Shown here: piece after piece, positions 1-53,246 of the stretch | Layout: every line of letters begins with the position of its first letter | Numbering within the stretch: the stretch's first letter is position 1 | Assembly (NCBI GenBank): GCA_016218625.1 | Contig: JACRDL010000009.1 | Span: 1 to 53,246 of the forward strand | Direction: 5' to 3' | Source: Elusimicrobiota bacterium | Lineage (GTDB): Bacteria; Elusimicrobiota; UBA8919 | Length of the DNA: 53,246 nucleotides | The notes under the pieces: generated by a model | What the model saw: only the letters and a program-made list of their open reading frames with translations | Told to the model about the DNA's origin: nothing | The model's database searches: none | Made by a program: the position numbers and the translations under genes

Positions 1-36
1 TAAAAAATATAAAAATGAAATAGAGGAGCTATTAAA

Positions 37-1164
37 ATGAAAATTTTAATTAATGGAAAGAGTGAAAAAATAAAAGATGGATTAACGATTGAAAAATTAT
101 TAGAATTAAAAAAAATCAGGAAAGAAATCGTGACAATTGAATTAAACAACGAAATTATTCAGAAGGAAAAATACGCAATTACTATTTTAAAGGATGGGGA
201 TATTTTAGAGTTTATTTATTATATGGGCGGCGGAAGCGGGGATATAATTTATAGAAATATTCTTGAATTAATCGGAAATACTCCGCTGGTAAAATTAAAC
301 AGCATTGTGCCTGATGATTCTGCAGTAATATTTGCAAAAGTGGAATTTTTCAATCCCGGCGGCTCGGTAAAAGACAGAATCTGTTTGTCAATGATTGAAG
401 ATGCAGAGAAAAAAGGGTTATTAAAACCGCCAGGAACAATCATAGAACCAACCAGCGGTAATACAGGTATAGGGCTTGCGATAATTTCCGCCGTCAAAGG
501 GTATAAATGCATATTAACGATGCCGGAATCAATGTCGTTAGAACGGATTTACATATTGAAATCGTTCGGTGCTGAAATTGTTTTAACACCGGCTGCCGAC
601 GGTATGCAGGGTGCGATAAAAAAAGCGGAAAAACTCCATAGAAAAATACCGAATAGTTTTATCCCCCAGCAGTTTAATAATCCCGCGAATCCTGAGATAC
701 ATCGGAAGACAACTGCACAGGAAATTTGGAGAGCGACTGACGGTAAATTGGATGCATTTGTTGCAGGCGTCGGAACCGGCGGAACCATTACCGGTGTCGG
801 CGAAGAGCTTAAAAGTAAAAATCCGAATATAAAAATTATTGCTGTTGAGCCGGAAACATCGGCGGTATTATCGGGTAAAAAACCGGGTCCGCATAAAATT
901 CAAGGCATCGGTGCCGGATTTATTCCCAAAGTATTAAATAAAGAAATAATTGATGAGATAATAACCGTCGCGGATGATGATGCATTCAAAACGGCAAAAT
1001 CGGTTGCTCAAAAAGAAGGGCTGTTTGTCGGTATCTCGTCGGGTGCCGCGGTTTGGGCATCATTAAAAATTGCGGCAAGATTAGGCAAAGAAAAGCGGGT
1101 TGTTACAATTTTACCCGATACAGGCGAAAGATATTTTAGTATTGAACAATACTTCAAAGGATAG
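37..1164 (+). CDS. cysK: ThiS-like sulfur carrier fused to cysteine synthase (CysK/CysM family)
   Basis: N-terminal ~66 aa ThiS-like sequence ending YYMGGG, then IGNTPLV, NPGGSVKDR (PLP Lys), EPTSGNTG, GVGTGGT, HKIQGIG. Confidence 0.93.
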   Translation: MKILINGKSEKIKDGLTIEKLLELKKIRKEIVTIELNNEIIQKEKYAITILKDGDILEFIYYMGGGSGDIIYRNILELIGNTPLVKLNSIVPDDSAVIFAKVEFFNPGGSVKDRICLSMIEDAEKKGLLKPPGTIIEPTSGNTGIGLAIISAVKGYKCILTMPESMSLERIYILKSFGAEIVLTPAADGMQGAIKKAEKLHRKIPNSFIPQQFNNPANPEIHRKTTAQEIWRATDGKLDAFVAGVGTGGTITGVGEELKSKNPNIKIIAVEPETSAVLSGKKPGPHKIQGIGAGFIPKVLNKEIIDEIITVADDDAFKTAKSVAQKEGLFVGISSGAAVWASLKIAARLGKEKRVVTILPDTGERYFSIEQYFKG

Positions 1165-1166
1165 AT

Positions 1167-1415
1167 ATGACACGCTCCAATTCTGCGAAATTAAAGATTG
1201 TAAAAAAATTAGATTTGACGGGTGTTATATGTCCGATGAATTTCATCAAAACAAAACTTGCACTTGAAGAACTTAAAAATGGACAAATTTTAGAAGTTGT
1301 CCTTGACGATGGTGAAGCAATCAGAAATGTTCCCAGAAGTGTTAAAGAAGAAGGACACCAAATTATTAAAGTTAAAAATTTAGGCAAAACATTTAAGATT
1401 TTAATTAAAAAATGA
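1167..1415 (+). CDS. TusA/SirA-family sulfurtransferase
   Basis: LDLTGVICPMN motif, 82 aa. Confidence 0.9.
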   Translation: MTRSNSAKLKIVKKLDLTGVICPMNFIKTKLALEELKNGQILEVVLDDGEAIRNVPRSVKEEGHQIIKVKNLGKTFKILIKK

Positions 1416-1419
1416 AATT

Positions 1420-1597
1420 CGCTCGCAAGCAAATTTTCCAGACACGCCACCACCACCAATGTATTGGTGTGGGGGCACGCTCAGCCGACCACCCTGTCGG
1501 CTTCGCTCTAATCGTCGTCCCTAAAGGGACTTCCTTTGGTCGCTCTTGGAAAGAAAAGTCGCTCCTCAAGGGTCTGGATAAATTTCTTGCTTCACTC
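1420..1597. repeat. Dispersed hairpin element family A, copy 1, carrying two nested inserts
   Basis: Ends gcaagcaaattttccagac / gtctggataaatttcttgc; core shared with 3119-3237. Confidence 0.85.
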
Positions 1598-1619
1598 TGC
1601 GATTAAAAGGTGAGAAAAA

Positions 1620-2852
1620 ATGTCATATGTAAAATCATTAAAATGTCGTGAATGCGGTAGAACATATCCTAAAAAACCGATATATGTCTGTGAGTGGTGC
1701 TTTGGACCTCTGGAAGTCGTCTATGATTACAAAAGAATAAAAAAAGTTTTGACAAGAGAGAAAATTAGTTCCCGCGAAAAAAATCTCTGGCGGTATAAAG
1801 AACTTTTACCGATAGATAAAGAACCGATGGTAGGACTTAACAGCGGTTTCACACCGTTTTTTGAAGCAAAAAATCTGTCAAAAGTGCTTGGTGCGAAAAA
1901 AATTTTTATCAAAGACGATTCTGTAAACCATCCTACGCTTTCATTTAAAGACAGAGTTGTTGCAGTTGCACTCTCAAAGGCAAAAGAATTCGGTTTTAAG
2001 ACGGTTGCCTGTGCATCAACAGGTAATCTCGCGAATTCTGTTAGTTCTCATTCAAAACAAGCGGGTTTCAATTGCTATGTATTTATTCCGGCTAATCTTG
2101 AAAAATCCAAAATTGTATCTTCTCTAATTTACGGGGTGAACCTCATCGCGGTTGACGGTAATTATGATGATGTTAACCGTCTCTGTGGTGAAATTGCATC
2201 AAAATATAAATGGGCTTTTGTTAATGTAAACTTAAGACCTTACTATGCCGAAGGTTCAAAGACATATGGATTTGAAATTGTGGAACAACTTGGTTGGCGT
2301 GTACCAAAACACATAATTGTTCCCGCTGCTTCCGGCTCACTTCTTACAAAAATTTACAAAGGGATAAAAGAGTTTAAACAGTTGGGTCTGATAAAAAAAT
2401 CCGATACGAAATTTCATATTGCACAAGCAGACGGCTGTTCGCCGATTGTTTCCGCATTAAAGCAAAATTGTGATATTATAAAACCGGTTAAACCGAATAC
2501 AATTGCAAAATCTTTGGCAATCGGTAATCCTGCCGACGGTTTTTATGTGATTGATATTGTCAAAAAAACCGGCGGATTTGGCGAGGTTGCAACTGACGAA
2601 GAAATTGTTGAAGGAATAAAATTGCTGGCTGAAACGGAGGGCATTTTTACTGAAACAGCGGGAGGTGTAACGGTCGCTGTCTGTAAAAAACTTGTTGAAA
2701 GTAAAAAAATTTCTAAAGACGAAGAAATTGTAATTTGTATTACAGGTAATGGCCTGAAAACACAGGAAGCGGTTGAAAATAAAATAGGCCGACCGATAAA
2801 AATAAAACCCAACATAAAATCATTTGAAGAGGAGGTGCGAGTATGGTTGTGA
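1620..2852 (+). CDS. thrC: Threonine synthase-family PLP enzyme
   Basis: N-terminal CxxC pairs, PTLSFKDR, CASTGNLA, IAKSLAIGNP, ITGNGLK. Confidence 0.88.
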   Translation: MSYVKSLKCRECGRTYPKKPIYVCEWCFGPLEVVYDYKRIKKVLTREKISSREKNLWRYKELLPIDKEPMVGLNSGFTPFFEAKNLSKVLGAKKIFIKDDSVNHPTLSFKDRVVAVALSKAKEFGFKTVACASTGNLANSVSSHSKQAGFNCYVFIPANLEKSKIVSSLIYGVNLIAVDGNYDDVNRLCGEIASKYKWAFVNVNLRPYYAEGSKTYGFEIVEQLGWRVPKHIIVPAASGSLLTKIYKGIKEFKQLGLIKKSDTKFHIAQADGCSPIVSALKQNCDIIKPVKPNTIAKSLAIGNPADGFYVIDIVKKTGGFGEVATDEEIVEGIKLLAETEGIFTETAGGVTVAVCKKLVESKKISKDEEIVICITGNGLKTQEAVENKIGRPIKIKPNIKSFEEEVRVWL

Positions 2853-3118
2853 AAATAAGAATTCCAACACCACTGCAGAAATTGACCGACGGCAAATCGG
2901 AGGTAGAGAGTTCGGGAAAAACGGTAATTCAGTTAATTGATGAACTGGAAAAAAAATATTCCGGAATCAAGGAGCGGCTTTGTGATGAAAAGGGGAACAT
3001 CAGGAGATTTATCAATATCTTTGTTAATGAAAAAGACATAAGATTTTTAAAGGGACAGAAAACGAAACTCAAAAATGGCGATGAAATTTCAATAATACCC
3101 GCTATTGCAGGAGGATGA
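2843..3118 (+). CDS. MoaD/ThiS/CysO-family sulfur carrier
   Basis: 91 aa ending IIPAIAGG; RIPTPL start, INIFVN. Confidence 0.92.
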   Translation: MVVKIRIPTPLQKLTDGKSEVESSGKTVIQLIDELEKKYSGIKERLCDEKGNIRRFINIFVNEKDIRFLKGQKTKLKNGDEISIIPAIAGG

Positions 3119-3237
3119 CGCTCGGCAGTAAATTTTTTCAGACACGCTCAGCCGACCGCCCTGTCGGCTTCGCTCTAATCGTCGCTCCTGAAAGCGAAGT
3201 CGCTCCTCAAGGGTCTGAATAAAATTTCTGCCTCGCT
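3119..3237. repeat. Dispersed hairpin element family A, copy 2
   Basis: cagacacgctcagccgacc..ctgtcggcttcgctctaatcgtcg..aagtcgctcctcaagggtctg shared with 1420-1597. Confidence 0.85.
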
Positions 3238-3263
3238 CATGATGAAAAAAAGGAGGATATAAC

Positions 3264-4067
3264 ATGTTAAAGTTGACTGATGAACAGATTGAAAGGTATT
3301 CCCGTCAGATAATTCTTTCGGAAATAGGGGGAAAGGGTCAGGAAAAATTGCTGAAATCAAAAGTGCTTGTTATTGGCTGCGGAGGATTAGGTTCACCCTG
3401 TGCATATTATCTTGCTGCCGCGGGTGTCGGAAAAATCGGGCTTGTTGACAGCGATAAAGTTGAACTTAACAATCTTCAAAGACAGATAATTCATTCAACA
3501 AAAAATGTCGGCATTCCAAAAGTTGACTCAGCAAAGGAAAAACTTTTACAACTCAATACGGATATTAAAATTGTAACCCATAGTTTGCGGCTTACTTCAA
3601 AAAACATCTTGAATATTATCAAAGATTATGACGTGATAGTTGACGGAAGTGATAATTTTCCGACGAGGTATCTTGTCAACGATGCCTGTGTCTTGGCAAA
3701 AAAACCGCTTGTCCACGCGGGAATTTTAAAATTTGACGGTCAAGCGACGACGATTGTTCCCGGAAAAGGACCGTGTTATAGATGCCTATTTCCGTCGCCG
3801 CCTCCTCCGGGCAGCGTGCCATCCTGTCAGGAAGCAGGTATATTGGGGGTTGTAGCAGGTATTCTTGGACTTGTTCAGGCGACCGAGACACTGAAATATA
3901 TTTTGCAATGCGGGGAATTGCTCGTCGGTAAATTACTCATTTTTAATGCATTAAGCATGAGTTTTAGAACTCTCACTATAAAAAGAGATAAAAAATGTCC
4001 GGTATGCGGTAATAATCCGACAATCAAAAAACTTATTGATTACGAACAGTTTTGTAAGTTGAGATGA
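3264..4067 (+). CDS. moeB: ThiF/MoeB/HesA adenylyltransferase without rhodanese domain
   Basis: RYSRQI, GCGGLG, NLQRQ, PCYRC, SCQEAG, CPVC. Confidence 0.92.
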   Translation: MLKLTDEQIERYSRQIILSEIGGKGQEKLLKSKVLVIGCGGLGSPCAYYLAAAGVGKIGLVDSDKVELNNLQRQIIHSTKNVGIPKVDSAKEKLLQLNTDIKIVTHSLRLTSKNILNIIKDYDVIVDGSDNFPTRYLVNDACVLAKKPLVHAGILKFDGQATTIVPGKGPCYRCLFPSPPPPGSVPSCQEAGILGVVAGILGLVQATETLKYILQCGELLVGKLLIFNALSMSFRTLTIKRDKKCPVCGNNPTIKKLIDYEQFCKLR

Positions 4068-4124
4068 TTATAATGATTTAACTGAAAAAATTATTAAAAT
4101 CATTCAAAAAGGAGGTGGATTAAT

Positions 4125-4379
4125 ATGCCAAAAAAGAAGTTAGTTAAAAAAATAGTAAAGTTAGTTTTTCCGCAAGAATTGATTAAAGAGCCAGTGACTT
4201 TTAGGATGGCAAAAAAATACGATATAATGCCCAATGTTCGTCGTGCAAAAGTCACTAAAACAATTGGTGAATCAATTCTTGAATTAGAAGGTGAAGAGAA
4301 TAACATTGAAAAGGGTATAAGGTATTTAAAAAAACTCGGAGTAGATGTCAAACCTATAGAAGGAGACATTGTGGATTAG
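4125..4379 (+). CDS. NIL-domain protein
   Basis: LVFPQELIKEPV..PNVRRA..LELEG pattern, 84 aa; strong SD ggaggtg. Confidence 0.8.
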   Translation: MPKKKLVKKIVKLVFPQELIKEPVTFRMAKKYDIMPNVRRAKVTKTIGESILELEGEENNIEKGIRYLKKLGVDVKPIEGDIVD

Positions 4380-4413
4380 ATACTATCAAAATATAGGTTT
4401 ATAATTTTATATT

Positions 4414-5064
4414 ATGGAAATAAATTCAAGAGATAAATGTATTCTTATGTTTTCCGGGGGCAGAGATTCCACAATATCTGCGGTGCGCCTTTCCAAAATA
4501 TTTACACATTTGACATTAGTAACAGTTACATCTGAACATTTAGTTGGTATTGAGCAAGTTTATCAAAGGGTCATTCAGATTAAAAAGTATTTACCAAAGG
4601 GAACAGAATGGTTACAAGTTTTTCAGCCAAAATTTTCGATGACGGAAACCATTAACAATGCCACCTGTCTTCCATGTCAGAGTGCATATATCAGTGTCGG
4701 AATTATTCTGGCACAAAAATTTCAGATATCGAATCTTGCTATGGGTTATTCCGGGTATCAGAATTCATGGCCGGAACAAACCCCATATGCAACAACGCGA
4801 TTAAAAAAACTGATGGAAGATATCGGGCTTCGTTTTCATTTACCGGTATATGATATTCAAAAAAAAGAAGATGCAATTAATGAACTTGTACGATTAGGAC
4901 TGGAACCTGAATCTTACGAGCAAAAATGTCTCAAGCAAACCTCTAATATTGAACTTGAAGAAGATATATTGCGCTCGGAAATTGACCGATGGATAAACTG
5001 TATAACTGAAATTATCAAGTCAAAAGATAATGTCACCGCAGTGAACCCCATAAAACTGGACTAA
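4414..5064 (+). CDS. PP-loop (adenine nucleotide alpha-hydrolase, QueC-like) protein
   Basis: MFSGGRDS PP-loop, CLPC and EQKC cysteines. Confidence 0.65.
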   Translation: MEINSRDKCILMFSGGRDSTISAVRLSKIFTHLTLVTVTSEHLVGIEQVYQRVIQIKKYLPKGTEWLQVFQPKFSMTETINNATCLPCQSAYISVGIILAQKFQISNLAMGYSGYQNSWPEQTPYATTRLKKLMEDIGLRFHLPVYDIQKKEDAINELVRLGLEPESYEQKCLKQTSNIELEEDILRSEIDRWINCITEIIKSKDNVTAVNPIKLD

Positions 5065-5133
5065 AACTTGGTGTAAGATTTGAACCGCTTATTGGTGATA
5101 TTTTAGAATAACTATTAACAGTAAATTTTTTGC

Positions 5134-5162
5134 TTGACAATATAATTGCAGATTGGTATAAT
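5134..5162 (+). promoter_or_regulatory. Sigma70 promoter of the thi4 leader
   Basis: TTGACA-17 nt-TATAAT with TGn extended -10. Confidence 0.85.
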
Positions 5163-5166
5163 TAAA

Positions 5167-5280
5167 ACAACAAGGGAGGTCGTGTGCGGCCTGAGAGTTC
5201 CGTGAAGCAAACGGAAGACCTTATCCCGAAAGAAGTCGGGATGTAACCTGATCTGGATAATACCAGCGGAGGGAGGTGGT
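5167..5280 (+). ncRNA. TPP riboswitch
   Basis: aaggga..cctgaga..gacctt..aacctgatctggataataccagcggaggga, upstream of thi4. Confidence 0.93.
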
Positions 5281-5294
5281 GATTAGTCATTTTT

Positions 5295-5328
5295 AATCCT
5301 ATGCTTCTGGTGTAGGATTTTTATTTTT
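5295..5328 (+). terminator. Intrinsic terminator, TPP expression platform
   Basis: aatcctatgc-ttctg-gtgtaggatt stem followed by tttattttt. Confidence 0.8.
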
Positions 5329-5334
5329 AATAGC

Positions 5335-5425
5335 ATCGGAATTTGAAAGGCGCCACAGAATTACACAGAAAAAAGCACAGAAATAACTTCTGTGAAATTC
5401 TGTGACATTCTGTGGTTTATCTTGA
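5335..5425. repeat. CACAGAA/TTCTGTG inverted tandem-repeat element, near-identical to 38377-38470
   Basis: atcggaattt.aaaggcgccacagaa..acacagaa..cacagaaataacttc.gtg.aattctgtga.attctgtgg..atcttga at both sites. Confidence 0.9.
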
Positions 5426-5443
5426 CAGAGGGAGGAAAAAAGT

Positions 5444-6220
5444 ATGAAATTTCAGCAAGTAAGAGAATCGCAGATTACCCGTGCAATAACGGGCGAGTTT
5501 AATAAATGGTTTCAGGAATACATTGTTTCGGATGTTGTTATCGTCGGAGGCGGTCCAAGCGGGCTTATTGCCGCATATGACCTTTGCCGACAAGGTGTTA
5601 AAACATTGATTGTTGAAAGCAACAACTACATCGGTGGCGGTTTCTGGATTGGCGGATATTTGATGAACACCCTCACATTTCGCGCACCGTCGCAGGAAAT
5701 ACTTGACGAGTTGCACATCCCGTATAAGAAAGTAGATAGTGGACTGTTTACAGCCGACGGTCCGCATGCATGTTCGCGGTTGATTCTTGCCGCTTGTGAA
5801 TCTGGCGCCCGTATTCTTAATATGACGAAGTTTGACGATGTTGTATTAAAAAACAATAGAGTTTGCGGTGCGGTAATCAATTGGACTCCAGTTGCAGCAT
5901 TACCTCGTGCCATAACCTGCGTTGACCCCGTTGCGATAGAGTCCGATGTTGTTGTTGACGCTACCGGTCACGATGCGCATATTTGCAAGTCACTTCAAAA
6001 AAGGGGCTTATTGACGATGAAGGATTTCGGGTATATGAATGTCGGGGAATCCGAGGATATGGTTGTTGAAAAAACAGGCGAGATATTTCCTGGACTTTTT
6101 GTATGTGGAATGAGTGTATCAACGGTATTTGGTATTCCGAGGATGGGTCCAACATTCGGAGGAATGCTTTATTCCGGCAGAAAAGTTGCGGAGGAAATTA
6201 TTAAGACACTTAAAAAATAA
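5444..6220 (+). CDS. thi4: Thi4-family thiazole synthase, Cys type
   Basis: GGGPSGL, GGGFWIGG, TCVDP, DATGHD, PRMGPTFGGM; TPP riboswitch upstream. Confidence 0.93.
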   Translation: MKFQQVRESQITRAITGEFNKWFQEYIVSDVVIVGGGPSGLIAAYDLCRQGVKTLIVESNNYIGGGFWIGGYLMNTLTFRAPSQEILDELHIPYKKVDSGLFTADGPHACSRLILAACESGARILNMTKFDDVVLKNNRVCGAVINWTPVAALPRAITCVDPVAIESDVVVDATGHDAHICKSLQKRGLLTMKDFGYMNVGESEDMVVEKTGEIFPGLFVCGMSVSTVFGIPRMGPTFGGMLYSGRKVAEEIIKTLKK

Positions 6221-6412
6221 GTTACCAAAAAAGTTCCTGTCTCTGTGTAATAGTTGCTTAAACCTATTTTTTGTCCCGTAAAACGGGATAAAAAACATCC
6301 TACGGCCAGCCCATCGTGACGGACTGGATTAACCCCGCCCACACAAACTACACATGATAATCGGTGGTCTTTTTTTATTGGGTAGTTGAAAAAAATCAAT
6401 TAATATTATAAA

Positions 6413-7348
6413 ATGTATAAAATAATGGAAAAAATTAACAAATCCGAAATAAATTTATTGCTGGACCTGCCATTACCAGAAATAATATCCCATGCTAACG
6501 AAGTGAGAAAAAAAAGAGTGGGTAATAATCTGGAATTATGCAGTATAATGAATGCTAAGTCAGGACTTTGTAGTGAGGATTGTAAATTCTGCGCTCAATC
6601 ATCTCGGCATTCCACCAACATACCTGTATATCCTCTTAAAAAGAAAAGCGAAATTATAGAAGTAGCGTATAACGCGAAAAAAAATGGTGCAAAAAAATTT
6701 GGAATTGTTACAAGTGGCGATTGTTTAAACGAGAAAGAGTTGGATTTAATTTCAGAATCAATATATGAGATAAAAGATAGGGTTGGTATAGACGTTTGTG
6801 CTTCATTAGGTGCATTAAAAAAACAGGAATTATCTGTATTAAAAAAAGCCGGTCTTATCCGTTACCATCACAACATAGAAACTTCACCGCGTTTTTATTC
6901 TGAAATTGTTTCTACACATACTTTTGAAGAAAGAATAGCCACTATTTATACGGCTAAAGAAGTTGGACTTGAAGTATGTAGCGGTGGAATAATTGGTATG
7001 GGTGAAACATGGCAGGATCGTCTTGATATGGCGGTAATATTGAAAAAACTGGAAGTAGATTCTGTCCCGATTAATCTTTTGGTCCCTATTAAAGGAACAC
7101 CATTGGAATCAATAAACCCGATATCCTGTGTTGATGCCATAAGAACACTTTGCGTTTTCAGAATTATATTAGAAGATAAAATTATAAAAATTGCTGCTGG
7201 TAGGGAAACAATCTTAAAAGATTTTCAGGCAATGGCTTTTATGGCCGGGGCAAATGGAATGCTTGTTGGCGGGTACTTGACTATCAAAGGAAGAGATATA
7301 TCCGAGGATTGGAATCTTATTAAAGAAATAGAAAATATATATGTTTGA
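6413..7348 (+). CDS. bioB: Biotin synthase
   Basis: CSEDCKFC radical SAM motif, YHHNIET, CSGGIIG. Confidence 0.95.
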   Translation: MYKIMEKINKSEINLLLDLPLPEIISHANEVRKKRVGNNLELCSIMNAKSGLCSEDCKFCAQSSRHSTNIPVYPLKKKSEIIEVAYNAKKNGAKKFGIVTSGDCLNEKELDLISESIYEIKDRVGIDVCASLGALKKQELSVLKKAGLIRYHHNIETSPRFYSEIVSTHTFEERIATIYTAKEVGLEVCSGGIIGMGETWQDRLDMAVILKKLEVDSVPINLLVPIKGTPLESINPISCVDAIRTLCVFRIILEDKIIKIAAGRETILKDFQAMAFMAGANGMLVGGYLTIKGRDISEDWNLIKEIENIYV

Positions 7349-8498
7349 TTTTAAAGAATTTTTGGAAGAAAAAAAAAAGAATAATCTGTTCAGGATATTG
7401 CGTTCGGCGAATTTTAGAAGAGAAGGTAAGATTTATTTTAGGAATAAAGAGTATTTTGATTTTTCGTCAAACGATTATTTGGGTCTGGCTGACCATCCCA
7501 AACTCAAAGAAGCATCAAAAAGAGCAGCAGAGGAGTTTGGTACCGGTGCTTCCGCTTCCCGACTTTTAAGCGGCAGTTTAGAAATTCATCACCAGTTAGA
7601 AGATAAAATAGCGTCATTTAAGGGAAAGGAAAGTGCTTTGGTTTTTAACTCTGGCTATCAGGCAAACATTGGGATAATAAGTTCTCTTTTTACAAAAGGT
7701 GATGTTATTTTTTCAGACAGATTAAATCATGCAAGTATTGTAGATGGTATACTTTTATCCGGAGCCAAGTTCTTTCGTTTTCAACATAATGACTTAAATT
7801 ATCTTGAGTGCTTACTAAAAAAAGAAAGAGGCAAATTTAAAAATTGTTTAATAATTACAGAAACGATTTTCAGTATGGATGGCGATAGACCTTTTCTAAA
7901 ACAAATGGTTGAATTAAAAGAAAAATATGGCTGTCAGATGATGGTAGACGAAGCACACGCTACTGGAATTTTTGGAAAAAATGGAAGTGGGGTGGTGGAA
8001 GAAGAGGGATTAACAAATAAAGTTGAATTAATCATAGGAACATTCGGGAAAGCACTCGGAAGTTTTGGGGCATATCTGGCATGTTCAAAAAATATTACAG
8101 AATATCTAATAAATACTTGCCGAAGTTTTATCTATTCTACAGCACTTCCGCCGTCGATAATATCTGCAAACATAACTGGTTTGGAGTTGATAAAAGAGGA
8201 ACCGTTCAGAAGAAAAATACTTTTGGAAAATGCCGGTTATTTTCGCGATGAAATTAAAAAAATTGGATTTGATACGCGGGGTTCTTCGCAAATAATTCCA
8301 TTAATTCTCGGTGAGATTTCCAAAACAGTAAAATTCAGTAATGAACTCCAAGATAATGGATATTGGGTTTTACCAATAAGACCGCCTACAGTTCCTGCTG
8401 GAGAATCGCGATTGAGATTTTCCTTAACCTATTATCATAGTAAAGAGATATTGCAAAAATTAATTGAAAATATAAGAGAATTATGTTTAAGTTCATAA
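7341..8498 (+). CDS. bioF: 8-amino-7-oxononanoate synthase
   Basis: FSSNDYLG, NHASIVDG, DEAHA, TFGKA, IRPPTVP. Confidence 0.95.
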   Translation: MFDFKEFLEEKKKNNLFRILRSANFRREGKIYFRNKEYFDFSSNDYLGLADHPKLKEASKRAAEEFGTGASASRLLSGSLEIHHQLEDKIASFKGKESALVFNSGYQANIGIISSLFTKGDVIFSDRLNHASIVDGILLSGAKFFRFQHNDLNYLECLLKKERGKFKNCLIITETIFSMDGDRPFLKQMVELKEKYGCQMMVDEAHATGIFGKNGSGVVEEEGLTNKVELIIGTFGKALGSFGAYLACSKNITEYLINTCRSFIYSTALPPSIISANITGLELIKEEPFRRKILLENAGYFRDEIKKIGFDTRGSSQIIPLILGEISKTVKFSNELQDNGYWVLPIRPPTVPAGESRLRFSLTYYHSKEILQKLIENIRELCLSS

Positions 8499-9172
8499 AT
8501 AGAAAAGAAGAAAAGTCCATTGTTTTGATTCCCGGATGGGCTTTTGATTTTAGAATTTTTGCCACAATGGATTTAAAATATAATTATTTTTTTTATTCCA
8601 GTAAAAATAAGTCAATAACATGTTTTGAAGATGAACTTAAAAATCTATTAAACGAGTATAACCTTGATAAAATATCGATTCTTGGTTGGTCTCAAGGGGC
8701 ATTTTTAAGTTGCGACTTTGCTTATAAAAATCCTGAAATAATAGATGAACTGATTTTAGTTGGTATAAAAATAAAATATGAAAAGGAAATTTTAGAAGAT
8801 ATTAAAAAATATATTATAAAGAACAAAATCGCATATCTTTATAAGTTTTACGCAGAGTGTTTCTGTAAAGACGATGAGAAGTATTTTACGTGGTTTAGAA
8901 AAAACTTATTAAGCGATTATCTGCAAAACATGGAAACGGAAGATTTGATCGACGGATTGGACCGGCTTTCTTATTCCGAGATAAACCCCAAATCCTTGAA
9001 CGATATAAAAGAAATAAAAATAGTTCATGGCGAAAAAGATAAAATATCTGCATTGGATGAAGCCATTGCCTTAAAAAATGATCTTCCCCAATCAAAACTT
9101 GTTGTTTTTAATGATACTGGGCATCTTCCGTTTTTAAAAGGAAATTTTAAGGAATTATTATATGATTTATAA
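8483..9172 (+). CDS. Alpha/beta hydrolase, probable pimeloyl-ACP methyl ester esterase (BioH-like)
   Basis: PGW, GWSQG nucleophile elbow, HGEKD, GHLPF; between bioF and bioC. Confidence 0.75.
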   Translation: MFKFINRKEEKSIVLIPGWAFDFRIFATMDLKYNYFFYSSKNKSITCFEDELKNLLNEYNLDKISILGWSQGAFLSCDFAYKNPEIIDELILVGIKIKYEKEILEDIKKYIIKNKIAYLYKFYAECFCKDDEKYFTWFRKNLLSDYLQNMETEDLIDGLDRLSYSEINPKSLNDIKEIKIVHGEKDKISALDEAIALKNDLPQSKLVVFNDTGHLPFLKGNFKELLYDL

Positions 9173-9929
9173 GGAAACAATTAGAGGAAATTTTTCCAAA
9201 CATGCCGAGCATTACGATAATTATTGTTCGGTGCAAAATCATTCAGCGAAAAGGCTAATTTCAAAAATTAAAAAAGACGGACTTAAAAAAATTTTGGATA
9301 TTGGTTGTGGAACAGGAAATTATACTCGTCTTCTGAGAGAAAAATTTCCGGAGGCTGATATAAAAGCAATTGATATATCTTCTGATATGATACAGATTGC
9401 AAAAAGTAAACTAACCGGTAGTAAAATGGAATTTATTGTGGCGGATGCTGAAACTAAAAAATTTGACGGGAAGTTTGATATGATTACATCTAATGCAAGT
9501 TTTCAGTGGTTTTTGAATTTGGAGAAAACTTTGACAAAATATAAGGAATTGCTTGAAAGGGATAGCGTTATTATTTTCTCCGTATTCGGTCCCGAAACGT
9601 TTTGCGAGTTAAACGTTTCTTTAAAAGAATTGCTCAAAAAAGATACAAGTTTAACTTCTTGCGGCTTCGTCAAAAAAGAAATGTTAAAAGAGATTTTAGA
9701 AAAGCAGTTTGGAGATGTTTTTGTTGAAGAGGAAATTTTTCAAGAAGAATATAATTCATTATTGCAACTGTTAAATAAAATAAGATATACAGGGACAAAG
9801 GGAAGTGGTATTTCCGTCGGCAATTTTTGGACTCATAAAAGAATAAATGAACTGGAAGAAATATATAATGAAAAATTTGGTAATTTAGTGGCAACCTACC
9901 AGATTTTCTATTGTCAAGGAATTGCGTAA
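9162..9929 (+). CDS. bioC: Malonyl-ACP O-methyltransferase
   Basis: ILDIGCGTG, SNASFQW, FGPETF. Confidence 0.9.
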   Translation: MIYKETIRGNFSKHAEHYDNYCSVQNHSAKRLISKIKKDGLKKILDIGCGTGNYTRLLREKFPEADIKAIDISSDMIQIAKSKLTGSKMEFIVADAETKKFDGKFDMITSNASFQWFLNLEKTLTKYKELLERDSVIIFSVFGPETFCELNVSLKELLKKDTSLTSCGFVKKEMLKEILEKQFGDVFVEEEIFQEEYNSLLQLLNKIRYTGTKGSGISVGNFWTHKRINELEEIYNEKFGNLVATYQIFYCQGIA

Positions 9930-9935
9930 AAAAAC

Positions 9936-10634
9936 ATGAAAGCAATTTTTGTTACAGGAACCGATACAAATGTAGGTAAAACGGTCGTCAGCGGGTTACT
10001 TGCTAGATGTTTTTTAGATAGAGGTTATCGGGTTATTACTCAGAAATGGATACAGACAGGTAGCAACCTTTTTCCTGTGGATATTGAAATGCACCTAAGA
10101 TTTATGATGAGGGGTAGAGAATATATAAAAGATTATTCTGCCCTTGTAACCCCTTATATTTTCAAGTTTGCCGCTTCACCGCACCTATCCTCAGATATGG
10201 AAAAAAGGAAAATTGATGTCGGTAGGATAAAGAAAAGTTTTAATATTTTATTAAAGAAGTTCGATTTTGTAATTGTTGAAGGAACGGGAGGGGTTTTGGT
10301 GCCTTATAATAAGAAAAGATTTATAATAGATATAGCCGAAGAATTGAATCTGCCGGTTTTGGTTGTGGCGGCAAATAAATTAGGTGCTATAAATCATACA
10401 CTATTAACCATAGAAGCAATAAAAAAAAGGAATATGAATATATTGGGGATCGTATTTAATAATCTAAATAAAAACGAGAATAAAATTGTTTTACGAGATA
10501 ACCCCCGAATAATAAGTAAATTGGCAAAAGAAGAAGTGTTGGGGATACTGCCATGGCAAAAAGACACAAGGTTGCTATATAAGGCATTTGTTCCGATATC
10601 CAGCAGGATTTTTCGCAAGTTGGCGAGGAAATAA
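9936..10634 (+). CDS. bioD: Dethiobiotin synthase
   Basis: TGTDTNVGKT, EGTGG, LGAINHT. Confidence 0.93.
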   Translation: MKAIFVTGTDTNVGKTVVSGLLARCFLDRGYRVITQKWIQTGSNLFPVDIEMHLRFMMRGREYIKDYSALVTPYIFKFAASPHLSSDMEKRKIDVGRIKKSFNILLKKFDFVIVEGTGGVLVPYNKKRFIIDIAEELNLPVLVVAANKLGAINHTLLTIEAIKKRNMNILGIVFNNLNKNENKIVLRDNPRIISKLAKEEVLGILPWQKDTRLLYKAFVPISSRIFRKLARK

Positions 10635-10638
10635 TAGC

Positions 10639-11988
10639 ATGAATAACTGGTTAAAAAAAGATTTAAAATATATATGGCACCCTTATACACAAATGAAAGA
10701 TTGCGAATCTACTCCACCCATTTTAATTGAGAGAGCAAAGGGAATGAAACTCTATGATAATAAAGGAAATATTTTTTTTGACACGATTTCAAGTTGGTGG
10801 TGTAATGTTCACGGGCATAACCATCATAAGATAAAATCAGCAATTAAAAAACAATTGAATTCTTTAGACCATATAATGTTTGCCGGTTTTACACATAAAC
10901 CTGCTATTTTATTGGCAGAGAAGTTAATTTCTATTACACCACGATGCCTAAACAAAATATTCTTTTCAGACAATGGTTCTACTGCTGTTGAAACAGCATT
11001 GAAGATCAGTTTCCAATATTGGCAGAATATACGAAAATATGAAAAAAAGAAATTTATCTCATTAGATTATGGTTATCACGGGGATACAATCGGTGCTATG
11101 AGTGTGAGCGGCGTGGACTTGTTTAATGAGATATTTTCATCTTTATTTTTTTCATCTTTTAAGGTGCCATCTCCGTATTGTTATCGTTGTCCCGTTGGTA
11201 AAAAAAGAGATGCGTGTGAAATTGATTGCATTCAGCCGTTAGAAGAACTGCTGCGAGAAAAAAAACAAGAAATCGCTGCTATTGTTATAGAACCGTTATT
11301 ACTTGCCGCCGGCGGTATGATTGTTTATCCCAAAGAGTACTTGGAAAAAGTTGCAATTTTGGCAAAGAAACACGATGTTCATTTAATTATAGACGAAATA
11401 GCTACGGGTTTTGGCAGAACGGGAAAAATGTTTGCTATTGAATATGTTAATATCCAGCCCGATTTTTTATGTCTTTCAAAAGGTATAACTTCCGGCACTT
11501 TGCCTCTTGCGGTAACCTTAACTACCGATGAGGTTTATAATACGTTTTATGATGACTATAATAAAAAAAAGATGTTTTACCACGGTCATACCTACACTGC
11601 AAATCCACTCTCCTGTGCCGCCGCTTTGGCATCACTTGAAATTTTTGAAGAAGAAAAAACAATAGATAAAATCAAAAATCTAATTCCGGTTTTTCACAAA
11701 GGAATGGAAAAATTTAGGTCGTTACCTTCTATAGGAGATGTGCGATATATCGGTATGGTTGGTGCGATAGAATTAGTCAAAGATAAAAAAACAAAAATAC
11801 CGTTTACTTTTGAAGAAAGAATTGGGATGAAAGTTTATAAAGAAGGACTTAAAAACGGATTAATCTTGCGTCCACTCGGTAATATTATCTATCTTTATTT
11901 GCCATTATGCATAAAAAAGAATGAAATGTCTGCTGTTATAGAAAAAACTTTTAATATAATAGTTCATCTCAATTATTTGAAAAATTAA
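10639..11988 (+). CDS. bioA: Adenosylmethionine-8-amino-7-oxononanoate aminotransferase
   Basis: IWHPYTQM, SSWWC, DEIATGFGRTG, LSKG; ATG after the bioD stop chosen. Confidence 0.95.
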   Translation: MNNWLKKDLKYIWHPYTQMKDCESTPPILIERAKGMKLYDNKGNIFFDTISSWWCNVHGHNHHKIKSAIKKQLNSLDHIMFAGFTHKPAILLAEKLISITPRCLNKIFFSDNGSTAVETALKISFQYWQNIRKYEKKKFISLDYGYHGDTIGAMSVSGVDLFNEIFSSLFFSSFKVPSPYCYRCPVGKKRDACEIDCIQPLEELLREKKQEIAAIVIEPLLLAAGGMIVYPKEYLEKVAILAKKHDVHLIIDEIATGFGRTGKMFAIEYVNIQPDFLCLSKGITSGTLPLAVTLTTDEVYNTFYDDYNKKKMFYHGHTYTANPLSCAAALASLEIFEEEKTIDKIKNLIPVFHKGMEKFRSLPSIGDVRYIGMVGAIELVKDKKTKIPFTFEERIGMKVYKEGLKNGLILRPLGNIIYLYLPLCIKKNEMSAVIEKTFNIIVHLNYLKN

Positions 11989-12152
11989 AAGGATTTCCAC
12001 ATCTATAAAGATTATACCGAGATTCCATTTGTCCCGATGTCGCCGAGAATCGTTCGTGCCGGAATAAAAGTGATTTTTTAGAATTCATACGGTAAAAACT
12101 GCGACAAGTCCGCACCTCGAAAATAAAAAATTCCAAAAAACAAAAATAGGAC

Positions 12153-12199
12153 TTGACAAATTTCAGATTTGATATTATACTATGGGGGGGTAGGGTATA
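12153..12199 (+). promoter_or_regulatory. Sigma70 promoter overlapped by a CsoR/RcnR-type operator
   Basis: TTGACA(12153)-17-TATACT(12176); TATAC-tatGGGGGGGtagg-GTATA, a G-tract with AT-rich inverted flanks. Confidence 0.8.
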
Positions 12200-12210
12200 G
12201 GGAGGCAGGT

Positions 12211-12486
12211 ATGCAAAAAATGGGACATTTCGAGCAAATTGAATTCTTGAGGAAAATTGAAGGACAGATCAAGGGTGTTCAAAAAATGATTGAAGAGGGT
12301 AGATACTGCATTGATATTCTTGTGCAACTTCACTCAATCGTTGGTGCGATAACAAAGGTTGAATATAATATTTTTAGAAAACACATTGAAGGATGTGTGG
12401 TTTCGGCACTGAAAGGTAGGTCGGAAAGAGAAAAACAAAAAAAGATTGGTGAGGTAATTGACCTAATTGAAAGATTTAGAAAATGA
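12211..12486 (+). CDS. csoR: CsoR/RcnR metal-sensing repressor
   Basis: LRKIEGQIKGV..RYCIDIL..KHIEGCV; SD ggagg before ATG 12211. Confidence 0.88.
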   Translation: MQKMGHFEQIEFLRKIEGQIKGVQKMIEEGRYCIDILVQLHSIVGAITKVEYNIFRKHIEGCVVSALKGRSEREKQKKIGEVIDLIERFRK

Positions 12487-12558
12487 TGAAGAAATATTTT
12501 TTTAATAAATAGACGTTGTTAAGAGTTTAATTAATCGTCGGTAAAATTAGGGGGTAAA

Positions 12559-13011
12559 ATGAAGAAGATTGTTGTTTTTGTCAGTATGTTGTTGGCGGGG
12601 TGTCTGCTGGTTAACCGGGTGTCAGCTTCGTCGTGTCACGGAGGTAGCGGTGGTGGATATAGTGAAGATAGCGGGTATAGTGGACACGAAGAAAAATTAA
12701 TAGGAAAATCAGAAGGAAAAAAGATTGATATAAAAGAATCTTTTTATTCTACAATTTATACATGTCCGATGCATCCGGAAATGCAACAGGAAAAATCTGG
12801 TAAATGTCCAAAATGCGGTATGAAACTTGAAAAGAAAAGAGTGTTGATGACTTATACCTGTCCAGAAAGGGATTGTATGTTTCATAGAGCAACAATGGAT
12901 AAATGTCCTAAACATAATAAGGAATTAATTAAGACTGAAATGAATTATCATTGTCCAAAATGCGGAGAACAGGTTAATCCGGAAGATTTGAAACTGAAAC
13001 CTGTAAAATAA
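12559..13011 (+). CDS. Exported heavy-metal-binding domain protein
   Basis: Signal peptide; YTCPMHP..CPKCGM plus further CP motifs. Confidence 0.8.
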   Translation: MKKIVVFVSMLLAGCLLVNRVSASSCHGGSGGGYSEDSGYSGHEEKLIGKSEGKKIDIKESFYSTIYTCPMHPEMQQEKSGKCPKCGMKLEKKRVLMTYTCPERDCMFHRATMDKCPKHNKELIKTEMNYHCPKCGEQVNPEDLKLKPVK

Positions 13012-13051
13012 TAGGTTGTAGATTGGAGCAATTTTTGGTAAAATTCTAATT

Positions 13052-14314
13052 ATGAAATATCTATTAATCCTAAGTTGCTTATTTTTAGTTAATACTCTGT
13101 CTTTTGCTCAGGAAAAAATTCTTACATTAGAAGAAGTAGTTAAACAAGCAAGAGAAAACAATCCTGAAATTATTGCAATGCGGAAAAAATGGGATGCGGC
13201 GAAATCAAGAATCTGGCAGGAAAAAACATGGGAAAACCCGCAACTTTTTATTGACTGGCAAAAAATTCCGAAAAACGATTTTGACTTGAATAATGCCGAA
13301 GAAAAAATGTTTGGTATAAGTCAGATGGTGCCTTTTCCCGGCAAACTTTCAATTAAAGGAAAAATTGCAAAATACAATGCCGAAATAGCAGAAATTGATT
13401 ACAAAAATACCGAACTTAAAGTGCTGTCAGATTTAAAATCGGCTTACGCAATGTATTTTTATATAAATAAGTCCATAGAAACATATAAACAGATTTCTGA
13501 TTATATGCAGAATTTCAGCAAGGTTGCAGAATCAAAATATGTAGTCGGAAAGGCAAGTCAGGGCGATGTTTTGCGTACACAGGTAGAGGCGGTAAAGATG
13601 TCAAATATGGTTATTACAATGGAGCAGGAAAAAGAAACGGTTAAGGCAGAGTTGAATTCGTTAATCGGAAAAAATGCCGATGAAATTATAGGCGAGCCGG
13701 AAGAGTTATCGCCAAAATATATAAAGAATAATTGGGATGAAATAAAAAAGTTGGTTATTTCCAACAATCCTGAAATCAGGCAGCAAAATGCATCGGTCTC
13801 AAAAAATAAATGGTTAAAAAAAATGGCTTATACTGAATTCCTACCCGACTTTGATTTAACTTACCGCAGAAGAAAAATGGAAATGGGAAATGATAGCCAG
13901 GATTTTATGCTTGGTTTTACCGTACCTTTATGGTTCTGGAAACCGGCATTAGGCGTTAAAGAAATGTCGGATGAATTAAAAATGGCGGAATCAGAGAGTA
14001 AAAACACAGAACTGATGGCTGTATATGAGGCAAAAGAGTTTTTTGTAAAACTGAAAACAGCTGGTCGGTTTATAGAACTTTATCGCACAAGCGTGCTGCC
14101 GCCGGCAGAGCAATCATTAAAAGTAACCGAGTCGGCTTATCGTTCGGATAAAGAGGATTTTTTAAATTTGCTTGACAGTGTTCGAACTTTACTGGATTTT
14201 CGGCTTGAGTATTACAAATATATTGCACAGTATCATCAAAATCTGGCTATGCTCGAAAAAATAACGGGAGTTGAATTATCTGGCGGAGTTCTTCCCGAAG
14301 GAGAAACAAAATGA
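13052..14314 (+). CDS. TolC-family outer membrane efflux protein (CusC-like)
   Basis: Signal peptide, ARENNPEI, PFPGK; position before adaptor and RND genes. Confidence 0.88.
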   Translation: MKYLLILSCLFLVNTLSFAQEKILTLEEVVKQARENNPEIIAMRKKWDAAKSRIWQEKTWENPQLFIDWQKIPKNDFDLNNAEEKMFGISQMVPFPGKLSIKGKIAKYNAEIAEIDYKNTELKVLSDLKSAYAMYFYINKSIETYKQISDYMQNFSKVAESKYVVGKASQGDVLRTQVEAVKMSNMVITMEQEKETVKAELNSLIGKNADEIIGEPEELSPKYIKNNWDEIKKLVISNNPEIRQQNASVSKNKWLKKMAYTEFLPDFDLTYRRRKMEMGNDSQDFMLGFTVPLWFWKPALGVKEMSDELKMAESESKNTELMAVYEAKEFFVKLKTAGRFIELYRTSVLPPAEQSLKVTESAYRSDKEDFLNLLDSVRTLLDFRLEYYKYIAQYHQNLAMLEKITGVELSGGVLPEGETK

Positions 14315-15561
14315 AATTAAAAATTTTTCTTGCAGGTTTGGTTTTTATTATAGCGACGGGTTGTACTAAAAAAGAAGAAATGTCGGTTCGCAAAGTTATA
14401 ATTACCGAGATTGGCAAGCAGAATGTTTGTCCCGTGACAAAAAATAAGTTTACGGTCACAGGCGAGACAAGGGCGATTGATTATAAAGGGCAGACATATT
14501 ATTTCTGTTGTCCCGGATGTGATTCTGAATTTATTAAAGAACCTGATAAATATATAGGTCAGAAACAAGAAACAAGAAGCCAGAAGCAAGAAGTAAAAAG
14601 TCACACGAGCCACGAAGAGCGAGCCACGAACAACGAGATTCTCTACTGGACATGTTCAATGCATCCGCAGGTCCGCTCTGACAAACCCGGGAAATGTCCT
14701 ATATGTGCTATGACGCTCATACCTATATATAAAGGCGAGGAAGACAAAACTATTGTTGATGAAAACACAAAAAAAATTACGGGATTGAAAAGTCAGAAAG
14801 CGACAAAGATGCATCTTACAAAAATAATCCGTCTGCCCGGCCGGGTGGCATCCGATAATGAACTCTATTTGGCTCAGCAGGAATATATTTTAAGTTATAA
14901 AAATAGGAATAAAGAACTGCTGGAGGCATCAAAGTTCCGACTGTCCTTGCTCGGTTATAATGAAAAAGATATATACGAACTTCAGAAGATGGATGAACCG
15001 GATAAAAGTTTAATCTATCCCGGTAAAAATATCTGGGTATATGCAGAGATATATGAATATGATACGGGTTTAATAAAGCCGGGATTATCCGTTGATGCGA
15101 TTTTCTCCGCATATCCGAATGTAAATTTTAAGGGAGTTGTCCGATTTATAGAGCCAACATTAAATCAACAAACCCGTTCTGCCAAAGCCAGGGTTTTCGT
15201 TGAAGACCCCGCTCGGCTTCTTAAACTTGAAATGTATGCTGTCATTGAAATAAAAATAAATCCGGGAAAGGTCTTGAGCATACCTGAGAATGCCCTCATT
15301 GATACCGGCACCCGCAAACTTGTATATCTTGATTTGGGAAACGGCAGGTATAAACCGCAGGAAGTAAAAACAGGTTTTTCGGGAGAAGGTTATGTGGAGA
15401 TTGTAAGCGGAATGAAAGAGGGCGATGCGGTTGTAACGGACGGTAATTTTATGCTGGATTCTCAATCAACATTGACCGGCGGGCAGTCGTTGTTATATGG
15501 CGGTGCAGAAGAAGTGAAATCCGAAAAAGAAAAACCCAAAAAAGTTAAGCATAAGCATTAA
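14311..15561 (+). CDS. cusB: CusB-like RND adaptor with YHS and heavy-metal-binding domains
   Basis: Lipobox ATGC, CPV..YYFCCPGC, WTCSMHP..CPICAM. Confidence 0.85.
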   Translation: MKLKIFLAGLVFIIATGCTKKEEMSVRKVIITEIGKQNVCPVTKNKFTVTGETRAIDYKGQTYYFCCPGCDSEFIKEPDKYIGQKQETRSQKQEVKSHTSHEERATNNEILYWTCSMHPQVRSDKPGKCPICAMTLIPIYKGEEDKTIVDENTKKITGLKSQKATKMHLTKIIRLPGRVASDNELYLAQQEYILSYKNRNKELLEASKFRLSLLGYNEKDIYELQKMDEPDKSLIYPGKNIWVYAEIYEYDTGLIKPGLSVDAIFSAYPNVNFKGVVRFIEPTLNQQTRSAKARVFVEDPARLLKLEMYAVIEIKINPGKVLSIPENALIDTGTRKLVYLDLGNGRYKPQEVKTGFSGEGYVEIVSGMKEGDAVVTDGNFMLDSQSTLTGGQSLLYGGAEEVKSEKEKPKKVKHKH

Positions 15562-15582
15562 TTATAAAAACGAAAAGACAAT

Positions 15583-15775
15583 TAACCACAGATGGACACA
15601 GATAAGACACAGCAAAGCAGTGCTGCTACGCTGCATACCGCGGAAAAATCCCCGATAGAACCATTCGGGGACAGGCTCCAGAACAGAGACACGGAAAAAT
15701 TTCAGTGCTTCCGTAATTCAGTGCTTCAGTGGTAAATGTTTTTAATCTGTGTTCATCAGTGTTAATCTGTGGTTA
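15583..15775. repeat. Nested inverted tandem-repeat elements
   Basis: Outer cacagat/atctgtg arms; middle element matches 22355-22433; inner tccccga..tcgggga hairpin. Confidence 0.8.
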
Positions 15776-15797
15776 CAGGACTTTTTCAGTTAGCCAT

Positions 15798-18700
15798 ATG
15801 ATAAACAAACTTATTGATTGGTGTCTTAAAAATAGATTTATAGTTTTAGTTCTTACGGGAATGGTTATTATATGGGGATTCTATGCCATAAACCGCGTGC
15901 CCGTTGATGCTATTCCGGATATCGGGGAAAACCAGCAGATAATTTTTGTTGACTGGCCCGGCAGGGATGCGAAAACAATAGAAGACCAGATAACGTATCC
16001 GCTTACAACACGGCTTTTTGGGTTGCCCGGTGTAAAAACAATCCGCGCTTCATCCGCTTTCGGTTTTTCAATGGTGTATGTTATTTTTCACGATTGGGTG
16101 GATTTCTACTGGTGTCGTTCAAGGATTTTGGAAAAATTACAACAGGCGCAGGAATTCCTTCCTGCCGGTGTTACGCCTGTTCTCGGACCTGATGCCACAG
16201 GGCTCGGGCAGGTTCTTTGGTATACAATTGAAGGCGACGGATACAATTTACAGGAATTAAGGTCTTTACAGGACTGGTATATCAGGTATCAATTAAATTC
16301 AGTTGAAGGTGTTTCCGAAGTTGCATCCGTCGGCGGTTTTGTAAAACAATACCAGATTGATGTTGACCCGAATAAACTTTTAATTTATGGAGTAAAATTA
16401 GGCGATCTATTTAATGCCGTCCGAAATTCCAACATTGATGTCGGTGCAAAAGTTGTTGAGAAGGGCGGGCTGGAGTTTATAATCCGCGGCGTCGGGTTTA
16501 TCAAAAAAATTGAGGATATAAAAAATATAGCGGTCGGTTCACATAACGGCACGCCTGTTCTTGTCAAAAATATCGCCACCGTCCAGTTAGGTCCTGAATT
16601 CCGCCGCGGTGTGTTGGATAAAGCCGGTAAAGAAGTTGTCGGCGGGGTTGTGATTGTCAGATATAAGGAAAATCCATTAGCAGTTATAACAAGAGTAAAA
16701 CAGCGGATTAAAGAACTGGAGTTAGGTCTGCCGCAAGGGGTAAAAATCGCTCCTTTCTATGATAGGACAGGACTTATAAAAAGGACAATAAATACTTTAA
16801 GAGATACATTGATTTTACAGATTATAATTACCGTTATTATTGTGTTTATATGCTTACGACATTTTATGTCAAGCGTAATTATTTCCGTTGCTTTGCCGAT
16901 TGCTGTGCTTATGTCTTTTATTGTTATGTATTATTTAAAAGTTGATTCAAATATAATGTCATTAAGCGGTATTGCCATTGCTATCGGGACACTTGTAGAT
17001 ATGGGTATAATAATGACAGAAAATGCATATCGTCATCTTGTTTTAGAAAAAGAAAAAATACTATCCGGTATAAAAACGCGTTTGCAAGTAATTTTTGAAG
17101 CGGCAAAAGAAGTTGGTTCCACGGTCATCACAGCGATTCTGACTACGGTTGTTTCTTTCATACCCGTCTTTGCATTAGAATCTCAGGAAGGCAAATTATT
17201 CAATCCGCTTGCCTATACAAAAACCTTTGCATTACTTGCGTCTGTTTTTATTGCACTCACTCTGACGCCTGTTTTATGCTTTTATTTACTTCGTAGAAAT
17301 CTTATCCCTGTTGAAGAAAATCCTTTTGGTAAAGGGTTAGTTAGATATTATGAAAAAATTCTGCGATGGATTCTTGCGCATCGTCTGAAATTTCTGGCAA
17401 TTCCCACGGTTATTTTAATAATATCATTGTTTGTCGCTACAAAAATAGGCCGTGAATTTATGCCTCCGTTTGATGAGGGCTCTATACTTTTTATGCCTGT
17501 TACTTCACCGGCTGTATCTCTTACGGAAGCGCAGAGGGTAATACAGATTCAGGATAAAATCATAAAATCATTTCCGGAGATAGAATCGGTCGTCGGCAAA
17601 GTCGGTCGTGCTGAAACAGCCACAGACCCCGCACCGATAGAGATGTTTGAGACGATAATAAATCTGAAACCGAAAAAATTATGGCGGAAGGGTGTTACAA
17701 AAGAAAAACTTATACACGAAATGGACGCCGCATTAAAAATTCCTGGCGTTTCAAATATCTGGACGCAGCCGATTATTAACCGCGTAGATATGCTCGCCAC
17801 CGGCATAAGAACTCCCGTCGGAGTAAAAATTTTCGGTGATGACTTAAAAAAACTTGAACAGCTCGCCGACGAAATAAAAGGTATCGTTCAGCAGGTTAAA
17901 GGTGCCGAGGACCTGTATGCCGAAAGAATTACGGGAAAACCGTATTTAGAAATTATTCCTAACCGTGAGCAAATTTCAAGATATAATTTAACTATTAGAG
18001 AGGTTATGGATGTTGTGGAAATGGCAATCGGCGGCGAGAATTTAACGACAACCGTTGAAGGCAGAGAAAGATATCCCGTCCGTGTCAGATACCTTCGTGA
18101 ACTCCGCGATAGCCCTGAAAAAATCCGTCGTGTTCTTGTTCCGACACCTTTCAGGGCACAGGTGCCTTTAGGACAAATAGCAGAAATAAAACTTGTTGAA
18201 GGTCCGGCGATGATAAATTCGGAAAACGGGCTACTTCGTGCTTATGTTTTAATGAATGTCAGGGGCCGTGATATGGTTGGGTTCGTGGAAGAAGCAAGTA
18301 GGTTAGTAGCAAAAAAAATGGCAGGAAAACTTCCGCCTGGATATTTTATCCAGTGGTCGGGGCAGTTTGAAAATCAAGTCCGCGCCAGAAAAAAATTATC
18401 CGTTCTCGTCCCGATAAGTTTGTTCATCAACTACATTATCATCTTTATGTGCTTCAAGTCCCATCGCAATTCACTTATAATTTTCACTGCTATACCTGTG
18501 ACACTATGCGGCGGTATTTTGCTGCTTGCAATTTATGGCTATAACTTCAGTGTTGCTGTCTGGGTAGGGTTTATTGCACTTTTTGGTGTAGCAGTAGATG
18601 ATGGTGTGCTTATAACAACTTATCTTGAACAGGTGTTCGGTGAAAGAAAACCAAAAACAAAGGATGAGGTTATTGAAGCAACGGTTTATGCTGGTAAAGC

Positions 18701-18908
18701 AAGAATAAGACCGGCATTTATGACAACCATTACAACTATTCTCGCTCTCTTACCGATATTTCTTTTTAGTGGAACAGGTATAGAAGTTATGCGACCAATG
18801 GCGATACCTTCCTTCGGCGGTATGATAATTGAAATGATAACATGGTTTATCGTGCCAACACTTTACTCATGGTTTGAAGAAAGAAAGTTAAAAAAAATAA
18901 CGGTCTAA
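15798..18908 (+). CDS. cusA: CusA/CzcA heavy-metal RND transporter
   Basis: VDAIPD, LGPDATG, GREFMP, RIRPAFMT; start moved to ATG 15798 outside the repeat. Confidence 0.93.
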   Translation: MINKLIDWCLKNRFIVLVLTGMVIIWGFYAINRVPVDAIPDIGENQQIIFVDWPGRDAKTIEDQITYPLTTRLFGLPGVKTIRASSAFGFSMVYVIFHDWVDFYWCRSRILEKLQQAQEFLPAGVTPVLGPDATGLGQVLWYTIEGDGYNLQELRSLQDWYIRYQLNSVEGVSEVASVGGFVKQYQIDVDPNKLLIYGVKLGDLFNAVRNSNIDVGAKVVEKGGLEFIIRGVGFIKKIEDIKNIAVGSHNGTPVLVKNIATVQLGPEFRRGVLDKAGKEVVGGVVIVRYKENPLAVITRVKQRIKELELGLPQGVKIAPFYDRTGLIKRTINTLRDTLILQIIITVIIVFICLRHFMSSVIISVALPIAVLMSFIVMYYLKVDSNIMSLSGIAIAIGTLVDMGIIMTENAYRHLVLEKEKILSGIKTRLQVIFEAAKEVGSTVITAILTTVVSFIPVFALESQEGKLFNPLAYTKTFALLASVFIALTLTPVLCFYLLRRNLIPVEENPFGKGLVRYYEKILRWILAHRLKFLAIPTVILIISLFVATKIGREFMPPFDEGSILFMPVTSPAVSLTEAQRVIQIQDKIIKSFPEIESVVGKVGRAETATDPAPIEMFETIINLKPKKLWRKGVTKEKLIHEMDAALKIPGVSNIWTQPIINRVDMLATGIRTPVGVKIFGDDLKKLEQLADEIKGIVQQVKGAEDLYAERITGKPYLEIIPNREQISRYNLTIREVMDVVEMAIGGENLTTTVEGRERYPVRVRYLRELRDSPEKIRRVLVPTPFRAQVPLGQIAEIKLVEGPAMINSENGLLRAYVLMNVRGRDMVGFVEEASRLVAKKMAGKLPPGYFIQWSGQFENQVRARKKLSVLVPISLFINYIIIFMCFKSHRNSLIIFTAIPVTLCGGILLLAIYGYNFSVAVWVGFIALFGVAVDDGVLITTYLEQVFGERKPKTKDEVIEATVYAGKARIRPAFMTTITTILALLPIFLFSGTGIEVMRPMAIPSFGGMIIEMITWFIVPTLYSWFEERKLKKITV

Positions 18909-18991
18909 CTCGTGATATAACTTGTCAGGAAAAAACATACCTTGAAAAAATAACTTGATTTTACTTCTTAAAAAAGTATAATATCTAAATT

Positions 18992-19963
18992 GTGAAGATT
19001 TTGATAATACGGTTAAGCTCTATCGGCGACATTGTTCTTGCGACGCCTCTATTAAGATGCCTACGGAAAAAATATCCGTCGGCACAGATTGATTTTATTA
19101 TTAAAAAAAAATACTCGGAAATTCTTTCGGCGAACCCATATATTTCCAATTTAATTCTGTTTGATGGTGATTTATTAAAGTTTGCAAAAAAAATAAGAAA
19201 TGAAAAATATGATTTTATTCTGGATATTCATAATAATTCCAGGAGTTTTCTTTTGACTTTGTTTTCCGGTGCAAAAATTTTAAAATATAAAAATTATATG
19301 TTTAAGAAATTTTTGCTTACAGAGTTCGGATTGAATTTTTACAAAGAGAAAGTTCCGGTTTTTCAAAGATATCTGAAAACGGCAGAATCTCTCGGCGTTT
19401 CATATGATAATAAAGGACTTGATTTCGTTATTGATAAAAATGCAGAAAACAAATTTGAGCAAATCCGCAGAGATCAATGCATAGGAATTTGTCCGGTTGC
19501 CGTTTGGAAAACAAAGAGATGGCATAAAGAAAAATTTATAGAACTTGCAAAAAAAATTATAGAAAGATATAATTACAACATACTGATTTTCGGCGGTAAA
19601 GACGATTTTGAATATTGCGAAGATATAAAAAAACAAATCGGTAATAAATCAGAAAATCTCTCTGGGCTATCACTACAAGAATCCGCAGTTGCACTAAAAA
19701 AATGTAAGTATTTGCTTACAAATGATACGGGACTTATGCATATTGCCGAGGCATTAAAAATTCCGACAATTTCAATTTTCGGTTCGACCGCAGAGGAATT
19801 CGGGTTTTATCCGCAATCGGAAAAATCAAAAATTATTTCTAAAAATTATTTTTGCAAACCATGTTCCACAAAGGGTTCCGGCAAATGTCCCGTCGGTGAT
19901 TTCAGATGTATGACAGGAATATCTGTTGAGGAGGTTTTTACTTTCTGTGCTGCTTGTTTATAA
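18992..19963 (+). CDS. GT9 LPS heptosyltransferase
   Basis: RLSSIGDIV, TKRW, NDTGLMHIA. Confidence 0.88.
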   Translation: MKILIIRLSSIGDIVLATPLLRCLRKKYPSAQIDFIIKKKYSEILSANPYISNLILFDGDLLKFAKKIRNEKYDFILDIHNNSRSFLLTLFSGAKILKYKNYMFKKFLLTEFGLNFYKEKVPVFQRYLKTAESLGVSYDNKGLDFVIDKNAENKFEQIRRDQCIGICPVAVWKTKRWHKEKFIELAKKIIERYNYNILIFGGKDDFEYCEDIKKQIGNKSENLSGLSLQESAVALKKCKYLLTNDTGLMHIAEALKIPTISIFGSTAEEFGFYPQSEKSKIISKNYFCKPCSTKGSGKCPVGDFRCMTGISVEEVFTFCAACL

Positions 19964-21236
19964 CATACTAGTCGGGTTTGCATTTGTGTTCGTTATGCCG
20001 TATTTTATCTGGCGGTATAAACTTGCTGCTTTTGATAAAATGGCTCTCGGCATAAAACAGCGTCTGGGGTTTTATGATATTGAAAAGGGAAAAGATATTT
20101 TAATTCATGCTTCATCTGTCGGCGAGTTGAAAACCATAACGATGTTTATTGAAAAATTGAAAAAAATGTTTCCTGGAAAAAAAATTCTTATATTAACAAT
20201 GACACCATATGGTTATAAATATGTTCTTGACAAAAAAATTGCCGATAAGGTTGTTTTTGCTCCGATTGATGTTCCATTTTGCGTTGAAAAATTATTTTTA
20301 AGGGTTATACCGGAGATGCTTATTCTTGTTGAGAGCGAACTTTGGCCGAATCTGATTTTTTCAGTCGCAAGGAAGGGTGCAAAAATTGTCTCAATTAATG
20401 CAAGGATGTCTGATAAAAGTTTTCGCAGATATTTGTTCGTAAAAGAGTTTATGGCGGAAATTCTGAAAAATATAGATTTTATTTGTGCCCGTGAGGAATC
20501 CGACAGAAATAAATTTATTGCTTTGGGATATGATGAAAAAAAGGTGATAAAAACCGGTAATATGAAATATGATAAAATTGAAACCGTTTCTACAAAAAGA
20601 AGTATAACAAACAAGGATTTCGGTTTTACCGATACCGATTTGATTTTTGTAGCAGGCAGCACCAGAGAGCAGGAAGAAGAAATAGTAATAAATGTTTATA
20701 AAAAATTGGCAGAGGAGTTTTCAAACTTAAAACTGACAATTGCGCCTCGTTATCCGGAAAGGTGCCAAGATGTAGAAAAAATTTTACAAAAAGAAAACAT
20801 ATCGTTTATCCGCAAATCCCAACTCCCCACTCCCCACTCCCTACTTCCCGCTTCCCGCTGCCTTTTGCTTGACACCATCGGAGAACTTACCGATGCCTAT
20901 TCAATAGGAACCATTACTTTCGTCGGCGGGAGTTTGTTTGACGGTGCCGGCGGGCATAATATGTTAGAGCCGGCGGAACTTGGCAAGACAGTTATCTTCG
21001 GTAAATTTGTCAAAAATTTTCAAGAGTCGGCTGAATTATTGATTTTACAAAAAGCAGCATTTCAGGTAAGCGATGAAAAAGAGTTTTGTAATTCCGCCCG
21101 CAGATTACTAATTGATGCAAAATTAAGAGATGAAATGGGAAAACGGGCAAAGGAAGTTGTCGTCAGCCGTCGCGGTGCAACCGATAAGAGCCTAAAAATC
21201 ATTTCGGAGATAATAAAAGATGATGCAAACAGATAA
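19926..21236 (+). CDS. waaA: 3-deoxy-D-manno-octulosonic acid (Kdo) transferase
   Basis: HASSVGE, ESELWPN, GSTRE, APRYPER, GGHNMLEP. Confidence 0.9.
   Translation: MRRFLLSVLLVYNILVGFAFVFVMPYFIWRYKLAAFDKMALGIKQRLGFYDIEKGKDILIHASSVGELKTITMFIEKLKKMFPGKKILILTMTPYGYKYVLDKKIADKVVFAPIDVPFCVEKLFLRVIPEMLILVESELWPNLIFSVARKGAKIVSINARMSDKSFRRYLFVKEFMAEILKNIDFICAREESDRNKFIALGYDEKKVIKTGNMKYDKIETVSTKRSITNKDFGFTDTDLIFVAGSTREQEEEIVINVYKKLAEEFSNLKLTIAPRYPERCQDVEKILQKENISFIRKSQLPTPHSLLPASRCLLLDTIGELTDAYSIGTITFVGGSLFDGAGGHNMLEPAELGKTVIFGKFVKNFQESAELLILQKAAFQVSDEKEFCNSARRLLIDAKLRDEMGKRAKEVVVSRRGATDKSLKIISEIIKDDANR
20817..20858 (+). repeat. 6x7-nt tandem repeat in frame in waaA
   Basis: tcccaac tccccac tccccac tccctac ttcccgc ttcccgc. 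Confidence 0.9.
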
Positions 21237-21302
21237 AGGACTGATGTAGACAGATTAAAAATCTGTTTGAATCTGGCAGTTATCCGTTTGAATCGTTGTT
21301 AA
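21217..21302. repeat. ACAGAT/ATCYGT inverted tandem-repeat element, same family as 30872-31060
   Basis: gatgcaaacagataaa ... atccgtttgaatcgttgttaa at both sites. Confidence 0.85.
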
Positions 21303-21309
21303 GGAAAAA

Positions 21310-22338
21310 ATGCTTAAATTATCAACGGCCATAGGCAGTATGCCTCACAATGACAGGAAAAAAGCAATTGAGATTATTATGAAAAATCTTGCTATCCCTA
21401 TTTGGCCGCAACTTCCTAAAATAAGTTTCAGGGAAAGTATGTATGCACAGTATTCTGAGGGTTTCCCCTGCCTTGAAGTTTCTGAAAAAAACCAAAAAAT
21501 ATTTTTTGATACCAATGGCGATGTGCTTCTATCATTGGAAAAATTCTATGAAAAAATTATTGCTGACGATTTAGAGTATTTTAAGATTTCACAAGATTAT
21601 GCTGCTGGTTTGTATGAATTTATTTCTCAACTTTCCACTTTCCACTTCCCACTTCCCGCTGTTAAAGGGCAGATTACAGGACCAATTACCTTCGGTTTGA
21701 AGGTAACCGATAAAAATAACCGTTCCATATTCTATAACGAGCAATTCACCGATGTCGTGGTTAAAACGCTGACGATGAAAGCCAGATGGCAAATACGGCA
21801 ATTAAAAATTAAAAATGAAAAATTAAAAATTATTATGTTTATTGATGAACCGTATCTGTCTGCTTTTGGCAGCGCTTTTACGCAGGTTTCCCGTGAAGAA
21901 GTAATAAAATATCTTAACGAGGTTTCTGACGGTATTCACAAAGAACATTCACTGTCAGGGGTTCACTGCTGCGGAAATACCGACTGGTCGGTTTTAATGG
22001 ATACGAACATTGACATTATTTCCTTTGATGCTTACAGTTTTTTTGACGGATTAATTCTCTATCCCGAAAAACTGAATAAATTTTTCGAAAGAGGCGGAGT
22101 GTTAGCTTGGGGAATTGTGCCGAGTTCCGAACTAATAAATTCTGAAACGGTGGAATCATTGGCGGAAAATTTCACGGACAAAGTTCAACAACTTATTAAA
22201 AAGGGCATCACCGCCGAAGCGGTTAAAAATAGGTATATAATAACTCCATCCTGCGGCGTTGGCTCTCTATCGGAAGAACTTGCGGAAAAAATTATTGTGA
22301 TGACAAAAGATGTAGCGGAAAGTTTATTAAAAACATAG
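21310..22338 (+). CDS. Core single-barrel MetE-like methionine synthase (MesB-like)
   Basis: IGSMPH, WPQLP, GQITGP, IDEP, HCCG, TPSCG; 342 aa. Confidence 0.75.
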   Translation: MLKLSTAIGSMPHNDRKKAIEIIMKNLAIPIWPQLPKISFRESMYAQYSEGFPCLEVSEKNQKIFFDTNGDVLLSLEKFYEKIIADDLEYFKISQDYAAGLYEFISQLSTFHFPLPAVKGQITGPITFGLKVTDKNNRSIFYNEQFTDVVVKTLTMKARWQIRQLKIKNEKLKIIMFIDEPYLSAFGSAFTQVSREEVIKYLNEVSDGIHKEHSLSGVHCCGNTDWSVLMDTNIDIISFDAYSFFDGLILYPEKLNKFFERGGVLAWGIVPSSELINSETVESLAENFTDKVQQLIKKGITAEAVKNRYIITPSCGVGSLSEELAEKIIVMTKDVAESLLKT

Positions 22339-22354
22339 GAAATTATAAAAGACA

Positions 22355-22433
22355 TACCACGGAGACACGGAAGGACGGAAACACAGAAAAAATTTTTAAT
22401 TCCGTGCTTCCATAATTCAGTGCTTCAGTGGTA
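22355..22433. repeat. CACGGA/TCMGTG inverted tandem-repeat element
   Basis: taccacggagacacggaag.. / ttccgtgcttccataattcagtgcttcagtggta; second copy at 15636-15734. Confidence 0.85.
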
Positions 22434-22469
22434 AGGTTTTGACATTACCGAAGTTTTCTTGGAAAAAAT

Positions 22470-23228
22470 ATGATTATAGCGGTCTCCGGCAAAGGCGGAG
22501 TCGGAAAATCCACGATTTCGTCTTTGATTATAAAACAATTGGTTGAGAGTAAGAAATTCCCTGTTCTTGCGGTGGATGCCGACCCCAATAGTAATCTCGG
22601 ATATTATCTGGGTATTGATTGTCCCGCAGGAATAGCCGTTTCCGATTTGCGAGAGGATGAATTCAAAAAAAATCCGGCGGGAATTTCAAAAGTTGACTGG
22701 CTTAATATAAAAATGCAGGAGTGTATTTTTGAGACGGCCAAAGATTTTGATTTGCTCGTCATGGGGCGTCCCGAAGGTCCCGGTTGTTATTGCGCCGTCA
22801 ACAATCTTTTGAGGGATTTTTTGAAAAAAATCAGCCGGCAGTATCCGTTTGTCGTTATTGATAATGAAGCGGGTATGGAGCATCTCTCCCGTCGGACCAA
22901 TAATGAAATTGATGTGTTGTTTATAGTCGTCGAGCCGACAAATATAAGTTTTTTGGCTGCAGAAAATATAAAAAAAACAGCCCAACAACTGCCGATAAAA
23001 ATCAAAAAAAAATACATAGTTGTAAATAAATACCAGAACGAAAAAGTCAAAAACATTGAAGGTCTTGATATGATCGGTTATATTCGTTATAATAAAAATG
23101 TTTCCGACAATTTTGACCCTGTTAGAGATACCGTGTCACGGTGTGACATCTCTAACAGGGTTGATGCGGATAATTCCGAAATTAAGAATGATATTCAAAA
23201 GATTTTATTGAAATCGGGAATTTTATGA
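22470..23228 (+). CDS. cooC: CooC/AcsF-family nickel-insertion ATPase
   Basis: SGKGGVGKS, DADPN, GRPEGPGCYC, DNEAGMEHLSR. Confidence 0.85.
   Translation: MIIAVSGKGGVGKSTISSLIIKQLVESKKFPVLAVDADPNSNLGYYLGIDCPAGIAVSDLREDEFKKNPAGISKVDWLNIKMQECIFETAKDFDLLVMGRPEGPGCYCAVNNLLRDFLKKISRQYPFVVIDNEAGMEHLSRRTNNEIDVLFIVVEPTNISFLAAENIKKTAQQLPIKIKKKYIVVNKYQNEKVKNIEGLDMIGYIRYNKNVSDNFDPVRDTVSRCDISNRVDADNSEIKNDIQKILLKSGIL
23117..23164. mobile_element. Miniature palindromic insert, in frame in cooC
   Basis: ttga|ccctgttagaga..tctctaacaggg|ttga; 48 nt including one ttga. Confidence 0.8.
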
Positions 23229-23965
23229 GAAATATTTTTATCATTTTTTTATTGCTGATTTTGGCATTGACTGGCTGGTGGGCAAATAAAAACACCGATT
23301 ATCCGTATCCTGCTCCGGTGGATATTGTTACGGAAAAAACAAAGCCAATTGATTTTGTGGGATTTCTATTCGGAATGAGAAGAATAATTGCCGATGTTAT
23401 GTGGGTTCAGACATTACAGTATTATGGAGGCGGCGGTTGGGAAGATAAAGTCAGCGAGGAAAAATATCGGAAATACGAACATGACGAAAAAAGAAAAGGC
23501 GAATATGGAAGATATAAATATCTTCTGGCTATGTGCCGAAGATGCGTTCGCCTTGACCCGTATTTCAAATATGTTTATGCTTTCGGCGGCGCCTCGCTTG
23601 CTTGGAATCTGACCCGGTATGATGAGGGCTTGGAACTCTTAAATGAAGGAATAGAACATAACCCGCAGTTCTATCCGTTCCATTTGTATGCAGCCGCTAT
23701 TATCTATATGAGAGAGGGAAAAGCTGTGGATATGATGAACAAACTTGAACAGGCGGTAAAATATCCCGATTGTCCGTTTGAGGTTAAACTTATCCTTGGC
23801 AATATATATACCAAATACGGCAGGTATGAAGATGCTGCAAACATTTGGGTTGATATTTATTATACGGCGAAACTTGAAGTGAGATCAAAAGGGGCGAAAC
23901 AAAAACTGGAAAAACTTATTGCCGAAAAAAAGTTATCCGAAAAATTCCTGGAAAAAATAAAATAG
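23225..23965 (+). CDS. Membrane-anchored TPR-like hypothetical protein
   Basis: N-terminal TM segment; ADVMW..QYYG, LDPYF, helical repeats. Confidence 0.65.
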   Translation: MRNIFIIFLLLILALTGWWANKNTDYPYPAPVDIVTEKTKPIDFVGFLFGMRRIIADVMWVQTLQYYGGGGWEDKVSEEKYRKYEHDEKRKGEYGRYKYLLAMCRRCVRLDPYFKYVYAFGGASLAWNLTRYDEGLELLNEGIEHNPQFYPFHLYAAAIIYMREGKAVDMMNKLEQAVKYPDCPFEVKLILGNIYTKYGRYEDAANIWVDIYYTAKLEVRSKGAKQKLEKLIAEKKLSEKFLEKIK

Positions 23966-23993
23966 TTGACATTTTTAATTAAAATAGTAAAAT
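23966..23993 (+). promoter_or_regulatory. Sigma70 promoter for tRNA-Lys
   Basis: TTGACA-16-TAAAAT just upstream of the tRNA. Confidence 0.65.
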
Positions 23994-24003
23994 AAAAAAA
24001 CAA

Positions 24004-24076
24004 GGGCCCGTAGCTCAGCTGGTAGAGCACTTGACTTTTAATCAAGTGGTCGTGCGTTCGAATCGCACCGGGCTCA
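24004..24076 (+). tRNA. tRNA-Lys(TTT), CCA not encoded
   Basis: gggcccg/cgggctc acceptor stem, D arm gctcagctggtagagc, anticodon loop ctTTTaa, T loop gttcgaatc. Confidence 0.97.
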
Positions 24077-24120
24077 TTTTAGTTTCATATAACAAATGTT
24101 ATATGTTTCCGACGAGCATA

Positions 24121-25101
24121 ATGTCAAAAAAGTCCACTATCAAATCACTTAATCTCGCCTGCCAAGAAGCATTAAAAATTCCGTTAGATATTGAAAAAGA
24201 TAAATTTGCAATTCTATCTGACCAGCATTTCGGTGATGGAAACCCGCAAAGTGACGATTTTTTAATAAACAGAGGTATCTATATTTCTGCGTTGAAGTAT
24301 TACTTTGAAAATGATTTTACGCTCATAGAAATCGGCGATGTTGAAGAACTCTGGGAATGCGATTTTGAGAAGATAAATTCCTTTTACTCTGATATTTACA
24401 TTCTTGAAAAAAAGTTTTTTGACAGCGGTCGGTTCTACCGAATTTTCGGCAATCACGATATTTTCTGGAAAAATGAAAAATATCTCAAAAAGTTTCTGCC
24501 GGATTACACCGTTTATGAATCAATTCTATTAGGCGGCAAAATTTTTATTACGCACGGCCATCAGGGCGAGTTTATATCGGATAGGTTATGGAAAATAAGC
24601 CGTTGGTTTGTAAGAAACATCTGGAAAAATATTCAGAGAATTTTGCACATACCTTCAAACGATGCGGTAAAAAATTTCAAGGTTCGTGATATAAAAGAGC
24701 AACTTTTTTACAACTGGGCAAAAGAGAGAAAACTTCTGACCGTATTCGGACATACCCACAGGGCCTTTTTTGAATCGCTTTCCAAGATAGACCGGCTGCG
24801 TTTGAAACTCAAGGAAAAATCGGTATCCGACGAAGAAAGAAGGTTAATAGAAAACCAAATCAATCAATCAATAAGAGACAACAGAAACGGGACGAGAGAA
24901 ACTATTCTTGAAGAAACGCCTGTACCCTGCTATTTCAACGATGGTTGCTGCTGTTACAAAAACGGCATTACCGCCATCGAGATTGAAAGCGGGATTATCC
25001 GTCTGGTAAAGTGGCAAAGCAAAAGCAATGAAAAAACAGTTTTTGAGGAGACAGAACTGTCCCCGCTACTAAAAAAGATTTCTGATATAAAAAGTGTTTG
25101 A
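24121..25101 (+). CDS. Calcineurin-like metallophosphoesterase
   Basis: SDQH, GDVEE, GNHD, THGH, GHTH; the longer ORF overlaps the tRNA so start moved (24103 also possible). Confidence 0.85.
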   Translation: MSKKSTIKSLNLACQEALKIPLDIEKDKFAILSDQHFGDGNPQSDDFLINRGIYISALKYYFENDFTLIEIGDVEELWECDFEKINSFYSDIYILEKKFFDSGRFYRIFGNHDIFWKNEKYLKKFLPDYTVYESILLGGKIFITHGHQGEFISDRLWKISRWFVRNIWKNIQRILHIPSNDAVKNFKVRDIKEQLFYNWAKERKLLTVFGHTHRAFFESLSKIDRLRLKLKEKSVSDEERRLIENQINQSIRDNRNGTRETILEETPVPCYFNDGCCCYKNGITAIEIESGIIRLVKWQSKSNEKTVFEETELSPLLKKISDIKSV

Positions 25102-25210
25102 CAATATTTAAATTCCTCATCTCAAAGGAAGCAAAGTTTCAGTTTGCAAATACAAAAGGTGGGGATTTTTATTTGTGTTTTTTTGGATTTTTTGATATAA
25201 TTTATTTATT

Positions 25211-26200
25211 ATGTTTCAGAAAATAAAAAGATTTATTGATAAGTATAAAATGCTTCGAAAAAATGACAGGGTGCTTGTCGGACTTTCCGGTGGACCTGAT
25301 TCCGTTTTTTTAATTGTTTTGCTGAAAAAGTTTGAGCATCTTTACAAAATAAAAATTTCTGTTTGCCATATTGACCATCAATATCGCAAAGAAAGTTGGA
25401 AAGATGCGCAATTCGTAAAAAGATTTTGCGATAATTTGGCTGTTCCGGTTGAAATAGAAAAAATTAAATTAAAAAGATTTTCAGAAAGCAAAGCGAGAGA
25501 CCTGCGATATAAAATTTTTTACGAAGTTGCAAAGAAATTCGGATGTAATAAAATTGCAACCGCTCATACACTCAACGATAACGCCGAGACCGTTTTGATG
25601 TGGATTGCCCGCGGCTGTGGGATAAAAGGGCTTAAAGGGATTCCGCCGGTTCGCGGAAAAATAATTAGACCGATTCTGTGTGTTTCTAAAAATGAAATTA
25701 TTTCATATCTAAAAAGAAACAAAATAAAACACTGTACCGATAACACAAATTTTTCAGAAAAATTTACAAGAAACAAAATCCGCCTGAATATAATTCCTCA
25801 ATTTGAAGAAATAAATCCGAAAGCGGTTCGGCATATTTTTGAGCTTTCCGAGAAATTGAGAAACAGAAAAATTATTGACATCCCCGCAAAAAAATGCTAT
25901 AATAATTTCCTGTTGAAAGAAAAAACTGTTTTTTTTGATGCAGTAAAAATTGACATCAAAAAAATTAAAATAAGAAAGTGGCTTTTCGGCGACAAAATGG
26001 TTCCTTTCGGAATGGATAAATCCAAAAAGTTGCAGGATATTTTTACTGATGAAAAAATTCCGAAAAACATAAGAAAAAAAATCCCTGTTATTTGCGAGGG
26101 AAAAAAAATTATCTGGGTTGCCGGTGTGAAGCGGTCTAACGACGCTAATATAACTGACAACACCGAAGAAATTCTTAAAATGGAATTAAAAAATGCATAA
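25211..26200 (+). CDS. tilS: tRNA(Ile)-lysidine synthetase, shortened
   Basis: SGGPDS, AHTLNDNAET, IIRP, RNKIR, TilS C-terminal domain; tilS-hpt-ftsH synteny. Confidence 0.9.
   Translation: MFQKIKRFIDKYKMLRKNDRVLVGLSGGPDSVFLIVLLKKFEHLYKIKISVCHIDHQYRKESWKDAQFVKRFCDNLAVPVEIEKIKLKRFSESKARDLRYKIFYEVAKKFGCNKIATAHTLNDNAETVLMWIARGCGIKGLKGIPPVRGKIIRPILCVSKNEIISYLKRNKIKHCTDNTNFSEKFTRNKIRLNIIPQFEEINPKAVRHIFELSEKLRNRKIIDIPAKKCYNNFLLKEKTVFFDAVKIDIKKIKIRKWLFGDKMVPFGMDKSKKLQDIFTDEKIPKNIRKKIPVICEGKKIIWVAGVKRSNDANITDNTEEILKMELKNA
25875..25903 (+). promoter_or_regulatory. Perfect sigma70 promoter inside tilS
   Basis: TTGACA-17-TATAAT with TGn extension. Confidence 0.7.
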
Positions 26201-26732
26201 CGATATTTCAGAAATAATATTTACTGATGAGCGGATACAAAAAAGAGTAAAAGAACTTGCCCAAGATATATCAAATGACTACGAGGGCAAACAAATTACG
26301 CTTGTATCAATACTAAAAGGCGCAACTATTTTTTTAGCCGATTTGATGAAAAATCTTTCAATTCCTTTGAGCATTGATTTTATGGCTGTCTCGTCTTACA
26401 AAAACACCCAGTCAAGCGGCGTTGTTCGTATGCTTTTGGACTTACGCGAAACGCCTGAAAACAAAAATCTTCTTATCGTTGAAGACATTATTGACACGGG
26501 TCTTACGGTGGATTATCTCTGTGAAAATTTAAAAACGCGAAATCCAAAATCGCTGAAGATATGCTCGCTTCTTTATAAACCGGCAAGACGAATTAAGGAA
26601 ATAAAAATTGATTATCTGGGTTTTGAAGTGCCCGACAAATTCGTCGTCGGATACGGTATGGACTATAACGAAATTTATAGGAATCTTCCGTACATCGGTG
26701 TCCTTAAACCGGAAGTATATAGAAGAAAATAA
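26193..26732 (+). CDS. hpt: Hypoxanthine phosphoribosyltransferase
   Basis: LIVEDIIDTG, FVVGYGMD. Confidence 0.95.
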   Translation: MHNDISEIIFTDERIQKRVKELAQDISNDYEGKQITLVSILKGATIFLADLMKNLSIPLSIDFMAVSSYKNTQSSGVVRMLLDLRETPENKNLLIVEDIIDTGLTVDYLCENLKTRNPKSLKICSLLYKPARRIKEIKIDYLGFEVPDKFVVGYGMDYNEIYRNLPYIGVLKPEVYRRK

Positions 26733-26750
26733 TATAGAGAGGAAAGTTAA

Positions 26751-28562
26751 ATGAACAAACAGTTAAAAAATGTAGCACTATGGATGTTGATAATCGTGGG
26801 TTTTATTTATCTATGGCAGATTTCGTCAGAAAAAGCAAAAGAGGTTGAACTTACCTATTCGGAGTTCAAGCAGTTTGTAAAAGAAAAAAAGGTTTCAGAT
26901 ATAGTTATTTCACCCGATTTGATTTCAGGTGCTTTAGAAAAAGATGGTAAAAGTTTTAAGTTTAAGGCGGTTCCTGTTGCAGACAACAAACTTGTGGAAG
27001 ATTTAGAAAACAATCAGATAAAATACAAGGGACAGAAAAACCGCGGGTGGTTTATTGAACTTCTCTTAAGTATTGTGCCATGGATATTAATTGCGGCTAT
27101 ATGGTATTTTCTGTTTTTCCGCGGTGCCTCAATGGGCGGCAAACAGATTTTTTCATTTGGAAGGAGTAAAGCCCGCCTTCAGTCGGACAAAAAAACCAAA
27201 ACAACATTTGCCGATGTCGCGGGTGTGGAAGAATCAAAAGAAGAGTTAAAAGAGATAATACAGTTTTTGAAGGACCCCGCTAAATTTCAGAAATTAGGCG
27301 GAAAAATTCCCAAAGGTGTCTTGCTGGTGGGACCTGCTGGCACGGGAAAAACACTCCTTGCGAAAGCGGTCGCAGGTGAGGCAGGGGTTCCGTTTTTTTC
27401 GTCAAGCGGCTCCGAATTCGTCGAAATGTTCGTAGGTGTGGGTGCTTCCCGTGTTCGTGATCTGTTTGATATGGGAAGAAAAAATGCCCCCTGCGTTTTA
27501 TTTATTGATGAAATTGATGCCGTCGGTCGTCACAGAGGAGCAGGTTATGGCGGCGGCCACGACGAACGGGAGCAGACGCTTAATCAATTACTGGTAGAAA
27601 TGGACGGGTTTGAAACAAAAGAGGGTGTTATAATCCTTGCCGCTACAAACCGTCCTGATGTTCTTGATTCCGCACTTCTCCGTTCGGGAAGGTTTGACAG
27701 ACACATTGTTGTCCCGGTTCCGGATATAAAAGGCAGAGAAGAAATTTTACGGGTCCACGCAAAAAATGTAAAATTTTCTCCGTCGGCGGACTTATCCGTT
27801 ATTGCAAAAAGAACGCCCGGTTTTGTAGGTGCGGATTTGGCTAATTTGATAAACGAAGCGGCACTTTTGGCTGCCCGCCGCGATAAAGAGGTCGTTGAAA
27901 TGCCGGAACTTGAAGAAGCGATTGATAGAGTCCAGGCGGGTCCCGAACGGCGTTCCAGAAAAATTTCCGAAAAAGAAAAAAAGATTATAGCATACCATGA
28001 ATCTGGACACGCACTTGTTGCAAAACTTATGCCGAATACGGAGCCGGTTCATAAAATTTCTATAATTCCGAGAGGTATGGCATTGGGTTATACGATTCAA
28101 CTTCCTACTGAGGATAAATATCTGATAACCAAATCGGAGATAATTGCCAAACTGACGGTCTTGCTCGGTGGCCGCGCTGCCGAAAAAATTATTTTTAACG
28201 AAATAACAACAGGTGCGGAAAATGATTTGAAAGTTGCAACATCCATGGTCCAGAATATGATTTGTCTTTACGGTATGTCTGATAAATTGGGTAATGTATC
28301 ATTGCGAAAAAGGGAAGAAGAGGTGTTTTTGGGACGGGATATATTCGCCCATGAAAAACTTTATTCCGAAAAAACGGCACAGCAGATTGATGATGAAACA
28401 AAAAAAATAATTGACGAGGCATTCATTAAAGCGACTGAATTGATAAAAAACAACATTGAAAAACTGAATCGTCTTGCCGAAAAACTTGTTGAAAAAGAAA
28501 TCCTGGAAGGCGATGAACTTGCAAAATTGTTAAACGGTGACACGGAACAGACACGGAAGTAA
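26751..28562 (+). CDS. ftsH: ATP-dependent zinc protease FtsH
   Basis: Two TM segments, [19 protein letters not shown]. Confidence 0.97.
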
Positions 28563-28630
28563 GGAACACAGAACAGACACAGAACAGTTCCGAGTCAGTT
28601 CTGTGTATAAGTTCCGAGTCGGTTCAGTGT
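28539..28630. repeat. ACACRGAAC/GTTCYGWGT inverted tandem-repeat element overlapping the ftsH stop
   Basis: gacacggaacagacacggaa..acacagaacagacacagaac / gttccgagtcagttctgtgt..gttccgagtcggttcagtgt. Confidence 0.8.
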
Positions 28631-28636
28631 ATTCAA

Positions 28637-29200
28637 ATGAACAAAAAACAAATTGAAAAATCAGTAAAAGAGATACTTCTTGCGATCGGCGAAAATCCTG
28701 AAAGGGAAGGACTTAAAAAAACGCCTGAAAGGGTTGCAAGAATGTATGAAGAAATTTTTTCCGGGATGCAGAAAAATCCCGAAAAGGAACTTGAGGTTTA
28801 TTATACCGACGAGGAACACGAAGAAATAGTCCTTGTAAAAGATATTAGTTTTTATTCCGTCTGCGAACACCACCTGCTTCCCTTTTTCGGAAAAGTTCAC
28901 ATAGGATATATTCCCAAAAAAGATAAACTATTGGGCATTTCAAAAATTGCACGGCTTGTTGATGTTATATCTTGTCGGCTACAATTACAGGAGCGAATAA
29001 CAAAACAACTTGCGGATATTATTATGAAAAAAATTTCGCCTTACGGGGTAATGGTTGTAATTGAAGCGGAACATCTCTGTATGACGATGCGCGGCGTAAA
29101 AAAACCGGAAGCAAAAATAGTAACATCCGCCATAAGGGGAATTTTCTCAAAAGATGTCAAAGCAAGAGCGGAAGCACTTTCGTTGATTAAAGGCATCTGA
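28637..29200 (+). CDS. folE: GTP cyclohydrolase I
   Basis: [29 protein letters not shown]. Confidence 0.96.
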
Positions 29201-29204
29201 TAAT

Positions 29205-30005
29205 ATGGTCAAAATAGTCGGAATTCTTAATGTTACGCCGGATTCGTTTTCAGACGGTGGAAAATTTTTAAATACAAACGATGCATTAAAACATGCCCAA
29301 AAACTTATAATGGATGGCGCGGATATAATTGATGTCGGCGGTGAATCATCAAGGCCCGGATGTCTTGTTGTTCCGGAAGATGAAGAAATAAAGCGGGTTG
29401 TTCCGGTTATAAAAGAAATTAAAAAAAAATTTCCGGAAATTCCCGTTTCGGTTGACACATATAAGCCGAAAGTTGCATTAAATGCCATTGATTCAGGCGC
29501 GGAAATAGTTAACGATATTTATGGCTTGAGATGGAGCGGCGGAAGTATGGCGGATGTCATCGCCGAAAAAAAAGTAACGGTTATAATTATGCATATGAAA
29601 GGAACGCCGCAGGATATGCAGAAAAATCCCCAATATAAGGATGTTGTTTCGGAGATTTACAAATTTTTTAAAGAGCGGTTAAAATTCGCAAAATCAAAGG
29701 GAATAAAAGAAAACAAAATTATTCTTGACCCCGGAATTGGTTTCGGTAAAACGTTACAACATAATTTAGAAATACTCAATAAACTCAATAAACTCAATAA
29801 ACTTAAATTACCAATTATGGTAGGTCCATCAAGAAAATCATTTATCGGCGCTCTGTTAAATACAGATGTTTCTCAACGGCTTGAAGGCACAATTGCTGCC
29901 TCTATAATTTCTGTTCTAAATGGGGCTGATTATTTAAGAGTTCACGATGTTTTATCGATCAAAAGAGCAATAACCGTTTTTGAGGCAATAAAAGATGCTG
30001 ACTGA
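29205..30005 (+). CDS. folP: Dihydropteroate synthase
   Basis: ILNVTPDSFSDGG, DPGIGFGK, SRKS, RVHDV. Confidence 0.96.
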   Translation: MVKIVGILNVTPDSFSDGGKFLNTNDALKHAQKLIMDGADIIDVGGESSRPGCLVVPEDEEIKRVVPVIKEIKKKFPEIPVSVDTYKPKVALNAIDSGAEIVNDIYGLRWSGGSMADVIAEKKVTVIIMHMKGTPQDMQKNPQYKDVVSEIYKFFKERLKFAKSKGIKENKIILDPGIGFGKTLQHNLEILNKLNKLNKLKLPIMVGPSRKSFIGALLNTDVSQRLEGTIAASIISVLNGADYLRVHDVLSIKRAITVFEAIKDAD

Positions 30006-30786
30006 AATTCTAATAAATATAATTGATATTCTGCTTTTATCCTATATTTTTTACCGTTTAATAGTTCTTATTAAGGGAACCCGTGCCGTTCAGGTGTTTC
30101 TGGGAATTATTGTTCTGGGACTTATAACGGCGGTGTCAATTTATCTTAAACTTGAGACAACATCATGGCTACTTAAAAATTTCTGGTCGGCAGGACTTGT
30201 TATCTTAGTGGTTGTATTTCAGCCGGATATCCGTTCGGCGCTCGCCCAACTCGGCAGCGGAGAACTAACCCATTTGTTTATAAAAGAAGAAATTGTCGCC
30301 ATAAAAGAAATCGTTTCCGCCGTGAAAGAATCTTCGCATAAAAAAATCGGAATGCTTATCGTTATTGAACAGCAGACAGGACTAAAAGATATTATTGAAA
30401 AAGGGATAAAAATCAACGCTGACATATCGCATGAACTTTTAATTTCAATTTTTAATCCCCGAACGCCTCTTCACGACGGTGCGATTGTGATATCGGGTTC
30501 AAAAATTGTAGCGGCGGCATGCGTTCTTCCTTCAACCGAAAATCCGGCAATATCGAAATTTCTTGGGATGCGTCATCGTGCGGCCATCGGCATAACTGAG
30601 GTTTCAGACGCCTTTGTAATTATTGTTTCCGAAGAGACCGGAAGTATTTCAATTTCTCATAACGGTAAACTTGAAAAAGACATTGAGATAAATAATCTTG
30701 AACAACTCTTGTTTAATATATGGAACAAACAGGAAAAACATTTTTTTAAGAGGAGAACAAGCGACAGTGAAAATCGACTGGCTTAA
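29995..30786 (+). CDS. cdaA: Diadenylate cyclase CdaA/DacA
   Basis: Three TM segments, PLHDGA, GMRHRAA, VSEETG. Confidence 0.93.
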   Translation: MLTEILINIIDILLLSYIFYRLIVLIKGTRAVQVFLGIIVLGLITAVSIYLKLETTSWLLKNFWSAGLVILVVVFQPDIRSALAQLGSGELTHLFIKEEIVAIKEIVSAVKESSHKKIGMLIVIEQQTGLKDIIEKGIKINADISHELLISIFNPRTPLHDGAIVISGSKIVAAACVLPSTENPAISKFLGMRHRAAIGITEVSDAFVIIVSEETGSISISHNGKLEKDIEINNLEQLLFNIWNKQEKHFFKRRTSDSENRLA

Positions 30787-30865
30787 AAAAAACTTGGACA
30801 TAAAAATTCTCTCCGTCTTACTTGCGGTGCTGTTGTGGTTTATAAAACAGAAACTTGGCAAATAA
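30767..30865 (+). CDS. 32-aa peptide resembling the N-terminal TM helix of CdaR/YbbR
   Basis: GTG start with aggag upstream; MKIDWLKKNLDIKILSVLLAVLLWFIKQKLGK; between cdaA and glmM; not in the ORF track. Confidence 0.7.
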   Translation: MKIDWLKKNLDIKILSVLLAVLLWFIKQKLGK

Positions 30866-30871
30866 AAAATG

Positions 30872-31060
30872 AGACGATGCAAACAGATAAAAGACCGATT
30901 CAGACAGATGAGAAACACGGATGAAAACGGATGGAGTCACGGATTCAGAAAAAGACGACGCAAACGGATAAAAGCGCGGATGTAAACGGATTTTTATCTG
31001 TCTGAATCTGCGCCATTATCCGTCTGAATCGTAGTTATAATCCGTTTGAATCGTTGTTAA
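30872..31060. repeat. Expanded ACRGAT/ATCYGT inverted tandem-repeat element
   Basis: Many cagat/cggat units followed by atctg/atccg units; same ends as 21217-21302. Confidence 0.85.
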
Positions 31061-31061
31061 T

Positions 31062-32393
31062 ATGAAAAAACTTTTTGGTACCGACGGTATTAGAGGCATT
31101 GCAGGCAAGTATCCTCTTGAACCAGATTTCATAAAAAAAATAGGTTCTGCCGCTGCGGTAATAATTAACGATTCCTCAAAAAAAGAATTTATTTTAGGGT
31201 GTGATACCCGGGAATCATCCTCATGGATTTCAAAAGCATTGTGCGACGGTATAATGGCTGCGAGTGTTGATGTTTTTGATTGCGGGGTTGTTCCTACCCC
31301 TGCTGTTGCTTATATCACAACAATAAGGGACTCATCAGCCGGCTGCGTTATTTCAGCGTCTCATAATTCAGCAGAGTTTAACGGCATAAAATTTTTTTCA
31401 AATGAAGGAATTAAAATCTCAGACGACAACGAACTTGAAATTGAAAAACTTGTTTTAAGCAAAAATTTTAATAAAAGTGAGAAACCCGTAGGTAAATATA
31501 GTGTTTGCGATAATTATGCGGATGATATATATACGAAATTTTTATACTCAACACTCCCAAAAAATTTTGATTTAAGCGGATTAAAAATTGTCCTTGATTG
31601 CGCCAACGGTGCAAACTATAAAATTGCGTCTGAGGTTTTTTCAAATCTTTCGGCGGAAATAATAGCATTATCCGTTTCACCCGACGGTAAAAATATAAAC
31701 AAAAATTGCGGTTCGTTACATCTTAAAAATTTAGAACATTCCGTCGTTGAAAATAATGCCGACTTCGGAATTGCCTTTGACGGCGACGGCGACAGATGTA
31801 TTTTTGTGGATGAAACCGGCGATGTTCGGGACGGTGATTATCTAATCGCGATTGCCGCCGATGAACTTAATAAAAACGGAGAACTTAAGAATAATTCCGT
31901 GGTCGCTACGGTTATGGCAAATTTCGGATTTTACAAAGCGATGGAGCGTGACGGTATAAAAGTGTTAGAGAGTGCCGTCGGCGACAAATATGTACATAGT
32001 GAAATGATTAAAAACGATATAATTTTAGGCGGTGAGCAGTCGGGACATATAATTTTCAGAAATTTTTTAAATACAGGCGACGGGCTTTTGACAGCGATTC
32101 AAATTTCAGCCATAATAAAAAAAAGTAAAAAATCATTATCTGAATTATCAAAAATCATAAAAAAATATCCTCAAATTTTATTAAATGTAAGGGTTGAAAA
32201 AAAGATTCCTATTGTCGAGAATAAAAAACTGTCCGATGTAATAAAATCTGTTGAGAAAAAGCTCAACAGTAACGGCAGAGTGCTTGTGAGATATTCCGGT
32301 ACAGAACCGCTTTTAAGAATTATGGTTGAAGGTCCCGACGATAAAACAATAAACCGATACGCACAAGAAATTGCCTCTATCATTAATTTTTAA
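31062..32393 (+). CDS. glmM: Phosphoglucosamine mutase
   Basis: FGTDGIRG, ISASHN, DGDGDR, GGEQSGH. Confidence 0.95.
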   Translation: MKKLFGTDGIRGIAGKYPLEPDFIKKIGSAAAVIINDSSKKEFILGCDTRESSSWISKALCDGIMAASVDVFDCGVVPTPAVAYITTIRDSSAGCVISASHNSAEFNGIKFFSNEGIKISDDNELEIEKLVLSKNFNKSEKPVGKYSVCDNYADDIYTKFLYSTLPKNFDLSGLKIVLDCANGANYKIASEVFSNLSAEIIALSVSPDGKNINKNCGSLHLKNLEHSVVENNADFGIAFDGDGDRCIFVDETGDVRDGDYLIAIAADELNKNGELKNNSVVATVMANFGFYKAMERDGIKVLESAVGDKYVHSEMIKNDIILGGEQSGHIIFRNFLNTGDGLLTAIQISAIIKKSKKSLSELSKIIKKYPQILLNVRVEKKIPIVENKKLSDVIKSVEKKLNSNGRVLVRYSGTEPLLRIMVEGPDDKTINRYAQEIASIINF

Positions 32394-32404
32394 TTGTTTT
32401 TACT

Positions 32405-33124
32405 ATGGTAAAACTTGGCGTTAATATTGACCATATCGCATCAATAAGAAATTTAAGAAAGGGTGTTTTTCCAGATCCGGTTTTTGCAGCGAAAATTGCC
32501 GAAGATGCCGGAGCCGATGGAATTACCGTGCATCTTCGCGAGGACAGAAGACATATAAATGATGGTGATGTAAAAAATCTTAAAAGGATTATAAAAACAA
32601 AACTGAACCTTGAAATGTCCGTATCTGCCGACATAGTTGCTTTTGCAAAAAAAATAGTTCCTGATTATGTCTGCCTTGTTCCAGAAAAAAGACAGGAACT
32701 CACGACCGAAGGCGGACTTGATATTATATCTAATAAAAAAAAAATTGAAGAAGTCGTTAGCGAACTTAAAAATAAAAAAATTGTTGTAAGTATTTTTATT
32801 GACCCCGATTTTGAACAGATAAACATTGCAAAAAAAATAGGTGCGGATTTTGTTGAACTTCACACCGGAAATTATGCTGATGCTAAAAATAAGATTATTA
32901 GGAAAAAAGAACTTGCGAAAATTCAAAAAGCGTCTGAATATGTTTTGCAACTTGATTTAGGGCTTAATGCAGGGCACGGACTTGATTATGAAAATGTTCA
33001 GGGTATTGCCAAAATTAGAGGGATGAATGAACTCAACATAGGTTATTCAATAATCTGCCGTGCTGTTTTTGTCGGGTTTTTTCAGGCGGTAAAAGAGATG
33101 AAAGAAAAAATTAAAAATAAATGA
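32405..33124 (+). CDS. pdxJ: Pyridoxine 5'-phosphate synthase
   Basis: LGVNIDH, HLREDRRH, TTEGG, AGHGL. Confidence 0.96.
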   Translation: MVKLGVNIDHIASIRNLRKGVFPDPVFAAKIAEDAGADGITVHLREDRRHINDGDVKNLKRIIKTKLNLEMSVSADIVAFAKKIVPDYVCLVPEKRQELTTEGGLDIISNKKKIEEVVSELKNKKIVVSIFIDPDFEQINIAKKIGADFVELHTGNYADAKNKIIRKKELAKIQKASEYVLQLDLGLNAGHGLDYENVQGIAKIRGMNELNIGYSIICRAVFVGFFQAVKEMKEKIKNK

Positions 33125-33423
33125 AAAAACTGATTCTTATTTTGATTGTTGTTTTAGTCGGTCTATATTTTGCAACTGATTATTTCAAAAAGCAGTCAAA
33201 AATATCCCAAAAGATTACGCAAACGATAAAGACACCGACGGACAAAGCATCCGAAATTGTAAGAACTGAAAATTTAAGAATTTTGGAAAATGCCGTCAAA
33301 AGATACAAATATGAAAAAGGAAAATTTCCGGAAACGCTTGATGAAATGGTATCTTCAGGATATATTGACAGAATTCCGGAAGGCAACTGGGAGTATGATA
33401 TAACAACGGGAGAGGTGAGATAG
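33121..33423 (+). CDS. Small membrane-anchored protein with GspG/ComGC-like C-terminal segment
   Basis: N-terminal TM; AVKRYKYEKGKFPETLDEMVSSGYI. Confidence 0.55.
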   Translation: MKKLILILIVVLVGLYFATDYFKKQSKISQKITQTIKTPTDKASEIVRTENLRILENAVKRYKYEKGKFPETLDEMVSSGYIDRIPEGNWEYDITTGEVR

Positions 33424-33426
33424 GGA

Positions 33427-33501
33427 CAATTACAGAAGGAAAAAGGAAGATGGAAGATTAAAGTCGTTAATTTGCAATTTTCCTTTTGCAATTTGTAATT
33501 G
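33427..33501. repeat. Degenerate heptamer inverted repeat
   Basis: caattacagaaggaaaaaggaagatggaagatt / aatttgcaattttccttttgcaatttgtaattg. Confidence 0.65.
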
Positions 33502-33509
33502 ATTTTATC

Positions 33510-35339
<1,830 letters not shown>

Positions 35340-35364
35340 AAAACGCAATTTTTTAAAAAAGTAC

Positions 35365-35393
35365 TTGACAAAATGCAATTTTTTAGGTATAAA
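35365..35393 (+). promoter_or_regulatory. Sigma70 promoter of the Flp/Tad cluster
   Basis: TTGACA-17-TATAAA, with TATAAT at 35394. Confidence 0.65.
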
Positions 35394-35402
35394 TATAATG
35401 GG

Positions 35403-35573
35403 ATGATAGGGCTGATAAAAAATCTTGTTAAATCTGAAACTGCTGCTGCAGATACCGAGTATTCTCTGCTCATTCTTTTACTTGTTGCTTCAATATTAGC
35501 ATTAAGAGTTTTTTCAACCGTGCTGAATGCTGTTTTGGTTAAAGCCGCTGTAAGGATAACAGGCGTTGTATAA
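35403..35573 (+). CDS. Flp-like pilin 1, divergent
   Basis: SETA/AADTEY plus hydrophobic helix; 56 aa. Confidence 0.65.
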   Translation: MIGLIKNLVKSETAAADTEYSLLILLLVASILALRVFSTVLNAVLVKAAVRITGVV

Positions 35574-35749
35574 TGAAGATTACAAATTATAAATTACGAA
35601 TTACGAATAAAGGTCAGTCAATGACGGAATATCTGCTTGTTGCTTTTTTGATTTCGTTTGCGGTTTTTCAAGCGGTTAATACATTCGGAAAAGCACTCAA
35701 TGTTGCTTTTTTACAGGCAATAAATAATATTGCCGTCAACATAAAATGA
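35573..35749 (+). CDS. Flp pilin 2
   Basis: MKITNYKLRITNKG/QSMTEYLLV..; 58 aa, read by hand. Confidence 0.85.
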   Translation: MKITNYKLRITNKGQSMTEYLLVAFLISFAVFQAVNTFGKALNVAFLQAINNIAVNIK

Positions 35750-35759
35750 GGTAAATAAA

Positions 35760-35945
35760 ATGAAAACGATCCGTTTTAAAAAAGGTCAAGGGATGACTGA
35801 GTATGTATTGATGATTTTTCTTATTGCTTTTCTCGCATATATTGCTGTTGAAACATTCGGTAAAAAAATAAGATACGGATTTCTTTCCGCCGGGAACAAG
35901 GTTTCTGGAATTTGCAATGCCGAAACACCGGGGATTTATAAATAA
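35760..35945 (+). CDS. Flp pilin 3
   Basis: KKG/QGMTEYVL plus hydrophobic helix. Confidence 0.88.
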   Translation: MKTIRFKKGQGMTEYVLMIFLIAFLAYIAVETFGKKIRYGFLSAGNKVSGICNAETPGIYK

Positions 35946-36011
35946 TTTTTAAGAATATATCTAATCAAAATGAAGTTCATTTAATTTGTATGAAAGGGGG
36001 GTGAAAAAAAG

Positions 36012-36182
36012 ATGTTAAAACGGTTATTGAAGAACGAGAGAGCGCAGGGAATGACAGAATATGTTCTGGTTGTATTTCTTATTGCTCTTCTCGCATTTGT
36101 GGCGGTACAGTTGTTCGGCGGCAAAGTGAAAAATGCGTTTAATAAAGCCGGAACAAAACTTGACCAGGCAACGAAGAAGTAA
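36012..36182 (+). CDS. Flp pilin 4, probable major pilin
   Basis: MLKRLLKNERA/QGMTEYVLVV..FGGKV; very strong SD; 56 aa, read by hand. Confidence 0.88.
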   Translation: MLKRLLKNERAQGMTEYVLVVFLIALLAFVAVQLFGGKVKNAFNKAGTKLDQATKK

Positions 36183-36201
36183 TATAATTAGGTTTTTTTA
36201 A

Positions 36202-36253
36202 TGTACGGAGATTCGCTTTCTGTGTAATATACGCAATGGCGAATTTCTGCACA
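36202..36253 (+). other. Long hairpin after Flp pilin 4, possible mRNA-stability or attenuation structure
   Basis: tgtacggagattcgc .. gcgaatttctgcaca. Confidence 0.55.
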
Positions 36254-36300
36254 GGTTTTGCTTATCTGAAAAAGTATAAGAAATTTTTTTATTTCTGTTT

Positions 36301-36468
36301 ATGAACTATTTCAATAAGAAAGGTCAAGCAATGACCGAGTATGTATTGGTTCTTATGCTATGCGTCATAACCGCATGGGTAGGAACCAATTTTTTTCAGA
36401 GACGATTGAAAAATGTCTACAGCGGTGCATCCCGTACCCGTGCAGGTGTTCAAGGAATGTATCCGTAA
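36301..36468 (+). CDS. Flp pilin 5
   Basis: MNYFNKKG/QAMTEYVLVL..; 55 aa, read by hand. Confidence 0.85.
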   Translation: MNYFNKKGQAMTEYVLVLMLCVITAWVGTNFFQRRLKNVYSGASRTRAGVQGMYP

Positions 36469-36497
36469 AAAGGCAAGTTAAAAGTTAAAGGTTAAAA

Positions 36498-36992
36498 GTG
36501 AGAAGTAAAAAACTAAAAATTATTACTCGCTACTCGCTACTCACTACTCGCTCAAAAGGTCAGACACTTATTGAGTTTGTTCTGATTGCTATTATTTCGA
36601 TTGCGCTTATTTTCGGAGTAATGGACCTTGCGCGGCTTTCATGGACGATGTTTCATCTACACGGCGCCGCATTTGCCGCCGCCAGAGCGGAAGCAGTCAG
36701 AAAAAGCGGATTTACGGCGGCAAACTATGTTACGATGAGAACGCTCGGCGGACACTGCCTTGTTTCTGTAAATAAATCGCATGAAGTACCGTCGCATAAT
36801 CCACCGTGGACAGTTCCTGGAGTCGCATTAAAGAAAGATGATGTAAGAATTTACGCTATTAACGCAACTGTTACATATTTATATAGACCGCTTTTTGCAG
36901 CCGGAGCATTTAAAACAGGTGTTATACCATTAAAGGTTTCGTCACGAATGCAGACGGAAATCCCGAATCCGATACCGCAATCAAGAAATTAA
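36498..36992 (+). CDS. TadE-like pseudopilin
   Basis: KG/QTLIEF, hydrophobic helix, AAFAAAR, VTYLY. Confidence 0.85.
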   Translation: MRSKKLKIITRYSLLTTRSKGQTLIEFVLIAIISIALIFGVMDLARLSWTMFHLHGAAFAAARAEAVRKSGFTAANYVTMRTLGGHCLVSVNKSHEVPSHNPPWTVPGVALKKDDVRIYAINATVTYLYRPLFAAGAFKTGVIPLKVSSRMQTEIPNPIPQSRN

Positions 36993-36994
36993 AA

Positions 36995-37867
36995 ATGAAA
37001 AAATTACTTTTTACTCACTACTCGCTACTCGCAACTCGCTCAAAGGGACAAATTCTTCCGCTTGTTGCTCTGACGGTGCTGGTGCTTTCTATGTTTTCGT
37101 TTCTTGTTTGGAATCTCGGTATGCTTGAATTTAACCGTCAGAAAATGCAGACCGCCGCCGATGCCGCCGCAATATCCGCCTTAAGATGCCGCGCAGCTTT
37201 TTACAATGCGATGGGAATTTTACATGATACAATGCATCTTGATACCATATGGATGGGGCATAATATAAAAAAAGGTGTTATGGAAAAAAACCAGATTCCG
37301 TTATATGAAGCAAATCTTACAGCGCTTAAAAAACTGAATTGGGGTGCTGGCGGTGGGTCCGCATTAACAGCAGGAAGTGCCGCAAAATTAAATGGTGCTG
37401 ATAAACCTTACGGTTTCGGAGGGTTTGTTAAGGGTGGTAAAGGAACAGGACTTAAAGGCAGAAAGATGACATTTTATTCAGGTAATGTTAAGGTTATATA
37501 TCCAGTACCGCCTTTTATACTGGTACTTCCGCCATATAAAAAAAAGACATATAATCCTGCTTATTATTGCAGAACCTGGGAAGATAAATACAGAAAAGCC
37601 CAGCCGAAACAGGAGTTTATGTGGACGGTGAAAAAAAAGAATCAGACCTTTGCAACATCTTTGATTGGGTTAAAAAAACCTGCAGAGGCACGGGCAGTTG
37701 CACAGGCGAAAATTTACTTAAATGTGAGAGGAAATGCTATCGGACACAACGGCGGTTTCCCGAGAAATAAAAAAGAAGGACTATGGGGTTGGGGTCCAGA
37801 ACCATATGCCGGTTATCCGCAGTTTGATGCACGGCTTGTGCCTGTTCGCGGAGTAATGCTACATTAA
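36995..37867 (+). CDS. TadG-like pseudopilin
   Basis: KG/QILPL, MQTAADAAA. Confidence 0.82.
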   Translation: MKKLLFTHYSLLATRSKGQILPLVALTVLVLSMFSFLVWNLGMLEFNRQKMQTAADAAAISALRCRAAFYNAMGILHDTMHLDTIWMGHNIKKGVMEKNQIPLYEANLTALKKLNWGAGGGSALTAGSAAKLNGADKPYGFGGFVKGGKGTGLKGRKMTFYSGNVKVIYPVPPFILVLPPYKKKTYNPAYYCRTWEDKYRKAQPKQEFMWTVKKKNQTFATSLIGLKKPAEARAVAQAKIYLNVRGNAIGHNGGFPRNKKEGLWGWGPEPYAGYPQFDARLVPVRGVMLH

Positions 37868-37869
37868 AA

Positions 37870-38373
37870 ATGAAACCACAGATTACACAGATAAAAAACA
37901 TAGATTACACAGATGTCATTGCGAGGGCGAAGCCCGTGGCAATCTTGAGATTGCTTCGTTTCACTCGCAATGACAAAAAAGGTCAGGCGTTTGCAGAGTT
38001 TATTATCGCACTAATTGTGCTTCCGTTGTTTATCACAGGTACAATTACAATTGCGAGAATGTTTATTGTTAATATGCGGCTTCATCAGGCGGCAAGACAC
38101 GGTGCGTTTCTGATGGCGACGCAACGGGTTACAAAAACTAATATGCTGGACGAAGTAAAAAAATACTTTAGTGCGGGGTATCCTAAATTTGAGACATCAA
38201 AAATCAAAATTGTACATAAAAGCAAACGGGTCGGCTTGATAAAAGGTGACGAAGTAACCGTTAGTTATACGATGAAGGTTTTTGATTTAAGCCGTCTTTC
38301 GTTCTGGAAGGGCACACCGAAAATAGAAAAAAGATTCACACAATCTGCCGTTTGCGGCAGGGCTGCTTTTTAG
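37870..38373 (+). CDS. TadE-like pseudopilin with repeat-derived leader
   Basis: KKG/QAFAEF, QAARHGA, VTVSY. Confidence 0.82.
   Translation: MKPQITQIKNIDYTDVIARAKPVAILRLLRFTRNDKKGQAFAEFIIALIVLPLFITGTITIARMFIVNMRLHQAARHGAFLMATQRVTKTNMLDEVKKYFSAGYPKFETSKIKIVHKSKRVGLIKGDEVTVSYTMKVFDLSRLSFWKGTPKIEKRFTQSAVCGRAAF
37914..37975. repeat. REP/RPE-like palindrome
   Basis: tgtcattgcgag..gcaatcttgagattgc..ctcgcaatgaca. Confidence 0.9.
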
Positions 38374-38376
38374 AGT

Positions 38377-38470
38377 ATCGGAATTTCAAAGGCGCCACAG
38401 AAAGACACAGAAAAAAACACAGAAATAACTTCAGTGTAATTCTGTGAAATTCTGTGGCTAATATCTTGAT
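38377..38470. repeat. CACAGAA/TTCTGTG element, copy 2
   Basis: Near-identical to 5335-5425. Confidence 0.9.
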
Positions 38471-38858
38471 GAAAATCAGCGAAATCTTTTTAATTGTTTT
38501 TATTATGACACTTTTTATAGGTGTCTATTTTTTTGTGCAGAAAAAAATTATAAATCCCCCGGAGAAAAAAATTGAAACTGTTATTCAGCTGAAAGTTGAT
38601 GTTATGGAACAGCAGATGGGGTATTATGAAAAAAATGCGGACAAGCTAACTGCACGGGAAGAGAAAAAAATCAAAAAAATGCAGAAGGAAATTGACGCCG
38701 CAAAACCCTACATTAAACAGGCAGAGGACTACTACCAAAAAGAATACGGATACATATTAAAACTCCCACTGAAACAGCAGGAAAAAGAAATGAAAAAACT
38801 TGTTGAAAAAAAACGAAAAGAAACAGAAAAATACAAAAAGTACTTGCCGAGCCATTAA
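38469..38858 (+). CDS. Membrane-anchored charged helical hypothetical protein
   Basis: One TM followed by K/E-rich helices; ATG overlaps the element end. Confidence 0.65.
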   Translation: MKISEIFLIVFIMTLFIGVYFFVQKKIINPPEKKIETVIQLKVDVMEQQMGYYEKNADKLTAREEKKIKKMQKEIDAAKPYIKQAEDYYQKEYGYILKLPLKQQEKEMKKLVEKKRKETEKYKKYLPSH

Positions 38859-38918
38859 TTAAAATCCATAAATTTTTGCTTGACTTTTATTATTTTTTTT
38901 ATATGATATTTACAGTTT

Positions 38919-38994
38919 CAGGATTAAGGATTAAGTCGCTTCGCTTTAAGAATTAAGTTTTTGCTTAATCCTTACAACTTATTACTTAATCCTG
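38919..38994 (-). repeat. GGATTAA/TTAATCC heptamer element, reverse orientation
   Basis: Close to the reverse complement of 47007-47090; contains gtcgcttcgc. Confidence 0.88.
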
Positions 38995-39011
38995 ACATTA
39001 ATGGGGGTTTT

Positions 39012-39593
39012 ATGGATGATAAACCGAAATACAAAAGGAGAATTGTAATTATCAAAAGGGCGCTGCAGTTTAAGTATATTGCTGTTGTTCTTATTGCTAT
39101 GGTTCTGGTCGCTTTTACCGTCGGATGGGATGTCTATTATACCGTAGGTCGCGCAATTATGGAATTAGAAGCCCCGGGTTTATATCCGATTATGGTTAAA
39201 ATCAACAATCTTATGCTCGGAAAACTTGCGGTTCTTCTGGTAATTGTCTTCATAATTGCCATTTTTGTTTCGCATAAGTTTGCAGGTCCCATATTTAAGT
39301 TTGAGCGTTCCTGCGATACGGTTGCCGAAGGTGACCTGACTTACAGGGTGCATTTAAGAAGCGGCGACGAACTTATTGAACTTCAGAATAAATTTAACGG
39401 AATGGTTTCGGAAATTCAGAAAAAAGTTTCAGCAGATTATGAATCGGCAAAAATCACAGGAGTTAAACTTTCGGCAATTTCCGCAAGGCTTTCACAGAAA
39501 AATGTATCGCCCGCTGAACTTTCCGAAATTTTGGGGCAGATTGACGGATTAATCGCCCAATTGAATAAAATATCGTCGGGCTTTAAGATTTAG
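39012..39593 (+). CDS. Two-TM HAMP-domain protein
   Basis: LQFKY, two TM segments, SHKFAGP..GDL..LRSGDEL; start moved out of the repeat. Confidence 0.78.
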   Translation: MDDKPKYKRRIVIIKRALQFKYIAVVLIAMVLVAFTVGWDVYYTVGRAIMELEAPGLYPIMVKINNLMLGKLAVLLVIVFIIAIFVSHKFAGPIFKFERSCDTVAEGDLTYRVHLRSGDELIELQNKFNGMVSEIQKKVSADYESAKITGVKLSAISARLSQKNVSPAELSEILGQIDGLIAQLNKISSGFKI

Positions 39594-39600
39594 ATTAAAC

Positions 39601-39732
39601 CAGGATTAAGGATTACTTTCAGGATTAAGAATTAAGTTATAAGGATTAAGAAAAGACAAAAAAAACTTAATCCTTAAAGCGAAGCGACTTAATCCTTACT
39701 ACTGTTCACTTACGACGTATCACTTAATCCTG
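39601..39732 (+). repeat. GGATTAA/TTAATCC heptamer element
   Basis: caggattaaggatta.. / cttaatccttaaagcgaagcgacttaatcc..cttaatcctg. Confidence 0.88.
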
Positions 39733-39743
39733 CCATTACAATT

Positions 39744-41021
39744 ATGTATCTTGAATTATTTCTTATATCATTGTCGGTTTTAATAGGGATTTATTTTTTC
39801 AACAGATACAAATCCCAGTTAAAACAGTTGTTTAATATAAAAAAGGAAATGGGTGATGTAAAAGAGAAGTATGTAAACAGTGTTGCTGCCGTCGATAATC
39901 TCATCAACATGCTTATAGAACTTCACAACTTCGGACTGAAATACTCGCCGAGTCATAACAAGCAAACCCTTTCCAAAATGATAGTTGATTACGCGGTAAA
40001 GGTCTTAAAAACCAGTATCGGTTCTTTAATGTTGATTGATGAAACAACAAATGAACTTGTAATTGTCGCCGCGAGAGGACTTGCAAAAGATGTTATGGAC
40101 ACAACGCGGCTTAAAATCGGCGAAGGTATAGCAGGACTTGTCGCTCGCGACGGGAATCCAATTTTTGTTGAAAATATAGAAACCGACCCGAGATTTTTCA
40201 AGGCGGAAAATGTTAAGTATCCGTCAAAATCGTTCATATCCGTTCCTCTCAAAATAAGAAATAAGGTTATAGGTGTCTTGAATGTCAACAGGGAAAAAGA
40301 AGGTGAAAAATTTGTTGAAAGAGATTTGCGGCTTTTGCAACTTCTCGCGGGTCAGGCGGCTATTACAATTGAAAACATTGAACTTTACCAGAATCTTCAG
40401 CGGCTTTACCTTGAGACGATGCAAACACTTGCAAAAGCAATTGACGCAAAAGATGCCTATACAAGAGAACACGCCGACCGTGCAGGATATTATGCGAAAC
40501 TTGTTGCCGAGGAACTGCATCTTCCAAAGACAATGGTAAAACATATTGAGTATGCTGCAATGATGCACGATGTGGGAAAAATAGGAATCAAAGAGGAGAT
40601 TTTACTGAAGGCGTCTAAACTTACCAATGCGGAAAGGGATGAAATAAGAAAACATCCTTTGATTGGTGAAAAAATAATCGCTCCCATTGAGTTTTTGGCG
40701 CCCATTGCACCTTTGATTCTTTATCATCACGAATGGTTTGACGGTACGGGTTACGGCGAGGGTTTGTTAGGCGAGGAAATTCCGATAGGTGCGAGAATCG
40801 TTGCGGTTATTGATTCATATGATGCGATGACATCGGACAGACCATATAGAAAAGCGTTATCTGATGAGATTGCAATTGATGAACTGAAAAGAGGTTCAGG
40901 GACGCAGTTTGACCCGAAAATTGTAAATGCTTTTTTGAAGGTTTTGGAGAATGAAAAAAATAAAAACGGTGAAAAAAAGACGGATAAGAATCAGGATTCA
41001 GCGGCTTCAAAATCCGACTGA
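39744..41021 (+). CDS. GAF plus HD-GYP phosphodiesterase-family protein
   Basis: GAF (GEGIAG, SVPL..IGVL), MHDVGKI, HHEWFDGTGYG, DSYDAMTSDRPYR. Confidence 0.9.
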   Translation: MYLELFLISLSVLIGIYFFNRYKSQLKQLFNIKKEMGDVKEKYVNSVAAVDNLINMLIELHNFGLKYSPSHNKQTLSKMIVDYAVKVLKTSIGSLMLIDETTNELVIVAARGLAKDVMDTTRLKIGEGIAGLVARDGNPIFVENIETDPRFFKAENVKYPSKSFISVPLKIRNKVIGVLNVNREKEGEKFVERDLRLLQLLAGQAAITIENIELYQNLQRLYLETMQTLAKAIDAKDAYTREHADRAGYYAKLVAEELHLPKTMVKHIEYAAMMHDVGKIGIKEEILLKASKLTNAERDEIRKHPLIGEKIIAPIEFLAPIAPLILYHHEWFDGTGYGEGLLGEEIPIGARIVAVIDSYDAMTSDRPYRKALSDEIAIDELKRGSGTQFDPKIVNAFLKVLENEKNKNGEKKTDKNQDSAASKSD

Positions 41022-41033
41022 AAATAAATTTTT

Positions 41034-41714
41034 ATGAGCGGGGTTCTTTATGTTGTTGCAACACCGATAGGTAATCTCAAAGATATTACATTAAGGGCAT
41101 TAGAAACGCTTAAAGTGGTTGATTTAATTGCCTGCGAAGATACCCGTCGGACAAAAATTTTGCTCATGCATTATGACATAGCAAAACCGCAGATAAGTTT
41201 TTACTCGCAAAACCAGTTCAGAAAAATACCCTATCTGATAGATGAGTTGAAAAAAGGAAAAAATGTTGCACTTGTTTCGGATGCGGGAACTCCGGGTATT
41301 TCAGACCCCGGATTTTTTCTTGTAAAAAACGCAATTGAGCAGGGTTTAAAGGTTGAAACCATTCCCGGTGTTTCTGCGGTTGTTACGGCACTTTCGGCCA
41401 GCGGATTGGCAACCGACGGATTTGTATTTTTGGGATTTCTGCCGAGAAAAAAAGGCAAAATTAGAAAAGTTTTACAAAAAGTTGCAGGACTTGAAAAGAC
41501 AATAATTTTTTACGAGTCACCGTACCGACTAAAAAAAACACTGAAAATAATTACAGAAATTTTTCCGCCGGCTACCGATATTGTTGTTTGTCGCGAACTT
41601 ACGAAAAAATTTGAGGAGTTTATCCGCGGAAATACCTCGGATATAATTGAAAAACTTCCTGAAAAAATTTTGGGTGAAATTACAGTTTTAATTTCTGTAA
41701 AGAACAAAGGATAA
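41034..41714 (+). CDS. rsmI: 16S rRNA C1402 2'-O-methyltransferase
   Basis: VATPIGNL, CEDTR, SDAGTP, RELTK. Confidence 0.94.
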   Translation: MSGVLYVVATPIGNLKDITLRALETLKVVDLIACEDTRRTKILLMHYDIAKPQISFYSQNQFRKIPYLIDELKKGKNVALVSDAGTPGISDPGFFLVKNAIEQGLKVETIPGVSAVVTALSASGLATDGFVFLGFLPRKKGKIRKVLQKVAGLEKTIIFYESPYRLKKTLKIITEIFPPATDIVVCRELTKKFEEFIRGNTSDIIEKLPEKILGEITVLISVKNKG

Positions 41715-41775
41715 GCCGCAGAAGGACACAGAACTTCACTGAATTTTTCTGTGCACTTCTGTGATATTCTGTGGC
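41715..41775. repeat. 9-mer CACAGAA/TTCTGTG inverted tandem repeat
   Basis: gccgcagaaggacacagaacttcactgaa / ttctgtgcacttctgtgatattctgtggc. Confidence 0.85.
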
Positions 41776-41788
41776 AAAAAAAAAGAAA

Positions 41789-42802
41789 ATGATAAATGTT
41801 GCTATTGTCGGTGCAAAAGGTTATGCAGGAGAGGAACTCATAAAGATTCTTCTGAAACATTCGGGAGTAAAAATTACTTCTTTATCAGGCAGAATGGATG
41901 GGAAACCGAAGCATATATGCGAAATGTATCCATATTTAAAGGGTAATCTTGATATGTTTTGCGAGGATATTGATGAGAAAAAAATTGTCGAAAATGCAGA
42001 TATTATTTTTACCGCCCTGCCGCATATGGTTTCAATGGAAATTGTTTCAAAGTTTATATCTTTGGGTAAAAAAGTAATTGATTTAAGCGCTGATTTCCGT
42101 CTGAAAAACCCTGATATTTATGAAAAATGGTACGGAGTAAAACATGTAAATCCCGGACTTTTGGAAAAAGCGGTTTATGGACTCCCTGAACTTTATAGAA
42201 AAAAAATAAAAAAAGCAAAACTGATTGCAAATCCCGGTTGTTATCCTACGAGCATAATTTTGGGTTGTTATCCCGCGATTAAAGAAAAAATTGCCAAGAA
42301 AAAAGAAATAATTATTGATTCAAAAAGCGGATATTCAGGCGGCGGCAGGGAGTTTGCCAAAAATTACAAAGAACCGAATTGTTACGCATATCAAATCGGA
42401 GGAATTCACAGACATATTCCGGAAATTGAGCAGGAACTGAAATGTCAGATAACTTTCATTCCGCACATAATTCCGCAAGAGAGGGGAATGCTTTCAACTA
42501 TTTATTTGCAATTAAAAAAAGATATTTTCCCACGGGGACTTCCTGCGGTCGCTTTGGAGGATGTTGTTGCGGTTTACAAAAAATATTACGAGAACGAACC
42601 GTTTGTCAGAATAGTAGAAACAGCGATGACAAAAAATGTTGTCAATACAAATTATTGTGATATAGCGATAAATATTGACGGAAAAACAAATAATTTAATC
42701 ATCACATCCGCCATAGACAATCTTGTCAAAGGCGCCGCAGGTCAGGCCGTCCAAAACATGAATATAATGTTCGGCATTGACGAAAAAGAAGGTTTAATAT
42801 GA
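41789..42802 (+). CDS. argC: N-acetyl-gamma-glutamyl-phosphate reductase
   Basis: GAKGYAG, DLSADFR, ANPGCYPT, DNLVKGAAGQA. Confidence 0.95.
   Translation: MINVAIVGAKGYAGEELIKILLKHSGVKITSLSGRMDGKPKHICEMYPYLKGNLDMFCEDIDEKKIVENADIIFTALPHMVSMEIVSKFISLGKKVIDLSADFRLKNPDIYEKWYGVKHVNPGLLEKAVYGLPELYRKKIKKAKLIANPGCYPTSIILGCYPAIKEKIAKKKEIIIDSKSGYSGGGREFAKNYKEPNCYAYQIGGIHRHIPEIEQELKCQITFIPHIIPQERGMLSTIYLQLKKDIFPRGLPAVALEDVVAVYKKYYENEPFVRIVETAMTKNVVNTNYCDIAINIDGKTNNLIITSAIDNLVKGAAGQAVQNMNIMFGIDEKEGLI
42528..42551. mobile_element. 24-nt mini-insert in frame in argC
   Basis: tccc-acg-gggacttcc-tgc-ggtcg, same motif as 1518-1542. Confidence 0.7.
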
Positions 42803-42803
42803 A

Positions 42804-42904
42804 CCCCGCTCCTACTAAATTGTTGTTTGAGAAAATCTGCTTATTGAAAATATCAAATTCTAATTTTGTCAATTTTACTGGTTTTGCAGGAGGGGCGGGG
42901 TGAA
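42804..42904. mobile_element. Miniature CCCCG..CGGGG element at the argC/argJ junction
   Basis: tgaa|ccccgctcct..aggaggggcgggg|tgaa. Confidence 0.75.
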
Positions 42905-44081
42905 TTTTCCGAAAGGTTTTTTTGCTAACGGGTTGCATTGCGGGATAAAAAAAAACGGGAAAAAAGACCTGTCTATTTTTTATTCCGAAAAACCATCTGT
43001 TGCGGCCGGCGTATTCACGAAAAATATTTTTAAGGCGGCGCCCGTGATTATTTCACAAAAAAATATAAAAAATAAAATACATTGTATTGTGGCTAATTCT
43101 GGTTGTGCTAATGCTTGCACGGGTGAAAGGGGAATTGGTGATGTAAAAAAAATATGCGAGTTGACTGCGGATAAATTAAATGTAAAACCAGAAAATATTT
43201 TGGTTGCTTCAACCGGTGTGATTGGTCAGTATCTACCGATGGAAAAAATTGAAAACGGCATTAGGAAATTGTGTTTATATATTCCACCAACTAACCGACC
43301 GAAATCTGCTGTTGAAGGCATTATGACCACAGACACATTTCCCAAGGTTGTTTCTTCTACCTTCTACCTTCTACCTTCTACCCGCTGTACTATTTGGGCT
43401 TGTGCAAAAGGTTCCGGAATGATTGAGCCGAATTTGGCGACAATGCTTTCTTTCATTTTGACAGACGCGCAAATTACAAAAGAAGCATTAAGCCGTGCCT
43501 TGAAAATTGCGACTGAAAAAAGTTTTAATTGTCTGACTGTTGACGGAGATACATCAACTAATGACACAGTTTTTGTTCTTGCTAACGGAGCTGCAAAAAA
43601 TAAACTTATATCTGACGGTAAAAACTTTCAATTATTTTGCGATAAGTTAACTGCTGTTTGTATTGAACTTACAAAAATGCTTGCCAGTGACGGTGAGGGT
43701 GCGACAAAACTAATTGCCATAAATGTTAGAGACGCTAAAAATATCTGTGATGCAAAAAAAATTGCAAAAACGGTGGCAAATTCTCCGCTTGTTAAGACGG
43801 CTATTTTTGGAAATGACGCAAATTGGGGTCGCATAGTTGCTGCAATCGGAAGAAGTGAAGTAATGGTTGATTCAAAAAAAGTTGATGTTTCTTTCAGTAA
43901 TCTCTGTGTCTTCAAAAAAGGTTGCCCTGTTAGTTTTTCGGAAAAAATTGCAAGAAAAATTATATTACAAAAGGTTGTCTCTATAAATATAAACTTGAAT
44001 AGCGGAAAAGAGTATGCAACCGTTTATACATGCGATTTCAGCGACGGTTACATAAAAGTCAACGCTTCATATAGAACATGA
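42900..44081 (+). CDS. argJ: Bifunctional ornithine acetyltransferase
   Basis: NSGCANACTG, STGVIG, TTDT, KGSGMI..ATML, DTSTND, DGEGATK. Confidence 0.95.
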   Translation: MNFPKGFFANGLHCGIKKNGKKDLSIFYSEKPSVAAGVFTKNIFKAAPVIISQKNIKNKIHCIVANSGCANACTGERGIGDVKKICELTADKLNVKPENILVASTGVIGQYLPMEKIENGIRKLCLYIPPTNRPKSAVEGIMTTDTFPKVVSSTFYLLPSTRCTIWACAKGSGMIEPNLATMLSFILTDAQITKEALSRALKIATEKSFNCLTVDGDTSTNDTVFVLANGAAKNKLISDGKNFQLFCDKLTAVCIELTKMLASDGEGATKLIAINVRDAKNICDAKKIAKTVANSPLVKTAIFGNDANWGRIVAAIGRSEVMVDSKKVDVSFSNLCVFKKGCPVSFSEKIARKIILQKVVSININLNSGKEYATVYTCDFSDGYIKVNASYRT

Positions 44082-44701
44082 AAACATATAAACTGAAAAA
44101 AATAGATAAAAAGGCGATAAAAGAAATTGCACTGGATTTGAAAAATGGAAAAATTGCGATTTATCCGACGGATACTATCTACGGTATCGGAACTAATGCG
44201 TTTTGTTTTGAAAGTGTAAAGAAAATTTATAAATTGAAAGGCCGCACCGATAAAAAACCGCTGCCTGTTCTCGTTGATGACATTTCAAAAATTAAAAAAA
44301 TTGTAAGAAAAATTCCGACAGGAGCGTTGCAATTGGCAAAAAAATTTTGGCCGGGACCGCTTACGTTTGTATTTGAAACAAATGAACTCGGCTGTATGCT
44401 TACCGGGGGCAAAAAAAATATAGCAGTAAGAATTCCAGATAACAAAGTTTTACTTTCAATTATAAAAGAAATGACCTATCCGCTTATAGGTACAAGTGCC
44501 AATGTTTCCGGAAAAAAAAACTGCAGATGTCTTTCGGATTTAGATAAAAAAATTCTTAAAAATGTTGATATGATTATAGATGGTGGTGTTGTAAAATTGG
44601 GGAAACCGTCAACCGTTTTGGATGTCAGTAAATTCCCATATATTGTGTTAAGAGAAGGTTGCATATCAAAAAAAGAAATAGAAAAATTCATGAAAATATA
44701 G
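44078..44701 (+). CDS. tsaC: Threonylcarbamoyl-AMP synthase (Sua5/YrdC)
   Basis: PTDTIYG, KGR, WPGPLT, TSAN. Confidence 0.92.
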   Translation: MKTYKLKKIDKKAIKEIALDLKNGKIAIYPTDTIYGIGTNAFCFESVKKIYKLKGRTDKKPLPVLVDDISKIKKIVRKIPTGALQLAKKFWPGPLTFVFETNELGCMLTGGKKNIAVRIPDNKVLLSIIKEMTYPLIGTSANVSGKKNCRCLSDLDKKILKNVDMIIDGGVVKLGKPSTVLDVSKFPYIVLREGCISKKEIEKFMKI

Positions 44702-44710
44702 GAGATATAG

Positions 44711-45955
44711 ATGCATCTGAAAAAAACGGATTGCGAAATTTGGGAAGTGATACAAAACGAAACGAAGCGACAGTCGGAAAATCTTGAACTGATTGCATCT
44801 GAAAATTTTACATCGGAGGCAGTTTTAGAGGCGCAGGGCTCTGTCTTAACGAATAAATACGCCGAGGGTTACATCGGAAAAAGATATTACGGCGGATGCC
44901 AATTTGTGGATGTGGCGGAAAAACTTGCCATAGAGCGTGCAAAAAAACTTTTTAATTGTGAGCATGTAAATGTTCAACCGCACTCGGGTACACAGGCGAA
45001 CATGGCAGTTTATTTTGCGGTACTTGACATCGGGGATACAATTATGGGAATGCATCTTTCACACGGTGGTCATCTTTCACATGGTCATCCCATGAATTTC
45101 TCGGGAAAATATTTTAAGACGGTGCCGATAGGGGTATCAAAGAAAACCGGACTTATTGATTACAGGGAAGCAAAACGCCTTGCCATAACACATAAACCGA
45201 AACTGATTGTTGCGGGAACTTCCGCATATTCAAGAGTTATTGATTGGCGAAAGTTTAGGAGTATCTGCGATGATGTTGGTGCTTATCTTATGGCTGATAT
45301 CGCACATTATGCAGGTCTAATCGCGGCGGGATTATATCCTTCGCCCGTGCCGTTTGCTGATTTTGTGACGACAACGACTCATAAGACATTAAGGGGCCCT
45401 CGTGGCGGAATGATTATGTGTAAAGCGAAATATGCATCCGTTATAGATAGAACCGTTTTTCCGGGAACGCAAGGCGGACCGTTGATGCATGTGATTGCAG
45501 CAAAAGCAGTCGCTTTTGGTGAAGCACTAAAACCCGAATTTAAAAAATATCAGTTTCAAATTTTGAAAAATGCAAGAAAACTTTCCGAGGCATTACAAAA
45601 AAATGGTTTCAAAATTGTATCAGGCGGTACGGATTCACATCTTTTACTTATTGATTTAAGTCCTAAAAAACTTACCGGCTTTGAAGTTGAAAAAGTTCTT
45701 GATAAAGCAGGAATTACCGTCAATAAAAATTCAATCCCTTACGACACCCAAAAACCATTTATCACATCGGGAATACGGCTCGGAACACCTGCCGTTACAA
45801 CCCGTGGAATGAAAGAAAATGAAATGCAATTGATATCTGATTTTATCAGCGATGCGGTAAAATACAGAGATAGCGAATCATCGTTGAAAAAAATAAAAGA
45901 AAAAGTAAAATCACTTTGTAAAAAATTCCCGTTGTATAAAAACAGATTGAAATGA
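44711..45955 (+). CDS. glyA: Serine hydroxymethyltransferase
   Basis: [25 protein letters not shown]. Confidence 0.97.
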
Positions 45956-47001
45956 ATTATATTTATTTGACTGCCTTTGCCGTTGCACTATTTGTTTCTT
46001 TTGCAACGACTCCTATTGCCAAATGGCTTGCAAAAAAGTTTGATGTCACAGATAAACCCGACGGCAGAAAAATTCACTCAATGATTATGCCGCGATGGGG
46101 AGGAATATCCATATTTCTCGGTTTTATAACCGGCATTGTATGCCTGTATTTTTTTCAGCGGTTTCAAACATTGCTTGCATTCCGTCATAAAGTATTTGTT
46201 AAGGGTGAACTTGAAGGTATTCTTTCAATTGACAAACAACTTACCGGAATTCTTATCGGCGGAGCCGTTGTTTTTATTCTCGGTCTTTTTGACGATAAAA
46301 AAAGCGTGCCGCCGGTTGTGAAATTTTTAATTCAGATAATAGTGGCGTTGTCCGTCATAAGTTACGGCGTTAATATATCCGGATTGAATCTTCCGTTTTT
46401 CAAAAGTTACTTCAATTTCCCGCTTTTGTTAAGCCAAATAATTACCGTTTTCTGGCTTATCGGTTTTATGAATACCATAAATCTTATTGACGGTCTTGAC
46501 GGTCTTGCGGCGGGTGTTGTTGCGATTGCAGCATCAACATTTTTGATTGTTGCAATTTTACAGAGCGACACGAAAATCATTCTTTTTTCAAAACAGTTAA
46601 AACTTGCGGCAATTCTGTGTGCCGCCCTTGCCGGCGCATGTATCGGTTTTTTATATCATAATTTTCATCCCGCAAAAATTTTTATGGGTGATAGCGGCAG
46701 TCAATTTTTGGGTTTTATGCTCGGTGCAATAAGCGTTATAGGAACCTTGAAAACAACTGCTATGGTTGCGCTTTTTATTCCAATAACGGTTGTAGCGCTT
46801 CCCGTTTTAGATGTAGCATTTTCAATTTTAAGAAGGGTAAGAAGTAAAAAAAATATAATGACGGCTGACAAAGAGCATTTTCATCATCGTCTTTTGAATA
46901 TCGGTTGGACGCATAAGGAAATAGTGCTTTTGATATATGTGATAACTTTTATTTTGTCGTTTTGCGCAATTTTGCTTACTGTCTTCAACGGAAAAGTTTA
47001 A
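45952..47001 (+). CDS. WecA/TagO-family undecaprenyl-phosphate GlcNAc-1-P transferase
   Basis: [28 protein letters not shown]. Confidence 0.9.
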
Positions 47002-47006
47002 TAAAA

Positions 47007-47090
47007 CAGAATTAAGTGATAAGTTGTAAGGATTAAGAAGAAACTTAATACTTAAAGGGAGCGAAGCGACCGACTTAATCCTTAATACTG
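47007..47090 (+). repeat. GGATTAA/TTAATCC heptamer element
   Basis: cagaattaagtgataagttgtaaggattaag..gcgaagcgac..cttaatccttaatactg. Confidence 0.88.
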
Positions 47091-47104
47091 AATAGGGAGT
47101 TTTT

Positions 47105-47476
47105 ATGGAAAAAAATCCGAAATTGGATGAATTGTCATTGGATGAGATTAACGCTGTTTTGACACACAAATGGTTTTTATCACAACAGGCCCGCCAGGAT
47201 GTCGGAATTGATTTTGCCTTAGACGACTGGTTTCAAAATCATTCAAAAAAATGGCGTGATGAGAAAATGAAAGCCGATTTTGAAGCGCAAAAAGCCGAAA
47301 TTGAAAAACACAAGTGGTTTCTCTCTCAAAAACTTGGTTATGATGTCGGAAGGCAGCAGGCGGCGCTTGATTGGATAAAATCCGGATATGCGGAGGCGTG
47401 GCGGAACAAATCGGGACCCTATTGCGAAAAAAAAGATAATAAAATAGAAGCGGACAAACCCGCTTCTAACCATTAA
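47105..47476 (+). CDS. DUF4032-like protein with two internal repeats
   Basis: HKWFLSQ..DVG...A..DW occurs twice. Confidence 0.7.
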   Translation: MEKNPKLDELSLDEINAVLTHKWFLSQQARQDVGIDFALDDWFQNHSKKWRDEKMKADFEAQKAEIEKHKWFLSQKLGYDVGRQQAALDWIKSGYAEAWRNKSGPYCEKKDNKIEADKPASNH

Positions 47477-47486
47477 AATGAAAGGT

Positions 47487-47594
47487 CGCTCACAAGCAAA
47501 TTTTTTTGAGACGCTCGTCTGCCACTCGCTCTGCAATTTGCTCCTGGAACAAAGAAGTCGCAAATTGAGGCTCTTCAAAAATTTCTTGCTCGCT
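47487..47594. repeat. Family A-related hairpin element, divergent copy 3
   Basis: cgctcacaagcaaattttt .. aaatttcttgctcgc ends, with cgctc/aagtcgc core as in 1420-1597. Confidence 0.65.
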
Positions 47595-47614
47595 TCTGAT
47601 AATAATGTAGAAAT

Positions 47615-48052
47615 ATGAAATACACAGTCGGCAATATCGGCAAAGCAATAGTTGCAAAAATAGAAAACGGTGATGATCTGATAGGGTGTCTTACAAAAAT
47701 TACACTGAAAGAAAATATTAAATCCGGAATCGTTTTTGTTATCGGTGCAATTCATAAAAACAAAGCTGTCTGCGGTCCGATTAAATCTGTAATTCCTGCA
47801 AAACCTTTTTGGCAGAATTTTCCGGGTCCATCTGAAATCGTAGGTATTGGAACTATTTTCCAAAAGAATTATCAGCCGAAAATTCATCTACATTCGGCAA
47901 TCGGAAGGGGAAAAATTACCCGTGTGGGCTGTTTAAGAAATAAAATGGGAGTGTTTTTGATAGTTGAAGCGGTCATACTTGAAATTAAAAATGTCAATGC
48001 TAAAAGAATGTTTGATAAAAAATTCGCTTTGTCTTTATTAGAGGTTTTGTAA
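47615..48052 (+). CDS. PPC/DUF296-domain protein
   Basis: GDDLI, IGA, EIVGIG, HLH. Confidence 0.8.
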   Translation: MKYTVGNIGKAIVAKIENGDDLIGCLTKITLKENIKSGIVFVIGAIHKNKAVCGPIKSVIPAKPFWQNFPGPSEIVGIGTIFQKNYQPKIHLHSAIGRGKITRVGCLRNKMGVFLIVEAVILEIKNVNAKRMFDKKFALSLLEVL

Positions 48053-49338
48053 TGTCAGATATAAAAACTGAAATCATTGCCGGAACGACAACATTTATAA
48101 CAATGGCTTACATAATTTTCGTCAACCCCGCGATACTTTCTGCAGCAGGTGTGCCATTTGAAGCAGTAGTACTTGCAACCTGTATCGGTAGTGGTTTGAT
48201 GACTATTTTTATGGGGCTTTATTCAAATTATCCGTTTGCACTTGCGCCGGGAATGGGGCTTAACGCTGTCGTTGCATTCACACTTTGCGGCCAGATGGGA
48301 CTTTCATATTCAGTCGCAATGGGAATGATTGTTATTGAAGGATTGATGGTAACGATTTTCGTTCTCACAAGAACACGAGAAGCAATAATGGATGCGATTC
48401 CTAAACCCATAAAACTTGCCATCGGAGTTGGTATCGGAATTTTCATCGCTTTTATCGGACTTTCACAGGGCGGAATTATTGAAAAAAATCCAGCAACGCT
48501 TGTTTCACTCGGAAACCTGAAAACAGATTATGCTCTGACGGCAATAATCGGGCTAATGCTTACAAGTGTTCTTCTCGCTTTCAGGCTGAAAGCATCAATT
48601 TTTATCGGGATAATTTTAACTGCAATTGTCGGATTTTTGTTCGGCGTTGTTTCGCTTCCACAAAAAATATTCTCATTTCCGACTGACTTTTCAGTAATGT
48701 TCAAGCCGGATATTGCCGGAGCATTAAAACTGTCGCTTATTCCTATGATATTTGCACTTTTTATGACTGATTTTTTTGATACGATGGGAACGGTCATCGG
48801 TGTTTCGGAAGAAGGCGGTTTTTTGGATAAAGATGGAAAGTTACCACGGCTGAAAAATGTTTTATTGGTTGACTCTCTCGCTGCTGTCTGCGGCGGACTT
48901 TCAGGCTCTTCGTCAATTACAACATACATTGAATCTGCTGCCGGCGTTGCCGAGGGCGGAAAAACAGGAAAAACATCCGTTGTAACTGGAACACTATTTT
49001 TGATTTCAATTTTTTTAATTCCAATTGTCTGCGTTATCGGCGGCGGTTACAAAATTGCAGAAGGCATCTACAAATATCCGGTGACCGCGCCTGCATTGAT
49101 TATTGTCGGATTTTTAATGATGTCATCTATAAAAGGTATTGATTTCAAAAAAACAGAAGAAGGAATACCTGCATTTCTAACGATTATCGGGATGCCTTTG
49201 ACATACAACATCTCACATGGTATCGGCTTCGGATTCGTCTCCTACACACTGATTAAACTTTTTACCGGCAAAGCCAAAGAACTCCATCCTCTTATTTATA
49301 TTGTCTCTCTTTTATTTATCATAAACTTTACCCTGTAA
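48052..49338 (+). CDS. NCS2/AzgA-family purine permease
   Basis: AGTTTFITMAYIIFVNP, APGMGLNA, DFFDTMGT, TTYIESAAG. Confidence 0.92.
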   Translation: MSDIKTEIIAGTTTFITMAYIIFVNPAILSAAGVPFEAVVLATCIGSGLMTIFMGLYSNYPFALAPGMGLNAVVAFTLCGQMGLSYSVAMGMIVIEGLMVTIFVLTRTREAIMDAIPKPIKLAIGVGIGIFIAFIGLSQGGIIEKNPATLVSLGNLKTDYALTAIIGLMLTSVLLAFRLKASIFIGIILTAIVGFLFGVVSLPQKIFSFPTDFSVMFKPDIAGALKLSLIPMIFALFMTDFFDTMGTVIGVSEEGGFLDKDGKLPRLKNVLLVDSLAAVCGGLSGSSSITTYIESAAGVAEGGKTGKTSVVTGTLFLISIFLIPIVCVIGGGYKIAEGIYKYPVTAPALIIVGFLMMSSIKGIDFKKTEEGIPAFLTIIGMPLTYNISHGIGFGFVSYTLIKLFTGKAKELHPLIYIVSLLFIINFTL

Positions 49339-49612
49339 AAATTTTTTTTGATAATGACACCAAATTTGTGTTATACTATTTTTGAGAAAATGGGATTGTT
49401 CACAATAACCTAATAATAAAAACAAGTGAACCGATTCAACTCCGTTGCAATGTTCTCGGACAATAAATACTTAAAATCAAGAATAATAAAGAGTAATGGA
49501 AATAGTGGCCGCACATCAGATAACAGGGGCATTGCGGTTTAGTTTCACTTCGTCCAAACTACCTGCAGCGAGTCAGTGGGGACTGGCTGAGTTTAGATAG
49601 GAAGGTCAAATT

Positions 49613-50878
49613 TTGATTGGTCCGAAAATCTACGAAAAAGTAATTGTTTTTTTATTATTCTGCAATATGGGGTGGGCAGAAATGGTTAATCCCATTAGAA
49701 ATCTCAAATCTAATGAGGAACGAGTTAATTCCAAAAAATATTTACATAATTCCGACGGTATGTCTAACGGGGTAAATATTCAATTTACTGTAAAAGTTCC
49801 AAGTTATACTGTCAAGGACGATTCTGTTTTTATATCAGGGAATATTCCTGAATTTGGTAATTGGGATCCCGGAAAAATCAAATTAGACAAGGCGGGTGAT
49901 TTTACTTATCAGAAAAAATTTTCTCTGCCGAAAGATATAAAAACAGAATTCAAATTCACCCGTGGAAACTGGGAAATGGTTGAGAAAGGAAAAGATGGGG
50001 AGGAATTGTCAAATAGAGAAATGACAATCGTGAAGGACGAAAAAATTGAATTCACCATTCTAAATTGGGCTGATAATATAAAAATTGAGAAGAAACATAC
50101 TTTAACGGGGAATATAAAATTTCACGAGAATTTTCATTCCAAAAAATTAAATAACAAAAGGAGTATTATCGTTTATCTTCCACCGGATTATGAAAAAAAT
50201 ATAAAAAAGATATACCCAGTTCTTTATATGCACGATGGCCAGAATATATTTGATTCTGCAACTTCTTTTACAGGTATTGAGTGGGCGGTTGATGAAACGG
50301 TTGAAAAACTGATTTCAGAGAGTAAAATTAAAGAGATTATCATTGTCGGGATTTACAATAATTCTGACAGAGTAAAAGAATATACCCCTTACCCTGATAA
50401 AAAACATGGCGGAGGTGATGCCGATAAATATGCTGATTTCATAATAAATGACTTAAAACCGTTTATTGACAAAACATACAGAACACTCCAAGACAGAAAC
50501 AATACCGCAATTATGGGTTCGTCCCTCGGCGGGATTGTATCACTTTATATTATATGGAAATACCCTGAAATATTCTCAATGAGCGGTGTTGTCTCCCCTG
50601 CTCTATGGTGGGCTGATTACAAGATTTTTGACGAGATAAAAAAATCACCGAAGAAAAAGATTAAGATATATTTTGATATGGGAACGAAAGAAGGAGATAC
50701 TATGGAGAGTTTCAATTCAGCAATTTCTGATGTAAGAAAACTCCATGATATTTTAATTAAGCAGGGCTTTGTTTTGGGAAAAGATTTGGAATATTTTGAG
50801 GATGAAGGTGCTGTTCACAACGAATCTGCTTGGGCAAAAAGAGTTCATAAACCACTCCTCTTCTTCTTCGGCAAGTAA
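49613..50878 (+). CDS. Exported CBM20-like plus alpha/beta-hydrolase (putative esterase)
   Basis: FISGN..GNW..EFKFTRG, VYLPP, YMHDGQN, GSSLGG, HNE..W. Confidence 0.85.
   Translation: MIGPKIYEKVIVFLLFCNMGWAEMVNPIRNLKSNEERVNSKKYLHNSDGMSNGVNIQFTVKVPSYTVKDDSVFISGNIPEFGNWDPGKIKLDKAGDFTYQKKFSLPKDIKTEFKFTRGNWEMVEKGKDGEELSNREMTIVKDEKIEFTILNWADNIKIEKKHTLTGNIKFHENFHSKKLNNKRSIIVYLPPDYEKNIKKIYPVLYMHDGQNIFDSATSFTGIEWAVDETVEKLISESKIKEIIIVGIYNNSDRVKEYTPYPDKKHGGGDADKYADFIINDLKPFIDKTYRTLQDRNNTAIMGSSLGGIVSLYIIWKYPEIFSMSGVVSPALWWADYKIFDEIKKSPKKKIKIYFDMGTKEGDTMESFNSAISDVRKLHDILIKQGFVLGKDLEYFEDEGAVHNESAWAKRVHKPLLFFFGK
49690..49776. mobile_element. Miniature CCC.TTAGA..TCTAACGGG insert, in frame in the esterase
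   Basis: ttaa|tcccattaga..tctaacgggg|taaa; 87 nt. Confidence 0.75.
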
Positions 50879-50926
50879 AATTCTATTGGGAAATGACACC
50901 CAGACATTTTCAACGCTCTCTATGAA

Positions 50927-50956
50927 AAGCGGTTTTTTGAAAAAAACGCTTTTTTT
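50927..50956. terminator. Possible intrinsic terminator
   Basis: aaaagcggttttttgaaaaaaaacgcttttttt. Confidence 0.5.
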
Positions 50957-50957
50957 A

Positions 50958-50986
50958 TTGCAATTTTTTTAATTGTTTTGTATAAT
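50958..50986 (+). promoter_or_regulatory. Sigma70 promoter for hisG-gltX
   Basis: TTGCAA-17-TATAAT. Confidence 0.65.
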
Positions 50987-51013
50987 AAAACTGTCAGAAA
51001 TTTGGAGGCAAAA

Positions 51014-51886
51014 ATGAACAAGTTAAAATTAGGATTGCCGAAAGGAAGTTTACAGGAATCAACATTTGAACTTTTTAAGAAAGCGGGGATAAAAATTTAT
51101 ACATCCGACCGTTCATATTTTCCGTCATCTGACGACGAGGAACTTGAAATTATGCTTGTTCGTTCTCAGGAGATGGCAAAATATGTTGAGGACGGCGTTT
51201 TTGATTGCGGAATTACTGGCTACGATTGGATAAGTGAATCGGGTGCGGATGTAAAAGAAATTTGCGAACTTCTGTATGCAAAAAGTGGTTTTCGTCCGGT
51301 AAGATGGGTTCTTGCAGTACCAAATAATTCAAAGATTAAAAGATTGAAAGATTTAGCAGGAAAAAGAATTGCGACGGAACTTGTAAATGTCGTTAAAAAA
51401 TATCTGTTAAAAAACAAAGTGAAATCCGAGATTGAGTTTTCATGGGGTGCTACCGAAGCAAAAGTTCCCGTGCTTGTTGATGCAATTGTTGAATTAACGG
51501 AAACAGGTTCGTCTTTGAGAGCGAACAATCTTAAAATCATAGATGAAATTTTAACATCCACGACGCGGCTTATCGCGAATAAAAATTCCGTCAAAAACAA
51601 CTGGAAGAAAAAAAAGATTGAAAATCTGGCAATACTCTTAAAAGGCGCACTTGAAGCGTCAGGGATGGTCGGGCTCAAAATGAATCTTAAAGAGGGAAAT
51701 CTTGCTAAAATTATGAATGTACTTCCGGCACTTAAAAGACCGACGATTTCACAACTTACAATTCCCGGCTGGATGGCGATTGAAGTTATCATAGAAGAAA
51801 AAACTGTCAAAAAAATTATACCGGAATTAAAGCGCGCCGGAGCTGAAGGAATTATTGAATATCCGCTTAACAAGGTGATTTACTGA
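51014..51886 (+). CDS. hisG: ATP phosphoribosyltransferase, long form
   Basis: [25 protein letters not shown]-terminal regulatory domain; SD ggagg. Confidence 0.95.
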
Positions 51887-53246
51887 TGGTTAGAGTTAGA
51901 TTTGCTCCGTCGCCTACGGGTTTTTTACATATCGGTGGTTTAAGAACCGCCTTATATAATTATTTATTTGCCAGGCATAACGGTGGTAAGTTTTTAATCC
52001 GCATAGAGGATACGGACAGAACCCGTTATGTGGAAGGTGCGATTGAAAAACTTTTTGAGATATTGAAATGGTGCGGTCTTGATTGCGATGAAGAGCCAGT
52101 TATTCAGTCGCAGCGGCTTGATATTTATAAAAAATATGCAAACGAACTTTTAGAAAAAGATTTAGCATATAGATGTTTTTGCACATCGGAGCGGCTTGAA
52201 GAGATGAGGAAGTTGCAAATTACCAAAAAACGACCGCCGAAATACGACGGCTTATGCCTTAAACTCTCAAAAGATGATTCCGAAAAACTCTCCAAAGAAA
52301 AACCTTTTACGGTAAGAATGAAAATGCCGCAGGATGAGATTAAATTCACTGATATTATCCGAGGCGAAATAAAATTTCACGGCTCTTTAATTGACGACCA
52401 GATTATATTAAAATCTGACGGCTATCCTACATATCATCTTGCAAATGTTGTGGACGACCATTTGATGAAAATAAGTCATGTTATCAGAGGCGAGGAGTGG
52501 CTTTCTTCTACCCCGAAACACATAATTTTATATAGATATTTCGGCTGGGCGCCGCCGCAATTTGCACATCTTCCTCTATTGTTAAATCCCGATAAATCCA
52601 AATTAAGTAAGAGGCAGGGCGATGTTGCGGTAGAAGATTATCAGGATAAAGGTTACCTGCCGGAGGCATTGTTAAATTATGTTGCGCTTCTTGGCTGGTC
52701 AACAGAGGATAGCCAGCAGATTTTTACAAGAGATGAACTTGTGAAAAAATTCTCGCTTGAAAGATGCGGAAAATCCGGCGCAATTTTTGATACCCAGAAA
52801 CTTTTGTGGATGAACGGCGAATACATAAGAAAAATGCCGGTTGAGGAACTTACACGACGGTCAATTCCGTTTTTGCAAAAAGTGGGATTTGACATAAATG
52901 ATTTTGAATTTTTGGAAAAGTGCATTTTGTTGGAGCATGACAAAATAAAACTTTTATCCGATGTTCCGCATCTTATTGACTTTTTTCTGAAAAATGATAT
53001 TATTTACGACGATAAAGCAGTAAATAAAGTTCTTAAAAAAGACGGCATAAATAAAATACTTACGGACATTGCCGACATTTATTCAAAAATAGAAAATTTT
53101 ACTGCGAAGGCAATTGAAATAGAGACAAGAAAATACGCCGAAGTTAATTCACTGAAAACATCCCAAATTTTTCATCCCGTGAGGGTTGCGGTTTCGGGAA
53201 GAACAGAAGGACCTTCGCTTTTTGAGATGATTGAACTTATCGGAAA
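51886..53246 (+). CDS. gltX: Glutamyl-tRNA synthetase, runs off the window end
   Basis: [34 protein letters not shown]; absent from the ORF track because no stop lies in the window. Confidence 0.95.
   Translation, partial: MVRVRFAPSPTGFLHIGGLRTALYNYLFARHNGGKFLIRIEDTDRTRYVEGAIEKLFEILKWCGLDCDEEPVIQSQRLDIYKKYANELLEKDLAYRCFCTSERLEEMRKLQITKKRPPKYDGLCLKLSKDDSEKLSKEKPFTVRMKMPQDEIKFTDIIRGEIKFHGSLIDDQIILKSDGYPTYHLANVVDDHLMKISHVIRGEEWLSSTPKHIILYRYFGWAPPQFAHLPLLLNPDKSKLSKRQGDVAVEDYQDKGYLPEALLNYVALLGWSTEDSQQIFTRDELVKKFSLERCGKSGAIFDTQKLLWMNGEYIRKMPVEELTRRSIPFLQKVGFDINDFEFLEKCILLEHDKIKLLSDVPHLIDFFLKNDIIYDDKAVNKVLKKDGINKILTDIADIYSKIENFTAKAIEIETRKYAEVNSLKTSQIFHPVRVAVSGRTEGPSLFEMIELIG

Follow-up and report, generated by a model that had tools for sequence, protein, structure and literature searches.

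The window analysed here is a stretch of 53,246 nucleotides from an Elusimicrobiota bacterium (genome G000; 1.81 Mb, 86% complete, 124 contigs). It carries twelve elements of 60-190 nt, all of them located between protein-coding genes; an Rfam scan of the window matched only a tRNA and found no rRNA. Typically they occupy the stop-to-start spacer of neighbouring genes, and sometimes the last codons and the stop of the upstream gene are encoded by the element itself. All coordinates refer to the + strand. The genomes used for comparison (G001-G010 and others) are kin and not independent samples.

Hairpins at the gene junctions of the window

The first element, a CACAGAA-family hairpin at 5331..5424, has the left end ..AGCATCGGAATTTGAAAGGCG, three CACAGAA cores, three TTCTGTG cores and the right end TTTATCTTG, folds with -31.2 kcal/mol (z -8.5) and is a member of a family of 65-74 copies. 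On one side lie a TPP-riboswitch-like element (match at 5162-5292; 40.2 bits, under the gathering score) and its terminator, and on the other side the Shine-Dalgarno sequence of thi4; this location between a riboswitch-like terminator and thi4 was counted against a terminator role. A second copy at 38373..38468 (z -6.2) follows the stop codon of a TadE-like gene, precedes the next ATG and is 90% identical to 5330-5425; in G001 and G003 this site is uninterrupted, ..ctttttaATG... A short CACAGAA-type hairpin, GCCGCAGAAGG...TTCTGTGGC, lies between rsmI and argC (41715..41775; z -6.2); it is absent at this site in G001, and G003 has a different palindrome.

The czcB-czcA junction holds a composite (15586..15735) with an orphan left arm of three CACAGAT units, a nested small hairpin ccccgatagaaccattcgggg that is present also in 2 of 66 CACAGAA-family copies, and then a CACGGAA/TTCAGTG hairpin. 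The right arm of the latter resembles the CACGGA-type hairpin at 22355..22437 (89% over 56 nt to 22350-22445), which separates a 342-aa ORF from a ParA/MinD-like gene (z -5.8) and is missing in G003 (an 11-nt gap); G002 has a larger insert there. At 21213..21302 lies a CAAACAGAT / ATCCGTTTG hairpin (z -4.4) whose left arm encodes the final codons of kdtA and its stop; G001, G002 and G003 lack this element at the orthologous site. The kdtA hairpin is 81% identical to part of 30865-31065, where a long compound CAAACGGAT / ATCCGTTTG hairpin of a 4-member family (30872..31062; inner part z -5.3) separates cdaA and a small downstream ORF from glmM; this site is without an element in G001, G003 and G010 and has other families in G002, G005, G008 and G009.

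The ftsH-folE junction is filled by a CACGGAAC/CACAGAAC hairpin (28539..28634; z -5.6), whose left arm encodes the ftsH tail ..DTEQTRK and the stop, with the folE ATG 3 nt past the element; its paralogues on contigs C58, C37, C46 and C104 show 91-93% identity. Immediately 5' of glmS lies a GGAAG / TTGCAAT hairpin (33425..33505; z -5.6). Three hairpins belong to the AGGATTAAG type: one with the inner word gtcgcttcgcttt 5' of a HAMP-domain gene (38915..38995; z -4.7; 7-member family), a long one 3' of the same gene (39590..39735; z -6.3), for which G001 has a 41-nt spacer, and one that separates the wecA stop from the following gene's Shine-Dalgarno sequence (47007..47096; z -4.1), where G001 is uninterrupted, gtttaaCGGGGAG.

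Tandem periods of 7-12 nt, some with compound periods of 19-24 nt, were found at all twelve junctions, and the arms of each element are two inverted arrays of phased 7-nt cores. RNA folding gave one long segmented hairpin at 11 of the 12 (z -4.1 to -8.5), and none of 200 dinucleotide shuffles folded equally well; the exception is the composite at 15586-15735 (z -1.9; 7 of 200). The single design that the sequence-only reading had seen at about a dozen junctions thus holds for the described features at all 12 and for the fold at 11. Its further remark that distant copies are closely similar was borne out by three pairs, 5335/38377 (90% identity, 92 nt), 21217/30872 (81%, 86 nt) and 15636/22355 (89%, 56 nt). 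The purine-rich arm does come first in the window, but this is no polarity, because the symmetry makes it hold on both strands of any such palindrome; the pyrimidine arm comes first in the relative G004. Arm units of the CRCRRA type are phased at 10 nt, and their stems consist of 7-bp helices set apart by 3x3 internal loops, the 3-nt spacers between the cores being unpaired.

In the whole genome, a rule of at least two copies of a 6-mer followed within 120 nt by at least two reverse-complement copies gave 294 loci, as against 24 in a Markov-3 simulation, and a stricter 7-mer rule gave 141 pairs, as against 2 in the control. The window also has nine solitary heptamer arrays with no partner arm. 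Two features were additional to those first listed. An array at 36475-36555 does not fold into a hairpin (z -0.7). At 37873..37975 an orphan left arm of four CACAGAT units (37873-37914), itself no hairpin, is followed by a GC-rich palindrome, gtcattgcgag...ctcgcaatgac (z -4.9). In frame, this stretch makes up the start of a TadE-like ORF, whose TadE domain begins only at residue 38.

Copy families and turnover at orthologous junctions

Replication slippage and palindrome formation could in principle have acted locally at each junction, with no dispersal. The solitary arrays, the repeat number that differs among copies of the CACAGAA family and the large share of singletons (96 of 119 sequence clusters) are what such a process would leave. 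Families of 74, 46, 14, 8 and 7 copies with conserved non-repeat ends, and the occurrence of the same families at non-orthologous sites in other genera, are not. For the large families slippage is already contradicted by these sequence comparisons, and as an explanation of the whole we give it almost no chance. The dispersal proposed earlier is instead supported by the largest family, the CACAGAA family, which has 74 members by BLAST clustering and 66 when copies with conserved asymmetric ends are counted. Its pattern was counted 65 times in G000, 37 in G002, 7 in G003, 3 in G008 and 0 in G001, and it was found in none of 26 other relatives.

Comparison of orthologous junctions revealed filled, empty, different-family and absent states. 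In G001 the element is absent at 7 of the 8 resolvable window junctions and another family occupies the eighth; seven of seven further G000 elements on three other contigs are likewise absent at the G001 orthologous site. The ftsH-folE and cdaA-glmM junctions of relatives have no element, another family or a decayed one. The pdxJ-glmS junction, the site of 33425..33505, is in the filled state in G003 and G009, with a four-helix-bundle gene, and is empty in seven genomes with differing families, the hairpins of G001, G002, G005, G007, G008 and G010 being of other families. At one junction the cassettes of G000 and G003 have different arms and proteins that by eye are visibly very different, a sign of replacement and not of drift. 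Where filled and empty sites were compared, the spacer had often been exchanged instead of being cleanly interrupted, and no target-site duplication was seen by eye. These comparisons show that, among the species of a single genus, elements are acquired, lost and exchanged for others.

The hairpins could also be host RNA signals, that is, mRNA structures selected for processing, 3'-end stabilisation, attenuation, termination or stop-start translational coupling. Their exact placement in the stop-to-start spacers of co-transcribed genes, their strong stems, an orientation that is biased relative to transcription and the presence of some hairpin or cassette at pdxJ-glmS in 9 of 9 syntenic genomes would fit such a function; stems of intervening sequences (IVS) are RNase III substrates (PMC4990558). 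However, at junctions of essential genes some members of the same genus have a hairpin and others do not, copy number goes from 65 to 0 between genus-mates, and the unpaired 3-nt spacers between cores indicate that it is not the highest possible stem stability that is conserved. Taken together, host RNA signals are an improbable explanation.

Intrinsic (Rho-independent) terminators in particular were rejected. By the crude ORF calls made for this analysis, hairpins occupy 243 co-directional junctions, 13 convergent ones and 13 divergent ones, as against 1428, 76 and 74 available, so that convergent and divergent junctions are occupied as often as their share of all junctions would predict and convergent ones are not enriched (13/269 versus 76/1578). 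A T run follows the hairpin at 25 of 243 sites, compared with 70 of 695 baseline sites, which is no U-tract excess, and on the + strand none of the eight window hairpins in 21001-41000 was flagged as a terminator. The elements are thus not, as could have been the case, gene-free arms fixed across relatives and acting only as terminators: genes are enclosed by such arms, and G001 lacks the element at most of the resolvable window junctions.

REP, BIME and REPIN elements, which go with RAYT (Y1) transposases, are extragenic palindromes that lie in stop-to-start spacers without target duplication and with an orientation bias. The hairpins described here could similarly have been moved as single strands by Y1 (IS200/RAYT-like) transposases, the GxxExxY and four-helix-bundle ORFs of related loci being passengers that settled in the loops and not the source of the hairpins. 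The hairpins share the spacer position, and the 65-copy family has a biased orientation (46:11) and no target duplication was seen, which is reported here for the first time. Head-to-tail tandem copies exist on C41, and a T-rich word, ATTTTA (about 70% conserved), precedes the left junction; this word pre-exists in the empty allele at 38373, at C60 copies 1 and 3 and at C94:10746. The orientation bias is not assignable to replication, because 93% of the genes are on the leading strand and only one CACAGAA copy is informative on the replication strand.

It was claimed earlier that the window has no transposase, and family scans of its 50 ORFs of at least 100 aa agree; the genome, though, has four Y1_Tnp genes outside the window. 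None of the four has a tandem-armed hairpin beside it. Three are flanked by short palindromes of their own, of other sequence, and the fourth by none. Integron gene cassettes (attC), which would form an array beside an integrase gene and an attI site, were rejected as well: the elements are scattered through housekeeping operons, and the 50 window ORFs scanned include no integrase.

Arms around GxxExxY and four-helix-bundle genes

It had been proposed, in the reading made from the letters alone, that such arms often flank GxxExxY nuclease-like or four-helix-bundle genes and that the hairpins might be empty forms of a cassette. A search of the genome and its relatives for arms enclosing an ORF found such cassettes in both. 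The one PF13366 (GxxExxY) gene of the genome, at C19:46316-46639, is enclosed by CACGGAA(C) arms. Inverted tandem arms also surround three of the four PF05635 (four-helix-bundle) genes, those at C108:10141, C108:11027 and C15:16128, with GGAGATT, GGTGATA and TAGTTCA units, respectively; the fourth has looser AT-rich arms and lies beside a tRNA. The four-helix-bundle cassettes contain no nuclease at all. Arm-to-arm distance in the genome is bimodal, with 93 pairs below 150 nt, none at 150-300 nt and nine at 300-500 nt, and four of these nine are the PF13366/PF05635 cassettes. Among the 40 top-scoring gene copies of relatives, 21 have exact arms with two copies on each side, the mean for mismatched flanks being 1.5.

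The flanks of the C19 cassette correspond to abutting halves of the window hairpin 28535-28636: the left flank matches its positions 6-50 (84%) and the right flank positions 52-99 (88%), with alignment scores of 55 and 61, where no shuffle scored above 24. This supports the idea of empty forms. The empty pdxJ-glmS hairpin of G007 has the same arms as the filled cassette on G009 contig C24, and AGGATTAAG arms in G003 flank a four-helix-bundle gene. These matches show that arm families are common to filled and empty forms.

It was further observed that CRCRRA-type arm units accompany GxxExxY genes but not four-helix-bundle genes, at least two reverse-complement CRCRRA words being found downstream at 14 of 20 GxxExxY loci versus 0 of 20 four-helix-bundle loci; this too is new here. 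Upstream CACAGAG is present in 71 of 76 relatives of one GxxExxY protein (complete flanks, many phyla, 59-84% identity), whereas at least two motif words occur downstream at only 39 of the 76 loci. The exact-arm count at these loci, 30/76, equals the mismatched-flank control of 30.6, a control from which it follows only that the 76 have a single arm family in common. CRCRRA arms travel with the GxxExxY gene across phyla, which likewise has its first description here.

Such joint occurrence of arms and ORF, and the tracking of ORF family by arm class, would be unexpected of passengers, and the hairpin arms are common to GxxExxY and four-helix-bundle cassettes and not to a RAYT gene. Some loci are laid out as a full hairpin, the ORF and a right arm, or with the ORF beside a complete hairpin, and these layouts are also compatible with ORFs landing in hairpins. 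Taking all this together, transposition of the hairpins by Y1 proteins is an unlikely source of the elements. We consider, with a probability of about 0.72, that the junction hairpins are gene-less members of small palindromic cassettes with a GxxExxY or S23p-type ORF in the loop. A full-length cassette would then have one small ORF exactly in the hairpin loop, coding for a GxxExxY PD-(D/E)XK nuclease-like protein or an S23p-type four-helix-bundle protein, and the hairpins would relate to it as MITEs do to full transposons. ORF-bearing copies number only 5 in the genome versus about 294 empty ones.

Relation to known elements and possible mode of spread

The closest published relative is the ORF-bearing 23S rRNA IVS. 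According to PMC4990558, the Coxiella burnetii IVS (helix 45) has a 28-bp terminal stem and tandem GACAGAT x3 directly before an S23p ORF, is cleaved by RNase III, varies in repeat number between strains and is called a selfish element by the authors; the paper also names Leptospira, Brucella and Xanthomonas. Of the 12 elements here, 11 have inverted ends that pair into a stable stem (z -4.1 or lower), and tandem heptamers lie directly 5' of the S23p/four-helix-bundle ORF in the two C108 cassettes, the C15 cassette and filled cassettes of relatives. The likeness is to the filled cassettes, the 12 window elements being arms without an ORF. Unlike the IVS, which is inserted in 23S rRNA helix 25 or 45, the elements sit among protein-coding genes, mostly have no ORF, reach hundreds of copies per genome and include a second ORF family, GxxExxY nuclease-like, with its own arm type. 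The CRCRRA arms also differ, with 7-bp helices and 3-nt internal loops as against a near-perfect 28-bp stem. A kind of cassette so far described only inside rRNA genes would thus occur here between protein-coding genes.

The cassettes probably spread as DNA, without target duplication. Their arms could, as a tentative proposal, pair in transcripts, where continuous heptamer stems might be cut by RNase III as in the IVS and segmented CRCRRA stems would be likelier to be tolerated in read-through; with 7-bp helices and 3-nt internal loops, cleavage of the latter is not to be assumed. More speculatively, the CRCRRA arms, phased at one helical turn, might be putative recognition-site arrays for a GxxExxY nuclease acting in trans, a role that we think rather doubtful. 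CRCRRA-type hairpins are present in G001 and G003, in which no PF13366 gene was found, so such a nuclease would not be needed for their persistence.

Like MITEs, the hairpins are short and non-coding with inverted ends, exist in many dispersed copies (74, 46 and 14 per family) with lineage-specific bursts (65 versus 0 in genus-mates), and have ends in common with rarer ORF-bearing elements. They differ in that no target-site duplication was seen by eye, the arms are phased short-core arrays and not a single terminal repeat, and neither ORF family of the candidate parent, in spite of the common arms, is a known transposase. Correia/NEMIS and ERIC-type elements are dispersed inverted repeats co-transcribed with flanking genes, whose hairpin may be processed in RNA, and the hairpins here are likewise dispersed and co-transcribed. 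Those elements have simple terminal repeats and a TA duplication, and we know of no ORF-bearing form with the same ends among them.

Hairpins at gene junctions and the genes between their arms

The window is contig C106 in full (53 kb). Its genome (G000) measures 1.81 Mb in 124 contigs, is 86% complete and has 38% G+C. All sizeable ORFs of the window lie on the + strand and have housekeeping functions: cysK, thrC, thi4, bio genes, a czc efflux system, kdtA, tilS, ftsH, folE, folP, cdaA, glmM, pdxJ, glmS, a Tad pilus set, argC, argJ, glyA, wecA, hisG and gltX. The sequence-only reading had described twelve elements at the junctions of these genes (5335, 15583, 21217, 22355, 28539, 30872, 33427, 38377, 38919, 39601, 41715 and 47007), and the observation of junction hairpins is confirmed. 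Short purine-rich units, a short loop and then complementary units were read in the sequence at all twelve coordinates, and a tandem-repeat finder gave periods of 7-12 nt, some compound at 19-24 nt, in the window. Folding gave a single long segmented hairpin for eleven of the elements (z -4.1 to -8.5), with 0/200 dinucleotide shuffles folding as well, and the twelfth, 15586-15735, is composite (z -1.9). The purine arm does come first, as had been described, but this is a symmetry property of any such palindrome and gives no polarity. The three distant pairs that had been called closely similar are borne out, with 90%, 81% and 89% identity over 92, 86 and 56 nt.

In the whole genome a simple rule found 294 hairpin loci as compared to 24 in a Markov-3 simulation, set against 1,578 gene junctions taken from crude gene calls. 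A 6-mer search with arms 150-2500 nt apart was too noisy (1092 loci versus 663 in the control), and a stricter 7-mer tandem rule was used instead; it gave 141 arm pairs genome-wide versus 2 in the control.

The sequence-only reading had linked such arms to GxxExxY (PF13366) or four-helix-bundle (PF05635) genes, which they often flank. This link is supported, as these genes were found between hairpin-type arms in the same genome. A search of G000 gave one GxxExxY gene, with CACGGAA(C) arms on both sides, and four four-helix-bundle genes, three of which are enclosed by GGAGATT, GGTGATA and TAGTTCA arms; the arms of the fourth, which adjoins a tRNA gene, are AT-rich and looser. Partner arms paired under the stricter rule showed a bimodal spacing: 93 pairs were less than 150 nt apart and nine were 300-500 nt apart, with no pair in the interval of 150-300 nt. 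The GxxExxY and four-helix-bundle genes account for four of the nine. The other five are everted, with the pyrimidine arm first, and each is interpreted as a small ordinary gene with a separate hairpin on either side. The window hairpin 28535-28636 is matched over its positions 6-50 and 52-99 by the two flanks of the GxxExxY cassette on contig C19 (84% and 88% identity), thus the empty form corresponds to the filled form without the loop ORF. The reading of the hairpins as empty cassettes is supported. A 100-aa ORF at 33121-33423 was considered as a decayed four-helix-bundle gene and rejected; it had no Pfam or NCBIfam match and is pseudopilin-like to the eye. It was also observed that four-helix-bundle cassettes stand directly 3' of tRNA genes at C75:6855-7166 of G000 and at locus L056 (contig C152 of the relative G019), and that tRNA 3' ends precede two copies of the largest hairpin family (CACAGAA), C60 copy 3 and C42:17855.

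The arms fall into two classes. Units of the form C-R-C-R-R-A (CACAGAA, CACGGAA, CACGAAT, CGCAGAT and similar) occur at least twice downstream at 14 of 20 GxxExxY loci versus 0 of 20 four-helix-bundle loci. Among the top-scoring gene copies in relatives, 21/40 have exact arms with two copies on each side, as compared to a mean of 1.5 (maximum 5) with mismatched flanks. A search of the species collection with one GxxExxY protein gave 186 relatives. The best 80 of these share 59-84% identity with it and belong to Nitrospirota, Planctomycetota, Acidobacteriota, Proteobacteria, and ANME and Methanophagales archaea. CACAGAG lies upstream in 71 of the 76 loci with complete flanks among these best 80 (termini GCCACAGAG...CTCTGTGGC), which argues that the arms move with the gene. 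At these loci the exact-arm count (30/76) shows no excess over the mismatched-flank control (30.6), the control being as high as the observed count because one arm family is common to all 76 loci. Two motif words are present downstream in only 39/76, and some GxxExxY loci have a complete hairpin beside the ORF. A GxxExxY protein of an Elusimicrobia genus-mate is 84% identical to a protein of a Nitrospirae genome and 74% to ANME-2 and Methanophagales proteins (loci L070-L149), and CACAGAG-type arms are found at all of those loci. This is a strong sign that the GxxExxY cassette has passed between phyla and domains.

The GxxExxY protein of the C19 cassette retains the D...ExK residues of PD-(D/E)XK nucleases. 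In G000 the CRCRRA-type cores are spaced at 10 nt, one helical turn, in 80 of 119 intervals and at 11 nt in 14 of 119, and the 3-nt spacers between cores remain unpaired in the folds.

Junction states, insertion and dispersal

Thirty relatives were searched and orthologous junctions were then compared. The comparison proposed in the sequence-only reading gave filled, empty and absent states, together with junctions held by another family. Between ftsH and folE, G000 has a CACGGAAC hairpin and G003 a decayed copy; G001, G007 and G010 have no hairpin and spacers of 21-39 nt, and in G002, G004, G005, G006, G008 and G009 the junction carries a hairpin or palindrome with a different sequence. The cdaA-glmM junction has no element in G001, G003 and G010; in G002 and G008 it has a CACGAATA element, closely like the ftsH-folE element of G008 itself. 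At pdxJ-glmS, G003 and G009 have a four-helix-bundle gene between AAAGATT arms, hairpins of three separate families occupy G000, G001 and G002, and others are seen in G005, G007, G008 and G010; the G007 arms match the arms of a filled cassette elsewhere in G009. In the genus-mate G001 (94% complete) the G000 element is missing at 7 of 8 resolvable window junctions and another family sits at the eighth. Seven more G000 elements, on C60, C42 and C94, were checked, and G001 has none of them at the orthologous site. At one junction both G000 and G003 have a four-helix-bundle cassette with different arms and an identical upstream protein tail; the cassette proteins are visibly very different (by eye, unscored). 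The comparison points to replacement of a cassette, rather than to drift of the arms.

The elements occupy the spacer from the stop codon to the ribosome-binding site or start codon that follows. The empty allele of 38373 reads ..ctttttaATG.., and the element separates tta from ATG; at 47007 the element is flanked by taa and by the GGGGAG of the following gene. In ftsH (28539) and kdtA (21213) the final residues and the stop codon are encoded by the left arm. No duplicated flank was seen by eye in any filled-versus-empty comparison, and the old spacer was often replaced rather than cleanly split.

Two other explanations were considered. The occupied junctions (243 co-directional, 13 convergent and 13 divergent) are proportional to those available (1428, 76 and 74), a run of four T follows 25/243 hairpins as compared to 70/695 baseline sites, and none of 8 hairpins in 21001-41000 has a + strand terminator flag; the terminator reading is rejected on these grounds. 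One hairpin copy lies between thi4 and a TPP-riboswitch-like element with a terminator. This element, at 5162-5292 upstream of thi4, is a full-length model match (40.2 bits, E 1.3e-6), below the Rfam gathering score of 54.3 and missed by the default Rfam scan. A link to the IS200/RAYT-like transposases (Y1_Tnp) of G000 was not borne out by their flanks. The flanks of the four genes (C9:14237, C9:3519, C2:9339 and C115:20529) are unlike the hairpins, and three of the four have their own short inverted or direct palindromes such as GGGGACGGAGGAAA and TAGGGACGGTTCTAAATT.

BLAST clustering gave families of 74, 46, 14, 8 and 7 copies and 96 singletons. The largest, with window copies at 5331 and 38373, has conserved non-palindromic ends, (G/T)AGYATCGGAATTTSAAAGGCG-CCACAGAA ... 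TTCTGTGG-CTTATCTTG, and its units tie it to the arm class of the GxxExxY genes. This terminus pattern has 65 matches in G000, 37 in G002, 7 in G003 and 3 in G008, and none in G001 and in 26 other relatives; the reversed pattern, used as control, gave 0 or 1. Among its copies 57 lie in co-directional junctions, 46 oriented with the genes and 11 against them, a bias in which transcription and replication are not separable as the leading strand carries 93% of genes. A T-rich word, ATTTTA, is about 70% conserved 5' of the left end and is already present in the empty allele at window 38373, C60 copy 1, C60 copy 3 and C94:10746. Three copies stand head-to-tail at C41:42885-43143, abutting as ..CTATCTTG|GAGTATCGG.., and 8 of 66 copies contain a nested tcccgcaagcggga hairpin. 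GC-rich palindromes were seen inside hairpin loops or arms at window 37914-37975 and at C3:33554, C85:3942 and C109:8643 of G000; several begin with GTAG and finish with CTAC, and they look like a separate REP-type family riding in the cassettes.

Relation to known elements

The closest published relative of the cassettes is the ORF-bearing intervening sequence (IVS) of 23S rRNA. In Coxiella the IVS is 428 nt long with a 28-bp terminal stem, and its S23p four-helix-bundle ORF is preceded by GACAGAT heptamers, three in tandem; RNase III cuts the element out, and repeat number differs among strains (PMC4990558). This anatomy is common to the filled cassettes here. However, the IVS lies in rRNA whereas these cassettes lie in operons. 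A further gene family, with a separate arm type, is found among them, and they have given hundreds of gene-less copies. The empty hairpins may act like MITEs beside their parents, but without visible target duplication or a known transposase, and they resemble REP/REPIN elements but are unpaired with Y1 genes. A literature search, with most subscription journals outside its scope, found no published description of such cassettes or hairpins outside rRNA.

Movement of the elements, their mobilising enzyme and their fate in RNA are matters that we infer. It could be possible, at somewhat better than one chance in four, that the cassettes are an undescribed phylum-spanning class of DNA transposon. 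Its ends would be 7-nt core arrays phased at one helical turn, the GxxExxY PD-(D/E)XK protein would be the putative transposase or homing nuclease, insertion into stop-to-start spacers would proceed without target duplication, and gene-less copies could occupy a fifth of the junctions between genes in a small genome. Within this wider class the 23S rRNA IVS would be one special landing site. Provided that the reading holds, the ORF-bearing IVS of rRNA, unexplained since the 1990s, would be one visible portion of a far larger family, which is found mainly between ordinary genes, reaches over phyla and even domains, and can lose its gene and multiply.

The cassettes give a testable context to two very common hypothetical families, PF13366 and PF05635, and the CRCRRA cores at 10-nt phase are defined DNA words for binding and cleavage assays. 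For annotation, caution is advised as C-terminal tails and stop codons (ftsH, kdtA) can come from a repeat. For genome evolution, the spacers of essential operons are open to invasion with no obvious harm.

Other features of the window

Nine solitary tandem arrays of 7-9-nt units were seen in the window at 14561, 20813, 21630, 21800, 29774, 35579, 36524, 37012 and 43354. Within 200 nt a complementary unit is present for 21630 (one) and for none of the other eight. The majority are within ORFs, such as CTTCTAC x4 in argJ and, at the 5' ends of two Tad genes, TACTCGC x4, and they may be half-cassettes or in-frame microsatellites. The Tad/Flp pilus cluster (35390-38373) contains several small Flp-like ORFs (..GQGMTEYVL..) and three TadE/TadG-like genes, and heptamer arrays are present at the 5' ends of some of its genes. 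In glmS (33486-35339) an in-frame TAA at 35157-35159 was observed. It ends the ORF at position 546 of a 607-position profile, and the same frame continues beyond it with the 60 conserved C-terminal residues; a sequencing error, a pseudogene or read-through could explain the TAA. Another dispersed repeat, ..tttgagacgctcgtc..ctgcaatttgctcc..gcaaattgaggctc.., lies at 47485-47626 between DUF4032-like and PCC-domain ORFs; it has four copies of 88-95% identity in G003, and similar sequence is found in G006 at the cdaA and glmM contig ends.

Follow-up and report, generated by a model that had tools for sequence, protein, structure and literature searches.

Most described MITEs are larger than the element reported here and are found chiefly between genes, and the ends of many correspond to those of a known insertion sequence. 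In the literature on bacterial MITEs (Correia/NEMIS, ERIC, Coxiella QMITE, and the cyanobacterial elements), some in-frame fusions are described (PMC10969869, PMC5896051). A 2024 review presents Rickettsia palindromic elements (RPE) as palindromic repeats of ∼150 bp, described in Rickettsia, which sit in frame in many unrelated, intact genes and are read as extra peptide; about half of the copies are in genes, and the review still regards RPE as the most extreme instance of MITEs inserting in frame (PMC10969869). REPs, which go with RAYT/TIRYT, are described as 20–40-bp palindromes of high copy number with a GTAG/CGTC tag, some of them intragenic (PMC3733652, Di Nocera et al.). The family that we describe below is new, and it is of a kind already known (MITE/RPE-like). 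Our literature searches found no description of it; the tip 9-mers led in full-text literature, among the matches listed, to shRNA, primer, or vector papers, and searches for MITE/palindromic elements in Elusimicrobia, Omnitrophica, or Patescibacteria, or for in-frame MITEs, returned general reviews only.

The window, by which we mean the whole stretch of 53,246 nucleotides analyzed here, is contig C106 of a 1.81 Mb Elusimicrobiota MAG (124 contigs, 38% G+C); since this MAG is 86% complete and so divided, it may lack some repeats and insertion sequences. The ORF of interest (Table 1) matches CooC1 (PDB 3kje, E 1.2e-21) and carries the Pfam domains CbiA/AAA_31 of a CooC-type P-loop NTPase. The first-pass annotation had read a palindrome between two copies of TTGA in this gene, and the palindrome proves to be a 44-nt element with perfect inverted ends of 13–14 nt. 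The repeat finder reports arms of 14 nt at 23116-23129 and 23148-23161, 100% complementary with 18 nt between them. As single-stranded DNA, the 52 nt of the element and its flanks fold with −17.9 kcal/mol; shuffled versions average −4.99 (z −6.9), and 0/200 of them reach this energy. We rejected the element as an RNA family, as its sole Rfam match (PK-repBA, 22 bits) lies below the gathering score of 45. Logan contigs from one DNA run break at the cooC copy; none bridges the element and none joins its flanks without it, so that they speak neither for nor against empty alleles. No RNA run is listed with the locus.

Table 1. Positions in the window of the cooC copy, its host gene, and the second family member
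Feature	Position	Strand	Remarks
cooC-type gene	22470..23228	+	ORF, 252 aa with insert; 756 nt compared
Left target copy TTGA	23113..23116	.	Single TTGA in the L003 and L005 empty sites
44-nt non-autonomous element CCCTGTTAGAGATACCGTGTCACGGTGTGACATCTCTAACAGGG	23117..23160	.	In-frame reading (D)PVRDTVSRCDISNR(V); contig C106; arms 13/13 complementary
Left terminal inverted repeat CCCTGTTAGAGAT	23117..23129	.	Repeat finder
Interior, 18 nt	23130..23147	.	Small hairpin ACCGTG-T-CACGGT plus 5-nt tail; inner stem in MFE fold
Right terminal inverted repeat ATCTCTAACAGGG	23148..23160	.	Repeat finder
Right target copy TTGA	23161..23164	.	Sequence and empty sites
Second family member, degenerate	49690..49772	.	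83 nt; flanks TTAA / TAAA; reads PIRNLKSNEERVNSKKYLHNSDGMSNG
Esterase ORF hosting the 83-nt copy	49601..50875	+	Pfam Esterase, CBM_20; insert in frame near N-terminus

Among 30 relatives searched, each of the 10 further genomes in the taxonomic family yielded a cooC gene. Eight of 11 cooC loci from relatives entered the alignment, and L007, L011, and L012 were removed by a start-motif filter. The 16 residues DPVRDTVSRCDISNRV are absent from 8/8 aligned CooC orthologues (5 genera), which is exactly the 16-aa gap that had been anticipated for CooC homologues, and it is found in the DNA as well as in the protein alignment. The three same-genus cooC genes are 708 nt long, 48 nt less than the 756 nt of the filled gene. 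In DNA, L003 has the empty site GACAATTTTGATGCGGAT; TTGA is present once in L003 and in L005 (..TTTTGATGC..), and one same-genus empty site reads ..TTTTGATGCG... The single TTGA in L003 implies that the filled cooC gained 44 nt and a second TTGA, a total of 48 nt or 16 codons, in agreement with the earlier claim that removal of 48 nt restores the frame. An AlphaFold2 model built on a 9-sequence alignment (mean pLDDT 75) has pLDDT <50 at residues 212–233, a stretch that includes the insert (residues 216–231) and sits between a strand (200–205) and a helix (236–249). The insert is modeled as an extra loop that follows the last strand and precedes the C-terminal helix, where the length of the chain differs among genera in the alignment even without the element. 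A second CooC paralogue (C41) has an element of the same subfamily at another position relative to the GY..YNKN motif; the homologues of this paralogue in the empty-site comparison are only 54–55% identical.

Further copies had been predicted, and they are numerous. The whole genome contains 57 matches to the exact 9-nt tips spaced ≤120 nt apart. A strict rule, with 13-nt arms that include the outer C/G and are complementary at ≥12 positions, yields 51 pairs, or 49 elements once 2 cross-pairs of nested copies are removed, whereas five shuffled genomes yield 0, 0, 0, 0, and 0. The elements span 26–92 nt in full length, and 32/49 are 44 nt long. CCCYGTTAGA tips are common to all family members; the interiors are unrelated between subfamilies, and each consists of a small GC hairpin plus a 5–7-nt tail and is found in both orientations. 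The proposal of a non-autonomous family with unrelated interiors is thus borne out by subfamilies that have the same tips and many copies. The insert with matching ends reported in an esterase is also real, though its tips (TCCCATTAGA / TCTAACGGGG) are degenerate; a same-genus orthologue of the esterase ORF, looked for to obtain an empty site, was not found. Five elements are nested within an A-type element, all of them at one CGTG; this 4-mer is duplicated around them and is present once in uninterrupted A-type copies. An identical 92-nt nested composite is found at C91 17521 (flanks TTGA/TTGA) and at C91 19142 (TTAA/TAAA), so the outer tips are what is moved; this composite, together with the tips common to subfamilies of unrelated interior, indicates that the tips suffice for mobility. 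The family thus has the attributes of MITEs: terminal inverted repeats, target duplication as judged against the empty site, short length, multiple copies, and no coding capacity.

The flanks of the copies define the target. Identical 4-nt flanks are found in 36/49 copies, and 36/36 are YNNR (T..A in 29 and C..G in 7); around the target in these 36 copies, position −1 is seldom C (5/36) and position +4 is never G. A symmetric YNNR target is what an enzyme of two-fold symmetry with a 4-nt staggered cut would be expected to use. Comparison with empty sites bears out a true duplication for CooC and DnaE, where TTGA is present once in the relatives, and for the nested copies, and the same element is found between differing matched 4-mers (TTGA/TTGA, TAAA/TAAA, TTTA/TTTA, and CAAG/CAAG). 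The simple duplication model does not predict unlike flanks, which we observe in 13/49 copies here and in 34/70 well-formed copies elsewhere among the matches listed. Both sides of such copies are nevertheless YNNR in 11/13 cases here and in 23/34 elsewhere, again among the matches listed, as compared with ∼6% by chance. TTCA (5′-TTCA-CCC) is one of the flanks in 7/13 of these copies here and in 14/34 elsewhere among the matches listed. For the two UvrB copies, CoaBC, and the TMEM260-like protein, comparison with the empty site identifies the single target 4-mer (TAAA or TTTA) in one flank, whereas a foreign TTCA takes the place of its second copy, and the net gain in these four copies is still 48 nt. 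NadA fits the pattern of TTCA as a foreign flank if its ancestral site is inferred, and TopA, with a 29-nt element, is ambiguous. Decay of the duplication was rejected as the source of TTCA because it does not account for the same change each time, and recombination between copies was excluded as the source of unlike flanks because the host genes are colinear with their orthologues. Metagenome contigs contain many tandem arrays whose units are parted by one identical 4-mer, with at least 131 tip-to-tip junctions in at least 122 contigs. Among the matches listed, the 4-nt junction spacers are TAAA/TTTA (51), TCAA/TTGA (35), TGAA/TTCA (18), and CAAG/CTTG (7); they match the ordinary target spectrum and thus lend no support to a fixed TTCA circle or tandem junction.

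We find 32/49 copies (65%) inside open frames ≥150 aa, which are a proxy for genes only. Such frames make up 86% of the genome, and coding DNA is therefore only mildly avoided. The tabulation of length modulo 3 that had been suggested separates the two settings: the element length plus 4 is divisible by 3 in 32/32 in-ORF copies, whereas 5 of the 17 copies outside long frames are not divisible, these being AT-rich 55–67-nt variants in short frames or none. The recognizable peptide scar is confirmed, and it varies less than had been claimed, with 30/32 in-ORF copies in one frame, x-P-V/I-R...S-N-R/G-V-x (the PVR frame), whichever way the interior is oriented. The other open frame, L-L-E...L-T-G, is used by 2/32, and the third frame through the element contains TAG and TAA. 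Because two of the three tip frames are open in both orientations, insertion should often spare the protein and add a hydrophilic loop, and the host proteins presumably still work. Insertion into the same genic 4-mers would be expected to distribute the 24 perfect-repeat copies as 10.4 PVR to 6.4 LLE to 7.2 stop. The excess of the PVR frame over this expectation would need either peptide selection or a wider target preference, and selection on the peptide may be the cause of the bias. Among the in-ORF copies, C19 28725, C22, C88, and C41 25980 are situated at the extreme N-terminus or ahead of the likely start.

By NCBIfam/Pfam, the hosts include the essential replication and repair proteins DnaE, DnaX, UvrB (two copies), MutS, and TopA, as well as YidC, TatD, NadA, CoaBC, QueH, an SNF transporter, and a TMEM260-like protein. 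In the comparison set (CooC, its paralogue, DnaE, DnaX with two nested elements, UvrB with two, CoaBC, NadA, TopA, and the TMEM260-like protein), 11/11 elements in 9 genes are absent from the aligned same-genus orthologues, and these 11 are, as judged from the alignments, probably recent insertions. The gap in the orthologues is 16 aa for 44-nt copies where the region is alignable and 11 aa for the 29-nt TopA copy; the DnaX linker is too divergent for an exact gap. In G009, which belongs to another genus, CoaBC carries at this site a different, 62-nt family member, and UvrB and NadA carry unrelated inserts at theirs, which indicates that some loops are struck repeatedly.

The family extends well beyond this genome. 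An exact 42-nt-core pattern matches 7/401 genomes of the phylum, and a reversed control pattern matches 0/401; the matches number 29 here, 4 in G009, 2 in G001, and 1 each in G005, G021, G068, and G176. Within the genus, the three other genomes have 2 (G001), 0 (G002), and 0 (G003). In a scan of GTDB with one genome per species, we found at least 98 loci. Seventy of the 98 matches listed have the outer C..G and arms that are ≥11/13 complementary, and 36 of these 70 have identical YNNR flanks. The element-bearing MAGs among the matches listed carry more than 8 phylum labels, which are labels of MAGs and include some chance matches: Omnitrophota, Planctomycetota, Nitrospirota, Elusimicrobiota, Cloacimonadota, WOR-3, Armatimonadota, and more, together with Patescibacteria labels (Paceibacterota, Saccharibacteria, Kerfeldbacteria, and others). 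Forty-six of the 98 listed are in open frames ≥150 aa within the 1.2 kb around them; the PVR frame is used by 26 of them and the other open frame by 20. Viral contigs gave 0 matches to the 42-nt-core pattern.

We consider it likely that the cooC palindrome is one copy of a MITE-like family with tips of ∼10–13 nt, CCCYGTTAGA...TCTAACRGGG, that is moved in trans. A transposase supplied in trans would recognize the tips, and the sequence between them would be free to vary. The enzyme would make a 4-nt staggered cut in a symmetric YNNR target (T..A or C..G) and join the tips to it, and repair of the stagger would leave 4 nt duplicated; the commonest, 44-nt form would in this way add 48 nt, or 16 codons, per insertion. 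A search for an autonomous element with these tips found no gene-enclosing tip pair 131–5000 nt apart in this 86% complete MAG or in the fetched loci. Multi-copy ORFs were rejected as the transposase, as they encode outer-membrane barrel, ORF6N, ERCC4, and receiver proteins instead, and no DUF559 was found in this genome.

A different reading of the same ends is that the elements are the trace of a prokaryotic piggyBac-like (IS1380-related) cut-and-paste reaction, in which the element would be excised through a hairpin with a 4-nt flank overhang and inserted at a staggered TNNA-type site. New copies might then keep one donor and one target flank, and an element that left a gene would do so seamlessly. 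We regard this as possible but unlikely. Tips of piggyBac start with CCC, and IS1380 makes 4–5-bp duplications. The family has ends of the IS1380/piggyBac type, in that its tips start with CCC and its duplicated target is a symmetric 4-mer, mostly T..A. Published accounts place piggyBac at TTAA with a 4-nt offset and excised ends that bear a 4-nt overhang from the donor flank (PMC7351741), and name IS1380 as its prokaryotic relative (PMC5718144). The four unlike-flank copies that pair one target 4-mer with a foreign TTCA and yet gain exactly 48 nt, NadA if its ancestral site is inferred, and the high proportion of unlike flanks that are YNNR on both sides all agree with donor carry-over. However, the same foreign TTCA recurs across subfamilies and phyla, which plain carry-over does not predict and which would fit only if TTCA-flanked copies are the usual donors. 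The piggyBac Pfam family PF13843 was unmatched in 5 element-bearing genomes, in a search that matched no control genome either. Genes of the IS1380 family were present in just 1/5 other element-bearing genomes of one search; NF033539 (IS1380 family) is present in the MAGs G000 (2 copies) and G009/G401 and was not found in the MAGs G001, G005, G021, G068, and G402-G405, which bear from 1 to 3 or more element copies. The IS1380-family copies at C94 and C82 here and the one in G009 have the ends CCTGAAAAATGCGGG, GGTATAAT.., and CCTGAATTTTGCA and 5-bp duplications; the C94 copy has the GGTATAAT.. ends, and the C82 and G009 ends have only CCTG in common with the element tips. With differing ends and 5-bp rather than 4-nt duplications, the copies of this genome were rejected as the partner.

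It seems to us improbable that the elements are REP/REPIN-like repeats which a tyrosine (HUH, Y1) transposase of the REP- or TIR-associated kind moves as single-stranded hairpins, with the apparent duplication arising from a chance likeness of the cleavage tetranucleotides at the two ends. Y1_Tnp genes are present in 11/11 genomes of the taxonomic family, with 4 in this genome, and REPs inside genes, often genes of replication or repair, are on record (PMC3733652), as the elements here are in DnaE, DnaX, UvrB, MutS, and TopA. Joining at a fixed tetranucleotide without duplication could also explain the one-sided TTCA. Against this, identical elements lie between varied matched 4-mers that the empty sites hold once, which argues for true duplication of a variable target and not a fixed, guide-specified site. 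The element is also without a GTAG tag, and 0/20 Y1 loci in the 11 genomes were found to be bracketed by element tips; the 8 Y1 genes whose flanks were examined among these loci are bracketed by GGGGACGG-type repeats. Far less probable still is the view that CooC had the 16 residues ancestrally, or as a functional peptide module under selection, and that the relatives have lost them. The occurrence of nearly the same peptide in many proteins, with one frame strongly preferred, can be read as selection, but 0/8 aligned orthologues from 5 genera have the residues, and they are encoded by a perfect palindrome with a duplicated target. The same DNA moreover recurs at non-coding sites and also where the other open frame is read, opposite orientations of the interior give differing peptides, and the segment has pLDDT <50 throughout.

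Movement of the family in trans by way of its tips is the reading that we carry forward. Frequent colonization of genes in frame, as in Rickettsia, occurs also in free-living groundwater bacteria and by a far smaller element. The family has very simple and strictly conserved ends and is present in many candidate phyla. The conserved tips offer a handle for finding the transposase. The family may be used as a marker of gene-annotation errors and assembly breaks in MAGs, and it offers a natural supply of loop insertions that would be tolerated in proteins. More speculatively, and with considerable doubt on our part, the elements could be the footprints of an undescribed piggyBac-like prokaryotic transposase (hairpin excision with a 4-nt flank overhang, 4-nt staggered YNNR target, seamless removal) in many mostly uncultivated phyla, with 48-nt in-frame loops that are removable and with TTCA as the flank of preferred donors. 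Were the flank pattern the product of such chemistry, bacteria would here give their first hint of transposition that is seamless and footprint-free.

Set beside the known systems, the family shares with piggyBac a symmetric 4-nt target that is duplicated by a 4-nt stagger, TTAA in the case of piggyBac as given in the account cited (PMC7351741), but its target is relaxed to YNNR and no such transposase is linked to the tips. Like REPs, the elements are short multi-copy palindromes, some of them in replication and repair genes; unlike REPs, they have GTTAGA / TCTAAC in their sequence and no GTAG/CGTC at the tips, they duplicate a variable target, and the Y1 genes examined are flanked by other repeats. 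They resemble bacterial MITEs in being short, non-coding, and multi-copy, with terminal inverted repeats and target duplication, and they differ from most MITEs in that 65% of copies are in long open frames and the parent element was not found in the genome. The analogy to RPE drawn in the first-pass annotation is upheld for in-frame, translated insertion into unrelated genes and does not extend to membership. Judged by the descriptions of RPE only, the present elements are three times shorter at 44 nt, their inverted tips are defined, they duplicate a 4-nt YNNR target, and members with the same tips occur in MAGs of many phyla. What they have in common with RPE-1 to RPE-10 is the insertion, in frame and free of stops, into unrelated genes, seen here for 32/49 copies in open frames ≥150 aa.

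At the cooC copy, the Logan contigs of the only run holding the locus break at the element (window 22995-23136), and their summed depth in that run is 88 over the element vs 6-9 alongside, as expected for a multi-copy repeat that fragments assemblies. Copies also occur side by side; five metagenome loci (L217, L218, L234, L258 and L270) carry two to four elements in tandem, with a single common 4-mer serving as spacer and as outer flanks, e.g., E-TTTA-E-TTTA-E, where E is the element. The shared spacer suggests that new copies inserted time and again at the duplicated target, or else that the unit slipped. We note that the family includes AT-rich variants of 62-66 nt, which lie in non-coding DNA of the window's genome (G000) at TTGACA-like boxes. 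In the C16 and C23 variants, the duplicated TTGA and the element tip together give TTGACC-N17-TATAAT, an arrangement resembling a promoter.

Other in-frame inserts, 20-40 aa long and including runs of the KSKVRSPKSEV..-type and HGGHGEHGEE-type, occur in genes of the relatives, either at different loops or at those also hit here; in-frame insertions are thus common in this taxonomic family of genomes. In a genome of another genus (G009, L165), coaBC has a different, 62-nt member of the element family at the very same TAAA site, either through independent re-insertion or because an old insertion was lost elsewhere. A repeat finder also recovered two further short inverted-repeat families in the window, with arms of the CACAGAA-type and the GGATTAAG-type, which are unrelated to the cooC-type element.

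Locations of variants, inserts, inverted repeats and transposase genes (G002 and G003, same genus as G000)
Feature	Location	Remark
AT-rich 62-66-nt variants	G000 C16 158-221; C23 5605-5670; C11 7924; C62 4723; C74 4942	non-coding
Other in-frame inserts	L132 (G002); L137 (G003); L160 (G009); L134 (G009)	DnaE; UvrB; NadA; UvrB
CACAGAA-type and GGATTAAG-type inverted repeats	window 5353-5415, 28566-28606, 38394-38458; 38918-38995, 39620-39732, 47022-47089	repeat finder
ERCC4-domain gene split by IS1380-family element	G000 C82 about 22512-24056 (L112)	
Y1 (HUH) transposase loci	L181 (G000 C9), L175, L184, L177, L176, L189, L180	

The IS1380-family copy on C82 has the TIR CCTGAAAAATGCGGGAAA and a 5-bp duplication, ATAAT, and each half of the ERCC4-domain gene that it splits has its counterpart in an uninterrupted paralogue on C97. 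All 11 genomes of the taxonomic family contain Y1 (HUH) transposase genes, about 230 aa in length, and those genes whose flanks were examined have inverted repeats containing GGGGACGG on both sides. Together, these genes and repeats look like the TIRtron/TIRYT units described by Di Nocera et al. (PMC3733652).

Follow-up and report, generated by a model that had tools for sequence, protein, structure and literature searches.

Heptanucleotide arrays and a dispersed palindromic element in the leader-coding regions of Flp/Tad-like pilin genes of an Elusimicrobiota bacterium

The gene cluster described here raises a simple question: why, in four of its eight Flp/TadE/TadG-like genes, does in-frame repeat DNA follow the start codon and precede the conserved K-G/Q cleavage site? 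This arrangement had been noticed from the sequence, and we confirmed it; the leader translations given at that time are identical to the ORF translations obtained here. The cluster lies in a window of 53,246 nt, i.e., the whole stretch of DNA that we analyzed, from an uncultured groundwater bacterium with a genome of 1.81 Mb that is 86% complete. The proteins of its relatives are named Elusimicrobiota.

A pilin gene cluster with repeats in four leaders

The matches to the TadE and Tad domains exceed the Pfam cut-offs (22.9 and 22.3 bits, respectively), and the Flp_Fap matches of two of the small genes fall below theirs (32.2 bits). The Pfam search gave no match for three small Flp-like ORFs (Table 1). 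The translations contain class III cleavage motifs (KG/QSMTEY, KG/QGMTEY, KG/QAMTEY, KG/QTLIEF, and KG/QAFAEF), and the site of the TadG-like protein is KG/QILPLV, without the Glu. We found the combination that defines a Flp/Tad class III signal peptide: a short basic leader, G, xxxxE[YF], and a hydrophobic helix. The first Flp-like ORF has the TEY-hydrophobic motif, and its DNA is conserved 5' of Flp2 in relatives. A single prepilin peptidase gene was identified in the genome (Peptidase_A24, 77.3 bits, G000:C44:4285-4617), adjoining type IV pilin genes; no separate TadV-type gene was seen in this 86% complete assembly. The leaders are predicted to be translated from the annotated starts and cleaved.

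Table 1. Genes and repeats of the pilin gene cluster (positions are those of the window; TRF, Tandem Repeats Finder)
Feature	Position	Strand	Remarks
Flp-like small ORF, first of eight	35403..35573	+	N-terminus without repeat; no Pfam match
Flp2 prepilin	35573..35749	+	Leader MKITNYKLRITNKG; G codon 35612-35614; Flp_Fap 23.3 bits, under cut-off
(ATTACAA) array, 4.3 copies, 86% matches	35579-35608	+	Flp2 leader; TRF
Flp-like prepilin	35760..35945	+	Short leader MKTIRFKKG/Q, repeat-free; leader conserved in G001 and G003
Flp-like prepilin	36012..36182	+	Repeat-free; Flp_Fap 25.5 bits, under cut-off
Flp-like prepilin	36301..36468	+	Leader MNYFNKKG/Q, repeat-free
(AAGTTAA) purine-rich array, 6.9 copies	36475-36522	+	Spans TadE1 start codon; TRF
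TadE-like pseudopilin 1 (TadE1)	36498..36992	+	Leader MRSKKLKIITRYSLLTTRSKG; G codon 36558-36560; Pfam TadE 29.3 bits
(TACTCGC) array, 4.1 copies, 90% matches	36524-36552	+	TadE1 leader; TRF
Tad/TadG-like protein	36995..37867	+	Leader MKKLLFTHYSLLATRSKG; G codon 37046-37048; Pfam Tad 39.3 bits
(TACTCGC) array, 4.1 copies, 86% matches	37012-37040	+	TadG leader; TRF
TadE-like pseudopilin 2 (TadE2)	37870..38373	+	38-residue leader; G codon 37981-37983; Pfam TadE 29.4 bits
Composite element copy	37873..37975	+	CACAGAT cluster 37873-37914 and palindrome CATTGCGAGG...CTCGCAATG 37914-37975
22-nt unit, 1.9 copies, 90% matches	37873-37914	+	TadE2 leader; TRF
Intergenic hairpin, CACAGAA/TTCTGTG repeats	38394..38458	.	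Downstream of cluster; fold -28.1 kcal/mol, z -7.3

In each of the four genes, the GGN/CAR cleavage codons begin 6-9 nt past the end of the leader repeat. Period 7 accounts for 18 of the 68 Tandem Repeats Finder rows of the window. The stretches in the TadE1 and TadG leaders are 82% identical over 50 nt, and the TadG array, which the original prediction had starting at 37005, starts at 37012 according to Tandem Repeats Finder. The mature parts of the pilins yield only one weak 15-nt row (36584-36612). The view that mature regions lack such repeats thus holds for these pilin genes, but it fails as a rule for the genome, where 84 strict arrays (defined below) lie within ordinary proteins.

The TadE2 leader is different. 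It had been described as CACAGAT 9-mers plus a palindrome; both are present, but they are parts of one composite dispersed element, which can be aligned over its full length with 5 intergenic copies from the same genome (at least 5 such copies exist). Full palindromes number 19 genome-wide: 14 are intergenic, and 5, among them the one of the TadE2 leader, lie within or at predicted genes. The palindrome folds at -31.9 kcal/mol (z -4.2), and none of 200 shuffles was as good. In sequencing run X1, the summed contig depth is 8608 at 37925-38025 vs 6.84 over unique sequence, and the indels seen in metagenome contigs at 37898-37900 and 37927-37931 correspond to other copies of the dispersed element. 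The CACAGAA/TTCTGTG hairpin downstream of the pilin genes belongs to a set of 125 such repeat clusters genome-wide. RNA folding against shuffles gave no excess structure for the heptamer leaders of Flp2 (z -0.02) and TadG (z 0.07), and a hairpin reading of the Flp2, TadG, and TadE1 leaders was dropped, structure being absent or weak (TadE1 z -1.0). At gathering thresholds, Rfam matched one tRNA and nothing else in the whole window, and a search of 35300-39100 at E values up to 1 gave no match.

Heptamer arrays across the genome and in signal peptides

The arrays of the pilin leaders belong to a large population. Requiring at least 4 units, each at least 90% identical to its neighbor, we counted 183 strict arrays of period 7, against 3, 0, 1, 46, 0, 6, 1, and 0 at periods 4, 5, 6, 8, 9, 10, 11, and 12, respectively. 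This excess of period 7 is far beyond chance. Among all Tandem Repeats Finder rows of the genome, 562 of 2440 have period 7. Of 173 merged arrays, 144 have a unit with AGT or ACT; NNNNAGT describes most units, and the commonest are GGGAAGT, CCGAAGT, AGTAAGT, and TCAGAGT. Arrays are about 35 nt long, with a peak at 33-37 nt. The density of strict arrays per 10 kb is 2.64 in the first 35 codons of genes, 2.06 in intergenic regions, and 0.67 in gene interiors.

Within N-terminal regions, the arrays are concentrated in targeting sequences. A period-7 array occurs in the first 35 codons of 20/99 lipobox-like genes and 46/1598 other genes (with starts from a rough gene caller and the lipobox class defined by a regular expression), and of 5/18 prepilin-like genes, a fraction weakened by their having been chosen by eye from a loose regular expression (81 matches) together with the ORFs of the window. 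The predicted enrichment of repeats in prepilin leaders over other N-termini is therefore found relative to other genes (Fisher p 1.6e-4), but it is not specific to prepilins, since these do not differ from lipobox-like genes (p 0.53). The array-bearing leaders are no special case: lipobox-like signal peptides carry arrays as often. The array-coded peptides occupy n- and h-region positions, upstream of the lipobox Cys residues. Purine-rich arrays are read as Lys-rich and pyrimidine-rich arrays as Leu/Phe/Thr/Tyr-rich peptides. Where arrays come in pairs, the purine-rich one precedes the pyrimidine-rich one in 11 cases, and the reverse order was found in 0. A hairpin with the n-region array as one arm and the h-region array as its complement fits only some pairs (z +1.8 to -7.7), and we rejected it as a general rule. 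A search for genes frameshifted at arrays produced 4 ORF changes, all resembling ordinary gene junctions.

Some arrays lie in frame within enzymes. The array of enolase adds 5 residues in a loop, those of PurH add 2 and 1 residues, and ArgJ likewise contains one. The orthologous slots in enolase, ArgJ, and other proteins remain 7-periodic while the sequence of the unit changes. Both slot and reading frame are retained from one genus to another. Across relatives, the mean identity of array slots is 47%, vs 86.5% in their flanks, and 11 of 22 slots of the relatives are again 7-periodic.

Leaders in relatives and the explanations of their repeats

When the orthologous pilin loci are aligned, the leaders turn out not to be shared by relatives, and the mature N-termini are near-identical. 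TadG orthologues are present in 5 relatives; the TadG search gave no match in a further genome, G002, and the comparison of leaders covers the others. The Flp2 array of the genome studied here (G000) is kept in G001, with its unit number unchanged, and is absent from the Flp2 of G003, whose TadE1 leader carries an (AATTACR) array of the unit type seen in our Flp2 leader. The TadE1 slot holds a (TATTCGC)4 array in G008 and no array in G001 and G004, the former having the minimal leader MKNKKG/Q. All four units of the TadE1 array show one and the same C>T difference between G000 and G008, and the variant of unit 3 is retained. Arrays of the (AAGTTAA)n type also precede the start codons of TadE1 in G008 and TadG in G003. 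The TadG array is missing in G003, G008, and G011, and G004 has a palindromic element in its place. The TadE2 slot contains (CTTYCCA)4 in G001, (CTGTTCC)4.5 in G008, and a different hairpin insert in G004, and is empty in G003 and G011. Gain, loss, and replacement of arrays in leaders are thus lineage-specific. Database searches with TadE2 gave 15-16 relatives, 14 of them with an N-terminus; classed by reading the sequences, 4 of these leaders are minimal, 4 are apparently heptamer-coded, 3 contain other palindromic elements, and the remaining 3 differ in some other way. Over the mature parts, identity to the query is 39-80%, and 68-80% in the eleven nearest of these 14.

What could these repeats do? 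The original prediction proposed that gain or loss of a 7-mer would frameshift a pseudopilin and could make the composition of the pilus phase-variable; slipped strands would be the mechanism, turning the gene on or off. In three of the leaders, the unit length is indeed no multiple of 3 and the array lies in the 5' coding region, and comparable switches occur at contingency loci whose signal-sequence regions contain coding repeats, such as opa (CTCTT)n and the poly-G of pilC in Neisseria, and the heptanucleotides of neuO in Escherichia coli K1, whose 7-nt unit is read in three frames. Yet we regard phase variation as improbable here. The leader arrays have only about 4 units, the pilin orthologues of five relatives are all in frame, with no off alleles, and the Flp2 array has as many units in G001 as in G000, the two being distinguished by point changes. 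In runs X1, X2, X3, and X7, the three heptamer arrays have no listed indel, and no unit-number variant was found among Logan contigs, in which rare variants would escape. One X1 contig of 2095 nt covers 35847-37941 without any difference, and the variant contigs of X3 and X7 that run through the arrays of TadE1 and TadG show substitutions but 0 gaps. The in-frame arrays of enolase, PurH, and ArgJ speak against high instability, and none of the 61 reading frames that continue through an array, with 100 or more open codons on either side of it, is broken. A still less credible reading is that the repeats are untranslated intergenic DNA, with true starts further downstream or genes in decay. The repeat families concerned do occur mostly between genes, and the TadE2 palindrome contains in-frame GTG/TTG codons (37936, 37945, and 37951). 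However, Flp2, TadE1, and TadG have no potential start (ATG, GTG, or TTG) from the end of the array to the cleavage site, and a prepilin requires a leader; in TadE2, even with the latest alternative start the right arm of the palindrome would be translated. Moreover, the reading frames are uninterrupted and the mature parts conserved. We consider this reading very hard to sustain.

The inserts could also be retained for a function in the leader or the mRNA, by providing a longer or more hydrophobic leader or by tuning translation initiation or coupling. In favor of this, the arrays of lipoproteins themselves supply the h-region, the TadE1 slot is filled in two genera with a matching internal pattern, the TadE2 palindrome forms a strong hairpin with a GAGG 8 nt 5' of the in-frame GTG at 37936, and A-rich (AAGTTAA)n arrays precede starts in three genomes. 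Such a role is unlikely, given that close relatives have insert-free leaders of 6-7 residues (TadE1 of G001, TadE2 and TadG of G003), that different lineages have inserts of unrelated sequence at a given slot, and that the RNA of the Flp2 and TadG heptamer leaders is no better structured than shuffles. There remain the persistent 7-periodicity of slots with changing units and the C>T change in all four units of TadE1, neither of which is predicted by simple neutral decay. Both may be signs of an active process, or of some constraint to which the arrays are subject. We tentatively raise the possibility, which we would not favor at present, that an active process limited to this lineage rewrites AGT-anchored heptamer arrays of about 5 units at fixed slots, generating n-region and h-region cassettes for signal peptides and prepilin leaders that are more than tolerated junk.

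The explanation that we prefer, and think probable, is that the four leaders are permissive windows, in which two kinds of short repeats found throughout the genome lie in frame and are tolerated. The first kind consists of about 4-5 tandem heptanucleotides (28-42 nt), mostly NNNNAGT on one strand, that are abundant in this Elusimicrobiota family (f1), the sister families being poor in arrays, and the second is a composite of about 100 nt, with a CACAGAT cluster and a GC-rich palindrome, elsewhere mostly intergenic. A prepilin leader requires nothing beyond an initiation codon, some basic residues, and an (S/K)-K-G/Q site, and is then removed by the prepilin peptidase. Because of this, an insert between "MKK" and "KG/Q" should be cheap as long as it is in frame and free of stops. 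The same reasoning applies to lipoprotein and Sec signal peptides, where purine-rich arrays provide Lys-rich n-regions and pyrimidine-rich ones the hydrophobic core. As for the origin of the arrays, our guess is local reiteration of a 7-mer beside AGT, by slippage or template switching, with selection keeping the frame open. Overall, the leader repeats look tolerated or co-opted, rather than part of an on/off switch of the pilus. The idea of neutral landing pads consequently survives in part: leaders seem to be permissive sites that collect repeat DNA, but prepilins are not unique in this, and the near-neutrality of the inserts is itself something we infer.

Known dispersed repeats and implications

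The leader arrays resemble those of contingency loci in having a unit that is not a multiple of 3 in the 5' part of genes, encoding an N-terminal targeting or leader peptide. They differ in having about 4 units, in showing neither length polymorphism among relatives and contigs nor off-phase alleles, and in occurring at hundreds of places, essential enzymes included. The literature searched on contingency repeats contained only promoter and neuO-type cases. Another parallel is found in the STRR (short tandemly repeated repetitive) sequences of cyanobacteria, dispersed tandem heptanucleotides described as intergenic, with units such as CCCCAGT and CAACAGT. As in our genome, there are many dispersed 7-mer arrays per genome and units end in AGT, and we found (TACTCRC)3 arrays in Rivularia and other cyanobacterial records. 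In contrast to STRR, the host is an Elusimicrobiota, the top units differ from the named ones, and many arrays are translated as signal peptides or leaders. We found no description of arrays encoding signal peptides or leaders in the literature searched on heptanucleotide and tandem small dispersed repeats. The element of the TadE2 leader resembles the Rickettsia palindromic elements (RPE), selfish repeats that sit in frame within protein genes: it too is palindromic, dispersed, and about 100 nt long, and is tolerated within an ORF without loss of frame. This likeness is by description only, and the element differs from RPE in its host, in lying within a cleavable leader, and in having mostly intergenic copies (14/19). 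REP/REPIN and MITE-type repeats (PMC3116915) are short, abundant, hairpin-forming, dispersed, and mostly intergenic. The hairpin repeats found here are likewise short, abundant, and mostly between genes. The heptamer arrays, unlike them, are tandem and nonpalindromic, with a unit that varies by slot, and the Rfam searches of the window gave no match to these repeats.

If the leaders and signal peptides of this family are largely made of 7-mers and palindromes, N-terminal targeting sequences would be the main site where selfish or slippage-made DNA is tolerated and recruited. In that case, software that calls genes or predicts signal peptides, having been trained on model organisms, may put starts in the wrong place in such genomes. 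The arrays of enolase, ArgJ, and other enzymes, which keep their slot but change their unit, would then point to an undescribed mutational or repair process, open to study by genome comparison, that may also explain the puzzle of the cyanobacterial heptamer repeats. For the biology of the pilus, it would mean that upstream of K-G/Q both the length and the sequence of the leader are almost free to vary.

Repeat DNA in the pilin leaders

The original prediction that the leaders of four pilin genes consist of repeat DNA ending just before the cleavage site is confirmed. Tandem Repeats Finder (TRF) recovers these arrays (see the table), and the gap between the end of each leader repeat and the GGN/CAR cleavage codons is 6-9 nt (here and below, a slash marks the prepilin cleavage point). 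The leader DNA of TadE1 and TadG is 82% identical across 50 nt. In the two TadE-like genes, Pfam finds a TadE domain at 29.3 and 29.4 bits (cut-off, 22.9); the TadG-like gene scores 39.3 bits for Tad (cut-off, 22.3). Flp_Fap is weakly supported (23.3 and 25.5 bits, below the cut-off of 32.2), and three Flp-like ORFs have no Pfam match. Seven of the eight pilin-type genes are laid out as expected of class III signal peptides: G or A is the last residue of a basic leader, and in six of them xxxxE[YF] plus a hydrophobic helix come next. The TadG-like protein has KG/QILPLV at the cleavage site. A prepilin peptidase is encoded once in the genome, on a contig other than that of the window.

Repeat features of the window and, where a contig (C) is named, of the rest of the source genome
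Feature	Position	Remarks
(AGAAGGA)3.4 and (AATTTGC)4.6, adjacent	33434-33500	fill spacer up to true glmS start (ATG 33510, MCGIVGY)
Eight small pilin-type genes (ORFs)	35403-38373, + strand	five Flp-like, two TadE-like, one Tad/TadG-like
(ATTACAA)4.3	35579-35608	Flp2 leader; TRF
(AAGTTAA)6.9	36475-36522	spans TadE1 start; TRF
(TACTCGC)4.1	36524-36552	TadE1 leader; TRF
(TACTCGC)4.1	37012-37040	TadG leader; TRF
22-nt unit, 1.9 copies	37873-37914	TadE2 leader; TRF
Palindrome	37914-37975	3' of the 22-nt repeat; -31.9 kcal/mol, z -4.2
(AGGATTA)n and its complement	38918-38995	hairpin, z -4.5; just 5' of HAMP-domain gene
(AGGATTA)n	39602-39652	between 39593 and 39744
In-frame heptamer array	43351-43386	ArgJ-like gene (42900-44081); relatives have other units or none in slot
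In-frame heptamer array	21627-21660	another conserved protein (21310-22338); relatives have other units or none in slot
(ATGAACT)-type arrays	C11 33126-33154; C46 7157-7181; C109 12793-12824	
(AGTAGGG)n, GC-rich palindrome, (CCCACTT)n	C10 5741-5837; C94 31319-31424; C99 4391-4493	larger composite element

We compared the orthologous loci of two genomes from the same genus (G001 and G003), two from the same family (G004 and G008) and one from the same order (G011). Mature N-termini are near-identical and leaders divergent. The TadE1 leader is MKNKKG/Q in G001, MKINVHANKG/Q in G004, MNKITNYKLRITNNG/Q in G003 (the unit type of Flp2 in the source genome, G000) and (TATTCGC)4 in G008. For TadG we found MKKLKNKSKG/Q in G003 and MGILKNSKG/Q in G008; the G004 leader is long and contains another CATTGCGAG-type palindrome. 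TadE2 has (CTTYCCA)4 in G001, (CTGTTCC)4.5 in G008, MMRKKKG/Q in G003, MKKKIKG/Q in G011 and a GQATPLGFGG/Q hairpin insert in G004. The Flp2 array is kept with point changes in G001 and replaced by a different insert in G003. Searching a database with TadE2 yielded 53 candidates, of which 17 reached E <=1e-10; one of these is the query itself and another lacks an N-terminus. In the 14 relatives whose N-terminus is present, the leaders are, by reading, minimal (4), apparently heptamer-coded (4), equipped with other palindromic elements (3) or different in other ways (3). In G004 (C1:142500-150500), four pilin genes carry a small hairpin insert, in one instance a tandem double, that copies the cleavage motif (GQAxPLxHGG/Q), so the peptidase may have two possible G/Q sites there.

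The CACAGAT repeats and palindrome of the TadE2 leader are one copy of a dispersed composite element. This copy can be aligned over its whole length with five intergenic ones (two on C41, and one each on C47, C52 and C14), and its loop is shorter than theirs. Complete palindromes of this type number 19 in the genome (14 intergenic); the 8-mer ends occur in 163 copies, and there are 125 CACAGAW clusters, mainly intergenic hairpins. Rfam has no match to the element. In the groundwater metagenome run X1, summed contig depth is 8608 across 37925-38025 versus 6.84 over unique sequence, which indicates that the element is common to very many other contigs. The larger composite element reaches a dG as low as -53 kcal/mol; one copy is the signal peptide of a lipoprotein, and the peptide motif RIAMRPLLL is seen again in other predicted secreted proteins.

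A genome-wide class of heptamer arrays

The leader repeats are part of a habit of the whole genome (1.81 Mb, 124 contigs, 38% GC). Period 7 is its most frequent TRF period (562 of 2440 rows). Strict arrays (four or more units, unit-to-unit identity of 90% or higher, low-complexity runs removed) number 183 at period 7, and 0, 1, 46 and 0 at periods 5, 6, 8 and 9. Period 8 is also over-represented, and period 10 less so (6 arrays). Merging leaves 173 period-7 arrays in 52 unit families, the largest being GGGAAGT (21), CCGAAGT (16), AGTAAGT (16), TCAGAGT (14) and GGTAAGT (13). Their lengths peak at 33-37 nt, the unit contains AGT on one strand in 144 of the 173, and AGT is found immediately 5' of 55 of 76 perfect runs (seven families, counted by hand). 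Purine-rich and pyrimidine-rich arrays at most 60 nt apart occur purine-first in 11 pairs and never in reverse; the remaining adjacent pairs are of mixed or like composition. Many paired arrays fold, with z as low as -7.7.

With genes from our own rough caller (1714 genes, 88.7% coding), strict arrays are densest in the first 35 codons (2.64 per 10 kb) and in intergenic regions (2.06), and sparser in gene interiors (0.67) and the last 35 codons (0.51). The N-terminal arrays encode parts of signal peptides: purine-rich ones give KVKSKKLKVKS, GKWEVGS or VQSSEF at n-region positions, pyrimidine-rich ones LLLTTYYLLLTTY, FNFTFYIFN or LLPTSYFLLT at h-region positions, and a lipobox Cys lies downstream of many. 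Several genes appear to take their ATG start codon (MNYELLT...) from (ATGAACT)-type arrays. Two type IV pilin genes elsewhere in the genome also have leader arrays (MKTKNLKTTSDFRLPTYG/FTLIELM and MKKLITNYQLPITASKG/LTLIELM). With gene classes set by regular expression and selection by eye, period-7 TRF arrays overlap the first 35 codons of 5/18 prepilin-like, 20/99 lipobox-like and 46/1598 other genes. Hence, prepilin leaders are enriched over other genes (P = 1.6e-4), as are lipobox genes (P = 1.4e-10), but not beyond lipoprotein signal peptides (P = 0.53). Our literature search found no description of arrays encoding signal peptides or leaders.

Arrays within proteins and the question of phase variation

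Gene interiors hold 84 strict arrays, in frame without exception. In 61 cases, the frame extends through an array with 100 or more open codons on either side; ORF changes at arrays number only 4, and these changes resemble normal gene junctions. The enolase array encodes RTTYSLPITHYLLPIP where the solved enolase 4a3r reads GGFNS-----KTLPVP; PurH has a smaller in-frame array. Orthologous slots keep their array character while the unit sequence changes. The enolase loop is of equal length in six genomes. G000 builds it from (CATTACC)n, G008 from (ACTTCCG)n, and both G002 and G003 from (ACTTACC)n; G004 has a half-repetitive and G001 a non-repetitive version. In ArgJ, the slot is filled by (CTTCTAC)n in G000 and by (AAAATTA)n in G003, and G001, G004 and G008 share (CAGTTCT/CAATTCT)n there. 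Three more proteins show such replacement. Over 22 array/relative comparisons from 19 mapped arrays, mean identity is 86.5% in the flanks and 47% in the slots, and the relative's slot is again 7-periodic in 11. Length differences in coding regions are not whole units (27 versus 33 nt, 37 versus 31 nt) and appear to preserve the reading frame. Between G000 and G008, the TadE1 array differs by one C>T change repeated in all four units, and a unit-3 variant is common to both.

As a side observation, glmS (33510-35339) is broken by an in-frame TAA at 35157-35159 (AVAT*VDEL versus AVATEGDEL in G001), with two G>T differences within 5 nt (TAAGTC versus GAAGGC). Possible explanations are read-through, an error in the assembly or a pseudogene.

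The original prediction also proposed that gain or loss of a 7-mer would frameshift a pseudopilin, which could give phase variation of pilus composition. The leader arrays have about 4 units each, none of the pilin orthologues in the five relatives is out of frame, and the Flp2 array has the same number of units in G000 and G001, with substitutions between the two. A 2095-nt X1 contig is identical to the window over 35847-37941, and where variant contigs of runs X3 (36475-36690) and X7 (36992-37171) run across arrays, they show substitutions and no gaps. No indels are listed at the three heptamer leader arrays in the assembled contigs of X1, X2, X3 and X7, from which assembly drops rare variants. 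The presence of arrays of the same kind within essential enzymes argues against high instability. A dedicated phase-variation switch thus finds no support and is unlikely; low-frequency slippage would be compatible with the data, since assembled contigs lose rare variants.

Distribution and the nature of the sinks

Within the family, the density of strict period-7 arrays per 100 kb is 20 in G008, 11.9 in G001, 10.1 in G000 (183 in 1.81 Mb), 10 in G005, 7.3 in G003 and 3.7 in G004. Stretches of 40-80 kb sampled from each of several less closely related members of the phylum gave 4.7 in G017, 1.2 in G034 and 0 in G011, G012, G020 and G028. (CCGAAGT)3 occurs in 8 of 301 phylum genomes, including G000, and in 4 of 10 relatives within its family, G001 lacking it. 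(TACTCRC)3 occurs at no fewer than 121 loci in many phyla and, among the matches listed, sometimes in frame in the PrmC/HemK loop that bears an array in G000. This methyltransferase loop, just before NPPY, holds a heptamer array in G000 (C103 20688-21539) and in two database records, one from Moranbacteria and one from Elusimicrobia.

The feature originally described is therefore real and its explanation half right. The proposal that prepilin leaders are sinks survives the comparison with relatives, whose leaders are not identical, but the sinks are not confined to pilins: leaders, signal peptides and tolerant protein loops are sinks for two genome-wide repeat classes.

Follow-up and report, generated by a model that had tools for sequence, protein, structure and literature searches.

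The closest described systems are the MIRUs of mycobacteria and the REP2 repeats of Neisseria. According to the passages on MIRUs in a review of translational coupling, these repeats are short, apparently mobile, insert at start codons, and contain an internal ORF that is coupled at a -4 overlap, with little disturbance of expression (PMC12548453). The sections devoted to Neisseria REP2 and the Borrelia IR place both repeats immediately upstream of many unrelated genes, to which they contribute a ribosome-binding site (RBS) and the start codon, and mention internal stem-loops; REP2 is further characterized there by a promoter, an ATG start and the lack of terminal inverted repeats (PMC3184786). 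The ends of the GTAG class of tagged REPs are reported, in the relevant part of the source, to often provide the stop codon of the flanking ORF (PMC3733652). The palindromic repeats of Rickettsia (RPE) are described in the corresponding passages as tolerated in essential genes, being translated within the protein while the product is kept intact (PMC10969869).

The window analyzed here is a stretch of 53,246 nt from an Elusimicrobiota bacterium (GTDB lineage Bacteria; Elusimicrobiota; UBA8919; assembly GCA_016218625.1, contig JACRDL010000009.1), in which a short element is located between argC and argJ. This element appears to represent a MITE/REP-like hairpin family that resides on start codons in several phyla, carries its own Shine-Dalgarno sequence (SD) and GTG, and seems to follow a logic analogous to that of MIRU and REP2. 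By analogy with MIRUs, the argJ copy contains a 34-codon ORF that ends at GTGA, the same arrangement, and start-codon residence is seen in a genome of the same family (G005), in cross-phylum loci and in a closed genome. However, the hosts belong to other phyla, and the present family has 12-nt inverted arms, a TGAA duplication, and its own SD and GTG, whereas MIRUs are described as units of 46-101 bp repeated directly in tandem and lacking arms of this type. The -4 relay ORF, moreover, is found here in a minority of the copies (5/25 and 13/57 in the two sets described below), and we know of no sequence similarity between MIRUs and the present family.

Like REP2, the family brings an RBS (AGGAGG or GGAAGG) and a start codon that opens the downstream ORF, but its hallmark is the terminal inverted arms, the start is GTG rather than ATG, and no promoter is implied, the argJ copy being intra-operonic. 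Empty sites, target duplication and a left-over old start go unmentioned in the part of the REP2/Borrelia IR account that covers these repeats (PMC3184786). Terminal inverted repeats, a target-site duplication with empty sites, and small, non-coding, multi-copy units that are alike along their length (in the window genome, at the ends only) are features of MITEs, whereas no parent insertion sequence with the same ends was found for the present family in 400 kb of a closed genome or around 10 Y1 and 12 GIY-YIG genes. The terms “start codon”, “ribosome binding” and “Shine” do not occur in a MITE review (PMC10969869). Tagged REPs are likewise small, multi-copy, non-coding hairpins with presence/absence variation among relatives, and the supply of a stop codon by the GTAG class mirrors the supply of a start codon here. 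In contrast to the conserved tags of the GTAG and CGTC REPs, elements on starts are flanked by TGAA and those elsewhere by TAAA, TTAA or TTGA, in each case on both sides; in contrast to the REP/RAYT pairs, no arm-flanked RAYT gene was found among 10 Y1 genes, and the family occupies start codons rather than 3' intergenic regions. A likeness to RPE is apparent in the short 38-nt copies that lie in long open frames and in the 5 of 57 long copies that form in-frame fusions, whereas most copies, including that of the window, are out of frame and replace the initiation site. A search of the published literature yielded only the MIRU and REP2 analogs and did not find the family itself, on which a preprint on Omnitrophota genomes is also silent.

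The argC/argJ junction and its empty sites

The intergenic stretch between argC and argJ in the window comprises 101 nt (42804-42904) and reads CCCCGCTCCT...AGGAGGGGCGGGG, then TGAA; the element proper is 97 nt long (42804-42900) and has TGAA on both sides (Table 1). A repeat search delineates the inverted repeat as 42796-42816 / 42888-42908, and the 12-nt arms contain 10 Watson-Crick positions and one G.U. The gene upstream is presumably argC, as judged from its synteny with argJ in relatives and from recognition of its sequence; in tblastn searches it is co-linear with the adjoining argJ of the relatives. The sequence-only reading had described argC as ending in ATGA at 42799 with a 101-nt insert behind it, the old ATG as being out of the argJ frame, the right end as supplying AGGAGG, 6 nt and a GTG in that frame, and argJ as overlapping the next gene through ATGA at 44078. 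The sequence, the coordinates and the ORF list confirm all these statements, as well as the existence of the 34-codon ORF from the old ATG.

Table 1. Features of the argC/argJ junction (positions in the window) and further copies of the element in the same genome (contig).
Feature	Position or contig	Strand	Comment
argC, N-acetyl-gamma-glutamyl-phosphate reductase-like, 343 codons	41771..42802	+	ORF list; TGA stop 42800-42802 within ATGA 42799-42802
Old argJ start ATG	42799..42801	+	still overlaps argC stop as ATGA; out of argJ frame; relatives begin argJ here
34-codon ORF from old ATG across element	42799..42903	+	TGA overlaps new GTG as GTGA
Left TGAA direct repeat (probable target-site duplication)	42800..42803	+	empty sites carry one TGAA only
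Left arm L CCCCGCTCCTAC, 12 nt, C-rich, anti-SD-like	42804..42815	+	
AT-rich element interior, without internal G-rich arm	42816..42888	+	0 matches in 11 family genomes
SD AGGAGG	42888-42893	+	A42888 plus R bases
Right arm R GGAGGGGCGGGG, 12 nt	42889..42900	+	last G is base 1 of new start
6-nt spacer GGCGGG	42894-42899	+	between AGGAGG and GTG
New argJ start GTG	42900..42902	+	final G of element plus TG of right-hand TGAA
Right TGAA direct repeat copy	42901..42904	+	
argJ, 393 codons, MNFPKGF...	42900..44081	+	ORF list
argJ stop/next-gene start ATGA overlap, intact, for comparison	44078..44081	+	ORFs 42900..44081 and 44078..44701
69-nt copy in window genome (G000)	C107		start of cstA-like gene
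64-nt copy in window genome	C107		start of ABC ATPase gene
63-nt copy in window genome	C111		start of purD
Decayed 96-nt copy in window genome	C45		start of mnmE

The exact 13-nt right end of the window element and its exact 11-nt left end are each present only twice in the 1.81-Mb genome, in both cases bounding an element of this kind at a gene start; given this rarity, the ends are beyond chance.

The argJ gene was sought in 40 relatives and found in 27 of these (48-87% identity), and the argC/argJ junction was read in 19 loci of relatives along with that of the window genome (G000). In two members of the same genus (G001, G003) and two of the same family (G004, G005), argC precedes argJ with a direct ATGA overlap, and the junction reads GATATGAATTT... 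in the two congeners, which keep it, as well as in two more family genomes. The argJ junction of G001, GGTTTGATATGAATTTTCCGAAAGG, is that of the window minus 101 nt, and the junction of G005 is identical; in these two genomes, ATGAATTTTCCG is the exact predicted empty site, from which G003 and G004 each differ by one base. Hence the earlier claim that removal of the insert restores a direct ATGA overlap is borne out by the very comparison of relatives that had been proposed to check it. In three other genomes (G006, G007, G010), argC and argJ are separated by 261, 100 or 101 nt of unrelated sequence, with a TAA stop and an ATG start at argJ; in another three (G002, G008, G009), a methyltransferase-like gene is located upstream of argJ, and the ATGA overlap is found there too.

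Two other studies provide contigs, from three further runs, that span the argJ insert with no joint; they align at about 92% identity, with 54-56 differences in roughly 650-700 nt. The insert is thus no assembly artefact, and diverged populations carry it as well. Position 42814 is C in the contigs of these other populations, which brings L nearer to the family consensus. When metagenomes were scanned with a pattern for near relatives of the filled argJ site, all 17 matches proved to be unrelated high-G+C sequences that matched by chance.

Among the matches listed, the contigs show few differences inside the argJ insert, an observation that can serve only as a lead.

In addition to the argJ copy, elements were identified on the starts of several other genes of the window genome (Table 1), and the four clear copies in this genome are alike at the ends only. 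For the cstA-like gene, an empty site is present in the congener G002, and 4 of 5 orthologs begin with ATGAAYTC. For purD, the empty site in G002 is AAGCGAAGCGAATATGAATAT, and 5 of 7 orthologs begin with ATGAA; in G000, AAGCGAAGCGAGTATGAA is separated from TATACTT by 63 nt and a TGAA. At all three genes (argJ, the cstA-like gene and purD), the empty site contains a single TGAA. The window genome also encompasses hairpins of 26-74 nt with the same type of arms, 4 of 5 of which have matching TAAA or TTAA flanks; some of these short hairpins lie within long open frames, and a 38-nt element together with 4 nt amounts to 14 codons. A search for a donor of the window copy detected no significant match to its interior in 11 family genomes.

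Anatomy, spread and start-site residence of the family

The elements of this family are 57-186 nt long, and their right ends consist of AGGAGG or GGAAGG, a 6-nt spacer, and the GTG that opens the gene. A curated set of 25 copies was assembled, all with an ORF of at least 100 codons or rpmJ, a 12-nt C-rich left arm, and a length of at most 200 nt. The left pentamer of these copies is ATGAA (15 copies), GTGAA (2), ATGAA with one base changed (6) or another sequence (2), and TGAA forms the right flank in 24 of the 25. The arms are Watson-Crick paired at 267 of 300 positions, and two variants co-vary (C-G in 11 copies, A-T in 10). The excess of G.U over A.C among the arm mismatches (15 vs 6) was considered as a test of structure in the mRNA strand and set aside, being confounded by the constraint on the SD arm.

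Most long copies contain an internal G-rich arm, M, which is absent from the window copy and from many 68-nt copies. The idea that survival on starts requires an internal M arm was abandoned, given that 68-nt two-arm copies are also located on starts. In an Omnitrophota genome (G402), a class of 106-112 nt corresponds to the 68-nt class with a roughly 38-nt 3' extension that ends in a second G-rich arm, the interiors are alike across unrelated genes (median identity 0.73, maximum 0.99), and one copy has both arms changed in step. Element length shows no preference of phase (n mod 3 = 21/20/16 among 57 clean copies).

The 16-nt right-end pattern was run with at most one mismatch on 401 genomes of the phylum and matched in 40 of these, with 16 matches in G005, compared to at most one per genome strand for the reversed control; G003 had no match at this threshold. 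With up to two mismatches, G005 yielded 28 right ends (vs 1 for the reversed control) and G009 23 (vs 0), followed by G002 (7), G008 (6), G017 (5) and G001 (4). Two Omnitrophota genomes contain 124 arms (G401) and 149 arms (G402), against 25 and 19, respectively, in the reversed-pattern control. An exact two-ended pattern, applied to one genome per species, retrieved 76 loci, mostly from records titled Candidatus Omnitrophota, three from records titled Elusimicrobia or Elusimicrobiota, and some from Planctomycetota, Verrucomicrobiota or Ratteibacteria. Its occurrence in several phyla of uncultured bacteria from groundwater and sediment invites the questions of which enzyme moves the family and how it passes from one phylum to another. 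Rfam searches returned nothing near gathering scores for the window copy at E <= 10, and, for 20 loci, nothing at gathering level except for an unrelated tRNA.

A few of the 76 two-ended loci are of high G+C content and look like chance.

In Elusimicrobiota, Omnitrophota and certain other phyla, the longer forms of the family are nearly confined to gene starts. In G005, 24 of the 28 right ends open an ORF of at least 100 codons at the GTG, and two of the other four are opposite-strand left arms of listed copies; a scan with the arm only gave 55 matches (vs 10 in the control), of which 22 were new sites, and the 20 of these that were fetched comprise 5 further elements, each bounded by [A/G]TGAA to the left and TGAA to the right, and 15 chance or coding matches. 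Among the 75 parsed cross-phylum loci, 66 are open from the GTG to the end of the locus, and two more contain complete 37-codon rpmJ genes, compared to 0 and 5 open loci for the control frames. A flank-agnostic census of 400 kb (26% of one closed Omnitrophota chromosome) revealed about 26 elements; 23 of these are on gene starts, all 23 flanked by TGAA, and the remainder consists of one 68-nt copy elsewhere, with TTTA flanks, and two doubtful pairs. A neutral landing model, based on 104 NTGAA gene starts and 356 non-coding TGAA sites in this sample, predicts a start share of 0.23, and the observed 23 of 24 has P of about 3e-14 under this model, with crude gene calls and the two doubtful pairs left out. 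By the crude gene calls, these 400 kb hold about 380 genes, 23 of which carry an element on the start.

The target genes are unrelated and include argJ, purD, gatB, rpmJ, L9-like, tsaD-like, aroK-like and ispH-like genes, cobalamin genes, and transporters. Several insertions are common to different genera at orthologous genes, in particular those of an ABC ATPase (G000, G005), gatB (G002, G005) and a lolE-like gene (G001, G005), as well as that of an ispH-like gene; at gatB of G002, the rebuilt start is now ATG.

Predicted folding and possible translation of the rebuilt start sites

In the mechanism that we propose, insertion into the TGAA of the argJ ATGAA start would have duplicated TGAA. 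The element ends in ...AGGAGG-GGCGG-G, such that its last G and the duplicated TGAA form GTG-AA, which maintains the original argJ frame and is preceded by a strong SD at a distance of 6 nt. The full coding sequence of argJ is therefore retained, and the gene would gain a new initiation site. Under this scheme, selfish DNA in a compact genome, by carrying an SD and a terminal G that make a start codon, would turn a target expected to be lethal into a safe one. The old ATG is left at the 5' foot of the hairpin. For gene calling, this means that the true start would be the GTG behind the hairpin, with a decoy ATG upstream, and that in-frame copies would gain a false N-terminal extension (MNPALP...).

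The arms are predicted to pair in the mRNA and to hide the new SD and GTG. In the minimum free energy (MFE) fold of the window copy, 11 of the 12 R bases are paired with L, along with the first two bases of GTG, in agreement with the earlier suggestion that the hairpin could mask the SD; the folding energy of -33.4 kcal/mol is only modestly unusual (z = -1.94; 9 of 200 shuffles fold as well). The same pairing is predicted in 22 of the 25 curated copies, with 10-12 of the 12 R bases paired with L, usually together with the first two bases of GTG. Before R exists, at least 8 of the 12 positions of L are predicted to pair with the interior in 20 of the 25 copies, compared to 5.9 of 12 for shuffled interiors, and 13 copies have z <= -2; for the window copy, the number of paired L positions is 4 of 12.

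If the insertion is harmless, it is surprising that a strong stem should cover the SD of housekeeping genes, a point that speaks against the preferred explanation.

Because the argC stop is located one base before L, ribosomes that finish argC could open the stem. Given the reach of a ribosome along the mRNA, the ribosome terminating at argC would cover and melt L and thereby free the SD. A new 30S subunit might then bind the freed SD; alternatively, the ribosome might restart at the old ATG, read the 34-codon relay ORF, and restart once more at the GTGA overlap. By either route, the translational coupling of argC and argJ would be preserved. Opening of the RNA followed by entry of a fresh 30S subunit, on the one hand, and reinitiation, on the other hand, are the two models of coupling set out in the pertinent part of the coupling review (PMC12548453). 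Dozens of housekeeping genes with the SD buried in a 12-bp G+C stem could be a natural experiment for discriminating between RNA-unfolding and reinitiation models.

The relay ORF was examined as a possible general device of the family and rejected in this capacity. Among the 25 curated copies, the ORF from the old start stops inside the element in 17, ends at a GTGA overlap in 5 and runs past the GTG in 3; among the 57 clean cross-phylum copies, the only set in which the in-frame outcome was scored apart, the respective numbers are 35, 13 and 4, with 5 copies in frame. Since the relay ORF is present in a minority of the copies and the old start is often decayed, translation from the old ATG is excluded as a general means of opening the stem.

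Origin, mobility and alternative explanations

Most likely, the argJ insert is a 97-nt non-autonomous mobile hairpin of the MITE/REP kind that was inserted into the ATGAA start of argJ in the lineage of the window genome, duplicating TGAA. The self-compensating insertion put forward by the sequence-only reading is thereby supported, and the case is strengthened by the same element acting alike at many unrelated genes. In ten short copies, the two 4-nt flanks match each other and read TAAA, TTAA or TTGA; this agreement within copies, together with the variety among them, argues for a true 4-nt target duplication. As for the mobilizing enzyme, none was found among the Y1 and small GIY-YIG genes examined. 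Genes for Y1 transposases (PF01797) are present in all five carrier or relative genomes checked; the Y1 transposase was considered as a partner and not retained, given that family arms were found within 1.5 kb of none of the 10 Y1 genes examined. The number of Y1 genes does not track the copy number either: G005 has many copies and one Y1 gene, whereas G003 has five Y1 genes and no motif match. None of 12 small GIY-YIG genes from five genomes has a clear bracketing arm, although two weak arm-like matches are located 200-300 nt upstream of one of these genes. Among the arm pairs in 400 kb of the closed genome, there is no size class above 160 nt that could represent a parent element. An arm pair of 840 nt in G402, which was considered as a large parent, consists of two separate copies on adjacent genes.

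An ancestral spacer that the relatives lost through exact deletion between the two TGAA copies is very improbable, even though precise loss of palindromes flanked by short direct repeats is possible in general and populations about 8% diverged from the window retain the insert. None of the 10 family relatives, which represent six genera, has the element or a GTG at argJ, the ancestral arrangement that the sequence-only reading had named as evidence against insertion, and 7 of the 10 have the ATGA overlap at an ATGAA start; several independent exact losses would be needed in place of a single gain, and two other genes (the cstA-like gene and purD) show the same pattern of presence and absence. 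We find it decidedly unlikely that the insert is a single-strand element of the REP or IS200/IS605 type, in which case a Y1 (HUH) enzyme would insert 3' of TGAA and the TGAA on the right would be part of the element, as its end, rather than a duplication. TGAA is not palindromic, which is unusual for the duplicated target of a DDE enzyme, and Y1 genes are present in five of the five genomes checked. A hairpin with a 4-nt tag also resembles the GTAG-tagged REPs, as these are characterized in the relevant part of the source (PMC3733652). Nevertheless, the matching flanks of the short copies differ (TAAA, TTAA, TTGA), a better fit to a duplicated target than to a fixed end, and both the absence of arms around the 10 Y1 genes examined and the mismatch between copy number and Y1 count in G005 and G003 speak against this possibility. 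An in-frame addition to ArgJ, that is, a translated N-terminal extension of the Rickettsia palindromic element kind, can practically be dismissed: although 5 of the 57 clean copies elsewhere are read in frame from the old ATG into the gene, the 101 nt of insert plus duplication put the old ATG of the window out of frame, with a stop at 42903, so that the reading frame rules out such an extension for the window copy, and the family shows no length preference (n mod 3 as above).

A further explanation, which is compatible with the mobile element, holds that the family exceeds the role of a tolerated parasite and is used by the host, or acts, as a shared translational control module in which alternate pairings of the arms L, M and R would set how much of the SD is free, at many genes simultaneously and in response to cues such as upstream translation or temperature. 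This appears unlikely, albeit with several observations in its favor: the SD and GTG are predicted to be buried in 22 of 25 folds, 20 of 25 copies are predicted to have L paired with the interior even before R is made (at least 8 of 12 positions vs 5.9 in shuffled interiors), insertions are kept at orthologs across genera (the ABC ATPase gene, gatB and the lolE-like gene), one copy has both arms altered in step, and the start-site bias far exceeds the neutral landing model. The target genes, however, have no common function, the window copy and many 68-nt copies lack the M arm, the presence of the element varies among close relatives as would be the case for selfish DNA, and the excess of G.U over A.C (15 vs 6) is confounded by the SD-arm constraint. 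A mobile hairpin that was inserted into the argJ start is thus the preferred explanation. As a tentative extension of it, somewhat more speculative than the insertion itself and on balance improbable, the family might home to start codons by recognizing an SD followed by [A/G]TGAA, a sequence like its own right end; a sizeable share of the starts would then have been replaced in some Omnitrophota, and the common hairpin, with its L-M and L-R pairings, could serve as a genome-wide translational switch dependent on the ribosome or on temperature.

In two copies of G005, the left flank consists of an R-like arm followed by TGAA, as if a second element had hit a rebuilt start.

The argC-argJ junction in other populations and in relatives

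The differences between the window and contigs from other populations include three of note, one in the element and two beside it (see the table). The A>C change gives better arm pairing, and the A>G and T>G changes both yield bases that are found in congeners.

In a relative of the same family (G007, locus L024), argC and argJ are separated by a spacer of 100 nt that is quite unlike the window insert in sequence. This spacer contains the inverted repeats GGATAGGGTATAG ... CCCCTATACGC and may represent another hairpin element, unrelated to the first, in the same place. In a congener (G002, L020) and two other relatives (G008, L021; G009, L045), argJ is preceded not by argC but by a DNA-methyltransferase-like gene, the stop codon of which forms an ATGA overlap with the argJ start.

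Arms and rebuilt starts in other copies

At the purD start of the window's genome, the same 7 nt (TGAATAT) follow both the internal G-rich arm M and the right arm R, which makes R with its flank look like a partial copy of M with its flank. The insertion at the gatB start is common to the orthologs in G002 (L164) and a same-family relative (G005, L103); in G002, the rebuilt start is ATG rather than GTG (GGAGGGGCTGGATGAA), possibly a later improvement of the start codon.

Within locus L320 of the Omnitrophota genome G402, a copy with the arms CCCCGTTACTCC / GGAGTAACGGGG retains perfect pairing because both arms have changed at several positions. Locus L291 of this genome carries two copies, ~90% alike, on two neighboring cobalamin-salvage-like genes. 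Both are in frame with their genes, and therefore the old ATG would add N-terminal extensions of 38-40 residues beginning MNPALPNITPCRGD.

Coordinates of the features discussed
Feature	Sequence	Position
A>G difference	window	42796
A>C difference	window	42814
T>G difference	window	42908
purD start	G000 C111	~394-460
Copy in L320	G402 C1	153154-153266
Paired copies, L291	G402 C1	213127-213970
GGACTTCCGTGCCCGCCC... repeat	G000 C9	~140-380; ~24580-24840
Y1 transposase matches	G000 C9	3519; 14237

Other repeats and leaders

Outside the window, contig C9 of the same genome contains several occurrences of another repeat, GGACTTCCGTGCCCGCCC..., which may represent a separate REP/RAYT-type family; two Y1 transposase matches are also present on this contig. 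In G005, three unrelated genes (L103, L114, L144) have a common upstream leader, ...CGTCTAGTGA.AAAA.T.GATTTTTCAATAAA..., which is preceded by a G+C-rich palindromic sequence and, in two of the three, continues into a GGAGGGG..GGGTGAA start module.

Follow-up and report, generated by a model that had tools for sequence, protein, structure and literature searches.

The question raised by this locus is how a segment of only 24 nt came to lie in frame within argC, and whether this segment and a similar one of 25 nt elsewhere in the same DNA are copies of a very small mobile unit filtered by reading frame, as an earlier note on the sequence had proposed. The window (the whole stretch of 53,246 nt that was analysed, from an Elusimicrobiota bacterium) carries argC, specifying N-acetyl-gamma-glutamyl-phosphate reductase, at 41771-42802 on the forward strand; the frame is open, its NPGCY motif is intact, and it scored 393 bits against TIGR01850 (cut-off 234). 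Within the flagged region 42521-42562, the argC copy, TCCCACGGGGACTTCCTGCGGTCG, occupies 42528-42551 (forward strand), has an ACG loop, and sits in frame at T^CT without target duplication. The 25-nt copy, TCCCTAAAGGGACTTCCTTTGGTCG, has a TAAA loop and lies at 1518-1542 (forward strand), at the site TCG^CTC within a composite intergenic repeat (1476-1597, forward strand) of repeat families D16 and D3. Both units were found as quoted; the sibling host repeat at 3143-3238 (forward strand), which matches 1476-1597, lacked the unit, as had been claimed, with its empty site at 3184^3185, and removal of the 24 nt from argC gave the predicted K-D-I-S-L-E-D. The pattern put forward in the note matched the window twice, compared with no match in any of 100 shuffles.

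Further copies proved to be numerous. The same pattern recovered 14 copies from the whole genome (G000, a 1.8-Mb assembly that is 86% complete), and the core of the element, GGGAYTYCCnnnGGKCR, matched 70 times in G000 and 53, 46 and 55 times in its three congeners G001, G002 and G003, respectively. Among 397 other genomes sampled from the phylum the core gave 0-7 matches, mostly 0-2, which is near the reversed-pattern control, and seven other genomes of the same taxonomic family had 0 or 1 each. Copies were delimited in G000, in almost the whole of G001 and at some 30 loci in each of G002 and G003; of 203 candidates 196 were kept, the seven excluded being three false matches to a 48-nt repeat and four sequences that had no left end. 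The 196 copies fell into 80 site clusters and were mostly of 25 nt (116) or 24 nt (72), with six of 27 nt and two of 26 nt, and their consensus was YCCC-loop(3-6)-GGGA-YTYCC-nnn-GGTCR. The element is a non-autonomous, gene-less mobile DNA of 24-27 nt, and a structure-only scan of G000 and G001 returned no second multi-copy family with its fold.

Mobility was evident from filled and empty sites, both orthologous and paralogous. An alignable empty homologue was available for 116 of the 196 copies, and 74 of these pairs showed no indel within 12 nt; the exact pairs span 34 of the 80 site clusters, and the best empty site was in another genome for 58. In the other 42 pairs indels were present, for which nesting, variation among repeats or poor alignment was mostly responsible. 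There was no fixed target duplication, the left flank sharing no base with the element end at 40 of the 80 sites and the right flank none at 41. The target over the 80 clusters was TYG^CTY (T at -3 in 64, Y at -2 in 68, G at -1 in 42, C at +1 in 69, T at +2 in 58, and Y at +3 in 62), a sequence close to the element's own end-to-start junction. Insertion had occurred into other repeats and into the element's own copies: nine of the 196 were nested within another copy, the outer halves of which were also recovered. At one host-repeat site, 12 different element sequences were present among 16 copies, which fits repeated independent hits. A hairpin loop in or at the site was found outside the genus for 18 of 63 sites, compared with 19 of 252 control positions (p 2.5e-5, among the matches listed), while within the genus there was no excess (6 of 78 sites and 28 of 312 controls).

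In ArgC, the insertion converts a Ser residue to F-P-R-G-L-P-A-V-A, a gain of eight residues, and the corresponding gap, which the earlier note had suggested looking for, was present in all 11 aligned relatives (three congeners and eight more distant). The congeners read KEISSAD, KETSLAD and KEISLAD at this position and, since their codons are ATT TCT TTG or close to it, the site is T^CT with no duplicated base. Exactly 24 bases were missing at 42528 in contigs of related organisms from three of four sequencing runs; the insert was present in the fourth, possibly the source sample. The best named ArgC matches were from Elusimicrobia and Endomicrobia (49-54%), and the gap relative to 1VKN and 8AFU would place the insert at a surface-loop position. 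Related contigs lack 88 bases at one end of argC and 101 at the other (41698-41785 and 42800-42900 of the window), and therefore further repeats are inserted at both borders of the gene.

The influence of reading frame was examined by removing the element and asking whether it had lain within an ORF of at least 150 codons. This was so for 30 of the 78 copies with a length of 3n and for two of the 118 others (Fisher p 4e-12), and in G000 alone for 13 of 23 and 1 of 52, respectively (p 1e-7), p values that are overstated because the copies are not independent. Both of the non-3n exceptions lay within composite intergenic repeats, and their ORFs are probably spurious. The filter is one-way, in that non-3n forms are excluded from genes and 3n forms occur both in and out of them. 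The contrast drawn earlier between a coding copy of 3n length and an intergenic copy of another length holds for the pair in the window, but the 24-nt form is not specific to genes: 26 of 35 ACG-loop copies were outside ORFs, and this form constitutes a separate active subfamily. The rare 3-nt and 6-nt loops are apparently length variants let through by the frame filter. Alignments with homologues showed clean inserts of 8-9 residues, or nested inserts of 16, in ArgC, DnaG, XerD, MutS, ProRS, L15, HemL, a UvrD/PcrA-type helicase and others; HisRS was among the genes hit, some of which were named through their G001 orthologue, and some protein alignments were ragged where further repeats adjoin the insert. 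The element is one way in which core proteins (ArgC, DnaG, XerD, MutS, ProRS, HisRS, L15) acquire insertions of 8-9 residues. With filled and empty sites and the 3n statistics pointing the same way, mobility and filtering by reading frame, as originally proposed, can be regarded as virtually certain.

Covariation suggests that one strand folds as two abutting hairpins, YCCC-loop-GGGA followed by Y-TY-CC-nnn-GG-TC-R. The combination of base 9 with the last base was C-G in 185 of 304 distinct copies, T-A in 105, T-G in 10 and C-A in two, counts that, like those for the other positions, are conditioned on the search pattern and on shared descent. Pair 2:7 was A-T in three copies (arm variant TACC..GGTA), and a fully paired second hairpin, TGACC..GGTCA, occurred at one locus. 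As the two hairpins abut, the first and last bases would meet in one helix, forming a nicked dumbbell, or a closed rod if circularised. Circular folds gave the dumbbell for most common variants; linear minimum-energy folds often favoured a different hairpin, so that the dumbbell came mainly from circular folding. Wobbles pointed both ways, C-A at 1:8 in 79 copies favouring the reverse strand, and T-G at 9:last and 11:19 the forward strand. Covariation between loop 1 and loop 2, as for an alternative single hairpin, was not evident, and GNA triloops on the reverse strand were ruled out as a DNA signature, genomes G591 and G762 having other loops.

Besides this Elusimicrobiota-like genus, the family has members in samples from three further phyla. 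A metagenome scan with a 25-nt pattern gave at least 123 loci, of which 22 were set aside as within the genus (identity of 81% or more between neighbours and G000 proteins) and at least 101 were outside it, with GC values of 0.28-0.72 among the matches listed. Judged by their appearance, the flanks outside the genus presumably belong to hairpin repeats of other taxa, REP and SRM among them. In the Omnitrophota sample, two of 151 genomes carried seven and four copies, including one head-to-tail pair, and the letters of the copy at 1518 were repeated exactly in three of the four copies of one genome from this sample, G1173. Two of 301 genomes in the Pseudomonadota sample had 12 copies and one copy of a 27-nt variant, and four of 201 in the Cyanobacteriota sample were positive, one with 11 copies (17 by the core) and three with singletons; the multi-copy genome is of about 30% GC and had no HIP1 in the seven loci read. 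None was found in 151 Bacteroidota genomes or in ten named genomes. These phylum-sample counts indicate that multi-copy carriage is patchy, at about 1% or less. Three of 121 Desulfobacterota genomes gave single atypical matches, which were not counted as members. Viral contigs gave 1, 0 and 1 match for three patterns, and BLAST searches of plasmids and phages gave weak partial hits, the one inspected being intergenic in a Ralstonia replicon and likewise not counted.

Among the metagenome matches listed, the element was found within IS3 elements at five loci, and related IS3 copies (L372, L374, L381, L384, L353, L357, L435 and L436) carried it at several different sites. The net gain at these insertions was 24 for 25-nt units in seven pairwise comparisons and 23 for one 24-nt unit, one base having been lost just 3' of the element. 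In G000, the end of contig C29, the start of C33 and the end of C88 share one IS-like terminus that begins TGTTAGCATTCAGG and carries a 25-nt copy, with an empty version on C30; the element here rides within another element that is itself multi-copy.

Set beside SDR1-8 by description only, the element appears to work like the small dispersed repeats (SDRs) of Nostocaceae, which were reportedly set out as SDR1-8 by Elhai et al. 2008 (Genome Res 18:1484). SDRs are 21-27 nt long, nest within themselves and share a fold, which in SDR4-6 is said to be kept by compensatory changes; they are not known to have a mobilising enzyme. The likeness extends to size (24-27 nt), precise filled and empty sites, nesting, and compensatory changes in the fold. 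According to passages in papers that cite SDRs (PMC4390886, PMC5861425, PMC2884548, PMC3116915), SDR5 inserts precisely between bases 3 and 4 of HIP1 (PMC4390886) and SDRs were reported to be absent outside Nostocaceae (PMC5861425). By contrast, the element described here is not confined to that family, and its target is TYG^CTY rather than HIP1. It also resembles REP/REPIN sequences and their RAYT enzymes, as far as these are covered in parts of PMC8266576, PMC3733652 and PMC3116915, being a short hairpin DNA with a stem mismatch and many copies, some of them in frame, in genomes that carry Y1 genes. It differs in that its ends are YCCC and GTCR, with no GTAG or CGTC tag, in having two abutting hairpins instead of one, and in inserting into REP-like repeats rather than being one; nor is it clustered round its own transposase gene, the Y1_Tnp gene of contig L407 being flanked by host repeats that carry the element.

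Rickettsia palindromic elements (RPEs) belong to one genus and are single palindromes of greater length, unlike the present element, which is of 24-27 nt, self-nesting and cross-phylum. In-frame insertion in conserved housekeeping genes is common to both, as RPEs are portrayed in a section of PMC3733652. MITEs, for which the same section gives 70-300 bp and terminal inverted repeats of 15-30 bp, are similarly non-autonomous and gene-less, but the element is far from that size and has neither terminal inverted repeats nor target duplication. SRM-like hairpins are among its hosts in other taxa, and a single-strand, hairpin-directed chemistry would be shared with the Ssn nucleases and their NTS/SRM repeats; however, the element is a passenger and not an SRM, and in the portion of PMC11893778 concerned Ssn was shown to cut, not to insert. 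Derivation from a group II intron found no support, there being no Rfam hit and no conservation of the fold in 22 reverse transcriptase (RT) motif sequences. Searches by sequence and by term in open full text, a scope that excludes subscription papers and the SDR paper, found no description of the element, and matches to its sequence words were, by title, to NF-kB decoy and primer papers.

How the element moves can be answered only tentatively. Our best guess, held at somewhat below even confidence, is that an enzyme of the Y1/HUH class (RAYT/TnpA-REP-like) that transfers single DNA strands, and whose gene lies elsewhere and serves other repeats, would act in trans: it would cut the element at both ends, release or copy it as a mini-circle, and the mini-circle would be joined into exposed single-stranded DNA such as hairpin loops, with hitch-hiking in IS elements and REP-type repeats carrying it between taxa. 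Precise ends without duplication, ends that would meet in one helix, and a preference for single-stranded loops all resemble the chemistry of IS200/IS605 and TnpA-REP. According to parts of PMC6006769 and PMC8266576, IS200/IS605 enzymes work through circular intermediates of single-stranded DNA and make contacts with stem mismatches and with loops. Y1_Tnp genes were present in all eight multi-copy carriers, but also in all seven non-carrier genomes of the same taxonomic family. On one metagenome contig (L407-L409), a Y1_Tnp gene had inverted repeats on either side, and three of these repeats carried an element each. No common neighbour emerged from Pfam searches of 104 ORFs at 58 metagenome loci, which gave one Y1_Tnp, one GIY-YIG, IS3 genes at five loci and otherwise ordinary genes, and in 20 Y1_Tnp loci that were read no element copy was found, bar one two-mismatch hit in a non-carrier. 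A search of G000 and G001 for an autonomous partner gave no long element with the same ends, and 13 left halves without a right half, considered for this role, proved to be nested or decayed copies. Clusters of small-protein paralogues in G000 yielded no candidate beyond two sets of three proteins, which we take to be Y1-type and four-helix-bundle-like, respectively; one G000 Y1 protein, compared with 17 genomes, had its closest match in the non-carrier G009. The element has no GTAG tag, and the cut between C and T made by TnpA-REP (as stated in a passage of PMC8266576) is readable for the 72 copies that start with C, not for the 124 that start with T (n=196). By a crude GC-skew proxy there was no replication-strand bias (70 vs 55, p 0.21), with G001 alone giving 36 vs 20 (p 0.044). 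The one-base loss at IS3 inserts is not accounted for by conservative strand transfer.

Two other routes were each considered possible, though less likely than transfer by a Y1/HUH enzyme and about equal to one another. The unit might be cut from a transcript as a small, perhaps circular, RNA and copied back by an RT borrowed from a group II intron or similar, a route that Elhai et al. reportedly suggested for SDRs. Tolerance of G-U type wobbles agrees with this, as do the group II introns of G001 and G002 (Rfam hits; RT E 4e-41) and an RT of similar score in G1159, none so scoring having been found in the seven non-carriers of the taxonomic family; but RVT_1 was detected in only four of the eight multi-copy carriers, G000 (86% complete) being one of the four in which it was not found, the element has no Rfam match, and coding copies show no bias to the mRNA sense (12 of 32, against a background of 34%). 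There is also a likeness between the reverse strand of the element and the codons that specify the RT motif RPLGIPTV: the only structure match with a changed first arm in G000 and G001 was at these codons in the RT gene of the G001 group II intron, which agrees with a natural variant in 17 of 18 stem positions, and a G762 variant reads PLGIPS on its reverse strand. This likeness was noticed after the fact, and in 22 distinct RT motif sequences taken from viral contigs the synonymous positions fitted the fold in 37 cases against 33 expected from codon use, none having all four. Since synonymous bases do not favour the fold, the likeness may follow from the use of Pro and Gly codons. It is improbable that the element originated in a group II intron RT gene, at its RPLGIP codons. 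Full group II introns are present in two congeners at L222 (G001:C13) and L221 (G002:C182), and G001 has three further RTs (L227, L230, L232), not of group II type by score and possibly of the diversity-generating type. Alternatively, a single-strand nuclease serving the host repeats (Ssn/GIY-YIG or similar) might open the target, whereupon a repair polymerase would switch template to a filled copy or a mini-circle. Many hosts, we assume from their look, are SRM/REP hairpins, and Ssn cuts single-stranded DNA beside hairpins of this kind, according to part of PMC11893778. The one-base losses in IS3 copies, the similarity of the target to the element's end-to-start junction, and small GIY-YIG genes in all four carriers tested would suit such a route. 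Yet the non-carrier G009 also has a small GIY-YIG gene, most insertions within the genus are exact, and the link between flank and end base seen in the genus (5 of 9 vs 5 of 70) was not reproduced outside it, where elements ending in A still had G at -1 in 22 of 34 and C at +1 in 23 of 34 among the matches listed; because these flanking bases do not follow the end base, pairing with the target does not set the site.

Passive spread would need no mobility at all, a few old insertions being carried in larger repeats by gene conversion, and the 15 largest site clusters, which are mostly host repeats, do account for over half of the 196 copies, and filled repeats sometimes have a flanking change in common. 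However, 54 of the 80 clusters are single-copy, many of them in unique genes (ArgC, DnaG, XerD, ProRS, L15, HisRS) with no homology for conversion, and one IS3 family was hit at several different sites; by the unique-site insertions this explanation is largely refuted and very unlikely. Chance or an assembly artefact, for which it may be said that all carriers seen are uncultured assemblies or contigs, has next to no probability, given that Markov-simulated genomes gave about one match against 82 real ones with a pattern comparable to the core, that reversed patterns gave none in the four carriers G000-G003, that copies lie at orthologous sites in separate assemblies, and that they obey the reading frame. 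On the evidence of carrier genes and orientation, a Y1/HUH enzyme acting in trans was ranked first, the RNA and nick-and-copy routes equal behind it, and passive spread after them. A more far-reaching version, somewhat less likely than the Y1/HUH proposal itself, is that these are cross-phylum hyperparasites of 24-27 nt. They would move as mini-dumbbells of single-stranded DNA, perhaps covalently closed, their sequence would be preserved to the letter from phylum to phylum by a single conserved enzyme that recognises the fold, and they would exploit the hairpin repeats of several unrelated nuclease systems; if this is true, hardly any self-specifying mobile DNA would be smaller, and the element would serve directly as a minimal substrate for scar-free insertion. 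The family offers exact ends, a target consensus from 80 sites, structural variants, a shortlist of candidate enzymes and carriers in several phyla, and the question of mobility is therefore testable with synthetic oligonucleotides.

Several other repeats were noted in passing. Short tandem runs of 7-mers occur in or at the edges of genes in the window at 20803-20866, 21625-21660, 36520-36569 and 43351-43386. A 48-nt palindromic element with the arms CCCYGTTAGA..TCTAACRGGG and a short duplicated flank lies at 23113-23160 of the window and at about 15 more sites of G000, and is in frame in many G000 genes relative to G001. G000 and G001 differ by 73 nt at G000:C42:17977, and within this difference a copy of the element lies in an apparent tRNA-like segment, the 3' part of which is duplicated. 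Other 24-nt insertions of unrelated sequence, some of them in frame, were seen at G000:C3:33888, C113:21059 and C94:30618, and at L326 and L272 of G001.
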